Part shown: positions 1-64,000 of the stretch, piece after piece
How positions within the stretch are numbered: position 1 is the first letter of the stretch
Layout of the letters: each line of letters begins with the position of its first letter
DNA from: Nephila pilipes
Lineage: Eukaryota
Reading direction: 5' to 3'
DNA length: 64,000 nucleotides
Assembly (NCBI GenBank): GCA_019974015.1
Contig: BMAW01101096.1
Span: 295,229 to 359,228, forward strand
Program-made: the position numbers and the translations under genes
The notes under the pieces: generated by a model
What the model was told of the DNA's origin: nothing
What the model saw: only the letters and a program-made list of their open reading frames with translations
Databases searched by the model: none

Positions 1-390
1 TCATTACCTAGGACAATACATTAAGAGTTTGTACTTAAACAGTGTCCTGATTATTTTCATAAAGTATATCTCTAACGATGTGGTGGCCCTAAAATGCATA
101 GATCCTGTAGGCTGGTGACCAATATTATATCGCATTATTAATTAATTATTGTTATCGTTAATAAATTTGAAATTACAATTAGAATATTAGAAATTAAAAA
201 AAAGATTTGAAAACGGTTATTTTATTTTTATTTAATTTCAAAGGTTATTTTTCATTCTATGAAAAAAATTCTACATAAAATCTTATCAAATGCATGGTAT
301 ATTTAAATGAAGTTTTTCTCTTTTGTTACAAAATTTTAAATACAATTCTTATTTCTTTTTAAATGCTACATATTTCAATTTAGTTGGTAT

Positions 391-3024
391 TTGTTTGTAT
401 TTACTATATATGCATACTTCTGTTTACAGATGAAGTTTTTCGACAAAATTTGTCTACTGCTTTTTCTCACAAATGTGGATTCTCGACTTAAAGAGCAACA
501 CAGACCATGCTCATTCAACCCATTATGCACATGTTCAAATGGAGGACCAGACCTAGGATCTGTATGTTGTCACAACATACCTTTTATGACAGTTCCCTCC
601 CAAATCAACAATTCTGCAATTTACATAATGAGTCTTAAAGAAAACAAATTACGCTTTCTTGAAGATAATAGTTTAAATGGAACTGGGCTATGGAAACTTC
701 AAATTAACAACAATCTTTTAACAGATTTACCCTCTAATGCTTTAGCTGGACTGGAGAAAACATTATCAATTCTAGATTTAAGTAAAAATAATTTAGTAAG
801 GATACCTAGAGAAGCAATACAGAATTTAGAAAAACTCAGTAATTTAAATTTAGCTGGCAACAAAATTACCTACTTAAACAGTGACGATTTTCGTAATCTA
901 GGTAAGACATTAAAACTTTTAGATTTGTCAGAAAATGCTCTAATGCAAGTTCAAAATGATGTATTTCGAAATATGATATCATTAGAAGTTTTAAACCTTG
1001 CGTATAATTCCATAATTTCCATAGATGACATTACATTTCACGGAGGGTTAAATAACTTAAAACATATAATTTTAACAGGAAATCAGCTGCAGCAGATTCC
1101 ATTAAATGCACTAGCTAATTTTAGAAACATTAAAATCGTGAACTTGAATGAAAATTTGATATCCAGTATATCTGAGGGAAGAGAAATAAGAAATCGCATC
1201 TATCTCGATGAATTACATCTCGAACATAATCTTATTAAAGAGCTAACAGCAGAAAGTTTTAGACTTTTCAGTCAAGTAGATCGCATTTTTCTAAAAGGAA
1301 ATCCACTCTCTATAGTTAACGACACTTTTCTGACTACTAATACAACCGAAATTTACATGCCTTACTGTTCAATATCAGTTATAACACATACTGCATTCCT
1401 CAGTTCAACACATTCACTACAAGTTCTTGATTTAAGTCACAATGAGTTAAAAGAATTTCCAGTCTTACCACTGACCAGATTGACAAAACTCTCGTTAGCT
1501 GGAAATTTGATTAAAGAAGTTGTTCCTGAAGATATAAAATACTGTGGAAATTCTTTAAAGTACTTAGATATCACAGGAACAAAAATGAGTGGTTTGTCTG
1601 AAGAGAGTATGAATTATTTACCAAACGTAAGAGAACTTTCTTTCAACAAACAATACCCTGTCGTTGGTGCGGAATCTTTACAAAATATTAGTCCCTCAAT
1701 GGAGAAACTTAACATGGTCCAATGCTCCATAAAAGTCATTGAAAATGGAGCATTTAATAGATTAAGTGGCTTAAAATCATTGGACTTATCTTACAATACA
1801 ATATCGAAAATTGGAAATACTACTTTTAAAGATATAAAGCACTCATTAGAAAAACTTATTTTGCACAGTGCTCTAAGAATATCGATATTCCCTTATAAAG
1901 CATTGAATTCACTTTCAAAGTTAGAATATTTAGATGTAAGCAGTAATGACATCCAATATCTACCATATAACTCTTTTGTTTCATTTCAGAATTTAAGGCA
2001 TTTAAATTTAAATCACAACGAATTAAAAGATTTAGATTCAAATTTTGTAAACGATATACATAACCCAAACCTTGCAGAAATAAAAGTGGCATTTAACAAA
2101 ATAACCTCTTTGAAGTCATATACTTTTCGAAATTTGAGAAGTTTGATTTATTTGCAACTAAACGATAATCTCATTGAATTCATCAGAAAATCTGCATTTC
2201 TCGATTTGGATTCGATAATGATAATTCGGTTAGAGGGCAATTCAATACAAACTATAGACAGTGAAGCCTTTCAAAATTTACCAAATATCCAAGTAATTAA
2301 TCTTGCGTACAATAAGTTATCCTCTTTTAATCTAGAAGCCTTTAATCAAGTCGGACGACTATCAACTTTAAGAATTGATGTCAATCACAACAATATCCAG
2401 AATTTAACAGGAGACTATACGGTAACACATACGTCAAGTAATATTAAGCACCTTAATTTCAGTCATAATAACATATCGTATTTGGATAGCAATTATTTAG
2501 ACCCAATAAGATTATCAGTTACTATCTTAGACTTGAGTTACAACAGACTTGTGAATTTAACAACTCTTGCTTTTACAAATATGGCTCATCTGCAAACACT
2601 GATCCTCTCAAATAATATAATTAGTAAAATAGATGAAGATGAATTTAAAGGTTTAAGATCCATACAAGTGTTAGATTTATCAATGAATAATCTAAATACT
2701 CTCCCAGAAAATTTATTTGAAAAACAAAAACAACTGAGGATATTTTTATTACATCATAATGAAATCGACGAATTACCAGAAGACATTTTTAAGGCAACTA
2801 TTCTGGAACAGATAGATTTGTCCTTTAACAACATTGAAGAATTCCCTTATTATTCTATATCTCAAATCAAAAACACTTTGCAATTTTTGAACTTAGCTGG
2901 AAATCAAATAGAAGCTCTTAATTTCAGTAGTATAATGTCTCTGCAAAATCTAAGGTACTTGAGTCTTTCACGAAATCGACTGTTTATACCCAGTTCTGAA
3001 GAAGATTTACAACTGCCAAAATTA
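391..3024 (+). CDS. chp: Chaoptin-like GPI-anchored LRR cell-adhesion protein, exon 1. A probable signal peptide MKFFDKICLLLFLTNVDS starts at the second ATG (430), followed by an LRRNT Cys cluster and about 30 leucine-rich repeats.
   Basis: Continuous 908-codon ORF with repeated LxxLxLxxNxL motifs. The N-terminus RPCSFNPLCTCSNGGPDLGSVCCHNIPF matches the chaoptin LRRNT pattern. A phase-0 GTAAGT donor follows codon L at 3022-3024. The ORF tail beyond 3024 is low-complexity intron readthrough. Confidence 0.85.
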
Positions 3025-3942
3025 GTAAGTATTACATTATTAATTATATTCAGAAAAAATAAATGTTTGTGTTTTCAATATTTAAACGCTTTATTAAATA
3101 TAATTGTAAGTATTTAAATGATTTTAAAAAATATTTACAACCAAACTGGTAAAAAGTAAATAATAATAATTTTATCAACCTCAAAATTTCTTCTATTCAT
3201 GTTTAAGCAAAATGAAATTTCTTTATTATATAAGTCGAATTGAGAAATACTTAATTAACAAATTAACAAAATAAAACATATATAAATAAAAAAAAAAAAT
3301 TATGGCTGAATTCTATAACATTGCTATTTTTCATCAAAGTAAAAATAAAATGTAATAAACAACTATGAGCTTTTGAAAATGGGAAAAAATATATATATTT
3401 GAAAAATTTAAGGGGAAAAAATGAAAAAATATTGAAATTTGTGTGACGGCATTTCAAAATATTTTAATCATAAGCTGGAGATAAAAAGTTATTAGAACAC
3501 AACATTTAAATAAAAAACTCAAAATTCATATTTTTTTGTAATGTTTTAAAGATATTTTAAATGATACTAAAAATATTAACTTATACAAATAGATTTTATT
3601 TGACACATTATTAGACCATTTTCGTAACAGTGAAATTTAAAGGTCACCAATGAGCTTATATATGTATATCCAATTCATTATATTCAATACTTTGTCTACA
3701 TATGGAAAAAGATGATGATATTAATGGGATAAATTCTACGATGATGAAAAAAATAACATTTATCTAATGCATTTTAAAAGAAATTGTTTATCATACTTTA
3801 ATACAAATAAGACTTCTAAGAAAAATTAACTATAATACATATATTTATATTGTTTTCAGTATTTTATACAAATCACAGTTTTATAGGAATATTAAAAAAT
3901 TCATAATTTTTAAATGAATTATCGTTTTTGTCTTTTTTCTAG

Positions 3943-4734
3943 ATAACACTGGATCTATCTCATAATACGATAAAAGAGCTTCCGGCATGGATAGCTAACC
4001 ATTTACCCCCCAGTCTCGAACAACTCAATTTGGCAAATACAAGTTTAGAAACTGTTCCAGCTCTAGGTTCCTGCAATATTTTAATTTTGAATCTAAGTTC
4101 CAATAGCATACAAACAGTGGAACAAGAAGAATTTGAACAACTTAAGAAACTACAAACTATAGATTTATCTAATAACTTGCTGCTAACTACTTATAATAAT
4201 GTATGGTCAAACCTTCAACATCTGAAAACACTTTATTTGCAAAAGAATCCAATACAAAAATTATTAAATAATAGTTTTATGAACATGGAAAGGCTACAAG
4301 AATTATTTATGAAAAAATTAAAATTGCAAGAAATTGACCAAGATGTTTTTCATGAATTAACAGCACTAAAAAAGGTAGAAATGGATACTTTTCCCAATAA
4401 GAATATGGATTTATCTCAAATACTTCGAAATAATCAAGGAATTCAAGAGATTCGTCTGCATGTGCAGGACAATGGATTAGATGGAATATTCAATGGGGAA
4501 CTTCCTAAATCATTAAAATTCATTGTATTGGAAGGAGAAAATTTAAAACATTTAGATGAATCAATATTTTCCTACATCCAAAGTCAAACTCTCAAGCTGA
4601 ATATTCAGAATTCAAATATAACCAAACTCTCACAGAAAGTTTTTCAAAACATGAAAGAAGTAAGGAATTTCACAGTGGAATTTATAAACAACAAATTACA
4701 GACACTTGAAAAATTATATGCAGTCGGAAAAGAG
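3943..4734 (+). CDS. chp: Chaoptin-like LRR protein, exon 2 (LRRs continue: ITLDLSHNTIKELP...).
   Basis: A polypyrimidine tract and AG at 3941-3942 precede the exon. It is in frame with the 4030-4794 ORF. Phase 0 joins ...LQLPKL|ITLDLSHN into a perfect LRR. A GTAATA donor follows at 4735. Confidence 0.8.
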
Positions 4735-5930
4735 GTAATATTAAGTAACAATTTTCATAAAATGAGTAGTTTTTTATACATCCATGAAAAATAACTATAA
4801 AAATAGTTCATTTAACTGTATAAAAAAAAATTGAAAGAACGTCTGATTAATGTAATGTTTGATGAAGATAAATTTTGGCCTATGATTTCAATTACATTTA
4901 TGGAGGGTAAAACTTAATTATGCAGCATTTTATTTAATGGCATTTTAAAAAGACTACAGCAGCGATATTTATTTACATTCAATAACAAGTTAAGTTTCAT
5001 TTAATCAGTAAAAAAACAAGTTAATATAAATTCCTTAAATATCAATTTTAAAATTAATGTTAAAATTAAACACCACTGTGTTAAATGTTTAGACGTTTTA
5101 AAGCCTAGTGAATATAAAAGAAATATATATTAACAGAATTGCTTTCAAAATTAAACCTTTTCTTTCAGTTTTAATTATTTCATAATGGCATCGGCATAAG
5201 CTTATCATTCAATGCTAATGTGATATAAATCAAACAGAACAATCAAAAAGGAAAATGTTACTTCTAAAACATTAATTAAATATCAAAATATGATTTTTTT
5301 TTATTTTACTTTATCAACAACATACATTTCAGACATTAAATTTTTTCCTACTAACTAATCATTTGACGTTCTTTATTCACTAAGCCACCTCTTTAATTAT
5401 ATGTAAACTATCTATTTCTTTCCCATTTAATATATATTTCTAAATGTAATATAACTACATAATGAGAGATTTAAGCACTTTAGTTTTGCAAATGCAAATC
5501 CAAAATACAGCGTATTTGATTTTAAATATTTAATATTTGAAGTTTTTTTCTAGAGTTATCGAAAAAAATTATTTTAATATTTCTTTCTTTTTCATTTTCT
5601 CCCTAATTAAGATGCAAATCTCTTCTAAATTGATATTTAAAGATATTCTCTCATGAATGTTTAACTTTTAATTAAAGTGCTAATCGAGTGAAAATTTTGT
5701 GATTAGCATCCGTATCACACAATACTAAGATGGGTTGTATTCGCGACAGGTGATAATGTCAATGTTATAATAGTTATAAGATAAAATTAAAATGTTGTAA
5801 GCAAAATACAGAATACGGTTTAATCACTCGAAAAATTAAGCACACATATGTAATTAAATTACGTGACAACACATCGTAGATTTTTAAGCAATATAACCTT
5901 TTCTTGAAATATATTTTTTTCCTATTACAG

Positions 5931-6254
5931 GTATCCGGAAAATACCTGAAACATTTAAAATTGTCAGGAAATCAATTGGATTGTGATTGTGAACTTTTCT
6001 GGATATGGGAATGGTTGAAAGAATATGAATACGTGAACAAATGTGAGGAAAGGATATGTGAAGAGACTTATTTACATGATTTACGAGAAACCAAATGCGT
6101 CAATATGAATAACAGATCAATCATAAATGTATTTAAAACAGATTTACAATGTGTTTCAAATGGAACTCCAGCAGAAAACCCAAAAAGTATATTACTTCAC
6201 TTCTTCATAAGCATCGTTTTCATGCTATTTTACATAAAAGTGGTTATAATCTAA
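5931..6254 (+). CDS. chp: Chaoptin-like protein, terminal exon: LRRCT (LDCDCELFWIWEWL...CEE..C) followed by a hydrophobic C-terminal tail typical of a GPI-anchor signal; stop at 6252-6254.
   Basis: Acceptor cctattacag|GTA at 5929-5930 is in frame with the 5904-6254 ORF. DLRETKCVNMNNRSIINVFKTDLQC resembles the chaoptin C-terminus. The tail ends ...SNGTPAENPKSILLHFFISIVFMLFYIKVVII*. Confidence 0.8.
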   Translation, partial: VSGKYLKHLKLSGNQLDCDCELFWIWEWLKEYEYVNKCEERICEETYLHDLRETKCVNMNNRSIINVFKTDLQCVSNGTPAENPKSILLHFFISIVFMLFYIKVVII

Positions 6255-7254
6255 AAATAATACTAAAATCAAAAATGTTTCTTATGAATTAGATCATTAA
6301 TACTTAGATAATGAATACATGTAAAAGTTTCATTATTTTACATATTTCCAAACTACGCTTAAATTACACAAAAATATATTTAAATATGTTGAAAATATAT
6401 CTAAAATATTAACATATTAACATACACATTAAATATTAATAACTTTAAATATTTGTCTGTGTTACGATTTTACATGTTTTCCGTACAATACTGAGAAGAC
6501 GTGTATTTAGCTTTCTTGAGTTATGACACTTAATATGTAAATCTAGTTAAGTATGTATAAAAATAAAATCTTTCGATTATAGAAGTGAATTCTTATGTCT
6601 CACATACTTCAATTTTTCATCCATCATTTACTAATACAAATACTAATTTAAGAACATTATAATTAAAAATGAACAGACTTTCTTACAATTTAACTAAATT
6701 AACTGTTTTAAAAAAAAAATGTCTTTTCGTTACATTTGCAATCTATATCATTTACTAATGTTTTTTTTTTTTTTTTTTTTTAAAAAATTTGACAGTGAAT
6801 TTCTTTAACAGTAAATAAGGATTCAATGAAACCTACTTCTAATAAATAATCAATCAATCAATGACACACACTCAAAAAAAATGTTTTCAGGATCAATTAA
6901 AAAGGCTGAAATGAGTACATAAAAACAGTTTGTATGCACTATGTAATAAATAATTTCAGAAAATTTATGATTGCCAAAATCAATGAAAATTAAACTCTAG
7001 ATATTATATTTAAGTCACAAAATAACAAACGAAATTCAACAAGGAAATTTAAAATTTAACTGTGTAACAAACATTAATGTTGATTTTTTTAAGTCAAATC
7101 TTCATGAAAGTACAAAAATTTAATAAACAAATAATGAACATATTCTTGAAAAATGAATTTTATTTGATGGCATAGACAATAAGAAATATTCATACTTCAC
7201 ATAATAGTACAATGGTCCCACAAACCATTCGTAGTTTTAATGACCGGATATTAT

Positions 7255-7935
7255 AAATACACTGATTGTGCAAAAATTAAGGACGAGATAGTTTTTTCAT
7301 TATAACGTTGCCCAAAAGCTTTCCAAATCAACTCACATAATACCATAAGATCCCCAAGACGTAAGAAAAAGTGTAATGTAGGCAAAACTTACTAAAAAAG
7401 AAATCAAAAGGATAAAAAGGAACTTTATTAAAAAAGTAGCATGGAGCACAAAGCGACTGAAGGCCAAAACATCTATGTGACAGGTGTCCAGCCAGAAACA
7501 TCCAGCCTTTAGTAGAGAATATGATTTTCCCTGACTTCTATGCAGGTTTCATATCGTCTGGCTATGCTGAGTATTATGAGGTTGTCAATGAGTTGCTAAG
7601 GCATTGCAGCCCATTCGTCTTGTACCGCCAATCGGAGCTCTGGAATTTTTACAGGCGGTACGTTACGTGCTGCCAAGCATCTCCCTAGGAAATCTCATAC
7701 ATGCTCGATGGAATTTAGATACAGGAGACCTTGCCACCAATCCATGCGTTCAATATCCTCAATGTCCAACAGCTCTTCGAAGGCTACTGTGCGATGAGCT
7801 GGCACATTGTCGTCCATGTGAAGGAACTTCGGAACTTAAAGCGTCTCTAAAAAGACACGCATAGGGAAGGAGAATCTCGTTATGCCCTTAATTTTTGCAC
7901 ACCATTGAATGAGAAATTAAAACATAATAAATAAC
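7255..7935 (-). mobile_element. Internally deleted Tc1-like DNA transposon. Imperfect TIRs of about 30 bp (7263-7292 and 7876-7908, core gtgcaaaaattaagg) flank a frameshifted transposase C-terminal remnant (7441-7835).
   Basis: The minus-strand translation gives ...HMDDNVPAHRTVAFEELLDIEDIERMDWWQGLLYLNSIEHVWDFLGRCLAARNVPP...LAVQDEWAAMP.QLIDNLI.SIARR, the Tc1 DDE C-terminal pattern (DNAP.H..., NPIEHVWD). Inverted copies of gtgcaaaaattaagg lie at both ends. Confidence 0.65.
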
Positions 7936-10039
7936 CTTCAGAGCCATTATCAATACTTATGATAATCAAGACTTTACTTTTGTGCCCTTTATGAAAATTG
8001 TAAATTTGAAATTGAATTTATTCAAAAATCTGGTTGATGCCTTCACATCTGCTGTAATATTTCAACTTACCTTTAGACATTAAATATTTCATCAGACATA
8101 TAAAAATTCGAAAGTGGTGAGTTAAATTTAAAATAATTGGATTAATAATAGAACAGAATTACAATAAGATGCGATTTAAAACAAATCTTGAAAATTAAGA
8201 ATCCTATTTACTGCGGAATAATGTTTTTTAATTGTTTGATTTTCAAAAACTTCTGAGATTTAAACATAAATAAATATGATTAAGTCAAACAATTTTAATT
8301 GCCAAATGGGCTTTAACTAAAGGAGGAAATTATGTTTTGTAATATTAATACTTTTTAAACAACTGTATTTTAATAACCGTAAGTTTAAATGTTTTTATAC
8401 ACTTAAATCAGTAAGAATTTCAGAAGCTCTTTCTACAAGCAGATTTCAGATGAGCTATGTTAAAAAAGAAGGGGAAAAAACAGAATGTGCATATGACATT
8501 TATTCAAAAAATTCATTTTGTCTCCTAAAATAGGAACATTTACTCACCTGCAATAATGAATTTAGAGTCACAACGAAATAAATTGATTTTTTTTCCCAAA
8601 AATATAAGGAAATATCACGGATTATATGTATTTAAAGTAACTTGCTCTACGTAAGAATTGCAATTCTTTTCTCAGAATCAAGAGGAAAAATTTGACAAAA
8701 AAATTAAAAATTGCATATTTTTTATAATCAGCGCCGTAGTACAGTAATATGACTTATTAGTATAAAGCATAGACTTAGGTTAGTATTTTCTGTATTATTT
8801 TATGCTATTTAAAGCTTTAACAATTTCAGAAGGAAAAAAAAGAGAGAACGCTTTTATAGGATTATTTTACCTTTTTAAAACTTTTTTCAAGAGTTCTTAA
8901 CGTTCGACTTAACACAAATTATTTTTAAAAAAGTTTAATGCTTTAAAAATATACTTGATCTTATAAGAGTCAAGGGAAAAAGCGAATAACAAATTTTATT
9001 TAAAAAGTTATTATCGCTTTAATTAAAAATATTATTCGAAATACTAAATGCATTAAAAATATGGCTTCAAAATGAAAGTTTTAAAACATAGAAAACATCA
9101 AAATCTCAAGTGGGGACGAAGTGAGAAGAAGGAGGCAAGTTGGCATGAGAGAAAATGCATGTTAGCTAAATTGGTTTTAGTGAAGTGACATAATTAGTAC
9201 AAATGCTTAAATCATCTACAATTTTCTTTCAATACATTGAAAAAAATAAAGACATAATGAATTATTACTAATATTTAAATTTTTGTAAAATTTAATTTGT
9301 CAATTTTTCATAATCATAATCAATTTTTGTAAAAGTGTAATTTCAGTTTTACACAATTAAAAACAACTGCATTTATAGGTTTTAAAATATAATGCACACA
9401 ACGTGAGTGCGAGACCTCAAAAAATATCGATCTCGGTTAATCAAATGCATAAATATTTCTATTTAACAGAAATATGTTGCATTTTTCCAAAAAAATGCAT
9501 ATTTTTATTCTTGAAAGCAACATTTAAAGTACTTTCCTTTACAGTATTATCAGATTAAAAAGATGTAAAGAGAAGAAAAGAAAACATTTATGATTAAAAG
9601 TATTTTTTCCATCTAAACAGAGAAGGGAAATACTATTATTCTAAGTTATAAGTTTGTTTGTTATTAAATTCAAACTTCAATACTTGAATAGCCAAATGCA
9701 AATAAATGTACATAATTCAATTTTTTTTAAATATGTGTATATAAAACATAATACTTATAAATAAGTACAAGTTTAATGAGATTTATGAAATTTTTTAACA
9801 GATTTATTAATCCATTAATAAAATAAATCTTCTCCACTATAAAAGGATATAATGCGAATTTAAAGTATTGCAGAATATTTTTATATTTATACTAATCAGT
9901 GCTTTCGTTATTTTAATGCACGTAAAAAATACAGTTTGCAATATTGAAGCATCTATTTTAAGGAATACGTCATTCATAAGTTTATCATTAATCGAACCAA
10001 TAAATCACTTAAAAATGTAAGATCGAAAGTTGTATGCAA

Positions 10040-10325
10040 AGTTTTGCAAAGAACAGATCTAGCCATAAAAGGTGCTCTTTTTTTTATAATTATAATTAAA
10101 TTACTCAATTAAATATAAGAACTGAAGTAAACGATGAAATACCGAGAAATGGACAATAGTAAACTGTTCCGATATTAAAATTAAAGCAAACGATAAATTA
10201 TTAAATTGAATATATTTAAGCTAAATGTAATTAAAATTGAAGCAAACGATAAAAAATTGAAAAGTGATCTGGTACGTCAAAAGTGATTCAACTAAAACAA
10301 TAGCCCCTTGGGTAGCTAATAATAT
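10040..10325. repeat. Interspersed composite repeat with about 50-bp internal subrepeats (aaacgataaattattaaattgaatatatttaagctaaatgtaattaaaattgaagc) ending in aactaaaacaatagcccCTTGGGTAGCTAA. It belongs to the same family as 30200-30670 and 31030-31085.
   Basis: Direct sequence similarity between the copies, and a shared terminal motif seen three times in the window. Confidence 0.6.
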
Positions 10326-11166
10326 TACCTCAGTAGCAAATAAACATTTTATTTATGTGACATATAATAACTATTTAAATACCATTGACACACACAAGAT
10401 ACAAAAATTCTATAGCAAAAGTCTCGTGTGTGAAAAATGATAACATTTTCTGAAATTGCATAAACTACTTCTAATCAGTGAAATAATTATATAAAATGCT
10501 TGTCCCAATAGAAAAATGATGCTAGATAGGAGGAGGAAAGATAACTCTGAAAGAGATAAACATAATATGAAACGCAGAGATGAGCAGGTTGAAAGACAAA
10601 AAGAACAAATGAACGGTATAACATGTTGTTTGATAAGCGGAACAATAAAGAAAATGAAAAAAAGAGAAGGTTTATACATGACACCCGAGAGCAGGATGTT
10701 CCTCCTCTTTCCAAACCAGCAGGTTTTCTTTTACAGCCACTCCCCTCCCTAATCAGGTTTCACCACTTCTATGCAGTCGTCATTGGTAATCGAATCTACT
10801 AAATACGATTCGATACAAAATAAGAACAAATATTAATAAATTTTGAGAATAGAAATGCATAGTACAATTAAAAGAACCTTACAAATATTTCTCAAAAAAA
10901 AAATAGATGTGTAACATTTTTCAAATGCTTTTCAACTGCTTTAATATTAGATTAACATTCGCAGAGTTTGGACATCACTGTTTTCAGTAAAGTAATTTGA
11001 ACACTTTAAAACCAAGCGTTTGAGAAAGATTTGAAAACGAACTCGTCTACGAACGAAGTTTCTCTGTTTTCCCTACAGAGGAAGAAGAAAGCAAAATCAT
11101 CATGTAAATTTAGTTCCCCCAGAAAAAAAAATACCATAAAGGAGCTAATGTAGAATTAAAAATTTT

Positions 11167-11316
11167 TTAATTCTTTTTGGGAGCGAAGAATAGATCATAA
11201 ATGAGTGCATTGGGTTTACTGACCTTTTCTCTTAAGATAACATTTTGTTTCAAGTAGTACTCCAAAGTTCTTTTTAAAGCATCCACAGAACTTGTTAAAC
11301 CATCTTTAGTGACGGA
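11167..11316 (-). CDS. Candidate terminal coding exon of an unidentified minus-strand gene (...FSVTKDGLTSSVDALKRTLEYYLKQNVILREKVSKPNALIYDLFFAPKKN*).
   Basis: The acceptor tttcttccag lies immediately upstream on the minus strand. The reading frame is clean with non-low-complexity composition, in contrast to the rest of ORF 11167-11532. Confidence 0.3.
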   Translation of the reverse strand, partial: SVTKDGLTSSVDALKRTLEYYLKQNVILREKVSKPNALIYDLFFAPKKN

Positions 11317-14300
11317 GAACGACTGGAAGAAACGCAAGCAATGAATCAATTGAAATATAAAGCAATATTTTATAAAATAAGAAGTATTGTTCACAGAGCA
11401 GCAGTTATTTTGCAAAAAAAAAATATTTCTAAGTTTACGGTAAAATTTTAAAAATAAAAGTAAAGAATAAGTTTTACTGATATAGTTCTCAAAACTATTA
11501 ATTTTATGAATCTTTTTTATATAAAGAAACACATATCACAAGCTTAATTTTACTTAGGTAGAAGAGCTCCCAAGCCTTAACATTTTAATTTTTTAAGTGA
11601 AATGCACCCGTTCATTGCATCTCTCACATAAGTTTCCAATATCAGCTACAAAATTCATACAATATCTAAAAATATTTTCTTCCAAATGGAATTTTTGGAT
11701 AAGTAAAGCTTGACACAATCATGACGAAAAGTGTATTAGAAATGATTTTAAGTCATGCAAAATTCTAGAAAAATATAAATTAAAATATAGAGAAAAATAA
11801 CAATGATATTAAACTATATTTCAGTTGGTCTCTGTCTATATTTCAATAGAAAACTGCATGTTAACCATATTGAAAAGAGACTTTGAACTCAGATAATCTT
11901 CAATATGAAACAGATGGTGGCGAAAGAGATCTACTTTCTATTCATCTAGAACTAAATTATTTTTCTTAATTTAGGAAGTAAAATTTTTCAAAAGAAGTAA
12001 AGGTGGTAGCTGATATTTCACTACATACAAAATTGAAAAACAAAAATAACTATAAGGGGTATTTTAAATGAATAGGTTTTACTGAACTTTTAATAACTAC
12101 AGTAACAAATTTGAAGACACACAGCATTAAAATAAATACTCATAACTAAATGAAATCCTAATTTTCAGGTAACAATAGTCCATTATTGAGCAAAATATAA
12201 AGAAACGTATATATAAAGAGCTTATAAGGAGCTTTATTCATAAAGCTCTTTATAATATAAAGAACTTTTCTACAAAACTAGTATTAATTTAAATGCCTAT
12301 AGGTTCTCTATAACTATTTCAAGTAGCTCATTGTGATGAAAATAGAACTAAAAGTATCATGCCCACTAAAATGTTAAAGAAGCTAATTGATCAAATCTTG
12401 TTTAAGAAGATCATAAGGAGTATTATGTCTATTAAATGCACAATACCCCATTTGCACAGTTAAAAATATATTCAAAATAAGATCTTTCTTAAGATTTATT
12501 CTAAGTTAATTGCTTTGCACTTAGAAAAGTACACTAGAAAATAATAAACTGAGCTAACAGAAAGAGTTGCTTGTTACACAGTACTTTAAGAATCTCATTA
12601 TATTAATGATTTCAAGATAGTACAAGTTATTTCTAAATAAAAGAAATAAATGCATCCATGTTTCGTTTAGACAAAAAAATATCATTTTAATATAATTGGA
12701 TTTAAATCTAACTAATATAATCAATACAAAAAGATATATGTAGCAAAATAATAGTGCTTTAACAAATTGAAAATTGAAAAAAATTATACACTGATGTATA
12801 AAACTTTTTACCAAAAGTACTTCCACAAAAACCAATTATTCTATTTTAATTCATCAATTGGCTGTAGTTATAGACATATAACAAGTTAAAATTTTGAATG
12901 AAACAAATATGTATTAAATATATTCCATGTAGAGAAACTATTTAAAAAAATAACATCAAGCATATAAAAGAAATTTCTCTCTGAACTTGATAGTTGCTTA
13001 AATTGAACTTTAAAAATCCTACAGTGTTGAGCAGCAAGCAATCTCTTAAGTATACTTTTTTTATCACTCAAAAGCGTTTTGAAACAAATACAATTATCAA
13101 AAAAAAAGTAAAAATTAAGAATTAAAAAAACTCAAAACATACTTCATATTCAAGACAAATAGATTCCAAAGAATCTAGAAATGAACAATCTTCTTTCAGA
13201 AGAACATTTTTTGTTGTGGAACCGTATATCACATTCATTTTGCAATCTTCACAAGCTTTCAAACACATCAATCCCATCATAATGCAAAGGTTAAACATCT
13301 AAAAAATATTGAAAACATAATCCATTGTTATGAATGTATCTGATTTTCAAGTTCTAACTTTCATTTTCCTTGATTCATACAATCAAAAAATTAATTAAAA
13401 GATACATTTTTAAAATTAAACAGCTTACCTGAAATTGTTAGATCAAATCTTACAGAAAAATTAATCGTATTATGTGTATTCCTTATAAAGGACTATTCAC
13501 ATTTTTATTGATTAAGAAGGCGATTACCTAACCCATACAATTTTTGAAGAAAAATATTTTTCAATTCAAAACAATTTATTGAGGATACTATTACAACAAC
13601 AAAAATTTATCATTTGCATAACTTGTTATTTGTAATTTAATTATATTTCTTATTCACCCCATTGTTGTAAAATTATAGTATTAAATTATTAACAAAACCC
13701 AGGTTAGTAAAAACCTATATATTTGCTAAACATCAACATCATTTAAACATGCTTTGAAGTTACTTAAAAATGATATTATTTAATTTTAAAAAATATGATA
13801 AATTTAAGGCATGTAAGGCCATGACACATTGAATTATCAATTCTCCTTTGCATTAAGCAATAGATCAAACCATTCTTTCAAAAACTTTCAAATGCAATCG
13901 ATCATCAAAAATAATGATTTTCGATGACATTTAAGTTCATGATACAAGGACAAGATTTTAAAAAATGTATATCTAAAATTGCTAAAACCACAAAAAATTC
14001 CTGAAGTTTAAAAATAACAGAAAAAATTTCTTCAAAAGTTTTGAGAAAACTGTTCTAAGAACAAGAAATAGTAAAAAAAATAATAATATTATTATACATT
14101 ACAAATAAATACAAATTTCTTAAATTTGGCATCCCTTATGATGATTTATATACAAATTAATAATGCAAGTGATGCACCAATAAAATGTTATCTAACATTA
14201 AAAAATGAGTCACAGTTACTGCAAGATATTATGAAGGAGTTCCCTGTTTGATATTTGATACTGATGAAATTTTTCAATTTACATCTAATATTAACATATC

Positions 14301-15604
14301 TAAAATTTAATGGAATAGATTTTGCATGATTAGAAATAAAATTTTCATTACTTTACATAAACATTTATAGTTTCCTTAAAAAAACAGAGAAATATTGAAG
14401 AAAAATTTATATGACTTTTTAAAATTTGTATTGAATCTAATAAAGCATTATTCGTTATTAGCAAAATAAATAATAATATAAACAAATGAGAGACATCATA
14501 TATATTGTTTCAGAATACTTTACAGGAAAATGTTTTTCACAGAAGTTTTAATAATTGACAAAATAAAATGATTCTATCAATGAAAATTAAATTTTAGTCT
14601 GAAAAATTAAAACATAAAAAATAATAGAATAAGAAATAGGCAAAGGTGATATACCATTTGAGTAATTCTCTTACAAAACTAATTTACATAGTCAATTTGA
14701 TAAAAATTTCTGTATTTTAGTTCTTTTGAAGAAATTTGACCTTATTTAAAAGGAAAGTACCTTAATTTAAAAGGAATGTAAGAACAAGTAAGAAAGAAAA
14801 TATTAATAACAGCATAATCCTTTATATAAGAAGTATAGCATGAAATCATGGCCCATGGTCAAACAAGTTTTTCAAGTAAATAGCTCACTGATAAAATCAT
14901 TATTTCAAAAAATAAATACAAAAATTCCATACATCTAAAAATAAAGAATAGAGTTAATTTTTATAACCCAAGTCAATCAAGTTGTGCTAAAAATTAGTTT
15001 ATTCAAACACATAAGTTAATAAATAATCTTTTTTTCATGTAGTATACATCAATAATCTATAAAAGCAATAATGCTTTGTATAAAAGGCAATGAATAGTAA
15101 GTATTGAAGCTAACAGATCAGACTATCAATTTAAAATTCTACTCTGTCCTTAAAATATTAAAAAATACAATAAAAATGAAAACTAAAGTATATTTATTTC
15201 CAAAGGGAAACTCTTGCCAAAGGTTAGAGGGGAAGCATTAATGTTGGGAACCCTGAACTCTATGATTGCTTTAGAGTCTATTCACTTAGCCCAAATTGAT
15301 TACATAGTTGAATCACAGTTTATGTGAATAGTTAATGCTTCATTAGTCGACATAGTTTCTCTGTGGGATATCATGGAGACGAATTGCCTCACAACTTGAT
15401 GGATTAGAGTGTAGTTTATTTTCTCTTATATTTTAAATTTGAATTAATTTGTAGTTCAGTTCTTTTTTCCACAAAGGGGCCATTGGATTGAACTTGGGCT
15501 ACAACACATAAATACTATGCATACAAATGTCCCTGTCAATAGCACCTCACAAAAATGCCCCTTCAAATATTTCAGTTTTTATTTTTTACTTCAAAATGTC
15601 TCAC

Positions 15605-15767
15605 CTTTTCTATTTTTTTATCGTCCAACGCCGATGGAAGTACAATATCACAAATAACTAGACTTTTTCCAGGAATTGGTTCCAAATTATGAAGAGTAGA
15701 TATTTCAAGAGCTGCACTCACAGCACGCTTATAAGATTTCACCAGAGATAAAGAAACAGCTTGGATT
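15605..15767 (-). CDS. RO60: Ro60/TROVE2-like RNA-binding protein, C-terminal vWA-domain exon (...YKRAVSAALEISTLHNLEPIPGKSLVICDIVLPSALDDKKIEK).
   Basis: Acceptor cctcag and donor GTGAGA on the minus strand. The translation aligns with vertebrate Ro60 ...[34 protein letters not shown]. Confidence 0.7.
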
Positions 15768-17288
15768 CTGAGGAAATAAAGAATAAACACTAGTAAAAGA
15801 AATAAACCTAAAATTACACTAATTTTTTACAAATATATTTTTAAAAAGAAATGTGAAATAATTTTAACTATGTGTAGGGATCACCTCAGAACTGCACAAT
15901 TGGGTATTGACGACGGCCTCGTAATTCTGACTGACATTAAGGGAAGAAGACATTTAACCTAATGTTTTTCAAATTTCTACACAACATTTTATGACAAATT
16001 TGCAGCTCAATTGAATTCAATGAGATTCATCCATAATTATTATCATTTGATGATTAACTAATTTTTATTATATTTATAAGATTCAAAATAGTTAAAAAAT
16101 TACATAAAAATAAAAAAAAACAAAAATAAAATGAAGAGTAGTTCTGAGTTTATATTCATAGTGAAACAATAATTGAATGAATAACGGAATCTGAGTTAAT
16201 AACTTGAAATTCTTTAACTTATATCATACAACAGTAAGGTATGCCACGGTATCACAAACTTCTCAACTGTAAAATTGGATTTTTTCTGAAGCCCAATACT
16301 TAATCGAACTTTACTTATATCAAAAATATTATCTTCTTTCTATACAAAGACCTGAGGTTTTCAAGAAAGCATCAATAATTAATTCTTTTTTACTGGTATA
16401 TGAAAAGTAATGCAAATGCACACTCTCGTTCTGTTTCATGTATTATTTAGCAATATATACAAATATGTACATGTTCTGTAATAGCAATATGATATAAAGT
16501 ATACTTTTCAGAGTATACATTAAAAAGCAATTGTTTCTAAACACATTTTTTTATTTAAATGATAAACTGAACTTTACATTTAGTGGTAACGTTTTGGTTT
16601 CCGAGTTACTGAAAAAATGAGTAAATTACCAGAAATGAATATTTATGTGAAATGTACATGAAACAAAAATATTCATTCTGGTAAGAAATATTTTGTAATT
16701 GAGTTTCAGTCATTTGCTTCAATAAATTAGAGCGCTATTATCAACAAAAACATAATACAACAGATAAAGAAACAAATTTGGGAGAGAATACAATTTAGAT
16801 TAAAATATTTAAAGCTAGAGAAAAAAAAAGTTTAATTTATAATGAGCAGTTGTAACGATAAGAAAATTATTATTCATTCACAACTTCCGAGTACTGAAAG
16901 ATAAATAACAAACTGCTTCATTTTATTTACCATTCCAAAAGTCAAACATTCAAATGTTAAAATTGACTGCGTTCTTTAATGCTGATAACATGCAACGAAA
17001 GATACTCGACGCAATAACCGATTCGGCCTGATCTGCAGAATTAAAAATTACGTCAGAATAAAGTACTCATTCTGAGAATTGTTATTCTAGAAATGAATGT
17101 ATTCTCCTATCACATAAATAAAATAAGATAAGTCGAACTTTTTAATTTCTCTAAAAACTAAGATATAAATTACTGTAATTATAGTTAGATATATGTGAAA
17201 AAGTTTTTTTTTTTCCCCCAATTTGAGAGGTGCCAAAACTTAAGTTAAAACATATTTTTCGTAAACATAAATCCGAATATAAATTTTT

Positions 17289-17389
17289 AAAACTTACCAG
17301 TTGTGAAAGTTAATGAATTTCGTCTACTTTTCAATCTGACAATACAAGGTTTATAAATTTCCTGATAATAAGTATAAACAACATTCGGT
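17289..17389 (-). CDS. RO60: Ro60-like exon (NKMLPNVVYTYYQEIYKPCIVRLKSRRNSLTFTT).
   Basis: GTAAGT donor. The AG acceptor choice was fixed by phase compatibility with the upstream exon. Similarity to Ro60 is weak here, so the boundaries are tentative. Confidence 0.45.
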
Positions 17390-17571
17390 AACATTTTGCT
17401 CAAAGTATCAACTGTAAATCAAAAGTTCCTGTCAGGTAAATTATTTAATTTCTTCAATATTCGATTTTTAAATTTTTTTGACTGAATCCAAATTAATCGC
17501 ATTTTGTTCTGCCGCGGCTTTTGAGAAAAGTTTCATGTACTTCAGAAATTCATACTAAAATAAAATCTCAC

Positions 17572-17705
17572 TTTTCGACTAATTTCTCGAGTACTTCCAT
17601 TTTCCATAATCCATCCCTAGACCGCCAATGTCTATAGTTTCCATTATGAATATTTTCAATTCCAGTAAGAACTTTGAATGCTTCATAAAATTGAAGAGGG
17701 GACTG
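17572..17705 (-). CDS. RO60: Ro60-like exon (AVPLQFYEAFKVLTGIENIHNGNYRHWRSRDGLWKMEVLEKLVE).
   Basis: It aligns with Ro60 [42 protein letters not shown] donor. The acceptor was chosen after an in-frame TAG, which gives phase 0. Confidence 0.6.
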
Positions 17706-18337
17706 CCTACTGTTTTTTACTGCAATCTTTTTCAAATAAATAAAAAAATATTCATTGTAAAGTAAAACAGTTAATGAAAATTACTGAGCAAAAAATACAC
17801 TAAATTCAAATCTTCATTAAAATTATACAAAAAGATCAATATTCATAACAAAATACGGAATATAAAAACCAAAAAAATGCGCATATAAGTGTTGAAAGAT
17901 AACCATATATTTCTGATATATTTTCATAAGTTGTGATTTATAATGAATTCTAAGAAATTCTACTAAGATTTTAATGTAAGTAACTTACAAAAAAAGCGAA
18001 ATAGAGAAATGTTTATGTCGAATAAATATTTTTAAGTTTAATGTATGGAAACTTTTTTTATAAGTTAGCTTCATTCAGCATTTCTCAATCACATATTCAA
18101 AATTTTAAATTATAATAGTTTCATAATCAAATAATATAAATGTATTTAATAACATTTGTTACCATTTTAACAAAAATCGTCATTCCCAGAAAGTAAGAAT
18201 AAGAAAACAATATTTTTTTAACCGGCTTTATTAAAAACTGGAAATATCATACAAATATAGCATACAAAAATGTATTAAATTATGCAAATAACTGCAACAA
18301 AATATTTAAAATACTTATTGAAAAATGTGTAACTTAC

Positions 18338-18447
18338 TTTATTTTCCAACTGCTTCAGCACTTTATCATGATGCTTTTGGGAGATGCCCGACACTATTAA
18401 GTTTCTCAAATTCCTCAGCATCGCCATGTATGGAAGCTTACCATTGT
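18338..18447 (-). CDS. RO60: Ro60-like exon (DNGKLPYMAMLRNLRNLIVSGISQKHHDKVLKQLENK).
   Basis: It matches the conserved Ro60 segment [21 protein letters not shown]. Acceptor ...aatttag and donor GTAAGT; phase-compatible with the neighbouring exons. Confidence 0.7.
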
Positions 18448-21400
18448 CTAAATTCAGATAGTCAAACAAATCAATTCAAATAGTCAAACAAATCATAAAT
18501 GACAAATCAATTTTACACTGTACAATTAAATATGAAGTGAATTAAATTTTCAAGAAATCTCAAAGCTTCCATTAATAAAATAACTGTTATGAATGAAAAC
18601 ACACAAAGAAAAAAAAGAAAATGCAAATTAATCATTTCCACAACTCCCATTCCTCAGAAATTCACTTCATCTTATTCATACATTCTTACTTTATTCATTC
18701 ACCCAATAAAACAAATATATAATTAGGTTCATAAAAGGTTACCTCCTTTGCTTCTAAGAAAATGTGCTTAAAAATATTATACAAATTTGTATTAAGACTA
18801 ATAGTAAGAAAATACTTTACATTAATATTTAATGATTAATCTAAAAAATCGTTACATTTTCACGTTTTTGACAAAAATTTTGCAATGTTGAATTACCTTA
18901 AATAAATTAATATATTAAGTATAGAGAAGGCGATTAATTTCCAATAAAATTTCGATTTTATTCAAGTAACAGATATTTTAATCAGTTATTTTACTTTATT
19001 AAATATATTGCTATCATTGCAAATTTAAAATTCACTTTCAGCAAACGTTTGAGTGGATAGATCACTACGACTAATAATTTTAGACAACTAGTTTAAAAAT
19101 TTTTGTCTAATTAACAAAATTATTGTTATTGAGAATTTGACTTCAATTATATCTATGGTAACTATTATTTTCTAAAACAGATTTCAAATGTGTAGTGAAA
19201 ATTCTAGAAAATCAAGTAATAGTAATAAAAAGGGAAAGAACAATAAAATCATCACGTTGAAAAAAGATATGACAATTTGTATATTCTATGGCAAATAGTT
19301 GCTTATTTCTTTTATTTAACTAATATTAATTTCAAAAACAAATATTTTGAAAAATTTGACTATCAATATCTGTCAACAAAAAAGTCCATAATTTTTCTGC
19401 TAATGCTATTTGTAAATATAGTGTTATCGTTCCTCTGTAGAGGGAGTTTTGTAAGGGTGACTGTGTAAGATGTTTCTTTACAAAACATTCAAAAGAGAAG
19501 GTGAATTCTGCACAGATTGCATGCGCTGAGAGTAAACTGCGGCTTTCAACAACGTAATGCGATAATAATTCAAAAAAAAAAAAAAAAAGAAGAAGTTATT
19601 TTTATTCAACCCAGTCTGTTCCTTGCTTCAAGTTTTAAGTCAACAGTTAAGTAAATGTTAAATGAATGAAAGTTATCTCTAAAAGCAAAAATAAAGTTAA
19701 ATAAAGTGAAGTTAATATCAGAAAAGCACTGAAAAAAAAAGCATAAATCAAAATAAATATATATATGCAGTTTTCAAATTATAACTCTTTATTACTATTT
19801 ACCAAAACTGCTACAGCTAGATAAGTTTTTGAATATGATAAATAATTATAATAGCAACGATTATTGAAGTGAAATAATCGTGTGAGTATAATTATATGAT
19901 ATATAAGATCATACACTGTAATCATGAATCAGGCAGAATAACAGATTTTTAAGAAAAGCACTGAACTAATGAAAATTATGGTTTTAAAGAAATTACTGAG
20001 AAGTAAAGTAGTGCTAATTAATATGAATTTAAAAATTTTGGGCTTATTTCATTGCAAATCTTGAAAGAGCAAAAAAAAAATTTAAAAAAAAGACTACCAG
20101 CAAAAAATTCAATAGCAAAAAAAAAAAAAAATTAGGATTTGTAAATTAACTTACGGAAATCAGAAGTACATAACGGCAATAAAACTGGATGATTGATTAC
20201 ATCAGCAAATTATTTTTTACTTGATAATTTAAACTGGGAAAAGCACGGGGGTGGGGGTGGAAAAGAATATATTTCGATTGCTTTAATTTACACCACCACG
20301 CTTTGAAAAAATATTACAGAAAGCTGTACATCACCTCGATAAAATGCTTTTATTTGAAATATGAATGGACAATTTATACAAGTAATTATAAAAATTCAAC
20401 CAACAAAGGAAAATTTAATGTAGGTAATTAGATAATTTTTGAAACATTGTGTAAACATGAATCTCGATGGGTAAACCAAACACAGAAATTGTCATTGTTA
20501 TAAAATTCAATGATAAGTTCATTAACATTTTAATCCACTACACATAGTATATGTAAAATTACATTTGTGTCAAATTTTTGAATTAAAAATTTACTAATTA
20601 CCATTAGCTATGACGCAATATTTGAAAATAGATAATTGTTTAAACAATACAAGAATTTCGAAAATCCCGTAAAATATAGAGAAGTAAATGTATAGCCCCC
20701 CCCCCCTTCCTCACAAGGAACAGAATAACCTCAATAACTCCCGAAATTTTTCCAGTAGCTTGACAAAGCTGATTTGTATGTAAATGGCTCAAAGAGAAAT
20801 AAATTTATTTAACTTTGGGTTCATTAACTTTACTACTAAAAAGAATTCCCATTACAGATTTAAATCATTTATTTTTCATGTAACTTTTTCTCATTATAAA
20901 AGTACGTTAATTTTCAAAAAATTCTGCTCATAAGTTTTTGAATTATAAGGTTTAACAGAAAGTACAATAATGTTAAATGAATGTCGGGAAAAAACATAAG
21001 ACGATATAAAATTTCTACTCAATATTTCATCAATCATCAGATAATTGGTTTTCAATTTTAAAAATACATAACATTAGACAAAAAATATATAAATAATAAG
21101 AAGTACAAAAATATGGGCAAATACAAACCACAACACAGTTACAAAAAAGGAATTGTTATGCTCCTAAATGTTTAAAAGCTCATGAAATTTTCTCTAAGCA
21201 GTTTAAGAAATATTCAAAAAACAAATCACAACCAATAGGGGATATGTTTTATATTATCTTAAATTAGTTTGTAATTTTTGAACTATCAAACCACTTCGCA
21301 CATGATGTCTGAAAATAGATAAATGTTACGAGCAATTTGCATTTTTTAATTATCACTAAATCTTTGCAATAAGTAACCTAGTCTTTGGGTCCCTAATTGT

Positions 21401-21511
21401 TTTTCAGCATCTTTACTTTTCTCGTTCACATTAATACATTCAGTAACACATTAAAATACATTTTTATATAAAAATTTGGCATTTTTATCAAAGCAAAAAA
21501 AAAAATTATAC

Positions 21512-21669
21512 CTAACAATTTTTCCCAAATACAAGCCTTATTTCCATGAGCTGATATTTGTGTTTCCCATGTTTCAGGAATAGGTAATTTCATTCGTTGT
21601 CCAGCTTTTTTGTGATCCCAAATTCCAGGCAATCCACTTTTTCTAAAGACTTCAGCAGTTTCTGGATAC
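21512..21669 (-). CDS. RO60: Ro60-like exon (YPETAEVFRKSGLPGIWDHKKAGQRMKLPIPETWETQISAHGNKACIWEKLL).
   Basis: ttttaag acceptor and GTATAA donor. It aligns with Ro60 ...[25 protein letters not shown]. Phase 1 at the start and phase 1 at the end fit its neighbours. Confidence 0.65.
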
Positions 21670-21914
21670 CTTAAAACATATTTTAAGCGAGGAAAAATTT
21701 AACTACAAATGAGAAATCGAGAATAAAATAAAAACAAGAAGAAAACATTATAGGAAACAACTTCACGCACGCACGCGCGCGCACGTGTATGTGTTATGAA
21801 TCTGCTGTAAAGATTTCCAGCAACGTTACTTTTATAAAAGAAGTGATATTTACAGAGGATTCGTAGTATACCCAAGTAGAGTTTTGCAATGCCCCAGACC
21901 TTGGGACCTTTTAG

Positions 21915-22300
21915 GCACAAAATGAAGGTTTTCGCAAATGCTCAAATTTTTCCGATATATCTATTAAAACAGAAGTTATGAAATTTTCCTGAAAATTTTC
22001 TGTGACGTCACACCAGGCGGGAACAGCTATAAATACGCGGAGATGCAAAGACTGCGTGAATCTGCCTTTGGAGTGCAAAGTAATACTAAGATTTGTTCGT
22101 AGTGCGAACGAGTAAGCTGATGAGCTGAACGTTATTGAAAGTGATTAGCTATCTGTTTGTGTTGCTTATTTGTACAAGTGCTGTTTTGGTTCCTGGTGTG
22201 TCTCTAATTTGTACAAATGCTGTTTGGGTTCCTGATGTGTCTCTAATTTGTACAAGTTCTGCTACCTGTGCTTCGACGTGTCCTGAATATTTATGATCAT
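21915..22300 (+). repeat. 5' LTR-like direct repeat of a non-autonomous LTR retroelement. It contains the TATA-like ctataaatacgcggag and an internal ~45-bp tandem duplication (tgtacaaRtgctgttt.ggttcctgRtgtgtctctaatt).
   Basis: About 80% identical to 23685-24100 along roughly 380 bp (...gggaacagNtaNaaaNacgcggagatNcaaag...aatctgcctttgNagtgcaaNgtaatac...gcttatttgtacaag...). Confidence 0.65.
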
Positions 22301-22766
22301 CGCGTCATTTTTCACTATCCTCATCGTTGGATAGTTTTCACCGCACACTTACAGGAAGATTTTTGAAACAGTGGTGTCAGAAATGGGAATGCGGAATGAA
22401 TGCCCGTGACCAGAGCAATGGACGATCAATTCGAGAAGCTGTTTGCTTTTATATCAGATATAAAGGATATCAGAAATGAAATCCTGGTGTGAGGAAATGA
22501 AAGTCACACAAGCAGGAATAATTAATAGAATAGAAAACAATGCCAAGAAAGAATGAAAAGTCAAAGCCAAAGTGTGAAAGTAATGATTGAAGGAGTAAAA
22601 GACGGAATTCACAGAAGAAAATCGAAGGAGTAAAGGATCCAAAGGTTCAAGATCCCAAGAACTGGGCATTCAATGTCGTCAGTCATGGAGCTTCACCTAC
22701 TCTTAGAGACAAGCCACTAAAGATGCTTTAAAGATAGCTGGATAGAATGTTTAGAGAATTATTAAT

Positions 22767-23123
22767 GTGAGACTTGTTGAACAGGCCTTAAACGGTTCAG
22801 GGATGGACAACAGAAGCCCCCATGATGTGGTATTGGTTGAAGATTCTACTCGAATTCTTAGGATCCAGAAGGTGCCTCGTGACTTTTTCAACGGAAAAGA
22901 ATTGTTTAAGTCCATTACTCCAAATGAAGCTGTTGGACATGGTACTACAGTTAAAGCTGCTGTATTACCAGAAAGCACAGATAAGGGAAACAAGGGTGTG
23001 CTTTTAGTTCCTCCACTCTCACTTGGAGATGAAACTGCAAGTGGAGTCATAACTGGGAGCATTGAGAAAAATTCCGAAATTCTTTGCGGTATCTCCCGGG
23101 TGATCACATGTTCAGAGGACTAG
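22767..23123 (+). pseudogene. HSP70-family gene fragment (nucleotide-binding to substrate-binding domain junction) embedded inside the LTR-bounded element; degenerate and non-functional.
   Basis: The translation [48 protein letters not shown]...GVLLVPPLSLGDETASGVITGSIEKNSEI matches the canonical Hsp70 segment [48 protein letters not shown]...LLLDVAPLSLGIETAGGVMT. Confidence 0.75.
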
Positions 23124-23254
23124 CTTGCAGTTGATATCCAAATGTATAAAATGACAGGTTGAACTCCAACCGAGATGCGTTTTAATCGAACGCTACGAAT
23201 CTCCGAAGATATCCTCTTTGGATGACCGAATGATACGCATCGCCAGGAGAATAC

Positions 23255-23647
23255 ATGAGTGGTTTAGAGGGACATTCAAAAACTGTACAAGTGCCTGCCA
23301 GAGAGCGAATTAAACTGGCCAGCGAAAGAATGAACTGGAAGCGACAAAGGGGCCAGAGTCCGAAGCTAGAAAGGAAGTGGGATGAGTCTTGTATAGTTAT
23401 CAAGAAACGAAAGAATGTTGTTTTCAGAGTTACGGTTCACCCAAAGCTAAGCCAAAAGTCACACTTATTAATCAGCTATCTACATACCAGGAAAGAGATA
23501 ATAGTTGTATGTAATGATACTGCCAAGTCTTTGAAGAGGGGAGCAATGTTACGGACCTGCAATGACACTTCACTGCAACGTTACTCTTATAAAGGGAAAA
23601 CAAACATTTATACAGATTTCATAGGATACCCTGGGAGAGTTAAGTAA
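23255..23647 (+). pseudogene. Retroelement integrase C-terminal (SH3/chromo-like tail) fragment, ending immediately upstream of the 3' LTR.
   Basis: ...SPKLERKWDESCIVIKKRKNVVFRVTVHPKLSQKSHLLISYLH follows the LTR-retrotransposon integrase tail pattern (kL.PkW.GPy.V.....vaYrL........H.s.LKpY). Its position abutting the 3' LTR is as expected for the end of pol. Confidence 0.55.
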
Positions 23648-23684
23648 TGATCGCCGACGTTGGCTGCGAACAAGGCGAATACTT

Positions 23685-24100
23685 TAGAGATTGACGACAA
23701 AATGCAGGATCTCGAAATTGCTCGGATTTTCCTGATACTTCAATTACAAGAGATGTTATGGAATTTTTCAGCATATTCCATGTGACTTCACACTTGTTGG
23801 GAACAGTTACAAACACGCGGAGATACAAAGTCAGAATGAATCTGCCTTTGAAGTGCAACGTAATACATATCAGTAGATTTGAAGATTTGAGATTTGTTAG
23901 TGCAAACTAGTAAGCTGGTGAGTTGAGCATAATTGAAACTGCTCTTTAATATTACAGCTATTATTAGTGATTTGCTATTTGTGTATGTGGCTTATTTGTA
24001 CAAGAGCTGTTTTTGCTCTTGTTGTGTCGCTATTTTGCTCTGCTAGCTAGTTATTATGCGAGCAGTGCTTCAACGTGTCTTGAATATGTATATTCATTTT
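23685..24100 (+). repeat. 3' LTR-like direct repeat, partner of 21915-22300.
   Basis: Sequence similarity to the 5' copy through ...tgcttcaacgtgtcttgaatat; the sequence diverges where the minisatellite starts. Confidence 0.65.
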
Positions 24101-25395
24101 ATTTTTTAGAATTGTGTATTTATTTTATTTTTAATTACGCTATTATTTGAAATTTCTAAACATATATTTATTATTTTAAAATTATGTATTCATTTTATTT
24201 TTTAAACTATACCATTTTATTTTTTAAACTATACCATTTTATTTTTTAAACTATACCATTTTATTTTTAAAATTAAGAATTTATTTTATTATATTTAATT
24301 ATGTATTTATTTCGTTTTTTAAATTATGTATGAATTTTATTTTTTAAATTACGTTTTTATTTTATTTTTAACTATGTATTTATTTTATTTTCAAATCATG
24401 CATTTATTTTATTTTCCTATTCTTGAAGTATACATTTTTTTCTTAAAACCCTGTATTTATTTTATTTTTTAATTATGTAATTATTTCATTTTTACTATGC
24501 AATTATTGTATTTATTTTATATTTAAATATGTATTCATTTTATATTTAATTGTGTATTTATATCGTTTTTAATTATGTACTTATTTTTTTATTTTAAAAT
24601 TATGTTTATTTTTTAAATTACGTAATAATTTTATTTTTTTATTATGAATTTATTTTATAATTACTTATGCATTCACTTTATATTTAATTATGCTTTTTAA
24701 TATTTAATTGTGTGCTTATATCGTTTTTTTTAACTATTTATTTTTTAATTTTTAATCATGTATTTATATCGTTTTTTGATTGCGAATTTATTTTTTAATT
24801 TTAAATTTTGCATTTATTTATTTACTTTAAAATTATGTATTTATTATATAAATTATGCATTTTTTGGAATTAATGCATTTATTTTATTTGTAATTATGAA
24901 TTTATTTCAATTTCTAAATTAAGTATTTATCTTATTTTTTAAAATAATATATTCATTTTATTTTTAATTTTGTATTTATATCATTTTCAATTACATATTT
25001 TTAAATTATGTATTTCTTTTCTTTTATTTTTTAAAAAATTTGTATTTATTTTATTTTAAAAATTATGTATTTATTTTATTTTTAAAATTATGTATTTATT
25101 TTACTTCTTAAATAATGTATTTATTTCATTTTTAAAAAATTTGTATTTATTTTATTTTTAAAATTATGTATTTATTTTATTTTTAAAATTATGTATTTAT
25201 TTTACTTCTTAAATAATGTATTTATTTCATTTTTAAAAAATAATGTACTTATTTTATTTCATAGTTTTTAAAATTATGCATTTATTTTATTTTTAAAAAT
25301 ATAATGTATATACTTTATTTTTTTATTTATTTATGTATTTATTTTATAGTTATGCAATTATTGCATTTTTAAAATTATGTATTTATATCGTCTTT

Positions 25396-25426
<31 letters not shown>

Positions 25427-25453
25427 CATATATACATATATACATATATATAC

Positions 25454-25487
<34 letters not shown>

Positions 25488-26830
25488 TACGACAAATACA
25501 TTAACTCTTTAAATTTCATGCATTTTATGGTATTTTAAAAATTATGTATTTATCGTATTTCAATAACGTATTTATCTTATTTTTTAAAATAATGTATTCA
25601 TTTTACTTTTAATTATATATTTATATCGCTTTTTAATTATGTAATTATTTTTTTAAATTGTGTATTGCTTTATTTTATTTTTTTAAAAGATATGTGTTAT
25701 TTTATTTTTAAAAGTATGTATCTATTACATATTTTTAAATTAAGTATTTATTTTATTTTTTCAAGTATTATACCTTTACTTCGGTTCTTTAAATTATTTT
25801 TTATTTTATTTTTTAAATTATGTAACTATTTAATTTTTAAATTGTGTTTTTATTTTATTTTTAAATTGTGTTTTTATTTATTTTTAAAATTATATATTTA
25901 TTTTACTTTTTAAATTATGCACTTATTTATTTTTTTAAAAAAAGGTCTTTATTTTATTTGAAATTTTTAAAATTAAGTATTTATTTTATTTTTTAAAATT
26001 ATGCATTTGATATTTTTTCAATTACATATTTATTTCCTTTTCAAAACCACATATTTATTTTTTAAAATATATATTTATTTTATTTTGTATTTTTAAATCA
26101 TATATTTATTTTATTTTTTATTTATGTATTTATTTTATTTATAAAAACTTTGTATTAAATATTTTTTGAAATTGTGTATTTATTATAACTTTTTAAATTA
26201 TGTATTTATTTTATTTTTCACACATTGTATAGTTCAATTTTTTTTCAATTATAAATTTATTTTTTTTAAATTATGTTTTTATTTTACTTTTAAATTGTAT
26301 ATTTATTTTAATTTTGAAATTAAATAAAAATTTTACTTTTAAATTTTTATTTTATTTCTATGTTTTAAATTACGTTATTACATTATTTTTTTAATTATGT
26401 ATTTATTTCATTTTGTAAAATTTTGACTTACTTCATTTTTAAGTATGTATTTTTTAATTATGCATTTATTATATTTTTAAATTATGTATTTATTTTACTC
26501 TTAAAATTATGTATTTATATTATTTTTAAATATGTATGTATTTTATTTTTAAAATAATTTTTGTTTTATTTTTTAACTATGTATTTATTTTATTTTTTAA
26601 TTACATGTCTCTTATTTTTTTAAAAAAAAATGTGAACTTATTTCATTTTTTTATTATATGCCTTAATTTTTTTTTATAAATCGTGTATTTATTTTATTTT
26701 TAAATTATGTATTATTATTTTTTTATAAATCATGTTTATTTTTAAATAATGTATTTATTATTAATATTTTTAACTTGTGTATTTATGTTTTTATTTTTAG
26801 TTATGTATTTCATTTAACTAGAATTATTTA
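24100..26830. repeat. AT-rich minisatellite/satellite array. The unit is about 26-29 bp (consensus near aattatgtatttattttatttttaaa) with a higher-order structure; for example, a ~115-bp block at 25020-25135 is repeated at 25135-25250. The array includes a (TA)n/(TATACA)n tract at 25396-25480.
   Basis: Hundreds of direct iterations of tatgtatttattttatttt variants are visible across 2.7 kb. Confidence 0.9.
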
Positions 26831-29174
26831 TTTGTATTTTAAAATGCTTTGTTTTATTAATTTGAAAATTCGGACAAATTTGTAGAGTCATAAAAATTAA
26901 TCTGAAGTTTTTAAAGAATTTTATTTCTACATTGCTTAATGCGTCTGAGAATAAAAATTAAGACAAATAATATTATCAAATTATTTAATGACATAAGTGA
27001 ATAAAATTATTTTATAAATTTTTGAAATAAAAATAGTACAAAATGAATTAAAAATAATACTTAAAATATTGCTGTCACAAAATAATTTTAATAAAAAGAA
27101 TTACTTTCACTCAGTAATAGATTCTAAAACAACGATAAATTGTCTGTGTAAATTTATTCATACATTTAAACAACTGATTCATTAAAGGAGACATTGTATA
27201 TATTATAAGAATAATTATAAATGAATGCAATTTAATAATATGCTTCAGAATGCTTAATTAAATAAATCGATACACTTTTAAAATGATAAAATGAATATAG
27301 CATAATAATTAAGTCAATATCTTTAAAAAAAATTCATTTCTCCAAAGAATCAAAATATTCTGAAAACATTTGTCAAACAGTAATTAATTTGAGAATCTAA
27401 GAAATTTTCATTTCAATTTTAAAAAAATAATCATTTAGGAATTTAAAAGATTGAAATACGTTTTTAAATAAAACATGATGAATATTACGTATTGTAGAAT
27501 ATATACAGGATCCAATAAAAAAAATTCACACAAGAACACTTAAACTTTGTAATTTTCAAAATAAACAAATAATTTTAGTTACATTTTAAGCAATACACTA
27601 CACTATGTAATAATATTGATAGCGTCACATTGTGTTTAAGTAATGCATCAAATATTAATATAACATATTTTAAAAAAATAAGTGGGAAAAATATTATTCA
27701 GAAATTGTAAGACCACATAACTCTATTTATATGAATTATATAAAATAATAAAGACAATCCATTATTTCTGCTTATGACATGAAGCACTTTAGCTTTTACA
27801 GAAGAAAACATTTTTCGTAATGTGCAATCCTTTGGCAAAGGAAACTCCCAGTTTATTTAAAGGAAAGGTAAAAGTGTTCATTATTTGTATAGATTCTACG
27901 TTTCAGAATGCATTAAAAATTCTCAACAGGACTTATATTTTCGATTGGTCAATGATAAAATATTTTTTTCAAAAAAATTATTAATGACTAGATTTAGTTC
28001 TATATGAAGAGAAATATTTCATTGGGTCTGTTTAAGAGCCCCTTAATAATGCTAAACTGATACAAAATTATCGCAACGCATTGTTCTATACGAGAGTTCA
28101 TGAGTATAAATATTCGCTATAGATCACTTATTCTGTTAAAGCTACCCATAACGTAACAAAGCAACCAACTATTTACTATCGACTCAAGCATGTTTTAGGC
28201 TCATGCATCAAATCAGGCCAATATTATTAGTAATCATCCAAACCTTCGATATAAAACGTGTTTTCGTTAGAAAAAATAATTTGGATATACTCTTTGACTT
28301 ATGTTATGCTTTTCAGCATATACAACTGATGCTGTTTGAGAAGTTCTCGTTTGCTTTTTAATTTCCTGCGTTTAGCAAAAAAACTTGATTTCTCAAGTTA
28401 TTCAAAACAGAAATACCAGGCTCTTTTGCTAATTTATTTTGATACTTTACGAGTTGAAAATTTTGTTGGCAGCCGGAAAATCTGCTGAAAATCTTCCTCC
28501 ATATCGTTTTATTTTTCACAATCCAGCAGACACAAAGGGAATTGTAACTTTATAATTCACAATATTAACGAGTTTCATTTATGTTGCAATTTTCATTCTA
28601 AATTTCCAGCATTTAAGCAAAATTTAAAAAAAAACTGCCTGATTCTCGCTTAAAATGAGTCAATGTTAAAAAAAAGATTGTGAGAACATCTTCATAATTC
28701 AAATTTCTTCAACTCCCTCTCTCTCTCTCTGCTTTGTTGTGGCTGCAAATATTTAAACTTTCTTAATCAGTCATATTATTTCTTAACAAATAATTAATTT
28801 AATTTTTAATAAGCCGGCCAATCTGAATTGATTTAATATTTATCATTAAAATTAATACATTATGGATGCCCCTACAATTTCAGTTACACTAAATTATGTT
28901 TTTATACATACATAAAATATGAAATATCCAGCACATATCATTTACAGTGTGTGTGTGATAATTAATAAATATATCATCTTCCTTTTTATTTCAATTTCTT
29001 AATGCGAAATATTTGCTTCTACTTTTAAAATATTAAATTCCTGTTCTTCGAGTAAGTAACTCGTAGAACAGAGCACGTGAAATACTACATCACGAATTCC
29101 TTTTTTCCGTCGACTAAACAAAACTTTTAGGGTATTTACCCGTTTCCATCTTTCCTATTTAAGCTGTATGTACG

Positions 29175-29462
29175 ATTTAATACGACCGCGGTAGCCTAAT
29201 TGTCACGGTCGTAGGCTCGCAACTTGCGGTTTCCGTCGAATCGTGGGTTCGAGCTTTGATGTCACTAAAGACCCGCCGTGTAGTGGGGCTGATGCACGTT
29301 AAATCTGTCATGGCTCAAAGTCCCCCATTGGCAATGTAAGGAAGTTAGAAGAGGGGTTGCCAGCTCTCAGGTGTCGCCCTCGTCACTTGACCGAGGTTCA
29401 CGATTACGAGGTCCGTCGCCAATAGCCCTCGTGTTGCATCTACTGTGGCGTTAAAAAAAAAC
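29175..29462 (+). mobile_element. tRNA-derived SINE (full-length copy). The tRNA-like head has an A-box-like GGTAGCCTAATTG and a B-box GGTTCGAGC, followed by a GC-rich body and an A9 tail.
   Basis: It forms a GC-rich island in AT-rich DNA. The Pol III box B consensus GGTTCGANNCC is matched at 29236-29246. The copy terminates in ggcgttaaaaaaaaa. Two further partial copies of its 3' half lie in the opposite orientation at 48575-48700 and 63626-63700. Confidence 0.7.
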
Positions 29463-29677
29463 CCTAACCACTATTTAACGCTCTTTTCTCTGGCTGTGTG
29501 AGCCACGCTGAAATGGAAGGTTCCTTCGTCTCGACTTTTACAGTATCAATTGGTATAAATGCTCCAGGATCCTTCAACAGATATCATGATTAACTAAAAT
29601 TAACGATTGCTTTATTTATCTAGCCAACCTCAATAATAACATCTTAACATTAAAATTAAACGATTAAGCAAACTTAC

Positions 29678-29786
29678 TTTTTTCCAAGAAGACACATTAT
29701 TTCATTTGCTGGTGATTTTAAATGTATAAGTCTAATAAGTTGTTTCAAAGTGTAGCCAGGTGCCTTTTTCACTCGATTGTATTTTG
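29678..29786 (-). CDS. RO60: Ro60-like exon (KYNRVKKAPGYTLKQLIRLIHLKSPANEIMCLLGK).
   Basis: It aligns with Ro60 [31 protein letters not shown]. Acceptor tttttgcag and donor GTAAGT. Phase 1 at the start and phase 2 at the end are compatible with the exons at 29966-30062 and 21512-21669. Confidence 0.7.
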
Positions 29787-29965
29787 CTGCAAAAATATTT
29801 TTTTTTAAATGTATTTTATAAATAAATATCGGAAATAGCTAGAAGAAGATTACAAAGAACTCATATGTATATAAGTATGTTGAACCTCTACATAATTCTA
29901 GCTCACTAATTAAGTACAAATAAGACAGTTTACTACAAATATAAGTAGATAAAATTACTACTTAC

Positions 29966-30062
29966 CTAACTGATATTCATCAAATTTAGAAAAGCTTTTT
30001 GCCATAGCCTTTTTTAATACAGAAGGAAGAGATTTATCCTTCAATCTGGAATCTTTAAAAGT
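29966..30062 (-). CDS. RO60: Ro60-like exon (TFKDSRLKDKSLPSVLKKAMAKSFSKFDEYQL).
   Basis: Acceptor ttattag and donor GTAAGTAG. It aligns with Ro60 [34 protein letters not shown]. Confidence 0.65.
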
Positions 30063-30199
30063 CTAATAAAAAGGATTTAAGTTCTAAGTTTTCTACAACA
30101 CAAATAGGAATGGAGTTTCTAAATAATTAAAAATGAGATGCAAACTTCACATTAAAATATCATAAATAGTTTTCTTTAATAACAATCAACATGAAAAAA

Positions 30200-31085
30200 A
30201 TTTAAGCAGTTCTATGCAAAATTTTACAAAAAACAGATTTAGCCACCCAAGGTGCACTTTTTTTTATTATTTTTAAATTACTCAAATATAAAAAATAAAA
30301 TAAACAATGAAATATCGAGAAAGGGACAATAGTAAACTTTTCCGATATTAAAATTAAAGGATACGATAAATTATTAAATTATGTGAATATATTTAAGCTA
30401 AATGTAATTAAATTACAGTTAACGATACATTATTAAATTGAATATTATATCAGCTACATGAAATTAAATTTAAAGCATACGATAATTTGTTAAATTGAAT
30501 ATCATATCAGCTATGTGTAATTAAAATTAAAGAAAACGATAAATTATTAAATGTAATATATTTACGCTAAATGTAATTAAAATTGAAGCAAACGTTAAAA
30601 ATTGAAAAGTGATCTGGTAAGCCAAAAGTAATCCACCTAAAACAATAGGCCCTTAGGTGGCTAAAAAAAATGGCTGCCTCACAACTGTCTCAAAATTCTG
30701 AATGTTATTCAATTACAGTCATATCTTGATTCCAGTTTACATATGATTTAAGGTAATACAAAAATCGATAGGTAAATAAAATACTTCATTATTATATTTG
30801 TTTCACTTTTATCCAATAAAAAAATTGGAGGAAATTTGTTACGAAATATTTTTGAAAATTGAGTTCATTAGTTGTGAAAGCAGGTATCAGACATATATTT
30901 TATTTTGATCCAATAAAAAAATTCAGGAGAAATTTATTATGACGTATTTTTGAAAATTCAGTTTGTTACTGGTGAAAGCAGACATAAAAAATATACGTAA
31001 AAACAAGATAAATTTTTGAAAAGAAGTCAGGTACAACATTTTTGGGTCAACTAAAACAATAGCCCTTTGGGGGGGAGGGCTAATA
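30200..31085. repeat. Composite repeat block. It holds a longer copy of the 10040-10325 family (4-5 subunits of about 50 bp, 30200-30670), a ~100-bp tandem duplication (30780-30990), and a third copy of the terminal motif aactaaaacaatagccctttgggg (31040-31085).
   Basis: Direct similarity to 10040-10325 and internal tandem structure seen in the sequence. Confidence 0.6.
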
Positions 31086-32649
31086 TAATCCTAGAACTAA
31101 TATATAATATACATAGCAAAATAATACTTAATACATTTATTAAGATAGTATGTTTTTAAAGATTTTTAATTAAATATCATTAAGAGCTGATATTAAAGAA
31201 TTTTCTACTGAAAAATAAAGATTTCTAATCATATATGCTTGTTATCATCAAAATACTGCATACAAACAAAATGGTTTTGAAACTTAAGCTTCATAATTGT
31301 GCTTCCTTTCATTGGTTTTTCAATTAAGTACAAAATAAATTCATATTATGAGAGCAATCAATAATTTACAAATAACGAACTCTTTCCTGTCAATCAAAAC
31401 ATTGCTTTAGACAATTATGATGCATACCATTATGAGTTTACTCAGCAAAAGATAACTAATTACTATTCATCTCTAATAGAATAACTGTTTTTGAGATAAA
31501 TAAGACAAAGAATTGGTTATAACTACTTGAAACTTTTACAAAAAGCAAAGCAGGGAATAAGATGTAAGATTAACATTTTAAAACGATTTAAGCATGACTG
31601 TGTCACTCAAGACTTCTAAACTGTTATTCTAAAAACATAAATAAAGGGTCGTTAGGAAATTACACAAATACGATACAAATACAATATACATAGTGAGTTG
31701 TAAATGTTTCTGTAGAATTAATTTTGTTTCTTAAAAGACAAAAGACAGATTAAATAGAAACATTGAACTTTATTCATTGTGAACATAAAAATGTGCCACT
31801 GGTATTGAATATAACTCTATAACACAAAAGAAAATGTGTATTGTTAAGAATCAGAAGCTTTAAAAATTTAGTATCAAAAGACAATGACATGAGATAACAA
31901 ATTATGTATATTACTTTTTATATTTAACTGTACTCTTCCTTCATTGAACTCCTAACATTATATATTTAGTAGATCAATGGACTCCATATTTCAAGGAATG
32001 CTAAAGCTATCTCCTTTTAACATGACAGATGTTATTTCCATTAACTGAATTTTCTGATCAACATGCTGACCAGATATGATGCCAAGACTATATGTCTAAG
32101 ATAAGGTCATTTGGTACCTTACTAACAAAATCCTCAAGAAGCAAATATTAACGATTAATGGTTTCACATATAAGCAATCTGTTAAGCAGAATATAAGAAC
32201 ACATTCAAAGTTGATGATTTCAAATAACACAGGTGAATTTGATTCAATGTCATGGAGTTTTCATGAAAATTTGCCGAAACTTCACAAAATGCAGATTTTT
32301 TTTTCAAAAAACTTTACTGTTTGCAGTCAAAAAGCAAGCATAGATGTGTATCCTTATTAGTGGTATGTACACAAATATTTTCATCAAATTATTCCTTCAT
32401 TCTTAATAATTCCTTATTTCCTAAAATCTTCAAATTATGAATACATTATACAGTACATTTTGATATGTCCTTCTCAAAAATAAATCTTCCAACTATAAAA
32501 TCTAACTGATATTGAAACGTATTAATTTAATTTATATCTGTAATAATACTGACAACATACTAATTTTGTAAATATCAAAATGTTTTACAAGCATAATTAT
32601 ACACTAATCACTTATTTTAATTTCAAAATTAATGTTATAATTCAGTTAC

Positions 32650-32811
32650 CAGGTAAAAATCAGCTACTTCTATCCAATCCGATGGCAATCTTATACATGA
32701 TTTGAAGTATTTTATTAAATACGGCCGAGTATTCTGACAGTAAGCAGCATAAGACAAAAGAAAATTAGAAGCAGATCTAATATTCAATTCCTGGCGACTG
32801 AAAAGAGCAAC
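32650..32811 (-). CDS. RO60: Ro60-like exon (VALFSRQELNIRSASNFLLSYAAYCQNTRPYLIKYFKSCIRLPSDWIEVADFYL).
   Basis: Acceptor tttttgtag and donor GTAACT; 162 nt, phase 0 at both ends. It aligns with Ro60 ...[37 protein letters not shown]. Confidence 0.6.
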
Positions 32812-33913
32812 CTACAAAAATAACGACATTGTAAGCAAACTTAACACAAAATAGCACTTAAGAATACACATATTAATTATTCAAATTATTACAATCATCA
32901 GACTATCTCACATTAGAAAATTTTTATCTGTATGTATATATCAAGGGGAGAGCGATAATTAAATTTGAAATCATTTACATTTAAAATTACGTTCACTACG
33001 CATTTTTCAATTTGAAATATGAGGATTGCAAGCACTTAGAGAAAGAATATCTTATGATTCTAAAAACAATAATTTTGAATTTTTGAAGCGATCACTTTAA
33101 TATTTGTCATATAGGAACGAGTGCCAAAAGGCTAATTAATAGTTTTGAAATAGTCGAATTAGTTTCTTGAGATTTTTTTTAAATAGTATTTTTAAACAGC
33201 CAGTTTTTGAAGGTGACATTTTTTATTCTGAGAGACAAAAAAGGCTTCTTTTACATTATTCATTACATGAGTTGAAAACAAAAATATAGTCTGCCTATAT
33301 CATGTGTCTGTGTTCTTAGAGTCTTACATAAAATAGAAAGAACAGGTTATACCTTTTTCTGTTCTAGTGTTTTAAAAAGTCCCTAATCTAACACATTCGG
33401 CTTTGCGATTGTTTGCTATCCATACATACAGTTGCATTTTCCCTCATATATTTACACCATTGTAAGTTTAAAAGTCGAGATAGCCCCCGGAAGTTAGGGA
33501 GAGATACGATCATCTCACGGTTCTTACGATATAATCACAACATCTTTTCTAGTCCCTGTCCGGTTCGCAACAGAACTTCGGCATAGAAATCACATAATAA
33601 TTTAAAGAGTAAAGAGTTCTTGATGTTCCTTTCTAATTATTTACATAGTTATTACCTAACGGAGACGAACTCATGTTAAACAGAATAACTAATGGCATAT
33701 ATCAATGATACTGGTATGGTTTAACTCAGGAGAATCTTTGATTTAACTGTAGTTGAAGAATTTGATTATTTTATTTTGGTAACGGCAGTGTAAGTTCTTA
33801 GATTTGTTGCCTAATATTTCTAGAATCAATCCCATCCCTCCATATTTTATAAAATCAATCAGGTGATTGTAAGAACTGTCGCCTCTTCTATTTCCCCCCT
33901 TTTGAACTAGGAA

Positions 33914-33916
<3 letters not shown>

Positions 33917-33964
<48 letters not shown>
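33917..33964. repeat. (TA)24 microsatellite. Similar tracts lie at 37124-37156, 51293-51326, 55364-55404 and 57408-57466.
   Basis: Perfect dinucleotide runs seen in the sequence. Confidence 0.9.
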
Positions 33965-33967
<3 letters not shown>

Positions 33968-36900
33968 ATTCCTTTGTGGTAGTGGTATTAAAAAAAGGTG
34001 CATGACAAATATTCTTTCTTCATCCACATTGGTTCAACAAATTTCTAAAACTATCTTTTAAAAGTAGGATTTAGTTTTTCAGTAGCTACAAATATTAATT
34101 GCTTTTCAATAATATTTTCAAAAACTACTTATAAATAACTTTAGAAAAAGGGCAAAATAAACCAAAGAGACTTTAATCTATGACAATTATTAAACTGTGT
34201 ATGTTTAAAGAGTTCTAATCACTTATTTGGTCATTACCTTAGAAATATCTTGCTTAAGTCTGAAAACAGTACAAGCTATATCAAAAATACAAAGAAATGT
34301 TCAATGAGTTTTTTAAGTAATTTGATTGTGATTCAATTGAGATATTTAAATTCAGCTCACCAATAAAGAGTTTAATTACACACAGGAAAAATAAAGCAGT
34401 CCTGATGTAATACGCTAAATATTCATACTAACTTAATTTTGCTGAAAAACCATTTAAGGTCAAAAAATATTTTATATTTTTTTTACTTAATACAAACCCA
34501 TTAAAATAGTTACAGCATTGAAATATTTGAGCTCCAATTTTATATATCTCAGTAAGAAAAGAATCCATTATTGTCATTGTTAAAATGATAAAACGAAACA
34601 GACATATTCTACATACCACATTTCACACTGACGATAAACATTTTGGAATTTTCAGTATGATTTTGAAATGATAATTTATTCCAGATATCTAAAAATATAG
34701 TTCAAAATATGCAAGCACAAACACTAATTCACAGAAATGTGATGGTTTGATCAGTAATAACGTTATAAACACACATTATTTTATTCCAACGTAAGGAAGA
34801 GTCTTAATTATTTTATATCCAATATTTTAAATTTTTTCTTTCACCGGGCTTTTCCTTTTAAGTTTTCAATTACTTCATATGTTTTTATTTTTAAATTTAA
34901 ACATTAGTTTTTTTAATTAATAACATTAATTTTACTTTGGTTACTTTAATGATTTCTTTAATTATGCAGTTTCTTAGATATTATTGTACTGAATTTATGA
35001 TTGATATGATTATTTTGTTTATGATGATACTTTATGAATTATAATATTGATCTTTTGTTCATGATTTAGATTATATATAAATTATTGCATCTTCTTTCAT
35101 ACTGAGAAAAATAATGGAAAAAAAAGAGAAAGACAAGTGTTCTTATAATATTAGAAGTTCATGTGGTTATCACAAGTAAATTCATTTATAATATACATTC
35201 CATGGAATTCTCTACCATGGAATCAATATTATAAATGAGTATTATATTAATAGAAGTTCATGCGATTATCACAAGTATACTCATCTGTAACATTGATTCC
35301 ATGGAATAATTAATAATTGTCAGAATGACCTGGACTCCATGAATACTAAAGGTGAAGACATTGGTGTTCAATGAGTCCGGGTCATTCTAAAAATTATTAC
35401 GTTGTGTCTTAAAAGTACAGGTAACCATAATTTTTAGATAGTTTTCGAAAGAATGGGTAAATATATTTGATTGTAAGTTACCTCCAAGGGCTATACCAAA
35501 AAAAAGTTTAAAAAACTAGATTTTAACTAAAATTACTCTTAATATTAAAAAATACAAATTAACATGTTATTAATTTATAAGTGATGATTCTTTTTTATTT
35601 AACACTTTCTTCATCAGTGAAAGATATATTAAATCATTTTCTCAAATAATTGTATGAACTTCTGTCTATGTGCACAATATGGGCACATTGATATATGTTA
35701 AAAATTATTTGTATATGATGCAAACAATATTTGTTAAAATCACTTTCATGTAAAATAATTTGTGTATGATGCAGACGATATTTGATGAAAATGAATATCA
35801 TTGCATTACTTTTAAATTAATTTTTTTGTATAATAGCAATGAAAAAATATTATTTCTTTAATTTTATTTGTTCTAAAAATTGAATAAAGAAGTGAAGCAA
35901 AGCCCTTTTTTGATATTTATTTTACAGAATAACGCCATACCATATAAACTAGTGAGGTGGAATTATTTGATTCGCCATTTCACAACAGTAGATGCTCATT
36001 ATGAATTATCGCCCTGACGAGTAGTTATTTCTAGGCATAATAAATACGGTGCGCTTGCATTATCAAAAATAATAACTCAAACAAGTTCTGCTGTAAGAAT
36101 TCACTTCGTGATTACAAAACATAATTGTAATAAAAATGCAGATAGGGAATTGATTAAGCAATGAATATAAAGAATATCACAGATAAAAAAAAAGATAGTT
36201 TTTCTAAAACCAATTTGTCACATCAGATCATAGCCAGGCAAATTTATGACACACGAAAATCTATCGAGAAAGAACTTCTAATTTTACATTTCACGTTATG
36301 TAGATATTAGGTTGCTACCAACAACGATAAGCCATTTAGAAATTTTTATAAGAGTATTGATGATAAATAAAATATCACTTAGGAAATGGCTTCTTTAGTG
36401 GCATGAAAAGACACAACTAAACCAGGAAAAGAAGCAGTAAAATATTCATCAAAATAATTTTCTTTATGTATAGTGATCTTATCTGGTATAACTATCAACA
36501 ATCTCCGGCGATGATAAGTAAAAGAGATGGACTGGTAAAATTTTTAAAAAATGATTCAATAGCCTCCAAAAATTTATGCTTCATAAAATATATTTCAGAA
36601 AACATTATTCAAACAAATTGTCATCAAGGCTGTAAATTCCATACGGACCCATGGAATTAATTATTGCCAGGATTCCTTAAATTGATGGATACTAATTATA
36701 AGGACATCATTAACGTTTTGGAAGATGATTAAGCGTTGGTAAAATGTTGATAAAAAAAATCAAGTCATTAACGGATTCAAAAAATGCGAAATGAAATCAA
36801 GGTCATTTAAGGAATCAAAAACATGACAATTGAAAATAGTTCACTGATTCGGTATTTTAAGTAGACCTAACTCAAGGAGTATTAGGATAGATGAGTTAGC

Positions 36901-37118
36901 TAAGGCCAAAGTCCATATATATTTAACTCTTGTAACATCTTATGGAAATTATTATCTAAAAACAGACTATCGCTTAAATTATCTGGCTTTATGTTTCTAG
37001 GCAACGTAAGCGCATTGAGTTCATAACAATATCAATTATTTTCTTCGAATAATTTTAATACCTCTATCATCTTTTGTTTATATTTTTTATTAAAATGTTC
37101 CTCAAGCATCTTTCAGAT

Positions 37119-37160
<42 letters not shown>

Positions 37161-37297
37161 CTATAACATTCTCGGAGGATCTCAAGAAATTTTACATACA
37201 CAAATATTTGATCGATACAACTTTAAGTCAAGTGAACACAAATACAATTATAGAGTACAAAATAATTTTTTACTTACTAATAAAATATATTACCTTT

Positions 37298-37430
37298 AAA
37301 ATGAATTCAGGATCAAATCCCATGACATCATCAGCATATTTCAGCAAAGATTTTCGGTATTCATCGCCGTCGTTTTTCAAATTGGCATTGTAAATTAAAG
37401 CCATACTAGCAATATTCAAGAACTGCATCT
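37298..37430 (-). CDS. RO60: Probable N-terminal Ro60-like exon (MQFLNIASMALIYNANLKNDGDEYRKSLLKYADDVMGFDPEFILK).
   Basis: ttttag acceptor and GTAATA donor. The segment EYRKSLLKYADDVMG aligns with Ro60 ENAEALIRLIEDGRG, but the conserved GSEGGTYY motif is not evident, so the assignment is tentative. It ends in phase 1, so at least one further exon must lie between here and 32811. Confidence 0.4.
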
Positions 37431-38817
37431 AAAATTCATTAATATTTTAACATGCAATTCCTTTTTTAAAAACATTTATTATGTTAATTTTTCATTAAAA
37501 TGAGACAATAAGGATTTAAGTATATAAATTATTCGTTTGAAGTAATAATTTCACATCAAATTGATTCAAGATAAATAAACTGCAAGTTATGTATTGATTG
37601 AAATATTTTATCACTTGATAAACTTCTCTTTTTTAATATTGAATTAAAAGAAAATTCACACACATTTGCCTTTAAAAAAATAACGAAATAAGAAAATTAT
37701 TTAAACTGCCCCTATAAAATAATATATAAGCACTTATGTATGTAGGATTTTCCAGCTAATTATCAAAGAATTAATTTTATTTTCCAATGTACTGTAAAAC
37801 CAGTTCCTCTGTTACTCGATAGATGGCACCACGAATCATCGTTATGTGATAGCTCATGCAGCGCCACCTATTCCAGAACAAAACTGAGCGACATTTCATT
37901 CTTGCTCCATTTCCTCCACTTACCGCTTCTCTTCTCCTCCACATTTCCCGCGTCGGAAGTAAGCTCCGAACGCCCATCGCCGATATGGGATAAGTTAATT
38001 AGGTCGCTATCTACCTGTCTCAGAAGAACTGTTTACTCCTAATAGAGATAACCTGTATATAAATTAACGTGTATATATTTTTTCACTCTTCATCTCTCCA
38101 AATAATAAAAGAAGTAAAACAAGTTGAGCCTCATCATTGAGTTCCTACGAAGTCATCATAGAATCCGGTAATGGAATTATTCCCCTAGATAAACCAGCCC
38201 TTTGCATAAGAGCAAACCAGCGTAGATTCGGGATGTACAATTTCATCAACCACCGTCTACATGTGTATAATAATAAATAACTATATACGTTGTAATCTCT
38301 GTCTTGTTGGTTCACAAAAATTATTTAGTGGACAATATAAATGAAGGTGGATTACAAAACCTTTACATTAGAAAGGCGTGTATGGAAATTTGTTTAGAAT
38401 TAATTCTTTTGCTCATTGTGTCAAAAAGACGGTACCCAAAAATTCTATAGAGATAAAAATCAATTTTTCTATATGAAGCAAAACTAAGTTTAAAAAATGT
38501 TACAGTAGAATCCTTCAAGCTCAAACCTCTTTTCCTTGAAAGCTCGTCTTTTCATATTTTACGAACTGTAGTACAAAAAAAAGTTAACTAAAATGTGTCC
38601 TGTCCGTAACTTGATTAAATAAATAATCTAACACATTAAAAGTTGATAGTGAAAATAAACAAGAAAAAAAAAAATATTAATCTTCAGAAATGCTTGATAC
38701 ACAAACTAATTAAAACATAAATCAACACTGATTAGATAAACAAATCATGCATTTATTAATGTAACATATTTCAATATAAAATTTATAAAAGCTTACTTTT
38801 GTAGATTTAATACGTCG

Positions 38818-38949
38818 TACTCTGTCAATTTGAAGATTATTAGCCTCAATATTCACAAAACTGAATGATTCGTAGGTTTCACGTTTATATTCTTCCGTAG
38901 AGTCAAAGCTATACACCGGCATTTCAGAAATATCTTTAGCTTCAACTAA
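38818..38949 (-). CDS. Candidate upstream coding exon on the minus strand (LVEAKDISEMPVYSFDSTEEYKRETYESFSFVNIEANNLQIDRVRRIKSTK). It may be the 5' coding exon of the Ro60-like gene or may belong to a separate gene.
   Basis: Acceptor aaatattttag and donor GTAAGC. It is phase-0 compatible with the exon starting at 37430. Its composition is unlike the surrounding AT-rich noise. Confidence 0.3.
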
Positions 38950-39439
38950 AATATTTTTAAAAAATTAGAATAATTTTGATTAAAATTCAAAAACATAATA
39001 GAAAAAATCAGAGTAATAATGGCAAACAAATTATTTTGTTGTGCGTGTATAAGTAAATGAAATAATATCAATATAACTACTCAAAACGAAAAAACGAACA
39101 GGGGATATTATGATTTTGAATAAAATCTGCAGATGAAAAAAAAAATTGTTTATTGATACGTGATTCTTAAGAGTTGAACGATATGAGAAAAAGAAATTAC
39201 GCATTTGACAAGGAATAATTAAACTTTATTCACAACTTTTGAAGGTAAACAAAAAATGTGTAATCCGTGCATATGATTAAAATCAGCAACAACCTGATTC
39301 CTCGTATAAAAATAAGTTTCAGAAAGCGGTATAATAATATCGAGCATCTATGAGGCATGGTGATATTGAAGTTATCATGGAGGGATCTATATAAGATATT
39401 TTCTCCTACTCCCTCCCGTAGAAAGCAACTTTCGAACTG

Positions 39440-40300
39440 TTGAAATGTTTGTGGAAGCGATAAGCGACCAGCAGCCCTTCTTCAAAAATATCCGTAACAC
39501 GTTCGATTGGATTCATGTCAGAAGAATATGAGGTCTCCATTCGATAGATTATTTCATAGAAAAGGACATTAACCACTAGCCCAATCTATGTGGTCAAGCA
39601 TTAATATCCATGAGATGGAATTCATCCCCGATCGCTGAATATAAAGTCACAATGGTTCTCAGAATATCACCCCTAAGAAGTTCTGATTATATATAATAAT
39701 TCTTTACAGCCATTTATAGAAATATCAAACGACCCCATAAATTTGCCTCCACCAAATCGATACTTTCATTTAAATGAAGGATTATTCTATAAGCCACGTT
39801 CTCTCCAAATTATAAGTTTCCCATTGTCATATTTTGCTTTATTAAAGAAGGAAGATAATGTCCAAATAAGATGTTCTTCCTATGCCCGCCCTTCTGCAAA
39901 CAACACTATAACCTGCTATTAACATAACAAATAAATCCACGAACATATAATCCAACATATAGCAGAGTCTGTTTCCAACAGTTTGAATAGAAACTCTGAT
40001 GCCAGTAGCCTTCTGATTGTGCAGTTGTAGTGAAGGAGCGTTCATGTTGTGGCTTCAACAAGCCAATTAGTGTTCAATATCGATCCTCAATTTGTGTCGT
40101 TGCAAGCTTACACCTCCTAGCTTTCTGTTGAAATTTCCAAGTTCCAAATATCGATTTCACTGCCATGAAATGACACTTTGAAAGACTTCAATTGATTCGC
40201 TACGAAGGTGGTTAGTTCTTTAATGACCAATGGTCCAACAGGCTACCAATTCACCTAAATCGAGTTATCAGGACATTGTTTTCTCTGCTACGGATCATTC
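39440..40300 (-). mobile_element. Second, unrelated Tc1-like transposase remnant, frameshifted.
   Basis: The minus-strand translation contains ...FYEIIYRMETSYSSDMNPIERVTDIFEEGLL, matching the Tc1 WP.RSPDLNPIEHVWD.L.R segment. Local GC is higher than in the surrounding DNA. Confidence 0.45.
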
Positions 40301-43300
40301 AACAGGCGCCAACTTTTTTATTATTATTGTCTTCAATATAAATTTTGCAGGCCGTTCTTTTCACTACCCATATAAAACGAGTTGTTTTCTACACCGAAGA
40401 CAAAATTCGCATATTCCGAAGTCTGTAAACATAATAATTTTCCTTCTCACGTTTCATATTTGCGGAAGAAGCAGTCACTTCATACCAAATTTATATCTTT
40501 AAATGTATGTGTTTTAAGCAGGCGTATTTTTAATATTTATAATAAACCATTCACCTGATTTCTATGAAATTTTAAGTCAATTCAAAACTTTGTCTCTTTT
40601 CTTTGATAATATATACTATTTCATTTCGACGAGCTATATCAATAATAATAAGCTTTTAACAGTATCTCTTTTTCGATTTGTTTCATAACTAACCTCCCAG
40701 CGTCCATAATGCAATTTACGGTAAGGAAAAATTATGCTATATTTGAGCAAAAATACCATATGGAGAGCATCAATTTAAAACTTTTCATTTTTAAAAAATA
40801 TCCCTTAGATTTAGGGTAAAAGATGGAAAATTTGATTCATACGTAACTTCCTGTACCTGAACAGTTAAGAGTTTTACAGTACACGACCGAGTTTTTTTAA
40901 TGTAAACAAAAATAGATATTTTATGTCATTTTTCAGATTCCATTTTTACAAAGTTTTATACCTACATACAATTTCAAATTTCATCACAACTGGATATACT
41001 TTACGCATTTTTAATTTGTTGATTTTTATCAGTTTTAAATTAATCTTAAGAACTTAACTATCTTTTTTTAAAATTTATATTGATAACTTAATCATTAATT
41101 ATAATCTGGTAACTAGAACTAATTATATTCAATACCAGATAACTTAATAATTAATTATATATAAGAATATATATTTATTAACAAAACATATGGCATTTCC
41201 ACTGATGTTTTCATTACCAGTATTTTTGGCGTAATATATATATTTAAGAATTTTTTTTTATAATATTAGCGTTAACTTTGAAGGTTCGGTTGAATGAAAT
41301 AATTTTTTTTTTTTTTTTGCAGGAATACGTGGATGCGAATAAGTCAAAGAGAATATTCAGTAATATTTTAATTAAATAATTTAATTTTGATGAATGCAAA
41401 ATGCTCTTGGTGAAGTGTTCATCTGCTGCAATGCTGTATAATAATAATTATTATTAAATATCGTTTAAAGAATATCTCTAATTTGAAACCCTACTCCAAT
41501 TATTATGAAATGTTCAATCGAATATTAGCAATAGATCACATATTTTTTGCTAAATAATTTGTTTCCCCATTTGACAAAGTTCCAAAGCATTCCTCCACAA
41601 TCTATAAAAAGAATTTGGACAATTTGGACACGCAAAGGTAGTTCTCTCTCATTTCTAGTTACTGAATGTTCATTTTGTGGTTTATTTATTGGAGCATGAG
41701 TTCCATCGAAATATCCTTAAAAATGCCTCTAGACTGAAAAGTATTCTATTCCAGGGAAATTAGATTAAACAATCACGGAATAAAATTACAGATGAAACTA
41801 TGCGATAATTCTAAAAATAAAAATACTAGGAATTTATAGATCAACAAAAATTTAAGTAAATAAACTGACAAAATCAAGACATTATCAGATTTTTATTCAT
41901 AGCCTTTTTAATAACTGTGCCACTTTTTACGTTTATAATTATGAATATTTCTCACCTAGAATAAAAGATTGAATAGATTTTTATAGCAGATGTAAAACTA
42001 AGCAACTGATAATTCATTTTTTTTTCAAGCAACTGATAATTCATTTTTTTTTTCAAGCAACTGTTTTGTTCACACACAATGAAGTCAGATCTTTATACTA
42101 TGAAAAATATTCTTTTTCATTTTTTGTAAAAATCTCAGTGGTTTTTTTTTTTTTTTTTTTTTTTGTGGTATGCAATTACTAAAGTCTACTTTATTCATTA
42201 ATTGTTAAGTCTGAAATAATTACTAAAATGGACAATTTTGAATAAATTTATTATTTACTGTACATCTGAAATTTGGTTACGCTTTATAAGTTTGTTTTTA
42301 AATAGATCTCTGTCATCACAAAGATTCAAAAATACAAGCACAATTCATACACTATATACAACAGAAGGTATTCATAAATTAGCAATACACTTTTCAATGA
42401 ATCGAACTTTTCAAATAAAATGCTTTGGTGTGTTATCATGCGTGGGTGGGTGTGTTATCATGAAAAGACCTAAATTGGAAATTGTCGACTTTCTTCGGTG
42501 AATGTCAATACACACCAAATATATCAGGGCAAAACCGAAATATTTTGTTATGTGATTATACATATGGACCATCACCGGTATATGTCGACAAGCACAGATG
42601 AGCTCTGGTGGAGGTCGAAATGAGAAGTCAATGTCAACAGAGAAACGACAAACCGTCGTCAAATCTTTTGTTCTGCCGCGATGGAGGTCACATGGCCTTT
42701 ATTTATTATGGTCTGGAACACTGCTGTTTGTCAGTTTCTTGCAAGTTTTGCTGGTGCGTACAACGTTTAAGTAGATTTTATTTTTTATCCGATACTCTAA
42801 TTTATATTGAATGGATACAGCAGTGAACCATCATGATTTTTTTTTTTTTTTTTTTGAAAAGTTACATGCATTCATTGCGAGTAAACGAGAAGACCATTGT
42901 TTTCATTTTTCTCCTTAAAAATACTCTAAAATGATTTCTGCAGTTATGTCTGCTAAAACTTAATGCAGTACACCTTTGTATTACAGACGTTTAAAACGTT
43001 TTGACATTTTAAAAATTAATGATGAAGAGAAGTTAATTGCACCCTTGGAGAAACGAATACACAGTATTATATTAACAATGATGAATTCTTCAGTATACAG
43101 TCTTAAACTCACATAACAATAGGCCATGCAGTAAGAACACGTATGCTTAAAGAATTACAAGTTAAATACAAAAATATTACATTTAAAGTTATAATTTTGT
43201 ATTAAAACTTATGCAAACAATGTCTGATGAAATATAGTGCATCTAAAAAGGTATTGTCGTGAAAACAATGGTCAGATCCCTGTTCAAGATGTCAGGTCAA

Positions 43301-43391
43301 AACTGATAGACCTGCAGTGACACACGGATGGTGAATAGAAGTTCTTAATGGTGTATCAAGCCATTTAACGAAATTTGTCCAGCTACGCCAT

Positions 43392-44480
43392 TTGAAAACT
43401 AAGACAGCAGACGTACTCGTAGTAGCATATCACCTTCTTCAAATATTTTTAACATTTGATGTCCCAGATATATTGCATTCAGACAATGGTAGAGAATTCA
43501 GTCATCAAGTTTTATCTAAGCCATGCGCTATGTGGAAAGATGTTAAGAAGGTTCATGGAAAGATACGTCATAGTCAAACACAAGGCTCAGTTGAAAGGGC
43601 CAATCAGGATATAAAGAACATACATGGATGAACGATGACGATACATATAAATGGTCAGATGGTTTGCTCTTTGTTCAGATAGTCAAGAACACTACATACC
43701 ACAAAGGAATACACCAAAGTCTTAATGATGCCATTTTTGACGTTAAATGAAAAAGAAGTATAGCATCATCATCTTTCCTGTTGAACAAATCGAAAATACT
43801 GAAAACCGAAGAACAGCTCAAAGAAATTGTTAATACTTTTGAAAAAAATTTAAGCAGTGATCATATCGAAAACCATATTCTAAAGGAAAATACTGAAGAG
43901 GAGTTGAAACATACCACTTCTTCATATCAAGTCCAGACTGAGCAACACGAGTTTCTTTCTATAATAACAACAGTAAAAGCGAGTTTTCTAAACATGAGTT
44001 TTCTTTCAAACTTCATACTTTGCGTAACATATTTTTTTTCATACCTTAAAATTTTACGAGGGGATAGTTTAATTTGTTGGTCTCAATATACATCTGTTTC
44101 ACGTTGTAAACAATTGGAATTATGAGTAAAATTTAATTCTTTAAGTAATTAGTTTTAATCAATTAATTTGTATTAATCATAGTTACAATATCGTATTGTC
44201 ACCCAAAACAATCGTGTATAGAAAATTTCAGTTGATTTGAGAGCTTTAAAATGTGGGGGAAAAAGCTTTTAAAGTTTTAACCCAGACATAGTTACAATGT
44301 GAGTAGAAGAAAACCCATTGAAAAGAGGGACCGCGATAGAGAATCTTCTACTGCAAGCAACGAAAATGTTACAAGCCTCAAAAAAAGATTTCCTCCTGCT
44401 CAAATTGGTGATGCCGTAAGAGTACAAGTCCGTGAGATGTCACCTATGGTCGTATAGATGAACGGAATGTGTTGGCGGTT
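43392..44480 (+). mobile_element. LTR-retrotransposon integrase remnant (catalytic core through C-terminal tail), with frameshifts and stops.
   Basis: HSDNGREFSHQVL...HGKIRHSQTQGSVERANQDIKN has the rve-domain D..E signature. Downstream are ...KWSDGLLFVQIVKNTTYHKGI... and ...KKRFPPAQIGDAVRVQVREM, the integrase-tail pattern. Confidence 0.65.
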
Positions 44481-44529
44481 GTTGGAATAGATGATTCCGA
44501 CTTTTATAAATTAATAAACAAAAATGATA

Positions 44530-46454
44530 TCATAAAGCAGCATTATACCTGTAATCAATTCGTAGTTCGTAAAGAAAACTTACTTTCCATACATGAGATT
44601 TCATACATAGATATTTGATATTTTCCATATATGAGATATTTGAAATGTTGCACAGAGAAGCAGCTGCAGCTAATTCGAGAAGTGGGGCAAGGCTGTACAC
44701 TCTGTTATGGCGGCATCTTCTGCAAAGTTGGTTTATGGAACTACATTGAAGCTGCCTGGAGAATTGCATCAGTCGAAGCAAGGAGTAGATAACATATATA
44801 AGCGTAACAGCAAGGAAAGTCTCTGATGAATGCTATAAATGTACCTTTGCATGGTTTGTGCCACATTTCAAAGGTCAAAAGTCATGTACACGTATTCGAA
44901 AAGTCCAGTGAGTGTGATCACGGCTATTTTAAGAATATCTTGACTGTTCACGAGGATTTGATAATAAGCTTTGACCAGATCGATTTTTGAAGAAATGGTT
45001 TTTTCACGTACTCCATTAACAAAATCTTGAATGTGAGGGAGAGGATAGCGATCAGGTATCGTAATTGCGTTTAATCTTCTGAAATTTACCACAAATACGC
45101 CAAGATCCACTATTTTTCTTGACAAAATGAATAGGACTGGAGTATGGACTTTTTGAAGGTCTGATAATAAATACCTTGACGCATCAACTCACTAAATTCT
45201 TTTCTTAAAAAAAGAAATTTTTTCAGAATTTAGACGTTGAGCTTTGGCATACTCAGGAAATCTTCTTGTTGTTATGCAATGTGTAACTGTACCCTTAATT
45301 AAATTTGAGGTTTAACTGTTAGAAAATAATTTTGGATAATTTGAAAATAACGCATGAAAAAGTGAAGCACTCGTTACCGGAAGAATTTCTTTTGACAGAT
45401 AGAGATGCTTAACTATCAAGAAGTCTTCTATTTTTGTCATCAATAAGAAGCTCAAAATGATCCAGAATATCCGCATCTAGGATAGGATGCGAAACGTCTG
45501 CAACTAAAAATATCCAAATGAAACTTCACCAGACCAAAGTCTAATCCTAGTTTAAGAGTACCATAAATGAGTATTTCTGAACCATTATTCACGTCAAGTA
45601 CAAGATCTTGCTTTTTAGAAAAATTTACAAAATGTTTAGGATAACAACTCACTGCAGCACCATTGTCAAACAAAAAAACTGCGCCTAGATAACCGATCTA
45701 ATATAAATAATCGGCTGTTAGACCTCCACTGATCTGCCGGCGACAAAACAGATGTGCTCTCTACTTTTTTGACCAAGTACATCATTTCATGCACTTGGTT
45801 GCTCTATCCCCAAACCGATGATGATACCAGCAGAAATATTTAGAAATAAATTTGTTATGAATAGGACGAAAGAATTTTATGGCCTTTGACCTAAAGACAC
45901 TTAGACTGCTAAATCTACCCCGTGGTATAAGAATTTTCCTATTTCTTTGAGTTCAAAAATTTCCGCTAGAAGAGCATTCAAATCCGAATCGTTTGCGCTC
46001 AACATTTGCAGTTGTCAAATTACCTCTCGACCCTTCATAAATCTTAAGCGCAATTTGTGCAAATTCATCCAGTGGAGTTTTATAATTTGCTGCAAGTTAT
46101 GATTCAACCTTTGTAACCATAGTTTGCAGGATGTCGTCCTCCATGATTTCAGGAGCTAAATTATGCATTTCATTCAATAAGAGAAAAAGATATTTGTTAC
46201 TTAGCTGTAAATCTTTAAGTAGAAAATTTAAACGAAAATTAACTTGACCCGGAAAAATGTTGGATTATCCTACCCTTAAGAGCTTTAAAAGCTTGAATTG
46301 TAGGAGAATTTTTAACAATATCCTTAACACAAGATAGTATGTTAGGGCTCAAGGCAGCAAAAACTGCGTGGAATTTAATAGACTCGCTAATAATAGCAGC
46401 CATGACAAATTGGGATTCAATTTGGTAAAACCAAAATTCAGGATCAGTTCCCAA
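44530..46454 (-). mobile_element. Ty3/gypsy-like LTR retrotransposon internal region on the minus strand. It comprises a gag N-terminal segment (46239-46454), an aspartic protease (45452-45673) and RT motifs (44868-45125, possibly continuing to about 44530), all broken by stops and frameshifts.
   Basis: gag: PEFWFYQIESQF...ESIKFHAVFAALSPNILSCVKDIV..P..AFKALKGRIIQHF. Protease: FDNGAAVSCYP. RT: RRLNAITIPDRYPLPHIQDF...SKIDLVKAYYQI...DILKIAVITLTGLFEYVYMTF. The order is gag-PR-RT on the minus strand, while the adjacent integrase remnant lies on the plus strand. Confidence 0.7.
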
Positions 46455-47152
46455 AATGTCGGCGCTTGAAATAGATGCATCCTGCTTAGTATTAGGAAGA
46501 TAGCTTCTTGTTCAAAATTAAACATGTTAACTATAAACTTAAATATTTATGTAAGTGAAGATTTTGATGACCGAAAATAATAAAACGGAATAATGCAATG
46601 GCATAGAGAACTACGAGTGAGAGAGTGAAAATAAGAAGGTGCAAGAGCCGAATCTGGCCAAGTTACGCCAAACAAATGAGGTATTAGGAAAGACCAAAGA
46701 GAAAAAGACAAACGCAATACTTCACAAAGCCGAGCTGAAAAAATCTCCAAGAAGTGAGAAAATTGTCACTCAAGGAAGGTAAAAATCACCGATGCGAAGA
46801 ACGGATCACCAATATGCGGAGTTACCCTTCTGATCTTTGTCAGTCGGGTATCTCACCATACTGTTATTGCAAAAAGAAGTGCTCTACGGTTAAATACTGG
46901 TGTAAAAACAAGAGACTTTTGGGCAATTCAAAGTGCCAAAGCATTTTAAGTTGTTGCAATAAATAAGACTGTATAACATAAATCACATAATGAACGGAGT
47001 TTATTATTGGTATTATTTTCCCTTTTTTCATTACGAATGTACAGTATGATTTTAAAAAAAAAACAAAATTAGTTTTATTCAACATTTACCATCAGTGATC
47101 AGTGAGTGAATGTCAACATTCGTAGTTTTAGTTTTATTCAACATTAACTATC

Positions 47153-47218
47153 GAGAGAGAAGAGAGAGAGAAAGAAGAGAAGGAGAAGAGAAGAAGAAAA
47201 GGAGAAAAAGAGAGAAAT
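47153..47218. repeat. Purine-rich (GA/GAA)n microsatellite.
   Basis: gagagagaagagagagagaaagaagagaaggagaagagaagaagaaaaggagaaaaagagagaa. Confidence 0.9.
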
Positions 47219-47411
47219 ATGAAAATACTACGGTTGTTCACCAACGTGTTTAGTATGTGTTGACATTCACCGGAGAAAGTCGACATTTTCCAGATTTCGG
47301 TTTTTCACGGTAACATATAAGTAACAATAAGTTTTACAACAATTTTGATATCAAATTAAACACAAAGAATATGCTTAAACATGTAATTCAAAGTTTCCAT
47401 AATATAATTAC

Positions 47412-47750
47412 CATTGTTAAATTGATTCAGAGTTCGCAATGATTTCTTAGCTAATGCTCTAATACTTGATCTATAAAACCCAGCTCCTGGTGGTGGTGCA
47501 GGAGATGACCCAAATAATGCTGTTTTTGGTGCTGCAGCACATGATCCAAACACTGCTGTTTGTGCTATAGGTGGTCCAGCAGGTGACCCAAACACTGCTG
47601 ATGGTGCAATTTGTGCTGCAGTAGAACCCAAAGAAAATTTCTCTAAATAATTTTGTGAATTAGAACTAAAAAGAGAAACATGTCTATCATCTTCAAGAAA
47701 TCCTCCTCGTAATCCACTCCCCAAATTTTCTGATTCCAAATCAAAGACAC
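47412..47750 (-). CDS. Exon of an unidentified minus-strand gene encoding a low-complexity FG-repeat segment (...SAVFGSPAGPPIAQTAVFGSCAAAPKTALFGSSPAPPPGAGFYRSS...). It may instead continue as a terminal exon to the stop at 47356.
   Basis: The tttcag acceptor at 47751-47756 is in phase with the upstream exon 48055-48125. A candidate donor is AATG|GTAATTAT at 47411. There are three xxFGS repeats. Confidence 0.45.
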
Positions 47751-48054
47751 CTGAAAGAAGCTCTTTTTATTTAGAATTATCACAAATTATGCAGAATAAA
47801 TTGTGACATAAAAAGACAAAATGATGTTAAGAAATATTATTCTCTATCAAAATAAAATGAATTAATATAACTTATTAATTAATCAGAAAAGTAATTATTT
47901 TTCAGGCATTTTGAACAGAATACCAATAAGAATATATTTGAATTAATCAATATCTCCATTAAAAATAAATAATACACAAATTTTTATTTTGTAGTAAGAA
48001 CAAATAAACTAAAAAAATTGCTTAGAGATGTAGAATATAACAACAAATAATTAC

Positions 48055-48125
48055 TTTCGTCCTCAGAAACTGATCCTCTGGATCTGGATCTGGATCTGCT
48101 TCCTGCTGAATCTGCAGCATCATAA
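48055..48125 (-). CDS. RS-rich exon of the same unidentified gene (SYDAADSAGSRSRSRSRGSVSEDE).
   Basis: Acceptor ...tttaaagaaag and donor GTAATT. It is phase-compatible on both sides, with 51021-51153 upstream and 47750 downstream. Confidence 0.45.
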
Positions 48126-48574
48126 CTTTCTTTAAATTTGAAAAATAAAAATTACAATGTTAAATATAGTTTTAGTAATATAAACACTTAATCTAATTAT
48201 TCCAAGATTACAAATACTATGAACCGTTTTAACAACAATAAAGCTTTATTGAAAAGATTGTGATTGTTTATTAAATTCACAATGAGAAGCAATACGAGGG
48301 CTATTTGAATGAAAAGATAGCTTCATATTTTTAGTGATAAAGAGAAAAAAAAAATTAGAAAGAAAAATCCAAATGTTCTCACAATAAGTTTTTTTTTTTT
48401 TTTTAAAAAAAAATGATTTAAGTTATACACCAACCATCCCTCGCTTTTTCGGTGCTTCGAAATATTCTTGCACATATTATAATGAAAACTTTACATAAAC
48501 ATAACAGCTTGATAAGAAGAAATATATTTACTAAGGAGCCTAAAACTAACAAGACTTAGAAATTAATTAATTGG

Positions 48575-48700
48575 TTATAAAGTCGCATTTAGAATCTACA
48601 CGATCGGATCTCGCAATTTTGAGCTTTGGTCGAGTGACGAGGACGACACTTGAGCTGGAGTCCAATTCTCCTAGCTTCTACACCAAACACACTGCAAGTA
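48575..48700 (-). mobile_element. Partial copy (3' half) of the tRNA-derived SINE family seen at 29175-29462.
   Basis: ctcgcaattttgagctttggtcgagtgacgaggacgacacttgagctggag aligns with the reverse complement of 29330-29420. Confidence 0.55.
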
Positions 48701-51020
48701 TTTTCATTATATTTAAGTTATTTAAAGAGTGACTCTCTTGTATTTTTGAGCTGCAAATTACTCTACTTGACCATCACATTGTAACTCTTAAATTAAAACA
48801 TAGTTAATGGAAGAATTGATAAATATAACAGTAAGATCTAAAGTATGATCACCCAGAATCGTAACTGAATTAAATTCTTTAATTTTTAATACACATTATC
48901 TTTATTCTTTAAATTATATTATTCTTAAAAAATTTTAATTTACATTTTTTTTATATTTTTTATTATTGTTATTTTATTTATTTATTACTATAAAGGGAGA
49001 CCTTTGATTGATCGGGATCCAGAGTTGCAGTCCAAAAAAACTATGCCTAAATTCGCAAAACATTGATAAAATGATTAATTAATATATAACAAGAAAAATA
49101 AGTTGACATTCACTTTTAAATTAAAACTCAATTTACTTCCAAATTTTAAAAAAACATATGCAGAATATCGTAAAACGACTTCCTAATATATAAAATTTTC
49201 GCAAGGAATTATCTATACTAATTAACATATACATATACGGATAATGAATCTAAAAATGTAATTCATTGAAAACCCCTAACAAATCATCAAAGACAAATAA
49301 AAAAAAAAAAAAGCTGATAATCCATTTTTATAGAAAATTTCAAATTAAAAATAGCAGAAACCCCAACATTTTAAGTTTTTCAGAAATTTCCTAAATTATC
49401 ATTCGCTTTTTAATTTATCAATTTTTAAGACTCCTTGCAATGATAAATAACTCACACGCCCATTTTTTTTTTTTTTTCTGAAAGAAATGTTTTCATTTTA
49501 TGTCTAAGAAAGTTATTTAAGCCATGAAATCAATTACATTTAATGCAAAATAAGAAATACTACCAATATAAGTAGAATTATTAACCATTAATTTGCAATT
49601 GCTTTTAAATGCCTCCATACAAATTGTATTCATAGTCAGAGATAAAAATCTAAATGAATAAGAAGCATAACATTCATGACTTCAGGCTGAAGGTTAAGTC
49701 TGTTATAAAATCATTTGTAATAATTTTTTAACAAGTGATAGAAAACCTATTGCTATGTGATTAATCAGGATTTTATTTAAAATATAGAAATAAAATAGAT
49801 AAAATGTTTGCATATAAAGAAGTATATATCTAAAAACGTAGATCAAAGAATCAAAATAAAAGAAAAATCATTATTATTATTGTTTTCCATCCCCTTTCAT
49901 TTAATAGAATAACTATAGAGAAGTTACAATAAAATTTCAAATTAAATCTCAACAAATTAATAAAGCAATGATTAAATCTAACATTTCTAAAAAAAAAAAA
50001 AAGATTTTTTTTTTTAAATGAGCTAACAAAAGGCAATGCTGATGATAAGAAAAAAAATTAATTTTTTTTAACGTATTCTGGCAAAACCTGACAAAAATTA
50101 ACGTAATATTAATAATTTCACTTTTGTTAAGATAACAAAAATAAAAGTAAACATATATGTGTAAGAAAAATGAATACACACTAAATCATGAAACATACTA
50201 TTCAAAAGAAATTATTGATGGCCTCTAATAATAAATTAAGGGGAATAGATCTGTATTTACAGTTGACAACAGTCAAGATAATATTTTTGAAAAAAAATTA
50301 AACACATGGTCAATAATTCAGAATATTTCTCTTTTATAATTCAAAAGCAGCTATAAAAAAACACTGCATTATACTACAATTAGTATTATATAATGAATAT
50401 ATGCAAACGATTTATTCTTTTAAACCAGTTAATAAATTCATTTTATTTATTTTATATTTTCCCCCGACAAACTAGACAAAACTATCTCATAAAATCATAA
50501 ATAATTAAAGTGAGAAGAAAATATCACATTTTCAAAATATTTAAGAAAAAATAAATACTAATTCGAACTAATTAAAAATTAGGAGGTGACTGAAAATTCT
50601 TTTAGCAAGATGACCAGTATAAAATGAAAAGTAAGATTTTGAACTTAGCACAAATATAGACATCTTCAAAAGGAAATAGAAAAATCATAACATAAATAAT
50701 ACAATACTTTGAAAACAATATCAATAAAAACTCAGAATAAAAACAGCATAACTACAATATTTTAATGCGAACATTTCTTTAACAGAAAAGAATTTAAAAA
50801 TTAACTAGAGTGCTTAGAAAAGATTTCCATTAATACATGTACTACAACAACAGAAAATTCAGAAATATATCTTTTCCATTGCATATTTTTTTCTTTTTAA
50901 ACAAAAAAAAAAAAAAAAACTGGAACATTTTTCCACTCAATTTAAAACTATATATAAACTAATCACAGATGTGTATTAAGTAACGATGAAATTAAAATTT
51001 ATATTTTGGTATGAAATTAC

Positions 51021-51153
51021 CTACCAACAAAATCTGACATCGGTGCACGCCTGTAGTGAACACTGATATGAGGCCTTTTTGCATGCCTCTTTTTCTTTTT
51101 TTTATTAGATCGCAATAACTTCTCAGACAGCGAATTTTCATTTGAGTCAGAGG
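51021..51153 (-). CDS. Basic/NLS-like exon of the same unidentified minus-strand gene (SDSNENSLSEKLLRSNKKKKKRHAKRPHISVHYRRAPMSDFVG).
   Basis: Acceptor ttttacag and donor GTAATT. It ends in phase 2, which completes the codon with the first nucleotide of exon 48055-48125. Confidence 0.4.
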
Positions 51154-51288
51154 CTGTAAAATCGCAGTTTTTATCAATTCAGAAACTATATTACTCACAC
51201 ACAAAAAATTAAAAACAAATGAAACTTAAGGTTTGAAATTATATTTACAATAAAAAAAAATCCAACAGTACATTTACATACTAAGAAA

Positions 51289-51330
<42 letters not shown>

Positions 51331-51485
51331 CGTATAAATCATATAATTCAAAATGATTTATACGATTTCAAAATTCCCTAATATAAAAAATAAACGAAGC
51401 AAAACTATAAGTAATACATGAATACAAAGAGAAAATGTGGAAGTTTTATATTGTGAACAATAGATGGCCATCGTGTGTTTTTCGT

Positions 51486-51790
51486 CAAGCTATTTCACGA
51501 AAGTTAGTTTCGAAGCTTTCACAGACAACCTTGCAGTTGGATCGGTCGCAGTGAACCACATGACTTGATGTTACACAGCTGGCCACCTAAGTCACCTGAT
51601 ATGGCTCCATGCAATTTCTTCCTTTGGGGATTCGTGAAAGATAAAGTGTATGCGCCACCAAAAACCACAAATTTATTTGAAATTAAACAACGAATTTTGG
51701 CTGCTTTACCATGATTTACCACTGACACTTTACAAAGTATTTGGGAAGAATCTACATATCGAATTGACATTATACGTGTAACTAACTGAA
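51486..51790 (+). mobile_element. mariner-like transposase C-terminal fragment, frameshifted.
   Basis: ...W.P.KSPDMAPCNFFLWGFVKDKVYAPPKTTNLFELKQRILAAL...LQSIWEESTYRIDIIRVTN matches the mariner C-terminus (SPDLAPSDFFLF..LK..L.G.RF...EE.K.A). The preceding frame carries WPP out of register. Confidence 0.7.
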
Positions 51791-52278
51791 GTTACCGAAA
51801 GATCTTGATTATAATACGCACACGTGTATAATACGCATGCTTGATTTAGCACTAAATTTTCGGAAAAAATTAAAATTCGAATATAATACGCACCCATAAT
51901 TTTTTCAATATTTTATTTAAAAATTGCAGAAGCCTTTATCAACAAAATTGACATTTTTAATAAAAAAACAACGAAAACGTCAAATTCAATAGAAAAAAAA
52001 ATTAAATTTAACACAAAACAAACAATATTGTCAAATTATCGGTTTTAATCACTTTCACTAGAACACAGCTAATCTATTGTTATTGCGTCCAAGTCATAAT
52101 TTTTGGTGCCGTTGTAATACGCGACATGTACGCGTGTGAACATATAATAAGTTCCAGTTTATGTAAAAGAACACTTGTGTTGTAAAAGAATACCTGCGCA
52201 GCACGCATGATATAACAATCTCTTACAGCTGCCGCACGTTCGTTTGTTCGAAATTTAAAAACTTTTTTCTTCTTCTTC

Positions 52279-52312
<34 letters not shown>

Positions 52313-54378
52313 GCACGAGTATAATACGCACTCTCATTTTTACGGCCCAAAATGTGGAAAATGAGGGCGTATTATAATTACGGTATATACGATAAGATTT
52401 TACGGTATATCAAACACTTGTAAAAAACACTTCTATATTTTTCCTTTGCATACATGTATTACTTATCATTCTGTGCTATTTATTTATGAAAACCTTGAAT
52501 TTTGAAATCGGATAAATCATTTTGAATAATTCCATTTTTTATATCACAATCAACACCAAATAACAATTTGAAAACACATAACGGTCTGAAACTTACAATT
52601 AAACACTGAAACTTTTTTTAGTGGCTTCCAACAATAAGGACTATTTAAATAACTTAATATTCATGTATTTTTTAAATAACTGCACGTTAATTAAATGTAA
52701 TAGAATTACTTCATAGGAAAAAGCAGTACACATCTCATTCCTTACAAATGATCACGTCAAGCAAAAGTTCATAAGCCATGTAAGAAGCTTATATTAGCAA
52801 ACGCAAGGTGGTTATTTATTTTTATTTTATTTATTTATTTATTTTCACGTTGGATAATCTACAAGAAAAAGTTTTGTTTAATACTCAAAAAAGGGGACAT
52901 CATTAATAACTTTCACTAACTGTATACATTGGTATAATTGTCAATAGTTCAAAAGGAAGTAAATTTTGATGCTGAGAGATTAATTAATGATCTATGTTAA
53001 GGTAGTCATTCAACTTTTAAAGAGAATTCTCTCATTGCGATTGTCTCTTTTTACCTAAATGATATTCCATCATAAAATTAGCTCATTATTACTTCTCATC
53101 ATAAAATTATGTTCAAGATAAGTAAAAATTCGGCTCAAAAGTTTCTCAGTTAAGAAGTCTTAAATATAGGCCCCTAATGATAAATGAGTATCTCATGCAA
53201 ATTAGAAGATATAAAATTTACTACCCAACATTTTTCAAACATTTTTACATCAATAGATAAATACTTATTTTCCAATTATAAAAACGAAATGAAAAAATCA
53301 AAAAAATAAACATTACAAAAATATAAATAATTAAACATAGTACATTTATTGAACACAGTTACGAAAAAAGTAAATTCTAATGAACCGAAATTTTTAGATC
53401 TTTGTATTCTCAATATCTTGAAAACTCTATGTCCGAAATTCTATGCAGTTATCTTCAATACATTCTTTTGCAAAACAAAGAGAATAAAAAAGGCACATTG
53501 AAGAAAGTAACTGTTTTTATTAAAATTAAACTAGGATAAAGCTCTAACACAGATCATTAAAATTATTAAAAACTTTAAGCTATAGGGTCCATTAATGGCT
53601 AGTAAATTGAATGTTAAAATCAGTAATTGTACAAAGGCCTCTGGCAGCGAAGCCAACATGTATACATTGAAGTACAAATTGATTAATTGTTTATTAACAT
53701 CGCACTTAGAATCAGTTCGAGGGCTATTAGCGGCGAAAGTCAAAAATTTCAGCCTCTATCGAGTCACGAAAACGACACCGTTAAGCTGGCACCTTCCTCT
53801 CCAAACTTCTACATCACACAAACAGGAGGGGACTTTAAAATTTATCTTCCAGTCATAAAAAAAAATATTGCAACATTTATGTAACCTTTGTAGTTTAACA
53901 TTTAAGAGCGAAATCCTACAAATTCGTATTTATATCATGATCATATAATCGATGGCCATGTACAAATATTTAATATAAAATTGAATTGTAAGAACTCTGA
54001 TGCTGAAAAGTAGCTTTCATTATCTGTTTGTAAAATATGATGGTGTACTATTCAAAGCTAAAAGTTTCATTTCCTTACATAATGATAAAATAATTTCATG
54101 GATAAATATATTTATATAAACAAAATATAAATAGTACATGTTATAAACATAACACATTTTGAGAGTATTTAAAACAAAAATAAATAAAAGAAAATAAAGA
54201 AAGTAGTTAAATAAATATCTAAAAATCAAATTAAAATTAACAATTATGCAAATCAAACAAAAATTTACTTAAGTAATCATACAGTGTAAAAATTCAAAGC
54301 CTTTGATTTAAAAAGAAATTATTAAATCGTATCAAACAAATTTAAAACAAAGAAAAGTGTATATATATATATATCTAT

Positions 54379-54383
54379 ATATT

Positions 54384-54418
<35 letters not shown>
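54379..54418. repeat. (TA)n microsatellite immediately 5' of the mariner-MITE.
   Basis: atatatatatatatatatatatatatatatatataa. Confidence 0.9.
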
Positions 54419-54421
<3 letters not shown>

Positions 54422-54825
54422 CGATCAATAACTCCGAGATAACCCAGGGTGGCGCTCGTAGTAAACGCACCAGGTCGGGTCTTTCTAGAGTACTAACCTT
54501 TGCTTGACGTAAGTTCAAAAATTTTAAGTCGATCGGACCAGGAAAAGGTTTTTGAAAAAGGTTTTTTCCAAGTGGGTGCCGCGATTGCTTTCGATGGAAC
54601 AAAAACAGCAACGAGTCGATGATTCAGAAAGCTGTTTATCGCTATTTACTCGCAACAAAAAAGATTTCTTGCGAAAAAAAGAAAAAAAAATTGTGGAAAA
54701 GCGTTGGAACGATTGTATCACCCTAAAAGGTGATTAACAAAAGGTGTTATGTTGATGAATAAAAAAAAATTTTGCAAAAAAAATGTTGTTTTCAATGTTA
54801 GACTCGGGAGTTATTGATCGATGTG
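54418..54825 (+). mobile_element. About 400-bp internally deleted mariner-like element (MITE-like). It has ~20-bp TIRs (atcgatcaataactccgag ... ctcgggagttattgatcgat) and retains only the transposase N-terminal helix-turn-helix (HTH) coding segment (54552-54737).
   Basis: Perfect-looking inverted termini are present at 54419-54438 and 54806-54825. The internal translation FSKWVPRLLSMEQKQQRVDDSESCLSLFTRNKKDFL matches the mariner HTH region (RWVPH.L...QK..RV..S.ELL.R......FL). Confidence 0.75.
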
Positions 54826-55364
54826 TTAATTACTGAAGTTGAGATGATTGTGAATCCTTTAAGTTTAAACACACTTTTCTCAGTACAGAGGCTGGGACAG
54901 AATTTTAATTATATTATCTCCATTTTTTGCTTTTCCATAATTCTTTCACTTGAGATTTGATTTGTTTTTTGGGTAGCTTTGCGTTGAAATTATGTGTAAT
55001 GTTTAATTTATGGCTTATATTTATTTAGAATTAATATTATTATGTATAAATTGTATTTCAGTAAATATATGGCTTTTTTGATAAGATATTTTGTATGTTT
55101 TAAATTAGGATAATATTTTTAACCAATTATTTTGATACTTTACTGATTTTTTTCAAGTCTATAGTATTTGTAGTGAGTGTTTTAATTTTAAAAAAATATT
55201 TCGTTTTTAGTGATTATAATTTGTAATTTAGCTTGAATTTGTGTTATTTAAAATTATGTCTAATTAATATTAATAATAATATATATTTAGAATTGATAAA
55301 GCATTACTATATACTATGAAATAGCACGCGTAAACATCTTATGGATATGTTATTACAGCAATGT

Positions 55365-55408
<44 letters not shown>

Positions 55409-56929
55409 CATATATATAATTACATCCATTTTAACAGTCTGTGATTGAACGAATACATTATTCTGTTCCATCAAGCAAACTCATTAATTAATAAATCAAT
55501 CACATCTCAATATTGGGAGTCAGTGATTGCGGTTTTTAATGACGCAAGAGCTAGGTGTGGCTCTGCTGCGCCAAAACGAAGTGTAATTGTGATCTAGAAA
55601 TTTGGAAAAAAGGAAAAAATTGTTTGACAAAAGGAGGATCAGAAATAGGTAAGGAGCGTTAAGGTGTCCCGAGAGCGTGTCATCCATGTTTACCAGGTGG
55701 TAAACCCCATAGGAAAGAAAAAGATTATTAGGGTTACACGAAAGTAAGCCCATAGGATCCAACTCAGTGTTGGTGTAAAGTTCTTCACATAATTGTTTTC
55801 TATTTATTGCAAATTTCCATCTTACTTTGTATCGCTTGTACCAGAAACGTTTTCTGTCATAATTTTCCCACTATTTTGTGTTTTCTATTTTTGAGCAAAA
55901 CAAAAACAAAAAAAATTAAACGAGCTCAGATTCGTGAAAGTTCATCTTCTCCAAAGCGAGTTCACTACAATATGAAATACAGAGGAAGATTCAACATTTG
56001 ATTTAGAAGCTATTCCTGAACATTATTTCTCCTCAGATGGTAAAAACTATGAAATTGTGTCATATTTCTTCAACAACGTAACGATTCATTTTCGTCAATA
56101 TAAAAACGACACTCATGGGGATCTATTTTCGACTAAAAAGGGTGTTGCGTTATCACCTTTTCTTTGGCAACACCTTGTAAATAAAACAAAATATTTAGAT
56201 ACATAATTAATTTGAAAACATGTCACTATACAGGACTCTCTGGTGCTAAAAGGGCTTTTTTCATAAATTTGTCTCATCTGCATGAGTTTCAAATAAGTCT
56301 GAATGGACTGAAATGCATTACATTTTAGAAAAAGTTACAGAGAGTACAACATCTCTTTTCAAAAGTATTTTTGTTGATATGTTAAAGAAAAAAGTTAAAA
56401 TGTAAAACTCGATACTTATTAGACCCTATCAATGCAGAAGTTGAGTTAGTGTTCACAAATTCAATGATTGAACTTAGTGTAACCACTTAATGAATTTCAC
56501 TAAATAATGATTTTGAATGCAATGGCTGTTTTCATAACTATACAAATCGACTAGGTTCTGAGTGTTTAATTTGGAACTATGAAATGACTTTATGTTTATA
56601 TGGTGGTCTTACCCTTTCCCCCTTAAACTTCAAACAATTAGCTACGGAATTTTTACAAAGAAATTCTCAATTGTCCAATTATGTAAACAAATCTTTCTTA
56701 AAAAAACTAAATATGTCTGTTATGGTTAAAAATGCAAAACAAATGTATATAACTACTGATAAAACCCTTAAATAAATGTTTGTTTTACTTAATATTTTGA
56801 AAGTTTTATCGTGTTATTATTCGATATTTCATAAGAAGTTTATATAAAGCATATTTCAGGGGTACAATGTATTCGAAAATTTGTCTTTTTAAACGTTAAT
56901 ATTTAACCATAATTCGTTTTTAATGAGAA

Positions 56930-57370
56930 ACATTTTTAATACTAAAAATTAATTTTTAAAACATAACATTTTTTTTTTCTTTAAGTTAGGAAAAAAAGAA
57001 AGAAATTTAAGCAAAGCTTTTTAATTTTAGAAAATGCAACATTAAACAATTTTAATTTTAGAAAATTTCAGAATATAATATTTTTTTCAAAATGTTAGAA
57101 AAATAAAAATAAAAAATTGAAGGATAACTTTTTTAATTATAGAAAATAAAATAGTAAATTTTACTAATTTAATACTGGAATATAAAATTTTAAACTTAGC
57201 ATCATTTTTATAATTAGAAAATAAATATTAAAACATAATATTTTTATTAGTAGAAAAAAAAAATTTAAAACATAATATTTTGAATGTTATAAAAAATTTT
57301 AAACATAACTTTTTCTTGATGTTGGAAAAATATAAACTTTTGAACATAACATAACAATTTTAATATTATA
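56930..57370. repeat. Degenerate tandem repeats of about 40 bp (...ttttaaaacataatatttt...tagaaaa...) followed by (TA)29 at 57408-57466.
   Basis: Periodic recurrence of aaaacataa(t/c)atttt and ttagaaaat motifs. Confidence 0.6.
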
Positions 57371-57404
57371 ATATAACAGTAAAAACATAGTACTTTAAAA
57401 TTTG

Positions 57405-57458
<54 letters not shown>

Positions 57459-57588
57459 TTCCAACTCTTTTTCTACAGGGTGTTTTCTTACACGATTTTG
57501 AAATAACACTATTTTTACCAATATATTTATTACACGATTTTTTTTTGTTCCAGCACGAATCCTAGAAAAAAAAATTCCAAATAACCAA

Positions 57589-58255
57589 ATGCTGTTTTTA
57601 CAGCCTAATACCACCTCGTTGATTCAGCCACTCGATAAGGGTATTATAGATGCATTTAAAATTTACTACATAAAGCAAACGTTTAAATATATTTTAGATT
57701 CAGTGGAAGAAAGAAATTTGACTGTTGTGGAAGCATGGAGAAAGTTGACGATTATGGATTTAATTACACATGCTTCTTTTGTAATTAAACAGTTGCGCCA
57801 ATCGACCTTAAATGCTAGTTGGTAAAAAATTTTGCATCATGCGTGGAAGCTTCGTAGTACAAAAAACAGGTGTAAATTCTGAAATTATAACTCTATCAAA
57901 TGCTATTGGTGGCGAAGGTTTTAATAACATGCAAATTACTGACATCGAAGAATTGATGTAAGAAAGGACTTTGGATGAGGAAGATTTGGTCGAATTTATG
58001 ACAGTTTATGATAATAAAGATGTCTGTAATGATGAAGGTGAAATTCAGCTATTAATAGCTGATTTAATTCGCGAGGGTTTGAAATTTGCTACAAGTATGG
58101 AACAAAATTTTCTTACTCATGATCTTGACATACAGCGTGCATTAAACTGTCAACGTAGTCTTAAGTTTTGTGTAGCAGGATATCAAGAATTATATAAGCA
58201 ACTTGAGAAACCAAAACAAAAAAAAAAGCAAAGGTCAACCAACTTCACTTAATTT
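57589..58255 (+). mobile_element. pogo/Tigger-family (DDE_1) transposase 3' fragment; the N-terminal CENP-B/HTH part is missing.
   Basis: MLFLQPNTTSLIQPLDKGIIDAFKIYY is the diagnostic DDE_1 motif (LLFLPPNTTS.LQPLDQGII..FK..Y). An acidic C-terminal tail (DEEDLVEFM...DEGEIQ) follows, as in Tigger transposases. Confidence 0.75.
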
Positions 58256-60785
58256 TGAAAAAAAAATCGACAATCTCAATTGAGATTATTATATATTAGC
58301 TACATTAATTAATTATTTGAAATCTTAAAGAGCCATTCACAATTATCCCTTTTTCGACGATAATACTTAAAAATGTAATAATTCAGGGGGAAAAAATCAA
58401 GAGACTTATAACATTCAAAGAAATTTTAAGAATATATCAAATAGAATTATCACAAGTTTCATTTTTGTATAAAAATTGCATTACTCAAAAATATTTGTAT
58501 TTGACTCCAGTTTGAAATTTCAATAAATGGATGAAATCTTCTATTAATTACAGATTTTTATTCCATATCAGTTTTAATATGTTTAATTTCCCAAACAAAC
58601 AATTAACATATCCAATGAAAAAGAAAAGGAATGATGTATCTTACTTGTTTTCAAAAACTTATTTTTTGTGCTTAATAGGGCATTTTCTTTTACAGTAGAA
58701 TCAAGTTTTCTTTTCATTCCAGTTAAACTGGGACACCTGTAAAGATAAAAACATACTAGAATAAACAAATAAATGTATATAAACTAAAATCGTGCATTGA
58801 AATTTGGAACCATGAAATAATCAGCAGTATTTTTAATTATTTTTCATTTATCTTGATCTCAACATCTTGTAACTAATTTAGTTTTATAAACAATTATCAC
58901 GTGGTAAATATTTAGTTGATAAATTTCATAAAAAAAAAAAAACATGTTGCTTTAGCACGAATTCAAAATAATCACATTAAAAATGTTAATGGGATGTAAT
59001 TACTTGCTCTTAAAAAACATAACCGTAGCTTTTTTAAAAAATAACAGAAATATGTTCCATAAGTCCATCATTGTGAAAAAAAATTGCTATTTTAACGCAT
59101 AACACACTTCAGACAATTTATAAAAATGCAAAGTTTATGAGAAAAGTAGAATGTATACAGAATTGATCTCTCGTTTCACAAGGTGTTATAACTACACAAA
59201 TTAATAATATCCACAACGTTAATTAGTGATTCGCTGAGAATTCAATTCCTCTAATGCTGAAGATACTAACTTAGCTCGGAACACATTTCCAGAATTTTTA
59301 AAAAACTCATCTCAAAGTTCATAAAAGTCAGTGCGGTTATGATACATATATCCGTTTATCATACAGTTTCTTTAAAATTTACAAACTTCCTATATGGGTG
59401 TGATCCAAAAAGTTTGGCAACAGATGATCTTCCTAAGGCGAATTAGTATTATTATTGCACCATTTGCTTAACAACGGCAAAACAAAGTTTAACACTGATT
59501 CATAGGTTAGTTTGGATTTGGCAGCCATTTGCTGCCAATTAAAATTCAACTACTGTCGTGTCAAGTTTTCGTCGTCATTTTACATCGAGTTGTTTCCGTC
59601 CATGTAACCTTGGTTCATCATTACACATTGGAAACCAAACAACAACAAAAACAACGTGTTGCTTCCGGTGAATCTTCTCTAAGCAGGCGAAATCGATTTT
59701 ATTGGCAGGAAAAGTTATGAAGACGATTTTTTGGGACGCATGAAGGGCGTCATACTCATTGATTTCTTAGAAAAAAAAGGAAACGATCAATGGACAATAC
59801 TACAGTCAGTTGTCCTTTTCCCATTTTATATCCCTAACACATGTATCTTTTGAACTCGGTAAAAGTGCAATTTTTCATTCCTACACGCAAAATTAAGACC
59901 CCACTAGGCATTACAATATAAAAAACAAAGTACGGAACACATTTTACACGATAAAAAATGTATTGGTTCAAACTGAAATGAGAAGAAAAATAAAATATAT
60001 ACTATTTTCAATACAGCAGTAAAGTCAAATAAGCTTGTAATATTAAAAATTGGAAAAATTGTCTGAAAAAGTGTTCCCGGTTTGGATCCTTCCCAGATAA
60101 CAAATTCGTTCGTGATGTTCCTTAGATTCGGACAAGAAAGGTCAAGCAATATTTCTGTATCCCATGAACATTAGGGTCAAGTCTGACCTTATAAGAATCC
60201 GATTTCCTGGGAACCAAAATCACCCACACACAAAACTGGGTTTTTTGAAGGGGAAAAATGCCCGGAATTAATGTGTCTAAATATCGTACAACTCTGTTAT
60301 AGTGCAGTTATGGGTGTAAGGAATTTATTATAAACCCCTTGCTAATTTGTAGATCTTTAAATGCCGAGCACACTTAGGCGTAAATAAAAACACCTTATCG
60401 GTACGGTGGAAAGCAAATATAAGAAATTGAATAACTGGATTAGTTTTTAAAATGTTTTGTGTCAAACGTTGCAAATTATTTAAATCAGAAAATTTTGAGC
60501 TTGAAGGCGCTATTATTATTACATAAAGCTCCATGTCACTTGCACGATTTGAATCATCCCAACGTCAAAATAGTGTTCCTACCACATAACACTACTTTGT
60601 TGCTCTAACTTTTGGATCAATGTTTTATTTATACCACTGGTTCTCAACGGAGCGGAAGTGATCCCCGGGGATTTCCCATGTCCTCTCTTCTTTCAACGCC
60701 GATAATTGTGCTTCCGTTATACAAATAAAAGCAAATAATTCGAGATAAAAACAACGTTTTTATATGGTGGCAAAGTTTATTTAAA

Positions 60786-61240
60786 AAAAATTGAAATATT
60801 AGTTAAAACCCGTTTCAAATGTCTAAATATTGCATTGTTAGGCGAGTAAGAATGATTCCCAAAGTTTCAAATATCTAGCTTGATGGGAAGTTGGTTAAAT
60901 TAACGATCGAAAATTTGATGACACACTGACACATACACACACCAAGTGAAATACATAAAAACGTAACAAAACTCTCATCTCTCTCTCGTCTTTAAGATCA
61001 CTCTCTCTGCGTAGTTCAATATATCTTCCATAGATGGCACCGCATTACTACAAACTGCATTATTAAAAAAATATTGAAATATTAGTTAAAACTTGTCGGA
61101 AATAAATAAATATTGCATTGTTAGGCGAGTAAGAACGATTCTCAGAGTTTAAGAGCTCTAGCTTGATTGGAAGTTGGTTAAATTACCGATCGAAAATTTG
61201 ATGACACACACACCAAGTGAAAACATAAAAACGTTGTAAA
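60786..61240. repeat. Two copies of a ~175-bp sequence about 90% identical (60786-60965 and 61068-61240), separated by about 100 bp containing (CT)n-like tctctctc.
   Basis: aaaaattgaaatattagttaaaac...aatattgcattgttaggcgagtaagaa.gatt...agcttgat.ggaagttggttaaatta.cgatcgaaaatttgatgacaca...caccaagtgaaa.acataaaaacgt is present twice. Confidence 0.7.
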
Positions 61241-62816
61241 ATAAGCAGAGATCGGTAGTTTGCCTCTGGGTAGTTGGTGATAGTTTTGTCATTTTGTGGT
61301 GTTTATTTTATTGACACAAAAAAAAATGACATTCAACTCTCCTTATCGTGAAGATGTCATGAAATATAATAAGACTAGACTCCCCTCGTGCAATTCTCAA
61401 AATAGGGAGGAAAATTTGACCAAAGCAAAAACGAAGTTTTATTTCGCCAGCGGGAAAAGGTTATATGTAGGATGACCTTAAAGAACTCAACACCCATGAC
61501 AAATTCCAACCACCACAGTGCATGAGTCAGCTTTATTCCTTGGCATATTCTCTTTTCCGCGCTTTATTGCAGCGCATGCATTCAGAACACCCTTTCAGTA
61601 CAAATGTTTAATTTTATCCGTGTTGCATTTATTCATTCTTTATCATGAATTATTAATTTTAAGTAAGTTATTTTTTCTTCATCATATTTTGTAACCGCAA
61701 ACGACGTCGATTAATGTCGTCAATGTAATGCCACGTACTTAAAGATCGGATTTATGTGTATTGATGAATTGCCGTCGAATTCGCCACTATTGATGTGTTT
61801 ACTTTGTAACAAAGTGTTACCTAAGATGTAATGAAACGGTCTCGTTTGCAGGATCATCTGCAAACAGTTTATCCTGATATAGATTTGTCGTTTTTCATGA
61901 ACATCAGAAGCAAGTTTCTCAAGGCACGGTCTGTCTCATGCTTATTAGCAATCTCATCATAAAACTGCAAGAGTTTGATAATCTACTATAATATATCACA
62001 ATTAATAGCTAAATCGGAGAAATCTCATACCGTTAGCGAAGAGATAATACTGCTGGCTGTCAGAGAAGTTTTAGAAACGGTTTTACATCATTCAGCTGCG
62101 TCCAATTTAATCAAAAATGTTCCATTAAGCAAAGAAAAAAAGAGACGACTAATTGGTATCCACTGAAATTTCTTTTAAAGAAGATGAATCAATTTTACCC
62201 AGTAATTAGGCCTTACTATTTTCGTACTTCCAATTTGTGAAAGAAGGAAAAAATTATTCAATAAGCATTTTGCAAGACACTTTGTGACATTGGGCTATTC
62301 GCGGTTTCTCTTCACTAACCTTGGGGACTTTTAATTGAGATTGATTGCTTTCGCTAAACAACCTTTGCCCAACCAAAAATGAAACGTGATACGTAAAGTT
62401 ATTATGTAAAGCAGTTAGAAATGAAGTGGTTGAGTTAAGAAATATATAAACTCCGACTGGAAGTAGCAAGAGTACCTGAAAGAGAGGCTGTAGGAGAGGT
62501 GAAGCCGAAGTGATAGATAAGTGGAAGGAGGAATTAAAGATTGAAATAGAGGGTTCGAGCAAATATTGTTGCTATAAGTGTATTTGCGGTTGTTCTCAAC
62601 AGTTGATCCAGAGTCTGAGTTGCAGTCGAGGAAGGATTAGTGGTAAGAGTCTGTTAGATTACTATTGGTGGGTTGAACTAAGGTATTAGAAAGCTTACCC
62701 GAGAGAGCATAGGCAGTTGTTGTCATAATAAATATATGTTAATAAATTGTTGAAAGACTGTTTTGGTGATTCTGTAATTATTTGTGTCGTAGTGTTTAAT
62801 AATTGAATCTAGTGAT

Positions 62817-63600
62817 GGCACAACATGAAGCCCGGGTCGGGCGGGCGTCACAACTTGACTACAAACATTATCGTGAATTTATTTTCAATACTGTCAAAGA
62901 TTATTTTAAAAAGAAAAATATTCTTCTAGAGAGCATTATGTCTGTTGCATAGACGAGCTTCTGCAATGGTGGATTGTCATCGTGAGTTCATCACTATTTT
63001 GAGAGGGGAAGATTCAAGTTTTTTAGTTGTTCACTGCGTGATTCACATACAGCATTTAGGCGCAAGAACCTTAGCGACTGTTTGCGTCAGTCATTACAAC
63101 ATGTTATCTCTACTGTGAACAAAATTCGCAGTAATGCTCTCAACGATCGATTAATTGGGCAGCAATGTAAAGACAACAATGAAGAATTCAATCGCTTGTT
63201 TGTGTGTATACCGAGGTTCCCTGCCTCAATAGGTTCTGGAATCTTTTCGACTCTATGCTTGAGTTTCTCGAAGAGAAAGATGTAGTTCTGAGAGACAGAT
63301 TGCTACAATTTAAAATCGATGCTGTTTACAGACCAATTTATTTCCAAAATTCATGGAATTAATTTGCAGCTTCAAGAGCTCAATTCAATCATAACAAAAA
63401 AATTTATTTCTGCCTTCCTAAGCAAACTCACATTATGGAAGCAGAATTTTGGTCGTAACGAGTTAAGATAGTTTTCAATCTTGTTGGATCTGCATAAGAG
63501 TAATGAAATTCCCTTCGAAGATACACAATTTTACTGTTAACACCTTGAGCCTTAGCACAAGGACTTTTCTCAGCGATTTTAGGGTATTTTGTGCCCCTGG
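62817..63600 (+). mobile_element. hAT-superfamily transposase pseudogene (Charlie/Buster-type; similar to the GTF2IRD2/ZBED C-terminal region), with several frameshifts.
   Basis: ...SVATDEAPAMVG.HREFITILREG...FSCSLRDSH..RKNLSDCLRQSLQHVISTVNKIRSNALNDRLIGQQCKDNNEEFNRLF...LLLEFLEEKDVVLRDRLLQFKIDAVYRPIYFQNSWN.NLQLQELNSIITKKFISAFLSKLTLWKQNFGRNE... follows the conserved hAT dimerisation/DUF4371-type pattern (NKIRS.ALN.RLF..LC.....F..LL.H...RWLS). Confidence 0.7.
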
Positions 63601-63625
63601 AAATTCCTTAATAGGTCATGGTTTG

Positions 63626-63700
63626 GCTTTATTAACGTCGCACTAGAAGCAACAAGAGGGCTATTGGCGACGGACGCCGTAATTTTGAACCTCTCAATAG
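63626..63700 (-). mobile_element. Short 3' fragment of the tRNA-derived SINE family (reverse complement of about 29385-29455), flanked by an 11-bp direct repeat aataggtcatg (63608-63618 and 63692-63702).
   Basis: ttaacgtcgcactagaagcaacaagagggctattggcgacggacgccgtaattttgaacc aligns with the reverse complement of ...ggtccgtcgccaatagccctcgtgttgcatctactgtggcgttaa. Confidence 0.55.
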
Positions 63701-63869
63701 GTCATGAATCTTTTGATGCATATTGAGACAGGTGAGGTTCAGATTCAGGAGGAATTGGTCGAACTTTCAACTAATGAAATTGTATATAAAAGCCTGGGGG
63801 GGGGGAATGCCCGAACTATGGAATACCGTGTGTGAATATTTTTTCTGCCGTATTATAGGATGTTAACTT

Positions 63870-63936
<67 letters not shown>
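63870..63936. repeat. (CA)n(TA)n compound microsatellite.
   Basis: cacacacacacacacaca tatatatatata.... Confidence 0.9.
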
Positions 63937-63939
<3 letters not shown>

Positions 63940-64000
63940 AGATTATAACGAAACTCCGTGTATAAATTTATCTACATATTGTAGTTTCCTGATGGCATTA

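Follow-up and report, generated by a model that had tools for sequence, protein, structure and literature searches.

The window analysed here, a 64-kb stretch of the Nephila pilipes genome (64,000 nucleotides), carries on its minus strand a long multi-exon gene and, downstream of the last exon of that gene in the window, a chaoptin gene lying antisense to it (Table 1). An exhaustive HMMER search returned a 100% identical match for the minus-strand gene, GFS98075.1 ('telomerase protein component 1 [Nephila pilipes]', 808 aa), and 16 exons with AG/GT boundaries, running from 58736 to 10947, encode residues 58-808 of it at 100% identity; therefore, at least 48 kb of the gene lie here, and it leaves the window at its 5' (upstream) end. 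Residues 1-57 have no match within the window, and the first coding exon or exons, which encode them, lie beyond position 64000. The introns in the window are 1.3-8.5 kb long. Fifteen exons (58736 to 11224) are well supported and extend from the N-terminal region through the complete TROVE domain as far as the first half of a vWA-like domain, while the sixteenth, the annotated terminal one, is doubtful.

Nine of these exons, all with AG/GT boundaries and compatible phases, fall within 15605-38949, the region singled out in a preliminary description of the locus; the exon with the MPVYSFDS motif forms its upper edge. Eight minus-strand open frames (37273-37428, 32638-32811, 29961-30062, 29677-29838, 21429-21698, 18278-18475, 17571-17780 and 15575-15826) are colinear with positions 108 to 483 of a profile built from 66 full-length proteins of the TEP1 family (telomerase protein component 1), with per-exon E-values from 3e-29 to 4e-4, and a further open frame, 13125-13298, matches the same profile with E=1.8e-6. 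Splice boundaries were determined by a profile-guided junction scan for AG/GT sites with compatible phases, and the scanned boundaries, including those of 21512-21669 and 29678-29786 and the donor at 15605, reproduce the deposited protein exactly. The preliminary description had proposed at least eight phase-compatible minus-strand exons with GT/AG sites and a TROVE domain. The profile chain and GFS98075.1 bear out the order, phases, splice sites, strand and domain, and the limits it quoted for two exons (21512-21669 and 29678-29786) are exact. The gene, for which it gave a length of more than 20 kb, is indeed long and multi-exon but reaches beyond the described interval of about 23 kb.

Table 1. 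Coordinates of the exons, the neighbouring gene and the intronic repeats in the window, in order of position
Feature	Position	Strand	Evidence and remarks
Chaoptin gene, LRR protein	391-6254	+	ORFs; matches N. pilipes chaoptin P0242 at 100%, the contig of which has the same recorded length (490,673 bp) as that of the TEP1 protein
Annotated terminal exon of GFS98075.1, GKQRNF...RMLI, then stop	10947-11072	-	No TEP1 homology
TEP1 vWA-like exon, SFSVTKDG...LEYYLKQNVILREK	11224-11322	-	Aligns to profile positions up to ~574-587; TEP1 homology in the window ends with this exon
TEP1 vWA-like exon, MGLMCLKACEDCKMNV...	13143-13298	-	Profile E=2e-6; outside the interval of the preliminary description
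TEP1 exon, TROVE end and vWA-like start (DIVLPS)	15605-15767	-	Profile E=5e-10
TEP1 TROVE exon, IAVKNSRQSPLQFYEAFKVL... and variable linker	17572-17726	-	Profile E=4e-4; donor GTGAGA
TEP1 TROVE exon, DNGKLPYMAMLRNLRNLIVSGIS...	18338-18447	-	Profile E=1e-18
TEP1 TROVE exon, YPETAEVFRKSGLPGIWDHKKAGQRMKLPIPETWETQIS...	21512-21669	-	Profile E=3e-29
Repeat-bounded element	21792-24085	+	Direct repeats 21792-22290 and 23545-24085, ~78% identical
AT-rich minisatellite, 2.7 kb	24085-26815		Period ~25, ~111 copies, 66% matches
SINE-like interspersed repeat, antisense to TEP1	29183-29470	+	GC 40-60% on a 25% background
TEP1 TROVE exon, AKYNRVKKAPGYTLKQLIRLIHLK...GKK	29678-29786	-	Profile E=6e-11
TEP1 TROVE exon, ends FDEYQL	29966-30062	-	Profile E=1e-10
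TEP1 TROVE exon, VALFSRQELNIRSASNFLL...PSDWIEVADFYL	32650-32811	-	Profile E=4e-26
TEP1 exon, TROVE start, ends DPEFILK	37294-37428	-	Profile E=4e-9; acceptor ttttag/ATG, donor AAG/GTAATA
TEP1 exon with MPVYSFDS	38797-38945	-	Motif present in Tachypleus (MPVYDF) and other TEP1 proteins
TEP1 exon, N-terminal Ala/Pro/Gly/Ser-rich, 339 nt	47412-47750	-	100% tblastn match
TEP1 exon, N-terminal region	48055-48129	-	Reproduces GFS98075.1
TEP1 exon, N-terminal low-complexity region	51025-51153	-	Reproduces GFS98075.1
TEP1 exon, GFS98075.1 residues 58-88, TKNKFL motif	58645-58736	-	Exact translation, AG/GT

The concatenated exon translation matches the TROVE domain (Pfam PF05731, E=1.2e-78), which is also found in the deposited 808-aa protein (E=9.3e-85). 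This domain is common to TEP1 and Ro60, and the two are therefore easily confused from motifs alone; the preliminary description assigned the gene to the Ro60/TROVE2 family. An arthropod orthologue of Ro60/TROVE2, a Y-RNA-binding RNA quality-control protein, would account for the TROVE domain and for a weak BLASTP alignment to human Ro60 that spans it, LLRNL motif included (45.8 bits, 20% identity; the human RO60 sequence used was validated against PDB 9nen). However, TEP1 of Tachypleus tridentatus (XP_076330930.1), an arthropod orthologue like that of Stegodyphus dumicola (XP_035227346.1), aligns to the N. pilipes protein with 412 bits, 42% identity and E=5e-128, colinearly from the MPVY motif to the vWA domain, and identity to TEP1 proteins amounts to 42-53%. 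The next-best HMMER matches after GFS98075.1 are mostly about 2,000-3,100 aa long, the others being shorter and many of them labelled partial; those looked up are the TEP1 proteins of Tachypleus, Lytechinus and Stegodyphus, and all named homologues among the database matches, like the deposited protein itself, bear the name 'telomerase protein component 1'.

The domain content points in the same direction. No Ro60 chain occurs among the PDB sequence matches of the exon translation, and TROVE is the sole domain found by Pfam in the 808-aa protein; the Ro60-type vWA domain (PF25045, vWA_Ro60) is absent from its matches, whereas a control protein (P0043) does match PF25045. The Ro60 motif DVSASM (MIDAS DxSxS) is aligned to DIVLPS(A) in the vWA-like domain of N. 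pilipes, and FGSEGGTYY to IASMALIYN. The TROVE start is preceded by 319 residues, which contain the TEP1-specific MPVYxF motif, while Ro60, at about 540 aa, is compact and starts with the TROVE ring. The N-terminal sequence also holds two copies of the TKNKFL motif. Gene structure agrees with TEP1 as well, since at least 10 intron positions are common to the N. pilipes and Tachypleus genes, with coinciding junctions at approximately Tachypleus residues 222, 267/268, 321/322, 353, 437/438, 489/490, 526/527, 590, 652 and 705/706. With bit scores, PDB search, vWA type, N-terminal extension and introns all against it, the Ro60/TROVE2 identity was rejected, and it is considered very improbable. These comparisons support, with a probability of about 0.85, the reading of this region as the 5' part, approximately a third, of the N. 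pilipes TEP1 orthologue. Two further expectations of the preliminary description arose from the wrong family assignment: an exon presumed missing between 32811 and 37298, which does not exist, DPEFILK and VALFSRQELNIR being contiguous in every TEP1 homologue, and an N-terminal GSEGGTYY segment still to be located, which is a Ro60 motif and is not expected in TEP1.

At its 3' side the gene holds, within the window, the first half of the vWA domain alone (15605-15767, 13143-13298 and 11224-11322). Matches of the full-length TEP1 profile in the window are restricted to positions 108-552, and the conserved vWA parts FLxKYRxxVNPxLLY and GFSDQILRFIAERG were not found in it; nor were DUF4062, NACHT or WD40 exons anywhere in the 64 kb, which end 11 kb past the last exon. 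The deposited model GFS98075.1 stops within the window as well, after 808 aa. A truncated TEP1, standing alone at about 800 aa and made up, as the annotation has it, of the N-terminus, the TROVE domain and half of a vWA domain, could explain why the model stops at 10947, why the remaining 11 kb contain no detectable downstream TEP1 exon, and why no N. pilipes protein with a DUF4062/NACHT part appears among the best 120 matches. It might be a short isoform, or the product of a gene with a lost or decaying 3' part, chaoptin then being a convergent neighbour and not a nested gene. Many TEP1-type TROVE proteins in databases are 450-900 aa long, and after exon 15 there is a faint likeness between VNEFVFKSFS and LDHIIYLRCCSF of the next TEP1 exon, in a frame that soon meets stop codons, as decay would give; however, this alternative-frame likeness is worth about 3 bits.

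Truncation would also halve the vWA fold, and the terminal exon, without any homology, is of the kind that gene predictors place next to a very long intron. The full-length TEP1-like gene of Stegodyphus dumicola, 340 kb long, has the same arrangement of TEP1 and antisense chaoptin: within it, on the opposite strand, lies a 1235-aa LRR gene, equated by length and contig with a listed chaoptin-like protein (P0244) that is 66% identical to the chaoptin at 391-6254. In Araneus ventricosus the downstream part survives in a fragment model of its own, which has no match in the window and begins (MHVDHVIVL...FLHKYREMVNPELLY) exactly where the homology of the Nephila model ends. A truncated TEP1 is thus regarded as quite unlikely. 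Because antisense chaoptin is nested in the Stegodyphus gene, synteny suggests that the N. pilipes TEP1 most likely continues beyond the window start (position 1), where the remainder of the vWA domain and the DUF4062, NACHT NTPase and WD40 propeller parts would be encoded. A giant intron after exon 15 would separate these 3' exons from the ones described here and would host chaoptin in antisense. The terminal exon, which borders this putative intron, probably arose as an artefact of gene prediction and probably cuts the deposited model short at its 3' end.

A more far-reaching proposal, held to be rather unlikely, offers two possibilities. Spider TEP1 may have become a giant gene, hundreds of kb long, in which an intron in the middle of the vWA domain stably hosts antisense chaoptin; Nephila and Stegodyphus would then share a conserved nesting that the horseshoe crab lacks, and this intron would break gene models in several spider genomes. 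Otherwise, there may be a short TROVE-only isoform ending at 10947, which would work on its own as an RNA-binding ring, much like Ro60.

The intron between exons 29678-29786 and 21512-21669 (29677 to 21670, about 8 kb) contains three repeat elements. The preliminary description had reported an LTR-bounded element, a minisatellite and a tRNA-derived SINE as intronic passengers; a repeat-bounded element, the minisatellite and a SINE-like repeat are indeed such passengers, but a tRNA ancestry of the SINE-like repeat is unsupported, no tRNA being found in it by ARAGORN or Rfam. The direct repeats of the first element are about 500 bp each, each with a TATA-like box, and by reading both start with TGTTA and end with ...TCA. 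The right repeat is immediately preceded by a purine-rich tract, GAAGAGGGGAGCA; no primer-binding site or target-site duplication was recognised by reading the element. Its interior holds an internally deleted Hsp70-derived segment (~22650-23123, Pfam E=5e-22); Pfam finds this Hsp70 fragment alone and no gag or pol, and an integrase-tail-like ORF (23255-23647) has no Pfam match. The minisatellite also shows a period of 49 and higher-order periods, at a GC content of 12-16%. The SINE-like repeat has box A/B-like motifs at 29192-29252, a pattern that was written after seeing the sequence and that occurs once in the window and in 0 of 200 shuffles, and an A9 stretch around 29455-29463; its core recurs in partial form at 63614-63693, 53718-53814, 48605-48654 and 48264-48305. 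A weak reverse-transcriptase-like fragment was also noted among the intron passengers. The introns carry ordinary passengers, namely an old LTR-like element containing an Hsp70-derived insert, together with a minisatellite and SINE-like copies.

Mammalian TEP1 stabilises vault RNA and links it to the vault particle, and its downstream NACHT and WD40 parts are presumed to modulate how it binds RNA and contacts its partners. In mammals, the TROVE ring of TEP1 together with its vWA domain binds small structured RNAs, namely vault RNA and telomerase RNA (PMC7916137), and another report describes TEP1 as interacting with telomerase RNA and vault RNAs and as required for vault RNA stability (PMC2193651). 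By homology to the mammalian protein, spider TEP1 may bind small structured RNAs such as vault and telomerase RNA.

The locus is ordinary in that TEP1, a distant cousin of Ro60, is already annotated in N. pilipes and its long introns are filled with repeats; the identity of the gene was already known through the GenBank annotation GFS98075.1. It brings no new biology of RNA quality control or vaults, and its value is mainly one of annotation hygiene. A family mis-assignment, from Ro60 to TEP1, is corrected, and the 3' end of the public N. pilipes TEP1 model is probably a prediction artefact, hence the model is probably incomplete. Spider TEP1, seen as a very long gene with nested antisense chaoptin, may be useful in the re-annotation of spider genomes.

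Compared with known systems, the N. pilipes gene has the N-terminal MPVYxF motif and intron positions in common with Tachypleus TEP1, although the Tachypleus gene is 77 kb long and without a nested gene, and the N. pilipes linker from FDEYQLAKYN to TLKQLIR is much shorter. Antisense chaoptin is common to N. pilipes and Stegodyphus. Unlike TEP1 in general, the window holds the 5' third alone, without DUF4062, NACHT and WD40. Mammalian TEP1 has N-terminal 30-residue repeats (PMC7916137), whereas Pfam detects no vertebrate-type repeat in the N-terminal 319 residues of the N. pilipes protein. Ro60/TROVE2 belongs to the same superfamily, in which a vWA domain comes after the TROVE HEAT-repeat ring, but the N. 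pilipes protein is 20% identical to it, lacks GSEGGTYY and vWA_Ro60, and has a long N-terminal extension, and its relatives possess a large NACHT-WD40 C-terminal part. Examples of the Ro60 family are human RO60 (PDB 9nen), Xenopus (1yvp) and Deinococcus Rsr (2nvo). By homology, the mode of binding small structured RNAs is likely common to Ro60 and the N. pilipes protein, while the partners differ, Ro60 binding Y RNA and TEP1 vault and telomerase RNA.

The window is AT-rich: GC lies at approximately 25-30%, apart from some GC-richer islands. Among the stop-to-stop frames of its minus strand, eight peptides seemingly belonging to one protein were found between 15.5 and 37.5 kb, and their concatenation matched the Pfam TROVE family (PF05731) with an E-value of 1.2e-78. 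Window frames matched a profile of database homologues in strict colinear order, and the same order was obtained with a second profile comprising 66 full-length relatives. Junctions were chosen by a profile-guided scan over all phase-compatible GT/AG pairs; the canonical junctions selected include a donor at 15605 as well as exons 21512-21669 and 29678-29786, the two exons quoted in the preliminary description, which were thus recovered exactly. Since the profile matches are colinear and the junctions canonical, these very exons included, the multi-exon observation is genuine and far above chance.

Together, sixteen exons of the minus strand, bounded by AG/GT sites, encode exactly residues 58-808 of GFS98075.1, the deposited N. 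pilipes model. Residues 1-57 have no match anywhere in the window, and therefore the 5' end of the gene lies beyond position 64000. Within the window alone the gene covers at least 48 kb, rather than the roughly 23 kb of the interval first examined, and the exon suspected between 32811 and 37298 does not exist, the junction between DPEFILK and VALFSRQELNIR being contiguous in all homologues.

Features of the window; every exon matches GFS98075.1 exactly, and frames, profile positions and E-values refer to the search with the profile of 66 full-length relatives.
Feature	Position	Strand	Open frame	Profile positions	E-value	Remarks
Exon	58645-58736	-				
Exon	51025-51153	-				
Exon	48055-48129	-				
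Exon	47412-47750	-				
Exon	38797-38945	-				
Exon	37294-37428	-	37273-37428	108-155	4e-9	66-relative profile
Exon	32650-32811	-	32638-32811	153-207	4e-26	66-relative profile
Exon	29966-30062	-	29961-30062	207-240	1e-10	66-relative profile
Exon	29678-29786	-	29677-29838	264-295	6e-11	66-relative profile
Exon	21512-21669	-	21429-21698	295-347	3e-29	66-relative profile
Exon	18338-18447	-	18278-18475	347-384	1e-18	66-relative profile
Exon	17572-17726	-	17571-17780	386-412	4e-4	66-relative profile
Exon	15605-15767	-	15575-15826	447-483	5e-10	66-relative profile
Exon	13143-13298	-	13125-13298	505-552	2e-6	beyond the interval first described
Exon 15	11224-11322	-				
Exon 16	10947-11072	-				
Repeat-bounded element	21792-24085					bounded by a pair of ~500-bp direct repeats, ~78% identical
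Minisatellite	24085-26815					period ~25, 111 copies, 66% matches, GC 12-16%
SINE-like repeat	~29183-29470	+				GC-rich; box A/B-like motifs 29192-29252; A9 run
LRR gene (chaoptin)	391-6254	+				ORF blocks 391-3117, 4030-4794, 5904-6254

In the first homology search, all named matches were annotated as 'telomerase protein component 1' (TEP1) and none as Ro60. Comparison of the exon translation with all PDB sequences by phmmer returned no Ro60 chain, though the library includes Ro60 structures. An exhaustive representative search retrieved, at 100% identity, the 808-aa GFS98075.1, 'telomerase protein component 1 [Nephila pilipes]'; the next-best matches are mostly about 2,000-3,100 aa long, the remainder being shorter and many of them labelled partial. 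Records looked up for the best relatives included TEP1-like proteins from Tachypleus (XP_076330930.1), Lytechinus and a spider, Stegodyphus (XP_035227346.1). By BLASTP, the Nephila protein aligns with Tachypleus TEP1 at 412 bits (42% identity, E=5e-128), colinearly from the N-terminal MPVYxF motif through TROVE to a vWA-like domain, as against 45.8 bits and 20% identity with human Ro60 (a sequence identical in extent to PDB 9nen, 'RNA-binding protein RO60', which it matches along its full 538 residues). In the Nephila protein, Pfam detected TROVE and no vWA domain of the Ro60 type, which it did detect in a control TROVE protein. The exon boundaries of the Tachypleus TEP1 gene (L001), at residues ~222, 268, 321, 353, 438, 490, 527, 590, 652 and 706, fall at the same places as the Nephila junctions. 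On these sequence comparisons the gene is identified as a TEP1 orthologue. The proposed Ro60/TROVE2-like identity was correct with respect to TROVE and incorrect with respect to the family, and the segment-wise resemblance to Ro60, exemplified by LPYMAMLRNLRNL, is the TROVE superfamily signal.

In the vWA-like domain, exon 15605-15767 encodes DIVLPS at the site of the Ro60 MIDAS motif, DVSASM; DxSxS is also missing from several TEP1-type database homologues, such as P0002 and P0003, and P0004 retains DVSGSM. In some TEP1-type TROVE proteins (P0036, P0042, P0033), FDxYQLAKYNK and FTLKQLIR are separated by a large insert; in P0042 this region is associated with a galectin Pfam match (PF00337). 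This linker is very short in Nephila, whereas Tachypleus TEP1 has a lysine/glutamate-rich insert. The TEP1 N-terminal repeat was undetected by Pfam in the N-terminal 319 residues of the Nephila protein.

The 8-kb intron from 29677 to 21670 holds all three repeats that had been described as intronic passengers, the host gene now being TEP1. The direct repeats of the first element both start with TGTTA and contain a TATA-like box, and a purine-rich tract directly precedes the right one. No gag or pol was found in the interior. 'LTR-bounded element' is an apt term for what is a candidate, not an established, LTR retrotransposon. The interior includes an internally deleted Hsp70-derived segment (22650-23123, plus strand; Pfam HSP70 E=5e-22), in which RQATKDA...RIIN is joined to ...DVVLVEDSTRI...PLSLGDETASGV; this may represent capture of a host-gene fragment or decay of an Hsp70 retrocopy. 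An ORF at 23255-23647, integrase-tail-like on reading, had no Pfam match. Interpretation of the 'LTRs' as duplicated Hsp70 promoters is not favoured: inspection of the direct repeats by eye for heat-shock elements showed only two contiguous pentamers that fit. The adjoining minisatellite corresponds to the '2.7 kb satellite' reported initially. The third repeat, first called a tRNA-SINE, is plausibly a SINE, with four more partial copies of the core at other sites of the window. A tRNA ancestry is putative: neither ARAGORN nor any of three Rfam searches, with queries as short as 116 nt and E up to 10, recognised a tRNA.

An ORF at 44868-45125 (minus strand) has a reverse-transcriptase-like motif (FRRLNAITIPDRYPLPHIQDF) with a below-threshold Pfam RVT_1 match (E=0.004), and may be a retroelement remnant in the GC-richer 42-48 kb stretch of another TEP1 intron. 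Stop-broken minus-strand frames at 7500-8060 resemble, on reading, the C-terminal portion of a Tc1/mariner transposase (MDDNVPAHR...; IPELRLAVQDEWAAMP) and gave zero Pfam matches. An interspersed repeat is present twice, with 84-90% identity between the copies: at 10028-10322, downstream of exon 16, and at 30208-30667, in the intron 5' of exon 29966-30062, where it overlaps a 57-bp tandem array (30347-30599). TEP1 introns also contain local direct and inverted repeat pairs of 76-83% identity (60777-60964/61060-61234, 42453-42546/47222-47315 and 51343-51447/52426-52530), and (TA)n microsatellites occur at 25403-25487 and 33917-33964.

Exon 15, counted from the 5'-most exon in the window, is the final one with TEP1 homology; the annotated terminal exon 16 has none. 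The conserved continuation of TEP1, running from xDxxIxL through FLxKYRxxVNPxLLY and GFSDQILRFIAERG to DUF4062, NACHT and WD40, is not encoded in any frame of the window. In 1-15600, no minus-strand open frame of 28 aa or longer matched NACHT, WD40 or any other Pfam family, and tblastn searches with nine database proteins, of which eight are full-length TEP1 homologues, as well as with Stegodyphus and Araneus proteins, yielded no convincing exon below 11224. In no frame did a sub-profile covering what follows the first vWA half score above 2.4 bits. An alternative junction, with a donor after 11220 and an acceptor before 11046, yields REKVNEFVFKSFS, which resembles LDHIIYL and is faintly like the next TEP1 exon (LDHIIYLRCCSF) before a stop codon is reached; this splice is not proposed as real, given a gain of only ~3 bits and a frameshift composite that adds nothing.

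A less likely alternative is that the 3' end of the locus is genuinely truncated or decaying; no N. pilipes protein with DUF4062/NACHT appears among the top 120 matches, the best spider match being an Araneus fragment. This separate 'telomerase protein component 1' model of Araneus ventricosus begins MHVDHVIVLRASG...FLHKYREMVNPELLY, at the exact point where homology of the Nephila model ends. On the reading preferred here, exon 15 of spider TEP1 would be followed by a giant intron with chaoptin inside it in antisense. The exons still to come would be located past the window start, and a spurious terminal exon has probably truncated the deposited 808-aa model at its 3' end.

The large LRR gene near the window start is 100% identical to chaoptin [Nephila pilipes], and lies antisense to, and downstream of, the last TEP1 exon; the contigs of the N. 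pilipes chaoptin and TEP1 proteins have the same recorded size (490,673 bp). The TEP1-like gene of Stegodyphus dumicola occupies 340 kb of its contig (5222-345363) and contains, on the opposite strand at 60916-70911, a 1235-aa LRR gene, matched by protein length and contig to a chaoptin-like protein 66% identical to that of the window. From this arrangement we infer that antisense nesting of chaoptin is conserved in spider TEP1. The horseshoe-crab (Tachypleus) TEP1 gene, in contrast, is 77 kb long with zero nested genes called.

The TEP1 gene is already annotated in GenBank; mildly new are only two points, namely that this model is probably truncated at its 3' end and that antisense nesting of chaoptin within spider TEP1 would be conserved. 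Mammalian TEP1, of 240 kDa, combines N-terminal repeats with a TROVE domain that binds RNA, a vWA domain that adds to this binding, a NACHT NTPase and WD repeats (PMC7916137). As reported in PMC2193651, it interacts with telomerase RNA and vault RNAs, and both the stability of vault RNA and its association with the vault particle require it. By homology, the spider exons in the window would encode the RNA-binding module, and spider TEP1 would most likely work in the same mode as its mammalian counterpart.

Follow-up and report, generated by a model that had tools for sequence, protein, structure and literature searches.

A dead, internally deleted Ty3/gypsy LTR retrotransposon of the spider Nephila pilipes carries three decayed pieces of Hsp70

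Introduction

Recombination of a host mRNA into the cDNA of a retroelement is known from the acutely transforming retroviruses and from Ty1 cDNA-mediated chimeras. In both, host coding sequence in sense orientation replaces pol or gag between intact LTRs, the junctions lie at short homologies, and the product is replication-defective and helper-dependent. Host-gene fragments captured by LTR retrotransposons are amply documented in plants, but have seldom been described in animals beyond the retroviral oncogenes.

Bs1 of maize, a non-autonomous LTR element, has retained its LTRs and a portion of gag, and its interior contains pieces of protein-coding host genes, none with a full ORF (PMC13317346). 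The capture of genes by Bs1 is ascribed to events during reverse transcription, and capture by template switching is established for several LTR elements (Bs1, Veju and BARE-2; reviewed in PMC13317346). Bs1 contains pieces of three genes, is present in a few copies, and gives rise to a transcript that is translated into a chimeric protein.

Here, we describe a locus of the golden orb-weaver Nephila pilipes in a window of 64,000 nucleotides (contig BMAW01101096.1, positions 295,229 to 359,228, assembly GCA_019974015.1). The locus is a Ty3/gypsy LTR retrotransposon that is old, dead and internally deleted, and that bears three decayed pieces of spider Hsp70. Like Bs1, it retains LTRs and part of gag around fragments of host coding sequence; unlike Bs1, it has a spider host, involves a single host gene, is known from one copy, and is clearly pseudogenised. 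Whereas the captures in transforming retroviruses and Ty1 chimeras are recent, selected or experimental, and hold functional ORFs, the capture described here is ancient, fragmentary and decayed. The element documents, as a single dead copy, a known kind of event that is rare in animals, and its readable junctions make it a data point on how host coding sequence is shuffled by retroelement reverse transcription. If more copies sharing its junctions exist, such chimeras can mobilise in arthropods. Because the one copy is decayed and has no sign of function, its practical importance is small and concerns chiefly repeat annotation.

Results

Architecture of the element

The element occupies positions 21792-24097 of the window on the + strand. 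It lies within a TROVE-domain gene, antisense to it and in one of its introns. A chaoptin ORF that is 99% identical to the N. pilipes protein bears out the identity of the host. Its parts follow one another in the order 5′ LTR, primer-binding site (PBS), gag remnant, Hsp70 blocks, integrase tail, polypurine tract (PPT) and 3′ LTR (Table 1). The interval between the LTRs measures 1176 bp (22371-23546), shorter than the ~1.4 kb given by an initial annotation of the locus. The cis-acting parts are retained, namely both LTRs, a tRNA-Leu(CAA) PBS and the PPT, while the retained coding sequence is limited to ~65 codons of gag and the final ~120 codons of integrase. The rest of gag, the protease, reverse transcriptase (RT), RNase H and the integrase core are gone, with the Hsp70 pieces in their place, and a tblastn-level check of the internal region found no protease, RT or RNase H between the LTRs. 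Since Hsp70 lies between the gag remnant and the integrase tail and on the same strand as both, the host-gene sequence is situated within the element, as in Bs1. The gag and integrase remnants are frameshifted, so the intact gag and pol ORFs of an autonomous element are lacking; the element has no present function.

Table 1. Coordinates of the element's features and of the adjoining satellite (positions in the window)
Feature	Position	Strand	Description
5′ LTR	21792-22370	+	579 bp, TGTT...AACA termini
U3 promoter block	21986-22035	+	heat-shock-element-like motif, then TGACGTCA, then TATAAATA
Tandem duplication	22168-22261	+	TRF: period 39 bp, 2.4 copies, 90% matches; 5′ LTR only
Primer-binding site TGGTGTCAGAAATGGG	22372-22387	+	complementary to tRNA-Leu(CAA) 3′ end; 1 nt after 5′ LTR
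gag N-terminus remnant	22418-22612	+	MDDQFEKLF..., frameshifted, ~65 codons
Hsp70 block 1	22615-22690	+	~residues 72-98, ..DPKVQ-DPKNWAFNVV.., frame 0; weak
Hsp70 block 2	22692-22766	+	residues 150-174, F..S*RQATKDA..IAG*NV*RIIN
Hsp70 block 3	22772-23150	+	residues 315-444: end of nucleotide-binding domain, linker, start of substrate-binding domain
Integrase C-terminal tail	23151-23515	+	MTG*TPTEM..., one frameshift, stops
Polypurine tract GAAGAGGGGAGCAA	23533-23546	+	abuts 3′ LTR; read from sequence
3′ LTR	23547-24097	+	incomplete: without counterpart of about 22300-22370 (U5 end, last ~70 bp)
AT-rich satellite	24085-26815		TRF: 25-bp unit, ~111 copies, 2.7 kb

Relationship to a Ty3/gypsy family of Araneus ventricosus

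The element was compared with three loci of Araneus ventricosus (L001, L002 and L005 in GCA_013235015.1). L001 encodes, in order, Asp_protease, RVT_1, RT_RNaseH, Integrase_H2C2, rve and Integrase_p58_C, and homology to this locus points to Ty3/gypsy (Metaviridae) membership for the window copy, in which the integrase C-terminal tail is the only one of these parts retained. The autonomous A. ventricosus family shares with the window copy the LTR start TGTTA, the U3 promoter block, the LTR end ..(A/T)ACA, the tRNA-Leu(CAA) PBS, the gag start MD(K/D)QFEKLF, the integrase tail and the PPT. The two differ in that even the best blocks are only about 70-75% identical in nucleotide sequence, the window copy lacks the protease, RT, RNase H and integrase core, and Hsp70 is present in the window copy only, none being found in the A. 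ventricosus elements. The nearest named relative is a 'transposon 412'-like pol in Trichonephila; a '412-like' locus of Trichonephila clavipes (L004) was considered as well and has no DNA similarity to the element. These homologies uphold the initial annotation's view that the locus is an LTR retrotransposon which has undergone heavy deletion and contains part of a host chaperone gene, with corrected boundaries.

The PBS matches the reverse complement of ...CCCACTTCTGACA+CCA at 15 of 16 positions, the tRNA sequence being that of Drosophila (gene sequences printed in PMC4536317). This is the sole match in the window, where 0.02 would be expected by chance, and the same PBS lies downstream of the LTR in L002 and L005; no tRNA gene turned up in the window or the spider loci used for comparison. 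The PPT has an identical core in L001, L002 and L005, where TTGAAGAGGGGAGCA(G/A) is directly followed by TGTTAC.

The gag remnant is recognised by its start, where 22407-22445 matches the beginning of a gag-like gene of L005 at 82% identity (ATGGACGATCAATTCGAGAAGCTGTTTG in the window against ATGGATAAACAATTTGAAAAGCTGTTTG). Beyond the start, the similarity is weak, and a protein comparison to the gag of L002 was not significant (E about 1), so the assignment derives from the nucleotide match to L005. The integrase tail, correctly placed by the initial annotation directly before the 3′ repeat, matches integrase C-terminal fragments of A. ventricosus (PF22938, PF24626) with an E-value of 2.3e-21, and 37 of its 38 hits come from that species. 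Its nucleotide identity to L001 and L002 is 72-73% (blastn), and tblastn gives it an E-value of 1e-18. Relative to the A. ventricosus tails it has a gap of roughly 23 codons, read by eye (TRYDS...YNP).

Three collinear blocks of spider Hsp70

The Hsp70 sequence consists of three collinear blocks on the same strand, within about 22615-23150. The degenerate ~120-aa HSP70 segment of the initial annotation is confirmed as Hsp70, but is not a single segment. No further Hsp70 occurs in the window. Block 3 matches Pfam PF00012 with an E-value of 2.5e-15 (7.9e-22 with flanks), and residues 315-444 of human HSPA1A (PDB) with a domain E-value of 5.5e-23, residues 150-180 being matched more weakly. Block 3 is ~70% identical in nucleotide sequence to positions 2548-2932 of a Trichonephila clavata Hsp70 locus (L003), and 64% identical in amino-acid sequence to T. 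clavata 'heat shock protein 70 A1'. In a HMMER search of 1.84 billion protein representatives with the Hsp70 ORF, the highest identity among the best 150 of 3276 hits was that to T. clavata Hsp70 (64%), and the others among these 150 were ordinary Hsp70s of about 57% identity or less. Furthermore, the fragment and T. clavata Hsp70 have spider-specific residues in common (AVDIQ.Y and ..IPC/ILC..). These matches identify the captured sequence as the coding sequence of a spider Hsp70 of predicted cytosolic, inducible type, closest to that of a nephilid.

Block 2 is 72% identical to Hsp70 over 25 aa (tblastn), and 22701-22767 is 77.6% identical in nucleotide sequence to L003 2060-2125. Block 1 is collinear with blocks 2 and 3; its HMMER domain (80-103) is not significant alone, and its nucleotide match (22648-22676 to L003 1857-1884) was attained in 8 of 200 shuffles. 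L003 was also considered as a possible second chimera and was rejected, since the Hsp70 locus is an ordinary one and gypsy sequence is absent from it. Introns are missing from the fragment, but the L003 gene (1617-3467), the closest spider Hsp70 locus, is itself intronless, and their absence is therefore uninformative on an origin from mRNA.

Origin of the chimera

We consider it probable that the locus derives from one Ty3/gypsy copy that gained Hsp70 by template switching at reverse transcription and then underwent neutral decay. Specifically, RT would have jumped, in a virus-like particle, from the RNA of the element to an Hsp70 mRNA packaged with it, and then back; these switches, and internal jumps removing Hsp70 residues ~99-149 and 175-314, would probably have taken place at short microhomologies. 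The resulting non-autonomous chimeric cDNA would then have integrated, and neutral decay would have given rise to the 25% divergence of the LTRs, the stops, the frameshifts and the 39-bp duplication, and to the loss of the 3′ LTR end to the satellite.

Several features suggest template switching. The Hsp70 sequence is in sense orientation and has neither its 3′ half nor a poly(A), and block 2, block 3 and the beginning of the integrase tail are in the same reading frame. Internally deleted derivatives are common in the A. ventricosus family, as exemplified by L005, which also speaks for this origin. At the Hsp70/integrase junction, a microhomology ATGAA is possible, judging from the sequences of other species: Hsp70 reads TATGAA/GG and the integrase of the relatives reads CATGAA/GCG, against TATAAAATGACAGG in the window.

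It is rather unlikely, by our assessment, that the chimera arose after integration, with a complete gypsy element inserting first, a LINE-mediated Hsp70 retrocopy or break-repair filler entering its pol, and deletions following. The copy does show other rearrangements (the gap in the integrase tail, the lost 3′ LTR end, the 39-bp duplication), and inside Hsp70, deletion junctions left by RT would look no different from those left by genomic repair. Because the window copy clearly underwent later deletions, events after integration could account for part of its structure. Nevertheless, the Hsp70 segment has no flanking duplication, no poly(A) and no 3′ half, and at least four independent deletions would be needed that spared exactly the cis-acting parts. 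Nor is the Hsp70 sequence obviously younger than the LTRs, as it is ~30% diverged in nucleotide sequence from the closest available spider Hsp70, from which the true parent gene may differ.

An origin after integration would also agree with the finding of no other copy of the chimera in protein searches. With the Hsp70-integrase junction as query, a word-indexed search of proteins yielded a single, unrelated Hsp70, and no second chimera appeared among the best 150 of the 3276 hits of the HMMER scan. Look-ups of the exact ORFs 23255-23647 and 22803-23123 returned no record. All three are weak negatives, at the protein level. In a search of the literature, no report of an LTR element carrying Hsp70 came up.

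The LTR pair and the adjoining satellite

The start of the 5′ LTR was placed where its homology to the 3′ LTR begins, at 21792 and 23547, respectively, both positions reading TGTTA; its end follows from 22307-22388, which align to the end of the LTR and the PBS in L002 and L005. The 5′ LTR has the terminal inverted repeat TGTT...AACA, in line with the TG..CA termini proposed for checking, while the 3′ LTR begins with TGTT and its end is absent. In a MAFFT alignment, the two LTRs have 361 matches and 119 mismatches, i.e. 75.2% identity over 480 sites, with 8 gap blocks; half of the LTR-LTR distance comes to about 0.15 per site. The two direct repeats of the initial annotation are present and non-random, and three of their reported properties needed revision: the identity (~80%), the length (385-415 bp, against the full length of the 5′ LTR), and the start at 21915, which lies 123 bp downstream of the beginning of homology. 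The tandem duplication described for the first LTR likewise exists and is missing from the second, where the unit is present once in the LTR alignment, but its period is 39 bp and not 45 bp.

The satellite begins inside the 3′ LTR, at the site of the AATAAA region of the LTR family. Its first unit, GAATATGTATATTCATTTTATTTTTTA, can be aligned with the 5′ LTR and likewise with the poly(A)-signal region in LTRs of A. ventricosus. A search for the 3′ LTR end past ~24097 was negative, the terminal 73 bp of the 5′ LTR scoring 20 against 24093-24200, compared with 17.8 ± 3.0 for random satellite windows. The 5′ flank of the element is ..GTATG, while the 3′ flank is undefinable, the satellite replacing the end of the 3′ LTR. 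Because the 3′ LTR passes into the satellite, a target-site duplication is unreadable, which leaves a single integration event unproven.

The absence of a target-site duplication tying the LTRs together, an identity of just 75% and the 8 indel blocks would also suit two elements of the same family that inserted beside or into an Hsp70 pseudogene, with deletion or recombination leaving one LTR from each. We regard such a history as very improbable. It needs two insertions in the same orientation within ~1 kb, together with an Hsp70 pseudogene in that orientation, all in one intron; no other Hsp70 (tblastn of the window) or family remnant adjoins the locus; and LTRs of A. ventricosus reach only 51-55% identity to the two LTRs, far below the identity within the pair.

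Decay of the Hsp70-integrase frame

The Hsp70 fragment is non-functional, with partial domains only, stops, and replacement of GG338/339 by ED in block 3. Although blocks 2 and 3 and the start of integrase share a frame that includes an open stretch of 118 codons (22767-23123), it is extremely unlikely that this frame is, or has ever been, a chimeric gene under selection (for a chaperone fragment either domesticated or encoded by the element), since three of the 25 codons of block 2 are stops, a stop follows block 3 and more occur in the integrase part, the altered GG is an invariant part of the nucleotide-binding site, the fragment covers only portions of two domains, the one stop within block 3 is compatible with neutral decay in simulation (P 0.10-0.58), and the similar proteins among the best 150 of 3276 hits are ordinary Hsp70s only. 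In repeat annotation, the 118-codon Hsp70-like ORF should accordingly not be called a gene.

A heat-shock-element-like motif in the LTR

ONSEN of Arabidopsis is a heat-activated LTR retrotransposon with heat-shock elements in its LTR. The LTR of the family studied here resembles such elements in having a putative TTCnnGAAnnTTC-type motif upstream of a TATA box. In the 5′ LTR of the window copy, the heat-shock-element-like sequence, as read from the DNA, is TTCctGAAaaTTT at 21986-21998, followed by TGACGTCA at 22003-22010 and, further downstream, by the TATA box TATAAATA at 22028-22035, which bears out the TATA-like box noticed initially and is degenerate in the 3′ LTR. In contrast to ONSEN-like elements, the motif of the window copy has one mismatch. 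Heat-shock-element-type motifs are common in the AT-rich DNA of the window, where their enrichment is not significant (43 matches against 33 expected).

A more far-reaching scenario builds on this motif. The element would belong to a heat-shock-inducible araneid gypsy family whose LTR holds a heat-shock element, an ATF/CRE site and a TATA box; Hsp70 mRNA would have been captured as both RNAs peak under heat stress; the chimera would have spread in nephilids as a helper-dependent, non-autonomous element; and the poly(A)-signal region of the 3′ LTR would have seeded the 2.7-kb satellite. We consider this combination doubtful and, taken as a whole, quite improbable. If the conserved motif is functional, it would tie stress-induced transposon activity to the choice of the captured mRNA. 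Among the A. ventricosus relatives, the block TTCNNGAANNTTYNNTGTGACGTCAC is also found in the LTRs of L001 and L002, the L005 LTR copies read TTCatGAA(at/ct)TT(C/T) at the equivalent alignment position, and the motif is perfect in several of the A. ventricosus copies.

Organization of the element

A gypsy-family copy retains exactly the cis-acting parts, and its interior has been replaced by sense-strand, 3′-truncated, internally deleted coding sequence of host Hsp70. The initial annotation had described a heavily deleted LTR retrotransposon carrying a host chaperone fragment, and we regard this structural identification of the locus as nearly certain. The region forms a GC-richer island (~40% versus ~27% GC for the window).

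Pairwise alignment places the start of both direct repeats at a TGTTA (table), confirming that repeats bracket the unit but moving their start 123 bp upstream of the position first proposed. Their MAFFT identity is 75.2% (361 matches, 119 mismatches, 8 gap blocks) rather than ~80%, which by our own Jukes-Cantor arithmetic from these counts gives ~0.30 substitutions per site. The tandem duplication is indeed private to the first repeat, with a period in TRF of 39 bp (2.4 copies, 22168–22261) instead of 45 bp. No second copy of the element sequence is present within the 64-kb window.

LTR–LTR similarity ends near 22300/24097, and the 5′ LTR itself runs on to 22370. Because of the position of the primer-binding site, the 5′ LTR is read as TGTT...AACA followed by one spacer base, which supplies the TG..CA termini that had been sought. 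The 3′ LTR has nothing that corresponds to the final ~70 bp of the 5′ LTR, and similarity to the 5′ LTR end in the satellite from 24085 is no better than background, so the target-site duplication is unreadable. A microsatellite-like (CACG)n/(CG)n/(TG)n run, cacgcacgcacgcgcgcgcacgtgtatg (21765–21791), directly adjoins the 5′ LTR start. The primer-binding-site match, made to the Drosophila rather than a spider Leu-CAA sequence (...GGTTCGAATCCCACTTCTGACA, printed for the Drosophila genes in PMC4536317), is unique in the window, with 0.02 expected by chance.

Features of the window and of related loci
Feature	Position	Strand	Details
Chaoptin gene	427-6251	plus	three exons, 99-100% identical to Nephila pilipes chaoptin protein
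TROVE-domain (Ro60/TEP1-like) gene exons	~15500-21660	minus	
TROVE exon	~18340-18460	minus	profile positions 297-334, E 1.5e-11
TROVE exon	21477-21640	minus	profile positions 246-297, E 6.9e-19
5′ LTR	21792-22370	+	
Heat-shock-element-like motif, TGACGTCA, TATA box	21986-22035; L001 10829-10854; L002 10838-10863; L005 LTRs		
Primer-binding site TGGTGTCAGAAATGGG	22372-22387	+	15/16 to reverse complement of tRNA-Leu(CAA) 3′ end + CCA
Hsp70 block 1	~22615-22690	+	collinear with blocks 2 and 3
Hsp70 block 2	22692-22766	+	collinear with blocks 1 and 3
Hsp70 block 3	22772-23150	+	collinear with blocks 1 and 2
Polypurine tract GAAGAGGGGAGCAA	23533-23546	+	immediately before 3′ LTR
3′ LTR	23547-24097	+	
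AT-rich satellite	24085-26815		TRF; 2.7 kb, 25-bp unit, ~111 copies, ~10-14% GC

Relationship to Araneus elements

The frame-corrected translation of 23151–23500 yields 38 protein matches (best E 2.3e-21), of which 37 come from the orb-weaver Araneus ventricosus and are listed as fragments of the integrase C-terminus (PF22938, PF24626), in agreement with the integrase tail initially noted before the 3′ repeat; the other, from Trichonephila, is a pol labelled 'transposon 412'. Set against its relatives' tails, that of the window copy is frameshifted once and shows a ~23-codon gap (TRYDS...YNP). The A. ventricosus element encodes protease, RT, RNase H, integrase zinc finger and core, and the same tail, in Ty3/gypsy order. 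At the DNA level, the integrase tail is 72–73% identical to the A. ventricosus loci; 22307–22388 aligns to the LTR end and primer-binding site of one of these, L002, in which the LTR ends ...TGCAACA C TGGTGTCCAGAAGTGGGAT and the same polypurine tract precedes TGTTAC; and 22407–22445 is 82% identical to another, L005. In the alignment, the window copy and L005 share a gag start, MD(D/K)QFEKLF, 30–50 bp past the primer-binding site, so ~65 frameshifted gag codons survive from 22418. Between the LTRs, nothing resembles protease, RT or RNase H. The element is an LTR retrotransposon and, judged by homology, belongs to a spider Ty3/gypsy family.

At 3661–~7300 of L005 (BGPR01005357.1), a member of the same family shortened by internal deletion to 3.6 kb retains LTR, primer-binding site, gag, part of the protease joined to the pre-integrase region, integrase tail and LTR, and contains no host sequence; deletion derivatives are therefore common in the spider gypsy family. 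The flanks past three 3′ LTR ends in L001 (a further A. ventricosus locus) and L005 all start ATAT, hinting at an AT-rich 4-bp target. Unrelated to the element in position and strand, a minus-strand fragment at 44829–45195 resembles the start of a gypsy-type RT (36–52% amino acid identity to A. ventricosus pol, E 8e-15).

Across Nephila and Araneus, conservation within the LTR is highest in a block made up of a heat-shock-element-like TTCnnGAAnnTT(C/T), then TGTGACGTCAC, then a TATA box, in keeping with the TATA-like box first noted. L001, L002 and one L005 LTR carry a perfect heat-shock element, and the window's 5′ LTR departs from it by one mismatch. The block suggests a stress-inducible promoter, but only as a lead, since the AT-rich window shows no statistical enrichment of the motif by itself. 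Were the gypsy family heat-inducible, element RNA and Hsp70 mRNA would reach their maxima at the same time, favouring co-packaging.

The Hsp70 fragment

The HSP70-like segment of the initial annotation is substantiated by Pfam HSP70 (the 118-aa open frame gives E 2.5e-15, improving to 7.9e-22 with flanks). In a solved-structure search and in tblastn, human HSPA1A residues 315–444 align to the region (domain E 5.5e-23) and residues 150–180 match weakly; residues 80–103 give a match in the structure search that is not significant alone. The fragment lacks residues ~99–149, 175–314 and all past 444. The window holds no other Hsp70. A 118-aa antisense ORF (22751–23107, minus strand) most likely arises as a side effect of the sense frame.

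Scanning 1.84 billion representative proteins in full with HMMER returned 3276 matches; among the best 150, all except one lie at 35–57% identity. The one above that range, at 64%, comes from Trichonephila clavata, like the host a nephilid, and is annotated 'heat shock protein 70 A1'. The T. clavata Hsp70 is intronless, is ~70% (block 3) and 77.6% (block 2) identical to the window in nucleotides, and shares the lineage-typical residues AVDIQ.Y and ..N S. I (P/L) C... with it. This locus (L003 1617–3467, BMAO01024832.1) has several frameshifts, is annotated only as a 154-aa protein, and represents a pseudogene or else a gene disrupted by indels in the assembly.

Origin of the chimera

Capture of Hsp70 before or at integration is the reading we favour, with some reservation. 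The chimera probably formed by template switching between element RNA and co-packaged Hsp70 mRNA during reverse transcription. Three features count for template switching: the Hsp70 part lacks poly(A) and its 3′ half, it lies in sense orientation, and one reading frame is common to blocks 2 and 3 and the integrase start. A fourth point in favour is possible ATGAA microhomology at the Hsp70/integrase junction, judged from other species' sequences. Template switching is the accepted mechanism of retroviral transduction, and the element would work as a defective transducing retrovirus does. It would likewise resemble maize Bs1; for Bs1, Veju and BARE-2, template switching is the accepted mechanism (PMC13317346).

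Insertion of Hsp70 after integration, with deletions later, appears unlikely, and two elements on either side of an Hsp70 pseudogene decidedly improbable. A selected chimeric gene is hardly credible: block 2 carries three stops and block 3 one, the nucleotide-binding site has ED in place of its invariant GG, and the fragment is non-functional. In simulation, the single block 3 stop fits neutral decay at 10–25% divergence (P 0.10–0.58), with no sign of selection. Protein searches and look-ups returned no further copies of the chimera, which is weak, protein-level evidence against its mobilization as a chimera, the property that would define a non-autonomous family. The capture event is single, ancient and decayed. 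Our literature search brought up no LTR element described as carrying Hsp70, making this a newly found example of an already known type of event.

Genomic neighbourhood

The satellite begins inside the 3′ LTR, exactly at the AATAAA poly(A)-signal region of the element's relatives. Unit 1 of the array, GAATATGTATATTCATTTTATTTTTTA, shows homology to the LTR, and unit 2 is an 88% copy of unit 1; elsewhere in the window only a short inverted piece occurs (27256–27304). The R/U5 region of the LTR may have given rise to the satellite or been overwritten by it.

The 5′ LTR starts ~125–150 bp from the nearest TROVE exon. The identified exons cover profile positions 246–334; the remaining N-terminal exons must be at higher coordinates, placing the element and satellite in the next upstream intron, antisense. 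The ORF at 391–3117 is 99% identical to N. pilipes chaoptin, and the chaoptin gene thereby identifies the source organism. A 127-aa minus-strand ORF (47356–47739) with repeated ..AVFGS../..ALFGSS.. motifs is reminiscent of an FG-repeat (nucleoporin-like) exon.

Follow-up and report, generated by a model that had tools for sequence, protein, structure and literature searches.

A probable doubly deleted DD34D mariner derivative beside a (TA)n microsatellite in Nephila pilipes

Introduction

Could a mariner remnant of only 407 bp, bounded by inverted repeats and lying against a (TA)n microsatellite in the genome of the spider Nephila pilipes, still act as a mobile MITE? The question arises from the initial annotation of a 64-kb stretch of DNA (the whole of which is called the window below), where such a unit was described as a mariner-derived MITE with intact terminal inverted repeats (TIRs) that might be mobilised in trans. 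Based on the comparisons reported here, window 54420-54826 is best read as a dead, non-autonomous, doubly internally deleted DD34D mariner, which is probably immobile and whose precursor form is shared with a second locus; we put the probability of this reading at about 0.8. As such the 407-bp unit is an ordinary object, a fresh instance of a well-described kind, and internal deletion is the main documented source of non-autonomous mariners and MITEs (PMC4161770; PMC3814204).

The unit, which encodes no functional domain, is situated about 48 kb downstream of the chaoptin gene, in DNA without long ORFs. Its G+C content is 37%, against 25% in its flanks, and the 64-kb window as a whole is AT-rich (about 27% G+C).

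The full-length relatives

The relatives of the unit were reached from a protein search, which led from mariner transposase fragments to the contigs that carry them. The full-length relatives are 1294 bp long, with 30-bp TIRs, TA duplications and a transposase of 349 aa. An uninterrupted 349-aa ORF between full ends is present in L007 and L008 (Logan) and in L009 (ENA), and L003 (Logan) is near-full-length with two in-frame stops. The intact protein could be aligned end to end with the Mos1 transposase (PDB 3HOS, E=2e-55); Pfam recognises Transposase_1 (PF01359, E=8e-24) and DDE_3 in it, while HTH_48 and HTH_32 fall marginally below the cut-offs. The catalytic triad consists of D158, D252 and D287, the second and third of which are 34 residues apart, and therefore the intact relatives are canonical DD34D mariners. 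They resemble Mos1, another DD34D mariner, in their length of about 1.3 kb, TIRs of about 30 bp, TA duplication, HTH_48 plus Transposase_1/DDE_3 architecture and D,D(34)D signature, whereas the window copy has no functional domain left. By score, Mos1, which is a member of the mauritiana subfamily, is about as distant from the intact family as the catalytic domain of SETMAR/Hsmar1.

When proteins are clustered at 90% identity or more, the intact transposase (P0008) falls into a group of 51, which come from many unrelated samples of Logan and ENA; the N. pilipes gene models GFT80002.1 and GFT92048.1 are in this group too. Such a distribution of a near-identical parent lineage across many unrelated samples is typical of horizontally spreading mariners. 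The closest named proteins in the databases, 'SETMAR-like' proteins of ants and a Caligus 'DD34D transposase', share 72-73% identity with it, and fly proteins are also found at about 72%.

The same lineage has given rise to other short forms. One of them (L014:53-528, JGI Ga0153987_1007832) is a 476-bp derivative with other breakpoints and about 25 nt of filler, and another (L016:97-627, JGI Ga0153975_1028922) is a 531-bp derivative with perfect 30-nt TIRs and breakpoints unlike those of the window copy. Since the breakpoints of both differ from those in the window, miniaturisation is frequent and independent in this lineage. The DNA downstream of the L014 derivative contains a sequence that resembles a tRNA (about 850-930), as well as a unit of about 330 bp in repeated copies. 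A scan of viral contigs with the TIR pattern gave no match, nor did a scan of the JGI metagenomes with an internal 20-mer. The same 20-mer matched two bacterial sequences among the prokaryotic genomes, which were rejected as chance matches because only 20-22 nt agree.

Structure of the 407-bp unit

The blocks and deletions of the window copy were mapped by blastn and pairwise alignment to the intact L007 element (coordinates 1-1294, ORF 180-1229), and three collinear blocks could be recognised. Block 1, which comprises the left TIR remnant and part of the 5' UTR, aligns L007 5-131 with window 54420-54547 on the forward strand, with 17 mismatches and 6 gaps; the 5' UTR remnant within it (54444-54541, forward strand, about L007 31-131) is the most diverged part of the unit, and its differences fall in two patches. 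Block 2 holds transposase codons 112-152 and aligns L007 514-634 with window 54553-54673 on the forward strand, with a single mismatch in 121 positions. Block 3 consists of the last ~17 codons, the 3' UTR and the right TIR, and aligns L007 1168-1294 with window 54686-54826, with 5 mismatches and 3 gaps.

Two internal deletions separate these blocks. Deletion 1 (L007 132-513, 382 bp) has taken the remainder of the 5' UTR together with the start codon, codons 1-111 and hence both HTH motifs. Deletion 2 (L007 635-1167, 533 bp) has taken codons 153 to about 329, and D158, D252 and D287 have been lost with them.

The coding pieces that are left are thus residues 112-152 and about 333-345 of the 349-aa transposase. 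The former (MKKVFSKWVPRLLSMEQKQQRVDDSESCLSLFTRNKKDFLR, 54553-54673, forward strand) shows 99.2% DNA identity to L007/L008 and L003 by blastn, and tblastn places residues 112-153 (42 aa) at 95% identity, with the C-terminal residues matching too. Together with the TIR consensus described below, these matches bear out the mariner origin that had been claimed for the unit. Residues 112-152 (MKKVFSKWVPRLL...KKDFLR) follow HTH_48 (3-51) and HTH_32 (40-102) and precede DDE_3 (155-309); they represent the inter-domain linker with its WVPRLL motif (WVPHEL-type) and the first residues of the catalytic domain, and stop 6 residues short of the first catalytic Asp. The claim that only an HTH coding stub is retained has therefore to be reversed: the HTH region is what was deleted, and linker, catalytic-domain start and C-terminal codons were kept.

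The C-terminal codons (..VEKRWNDCITLKGD, 54686-54733, forward strand) are in frame with the 112-152 piece. They are followed by a 13-bp imperfect tandem duplication (TAACAAAAGGTGT, 54734-54746, forward strand; diagnostic string AAAGGTGATTAACAAAAGGTGTTATG), which creates a stop right after LKGD. After it come the last four codons (YVDE and the stop), which are no longer in frame, and the 3' UTR (54747-54796, forward strand). Because the two coding pieces happen to share a frame, a 61-aa chimeric ORF spans 54552-54737; this is all that is left of the transposase in the unit, and it is a meaningless product.

The divergence from the intact relatives is distributed unevenly, with 17 mismatches in about 125 positions of the 5' UTR (13.6%), 1 in 121 of the coding piece (0.8%) and 5 in about 128 of the 3' end (Fisher p=9e-5 and 0.007). 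The 5' differences form two indel-associated patches that are found in none of the 20 fetched loci. In addition, both TIRs of the window copy carry a private G-to-C change (AATAAG to AATAAC), which no other end has. The uneven divergence and the private TIR change may reflect an N. pilipes sublineage or complex repair patches, and no simple history explains the contrast between 5' UTR and coding piece.

State of the termini

The TIR consensus of the family, derived from about 20 related ends, is a 30-nt sequence preceded by TA, that is, TA followed by ACACATGGATCAATAAGTCCCGAGACTAAC, or in degenerate form TA followed by ACACAT(G/C)G(A/T)TCAATAAGTCCCGAGACTAAC. Of these ends, 14 come from a metagenome scan, the pattern of which left the first three bases and the flanking TA free. 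TA precedes all of the related ends, and it is present on both sides in the relatives L009, L014, L016 and L018. Thus the TIR does recur at other loci, at about 20 ends or more.

In the window, a 16-nt exact inverted repeat, ATCGATCAATAACTCC, pairs 54420-54435 with 54807-54822, and it occurs nowhere else in the 64 kb. It extends to 19 matches in 20 positions with one 1-nt indel, in agreement with the inverted repeats of about 20 bp reported initially. The right TIR is longer than this repeat: it is a complete 30-nt TIR on the reverse strand (54797-54826, reverse complement ACACATCGATCAATAACTCCCGAGTCTAAC), followed by the TA of a presumed target-site duplication (54827-54828) and then by unique sequence, ATTACTGAAG. 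The length of about 407 bp given earlier is right if the terminus is placed at 54826, 4 nt past the end of the repeat as first drawn.

The left TIR is a remnant (ATCGATCAATAACTCCGAGATAAC, 54420-54443, forward strand), which corresponds to consensus positions 5-30 in an alignment of 11 ends. Its terminal ACAC is absent, with microsatellite TATA in its place, and two inner bases are gone (CCC to CC and GACT to GAT), which turns TCCCGAGACTAAC into TCCGAGATAAC. In an ungapped comparison, the left end differs from the 26-nt consensus at more than 3 positions. The TA on this side (54418-54419) sits within the (TA)n tract and the TIR tip is missing, so that it is uninformative on target-site duplication. 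Consequently, of the 'intact TIRs' only the right one stands, complete and with its TA, while the left one lacks ACAC and two inner bases.

Two other explanations of the left end can be set aside. If ACAC had become part of the TA repeat by point mutation, transversions would be needed at 4/4 positions, and loss or overwriting of 4 nt is simpler. A true left end upstream of the (TA)n tract is not found either, since the sequence before the tract (AAAGAAAAGTG) contains no TAACAC.

Cleavage and strand transfer by mariner transposases take place at the very terminal nucleotides, as known from the biochemistry of Mos1 and Hsmar1 and from the 3HOS complex. Since the left tip is gone and two inner bases of the left TIR are missing, the window copy is, as far as can be judged from its sequence, most likely no longer mobilisable, and the suggestion that it is a plausible substrate for trans-mobilisation is weakened.

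Origin of the deletions

Junction 1 reads GATCGGACCAG, GAAAAGGTTTTT and GAAAAAGGTTTTTTCC in succession (diagnostic string GATCGGACCAGGAAAAGGTTTTTGAAAAAGGTTTT). The filler GAAAAGGTTTT(T) at 54542-54552 (forward strand), about 12 nt, marks the 382-bp deletion and is an imperfect copy of GAAAAAGGTTTTTT, the sequence directly to its right; the breakpoints have about 4 nt in common (GAAA). Junction 2 reads GATTTCTTGCG, AAAAAAA and then GAAAAA...TTG.GGAAAAGCG (diagnostic string GATTTCTTGCGAAAAAAAGAAAAAAAAATTGTGGAAAAGCG), where the A-rich filler AAAAAAAGAAAA (54674-54685, forward strand) marks the 533-bp deletion.

Short fillers, one of them clearly templated, combined with microhomology are the classic mark of interrupted, template-switching repair of an excision gap, and P, Mos1-like and Ac/Ds elements are established cases of such abortive gap repair. 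Since the filler of junction 1 copies neighbouring sequence and that of junction 2 is short and A-rich, each deletion would be explained if repair of the double-strand gap after an excision had slipped on its template and been broken off. The proposed order of events is that the catalytic core was lost first, which would have produced a deletion form of about 0.8 kb, with the 13-bp duplication adding a stop. A full-length partner would then have mobilised this form in trans, on one occasion or more, and the copy in the window would later have lost the HTH region to give the 407-bp form.

The (TA)n tract: target or product?

The 5' end of the unit adjoins an imperfect (TA)30 microsatellite at 54360-54419, for which TRF reports 30 copies with 87% matches, so that both TRF and the sequence itself agree with the description of a (TA)n tract next to the element. 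The length of 40 bp given for it needs correction: the pure run is (TA)16.5 (54387-54419, 33 nt), which stops directly at 54420, and the 40 bp also counts TATTCAAA (about 54380-54386), which breaks the repeat. Farther from the element the tract (54360-54386) is interrupted (TC, TTCAAA), and the last TA (54418-54419) stands where the left target-site duplication would be. A second tract, (AT)26 at 55367-55418, lies 540 bp downstream and is the source of trivial long 'inverted repeats' between the two tracts.

Mariner elements integrate at TA. There are eight tracts of (TA)10 or longer in the window, and only 2.6% of its TA dinucleotides are in tracts of at least 6 units; therefore, chance adjacency of element and microsatellite is unlikely. 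The window copy is also not the only such case. In the L016 derivative, (TA)13 stands against the 5' end, with the ACAC tip intact, and TA plus unique DNA is found opposite. Altogether 2 of the 16 insertion sites adjoin (TA)n, with P ~0.06 under random TA choice. In both insertions the repeats are on one side only, and the opposite side has TA and unique DNA.

With moderate confidence, we favour an intermediate history. The insertion site would have been the final TA of a short piece of DNA that was already rich in TA; with the element in place, the pure (TA)16 next to it would have expanded, and slippage or deletion at the unstable tract boundary would have removed ACAC from the left TIR.

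It is possible, if on balance somewhat doubtful, that the element jumped instead into a long pre-existing (TA)n tract as its preferred target, and that nothing of the tract grew from the duplication. The integration of mariner at TA, the small share of window TA in tracts of (TA)6 or longer and the independent insertion L016 beside (TA)13 are all consistent with it, and the distal interruptions suggest that the tract is old. However, the repeats are one-sided in both cases, whereas a random hit inside 13-17 units should leave repeats on both sides, the chance of an edge hit being about 2/n for each insertion; moreover, the part of the tract proximal to the element is pure and presumably the youngest.

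The opposite extreme, that the tract grew wholly from the TA target-site duplication after insertion into non-repetitive DNA, we regard as unlikely. It would account for the one-sided layout in both the window and L016 and for the pure run directly against the element, and the tract has indeed changed since insertion, as it replaces the TIR tip. Nevertheless, the right-hand TA is unexpanded in both cases, the upstream part (54360-54386) is already TA-rich with old-looking interruptions, and most of the other sites have A/T-rich flanks of the ATA|TA type, in which no expansion is seen.

A more general and quite improbable idea is that insertions of this mariner lineage nucleate one-sided (TA)n tracts at their 5' ends and that a growing tract can erode the TIR tip. 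If true, this would be a host-independent route by which short mariners seed microsatellites and are then inactivated by them. The two independent insertions at (TA)n edges thus leave a small follow-up question, target choice versus microsatellite birth. Micron of rice, a transposable element that targets (TA)n microsatellites and has the microsatellite on both sides, is likewise tied to (TA)n, but the tract in the window is on one side only.

The second N. pilipes locus and the status as a MITE

GFT92048.1 (177 aa) is encoded on another contig of N. pilipes, which is 308,727 bp long; the contig with chaoptin has 490,673 bp. Its N-terminal HTH region is intact; past ...KKDFLR it runs EKKKNWKKKKDLEQHWNDCITLKGD and then stops, and the window ORF reads ...KKDFLRKKEKKIVEKRWNDCITLKGD and then stops, so that both end at the same residue, after LKGD. 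The back-translation of GFT92048.1, CGA GAA AAA AAG AAA AAT TGG..., agrees with the window sequence CGAAAAAAAGAAAAAAAAATTGTGG apart from the poly-A and single-base indels. Judging from this protein alignment and back-translation, the two loci seem to have the catalytic-core deletion, its filler and the early stop in common as derived characters. Since the second locus has the shared deletion and stop together with the HTH region, a precursor of about 0.8 kb would have been copied at least once, and we infer that the window copy is a further-deleted descendant of that form. Segmental duplication instead of transposition could also be the source of the two loci.

The 407-bp form has so far been found at this locus alone: junction 1 was found nowhere else in the window or in the protein collections. 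The window contains no second copy and no solo TIR. None of the eight junction-spanning ORFs had an exact match in a collection of 15 billion proteins. When the 61-aa chimeric ORF was searched exhaustively with HMMER, 275 hits were obtained, without a protein representative that shares the junction; in the nine hits that were checked, those with extended or near-full query coverage, the alignments only run on into the normal FLRRYVTMDETW.

Is the 407-bp unit, then, a member of a truly amplified N. pilipes MITE family, still mobilisable by a resident full-length mariner? This seems improbable. It is true that the unit is short, without coding capacity and equipped with TIRs and TA flanks, that its coding remnant is 99% identical to intact elements, so that the lineage should be young, and that the core deletion is common to a second locus; in addition, L014 and L016 are short derivatives of the lineage with perfect ends, and the left TIR retains most of its transposase-binding part. 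Against this, the left TIR is without the four terminal bases at which cleavage and strand transfer occur and without two inner bases, the searches of the window and of the protein collection described above returned neither a second copy nor the same junction (0/8 ORFs), and the N. pilipes transposase gene models seen are truncated only, at 194 and 177 aa. A literature search returned nothing relevant on mariner in Nephila pilipes or on the TIR strings.

In the end, the unit is short, non-coding and bounded by TIRs as a MITE is, but a MITE also keeps both termini intact for a partner transposase, and here the left one is damaged. The designation that was first given is justified only in a weak sense: the precursor deletion form of about 0.8 kb is present at two loci, while the 407-bp form is present at one.

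The weakest alternative, that the inverted repeat is fortuitous or that the unit is only the terminal fragment of a larger degraded element, could draw on nothing but the silence of Pfam on the raw fragment translations of the unit (which returned noise only), and it is ruled out because chance would produce only about 6e-5 exact 16-nt inverted pairs in 416 bp, because the three internal blocks and both ends are collinear with and align to both ends of the full-length elements, and because the flanks have no mariner similarity.

Comparison with known systems

Sublineages of mariner-derived MITEs have been described in Drosophila, where copies of 460-560 bp, for example the 526-bp Dromar5eug, are homologous over their whole length to a full-length mariner and arose by internal deletion (PMC4161770). 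The unit in the window resembles them as a short internal-deletion form, but only its first-step deletion is shared by two loci; compared with MITEs of the Dromar5eug type, the 407-bp form is a singleton so far and one of its TIRs is damaged. In Aedes aegypti, the autonomous Tc1/mariner element Ozma, which is DD37E, is the source of three MITE families, Gnome, Elf and Goblin, that arose when internal segments were deleted between short sites of homology (PMC3814204). The likeness lies in the several miniaturisations of one lineage, represented here by the window copy, L014 and L016. In contrast, the window lineage is DD34D, the Ozma MITEs are high-copy and identical, and the Ozma junctions have 6-8 bp of microhomology, where those in the window combine about 4 nt of microhomology with filler.

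Deleted forms reportedly exist for Botmar1 of Bombus terrestris as well. Like that element, the human mariner MITE MiHsmar1 (named in PMC4161770) offers a parallel in the occurrence of non-autonomous mariner derivatives beside longer copies, although subfamilies and hosts differ in both cases.

For annotation, the region is best masked as a degenerate mariner deletion derivative, being neither a gene nor an active MITE. With the order of events proposed above, the locus would document a stepwise miniaturisation in a spider genome, from the full-length element through the core-deleted form of about 0.8 kb to the 407-bp form.

Other features of the window

The chaoptin gene, which encodes an LRR protein, is represented by exons at 391-3117, 4030-4794 and 5904-6254 on the forward strand, and its first long exon (391-3117) is 100% identical to the NCBI entry 'chaoptin [Nephila pilipes]', over an 825-aa stretch of the protein. 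This identity marks the window as DNA of that spider, the giant golden orb-weaver. An HSP70 fragment was detected at 22767-23123 on the forward strand (PF00012, E=2e-15, profile positions 312-420 of 599). It is located in an island of 40% G+C (22-24 kb), where ORFs are open on both strands, and it is probably a pseudogene fragment.

The mariner remnant nearest to the 407-bp unit is unrelated to it and 4.7 kb off. This degenerate mariner-like sequence (59577-59812, forward strand) has 35-40% identity to residues 150-227 of the intact transposase, contains stops and a frameshift, and is a member of another, older family. In addition, the region 24001-26000 has a G+C content of 12% and an excess of T over A (AT skew -0.30), and contains three short (TA)n tracts.
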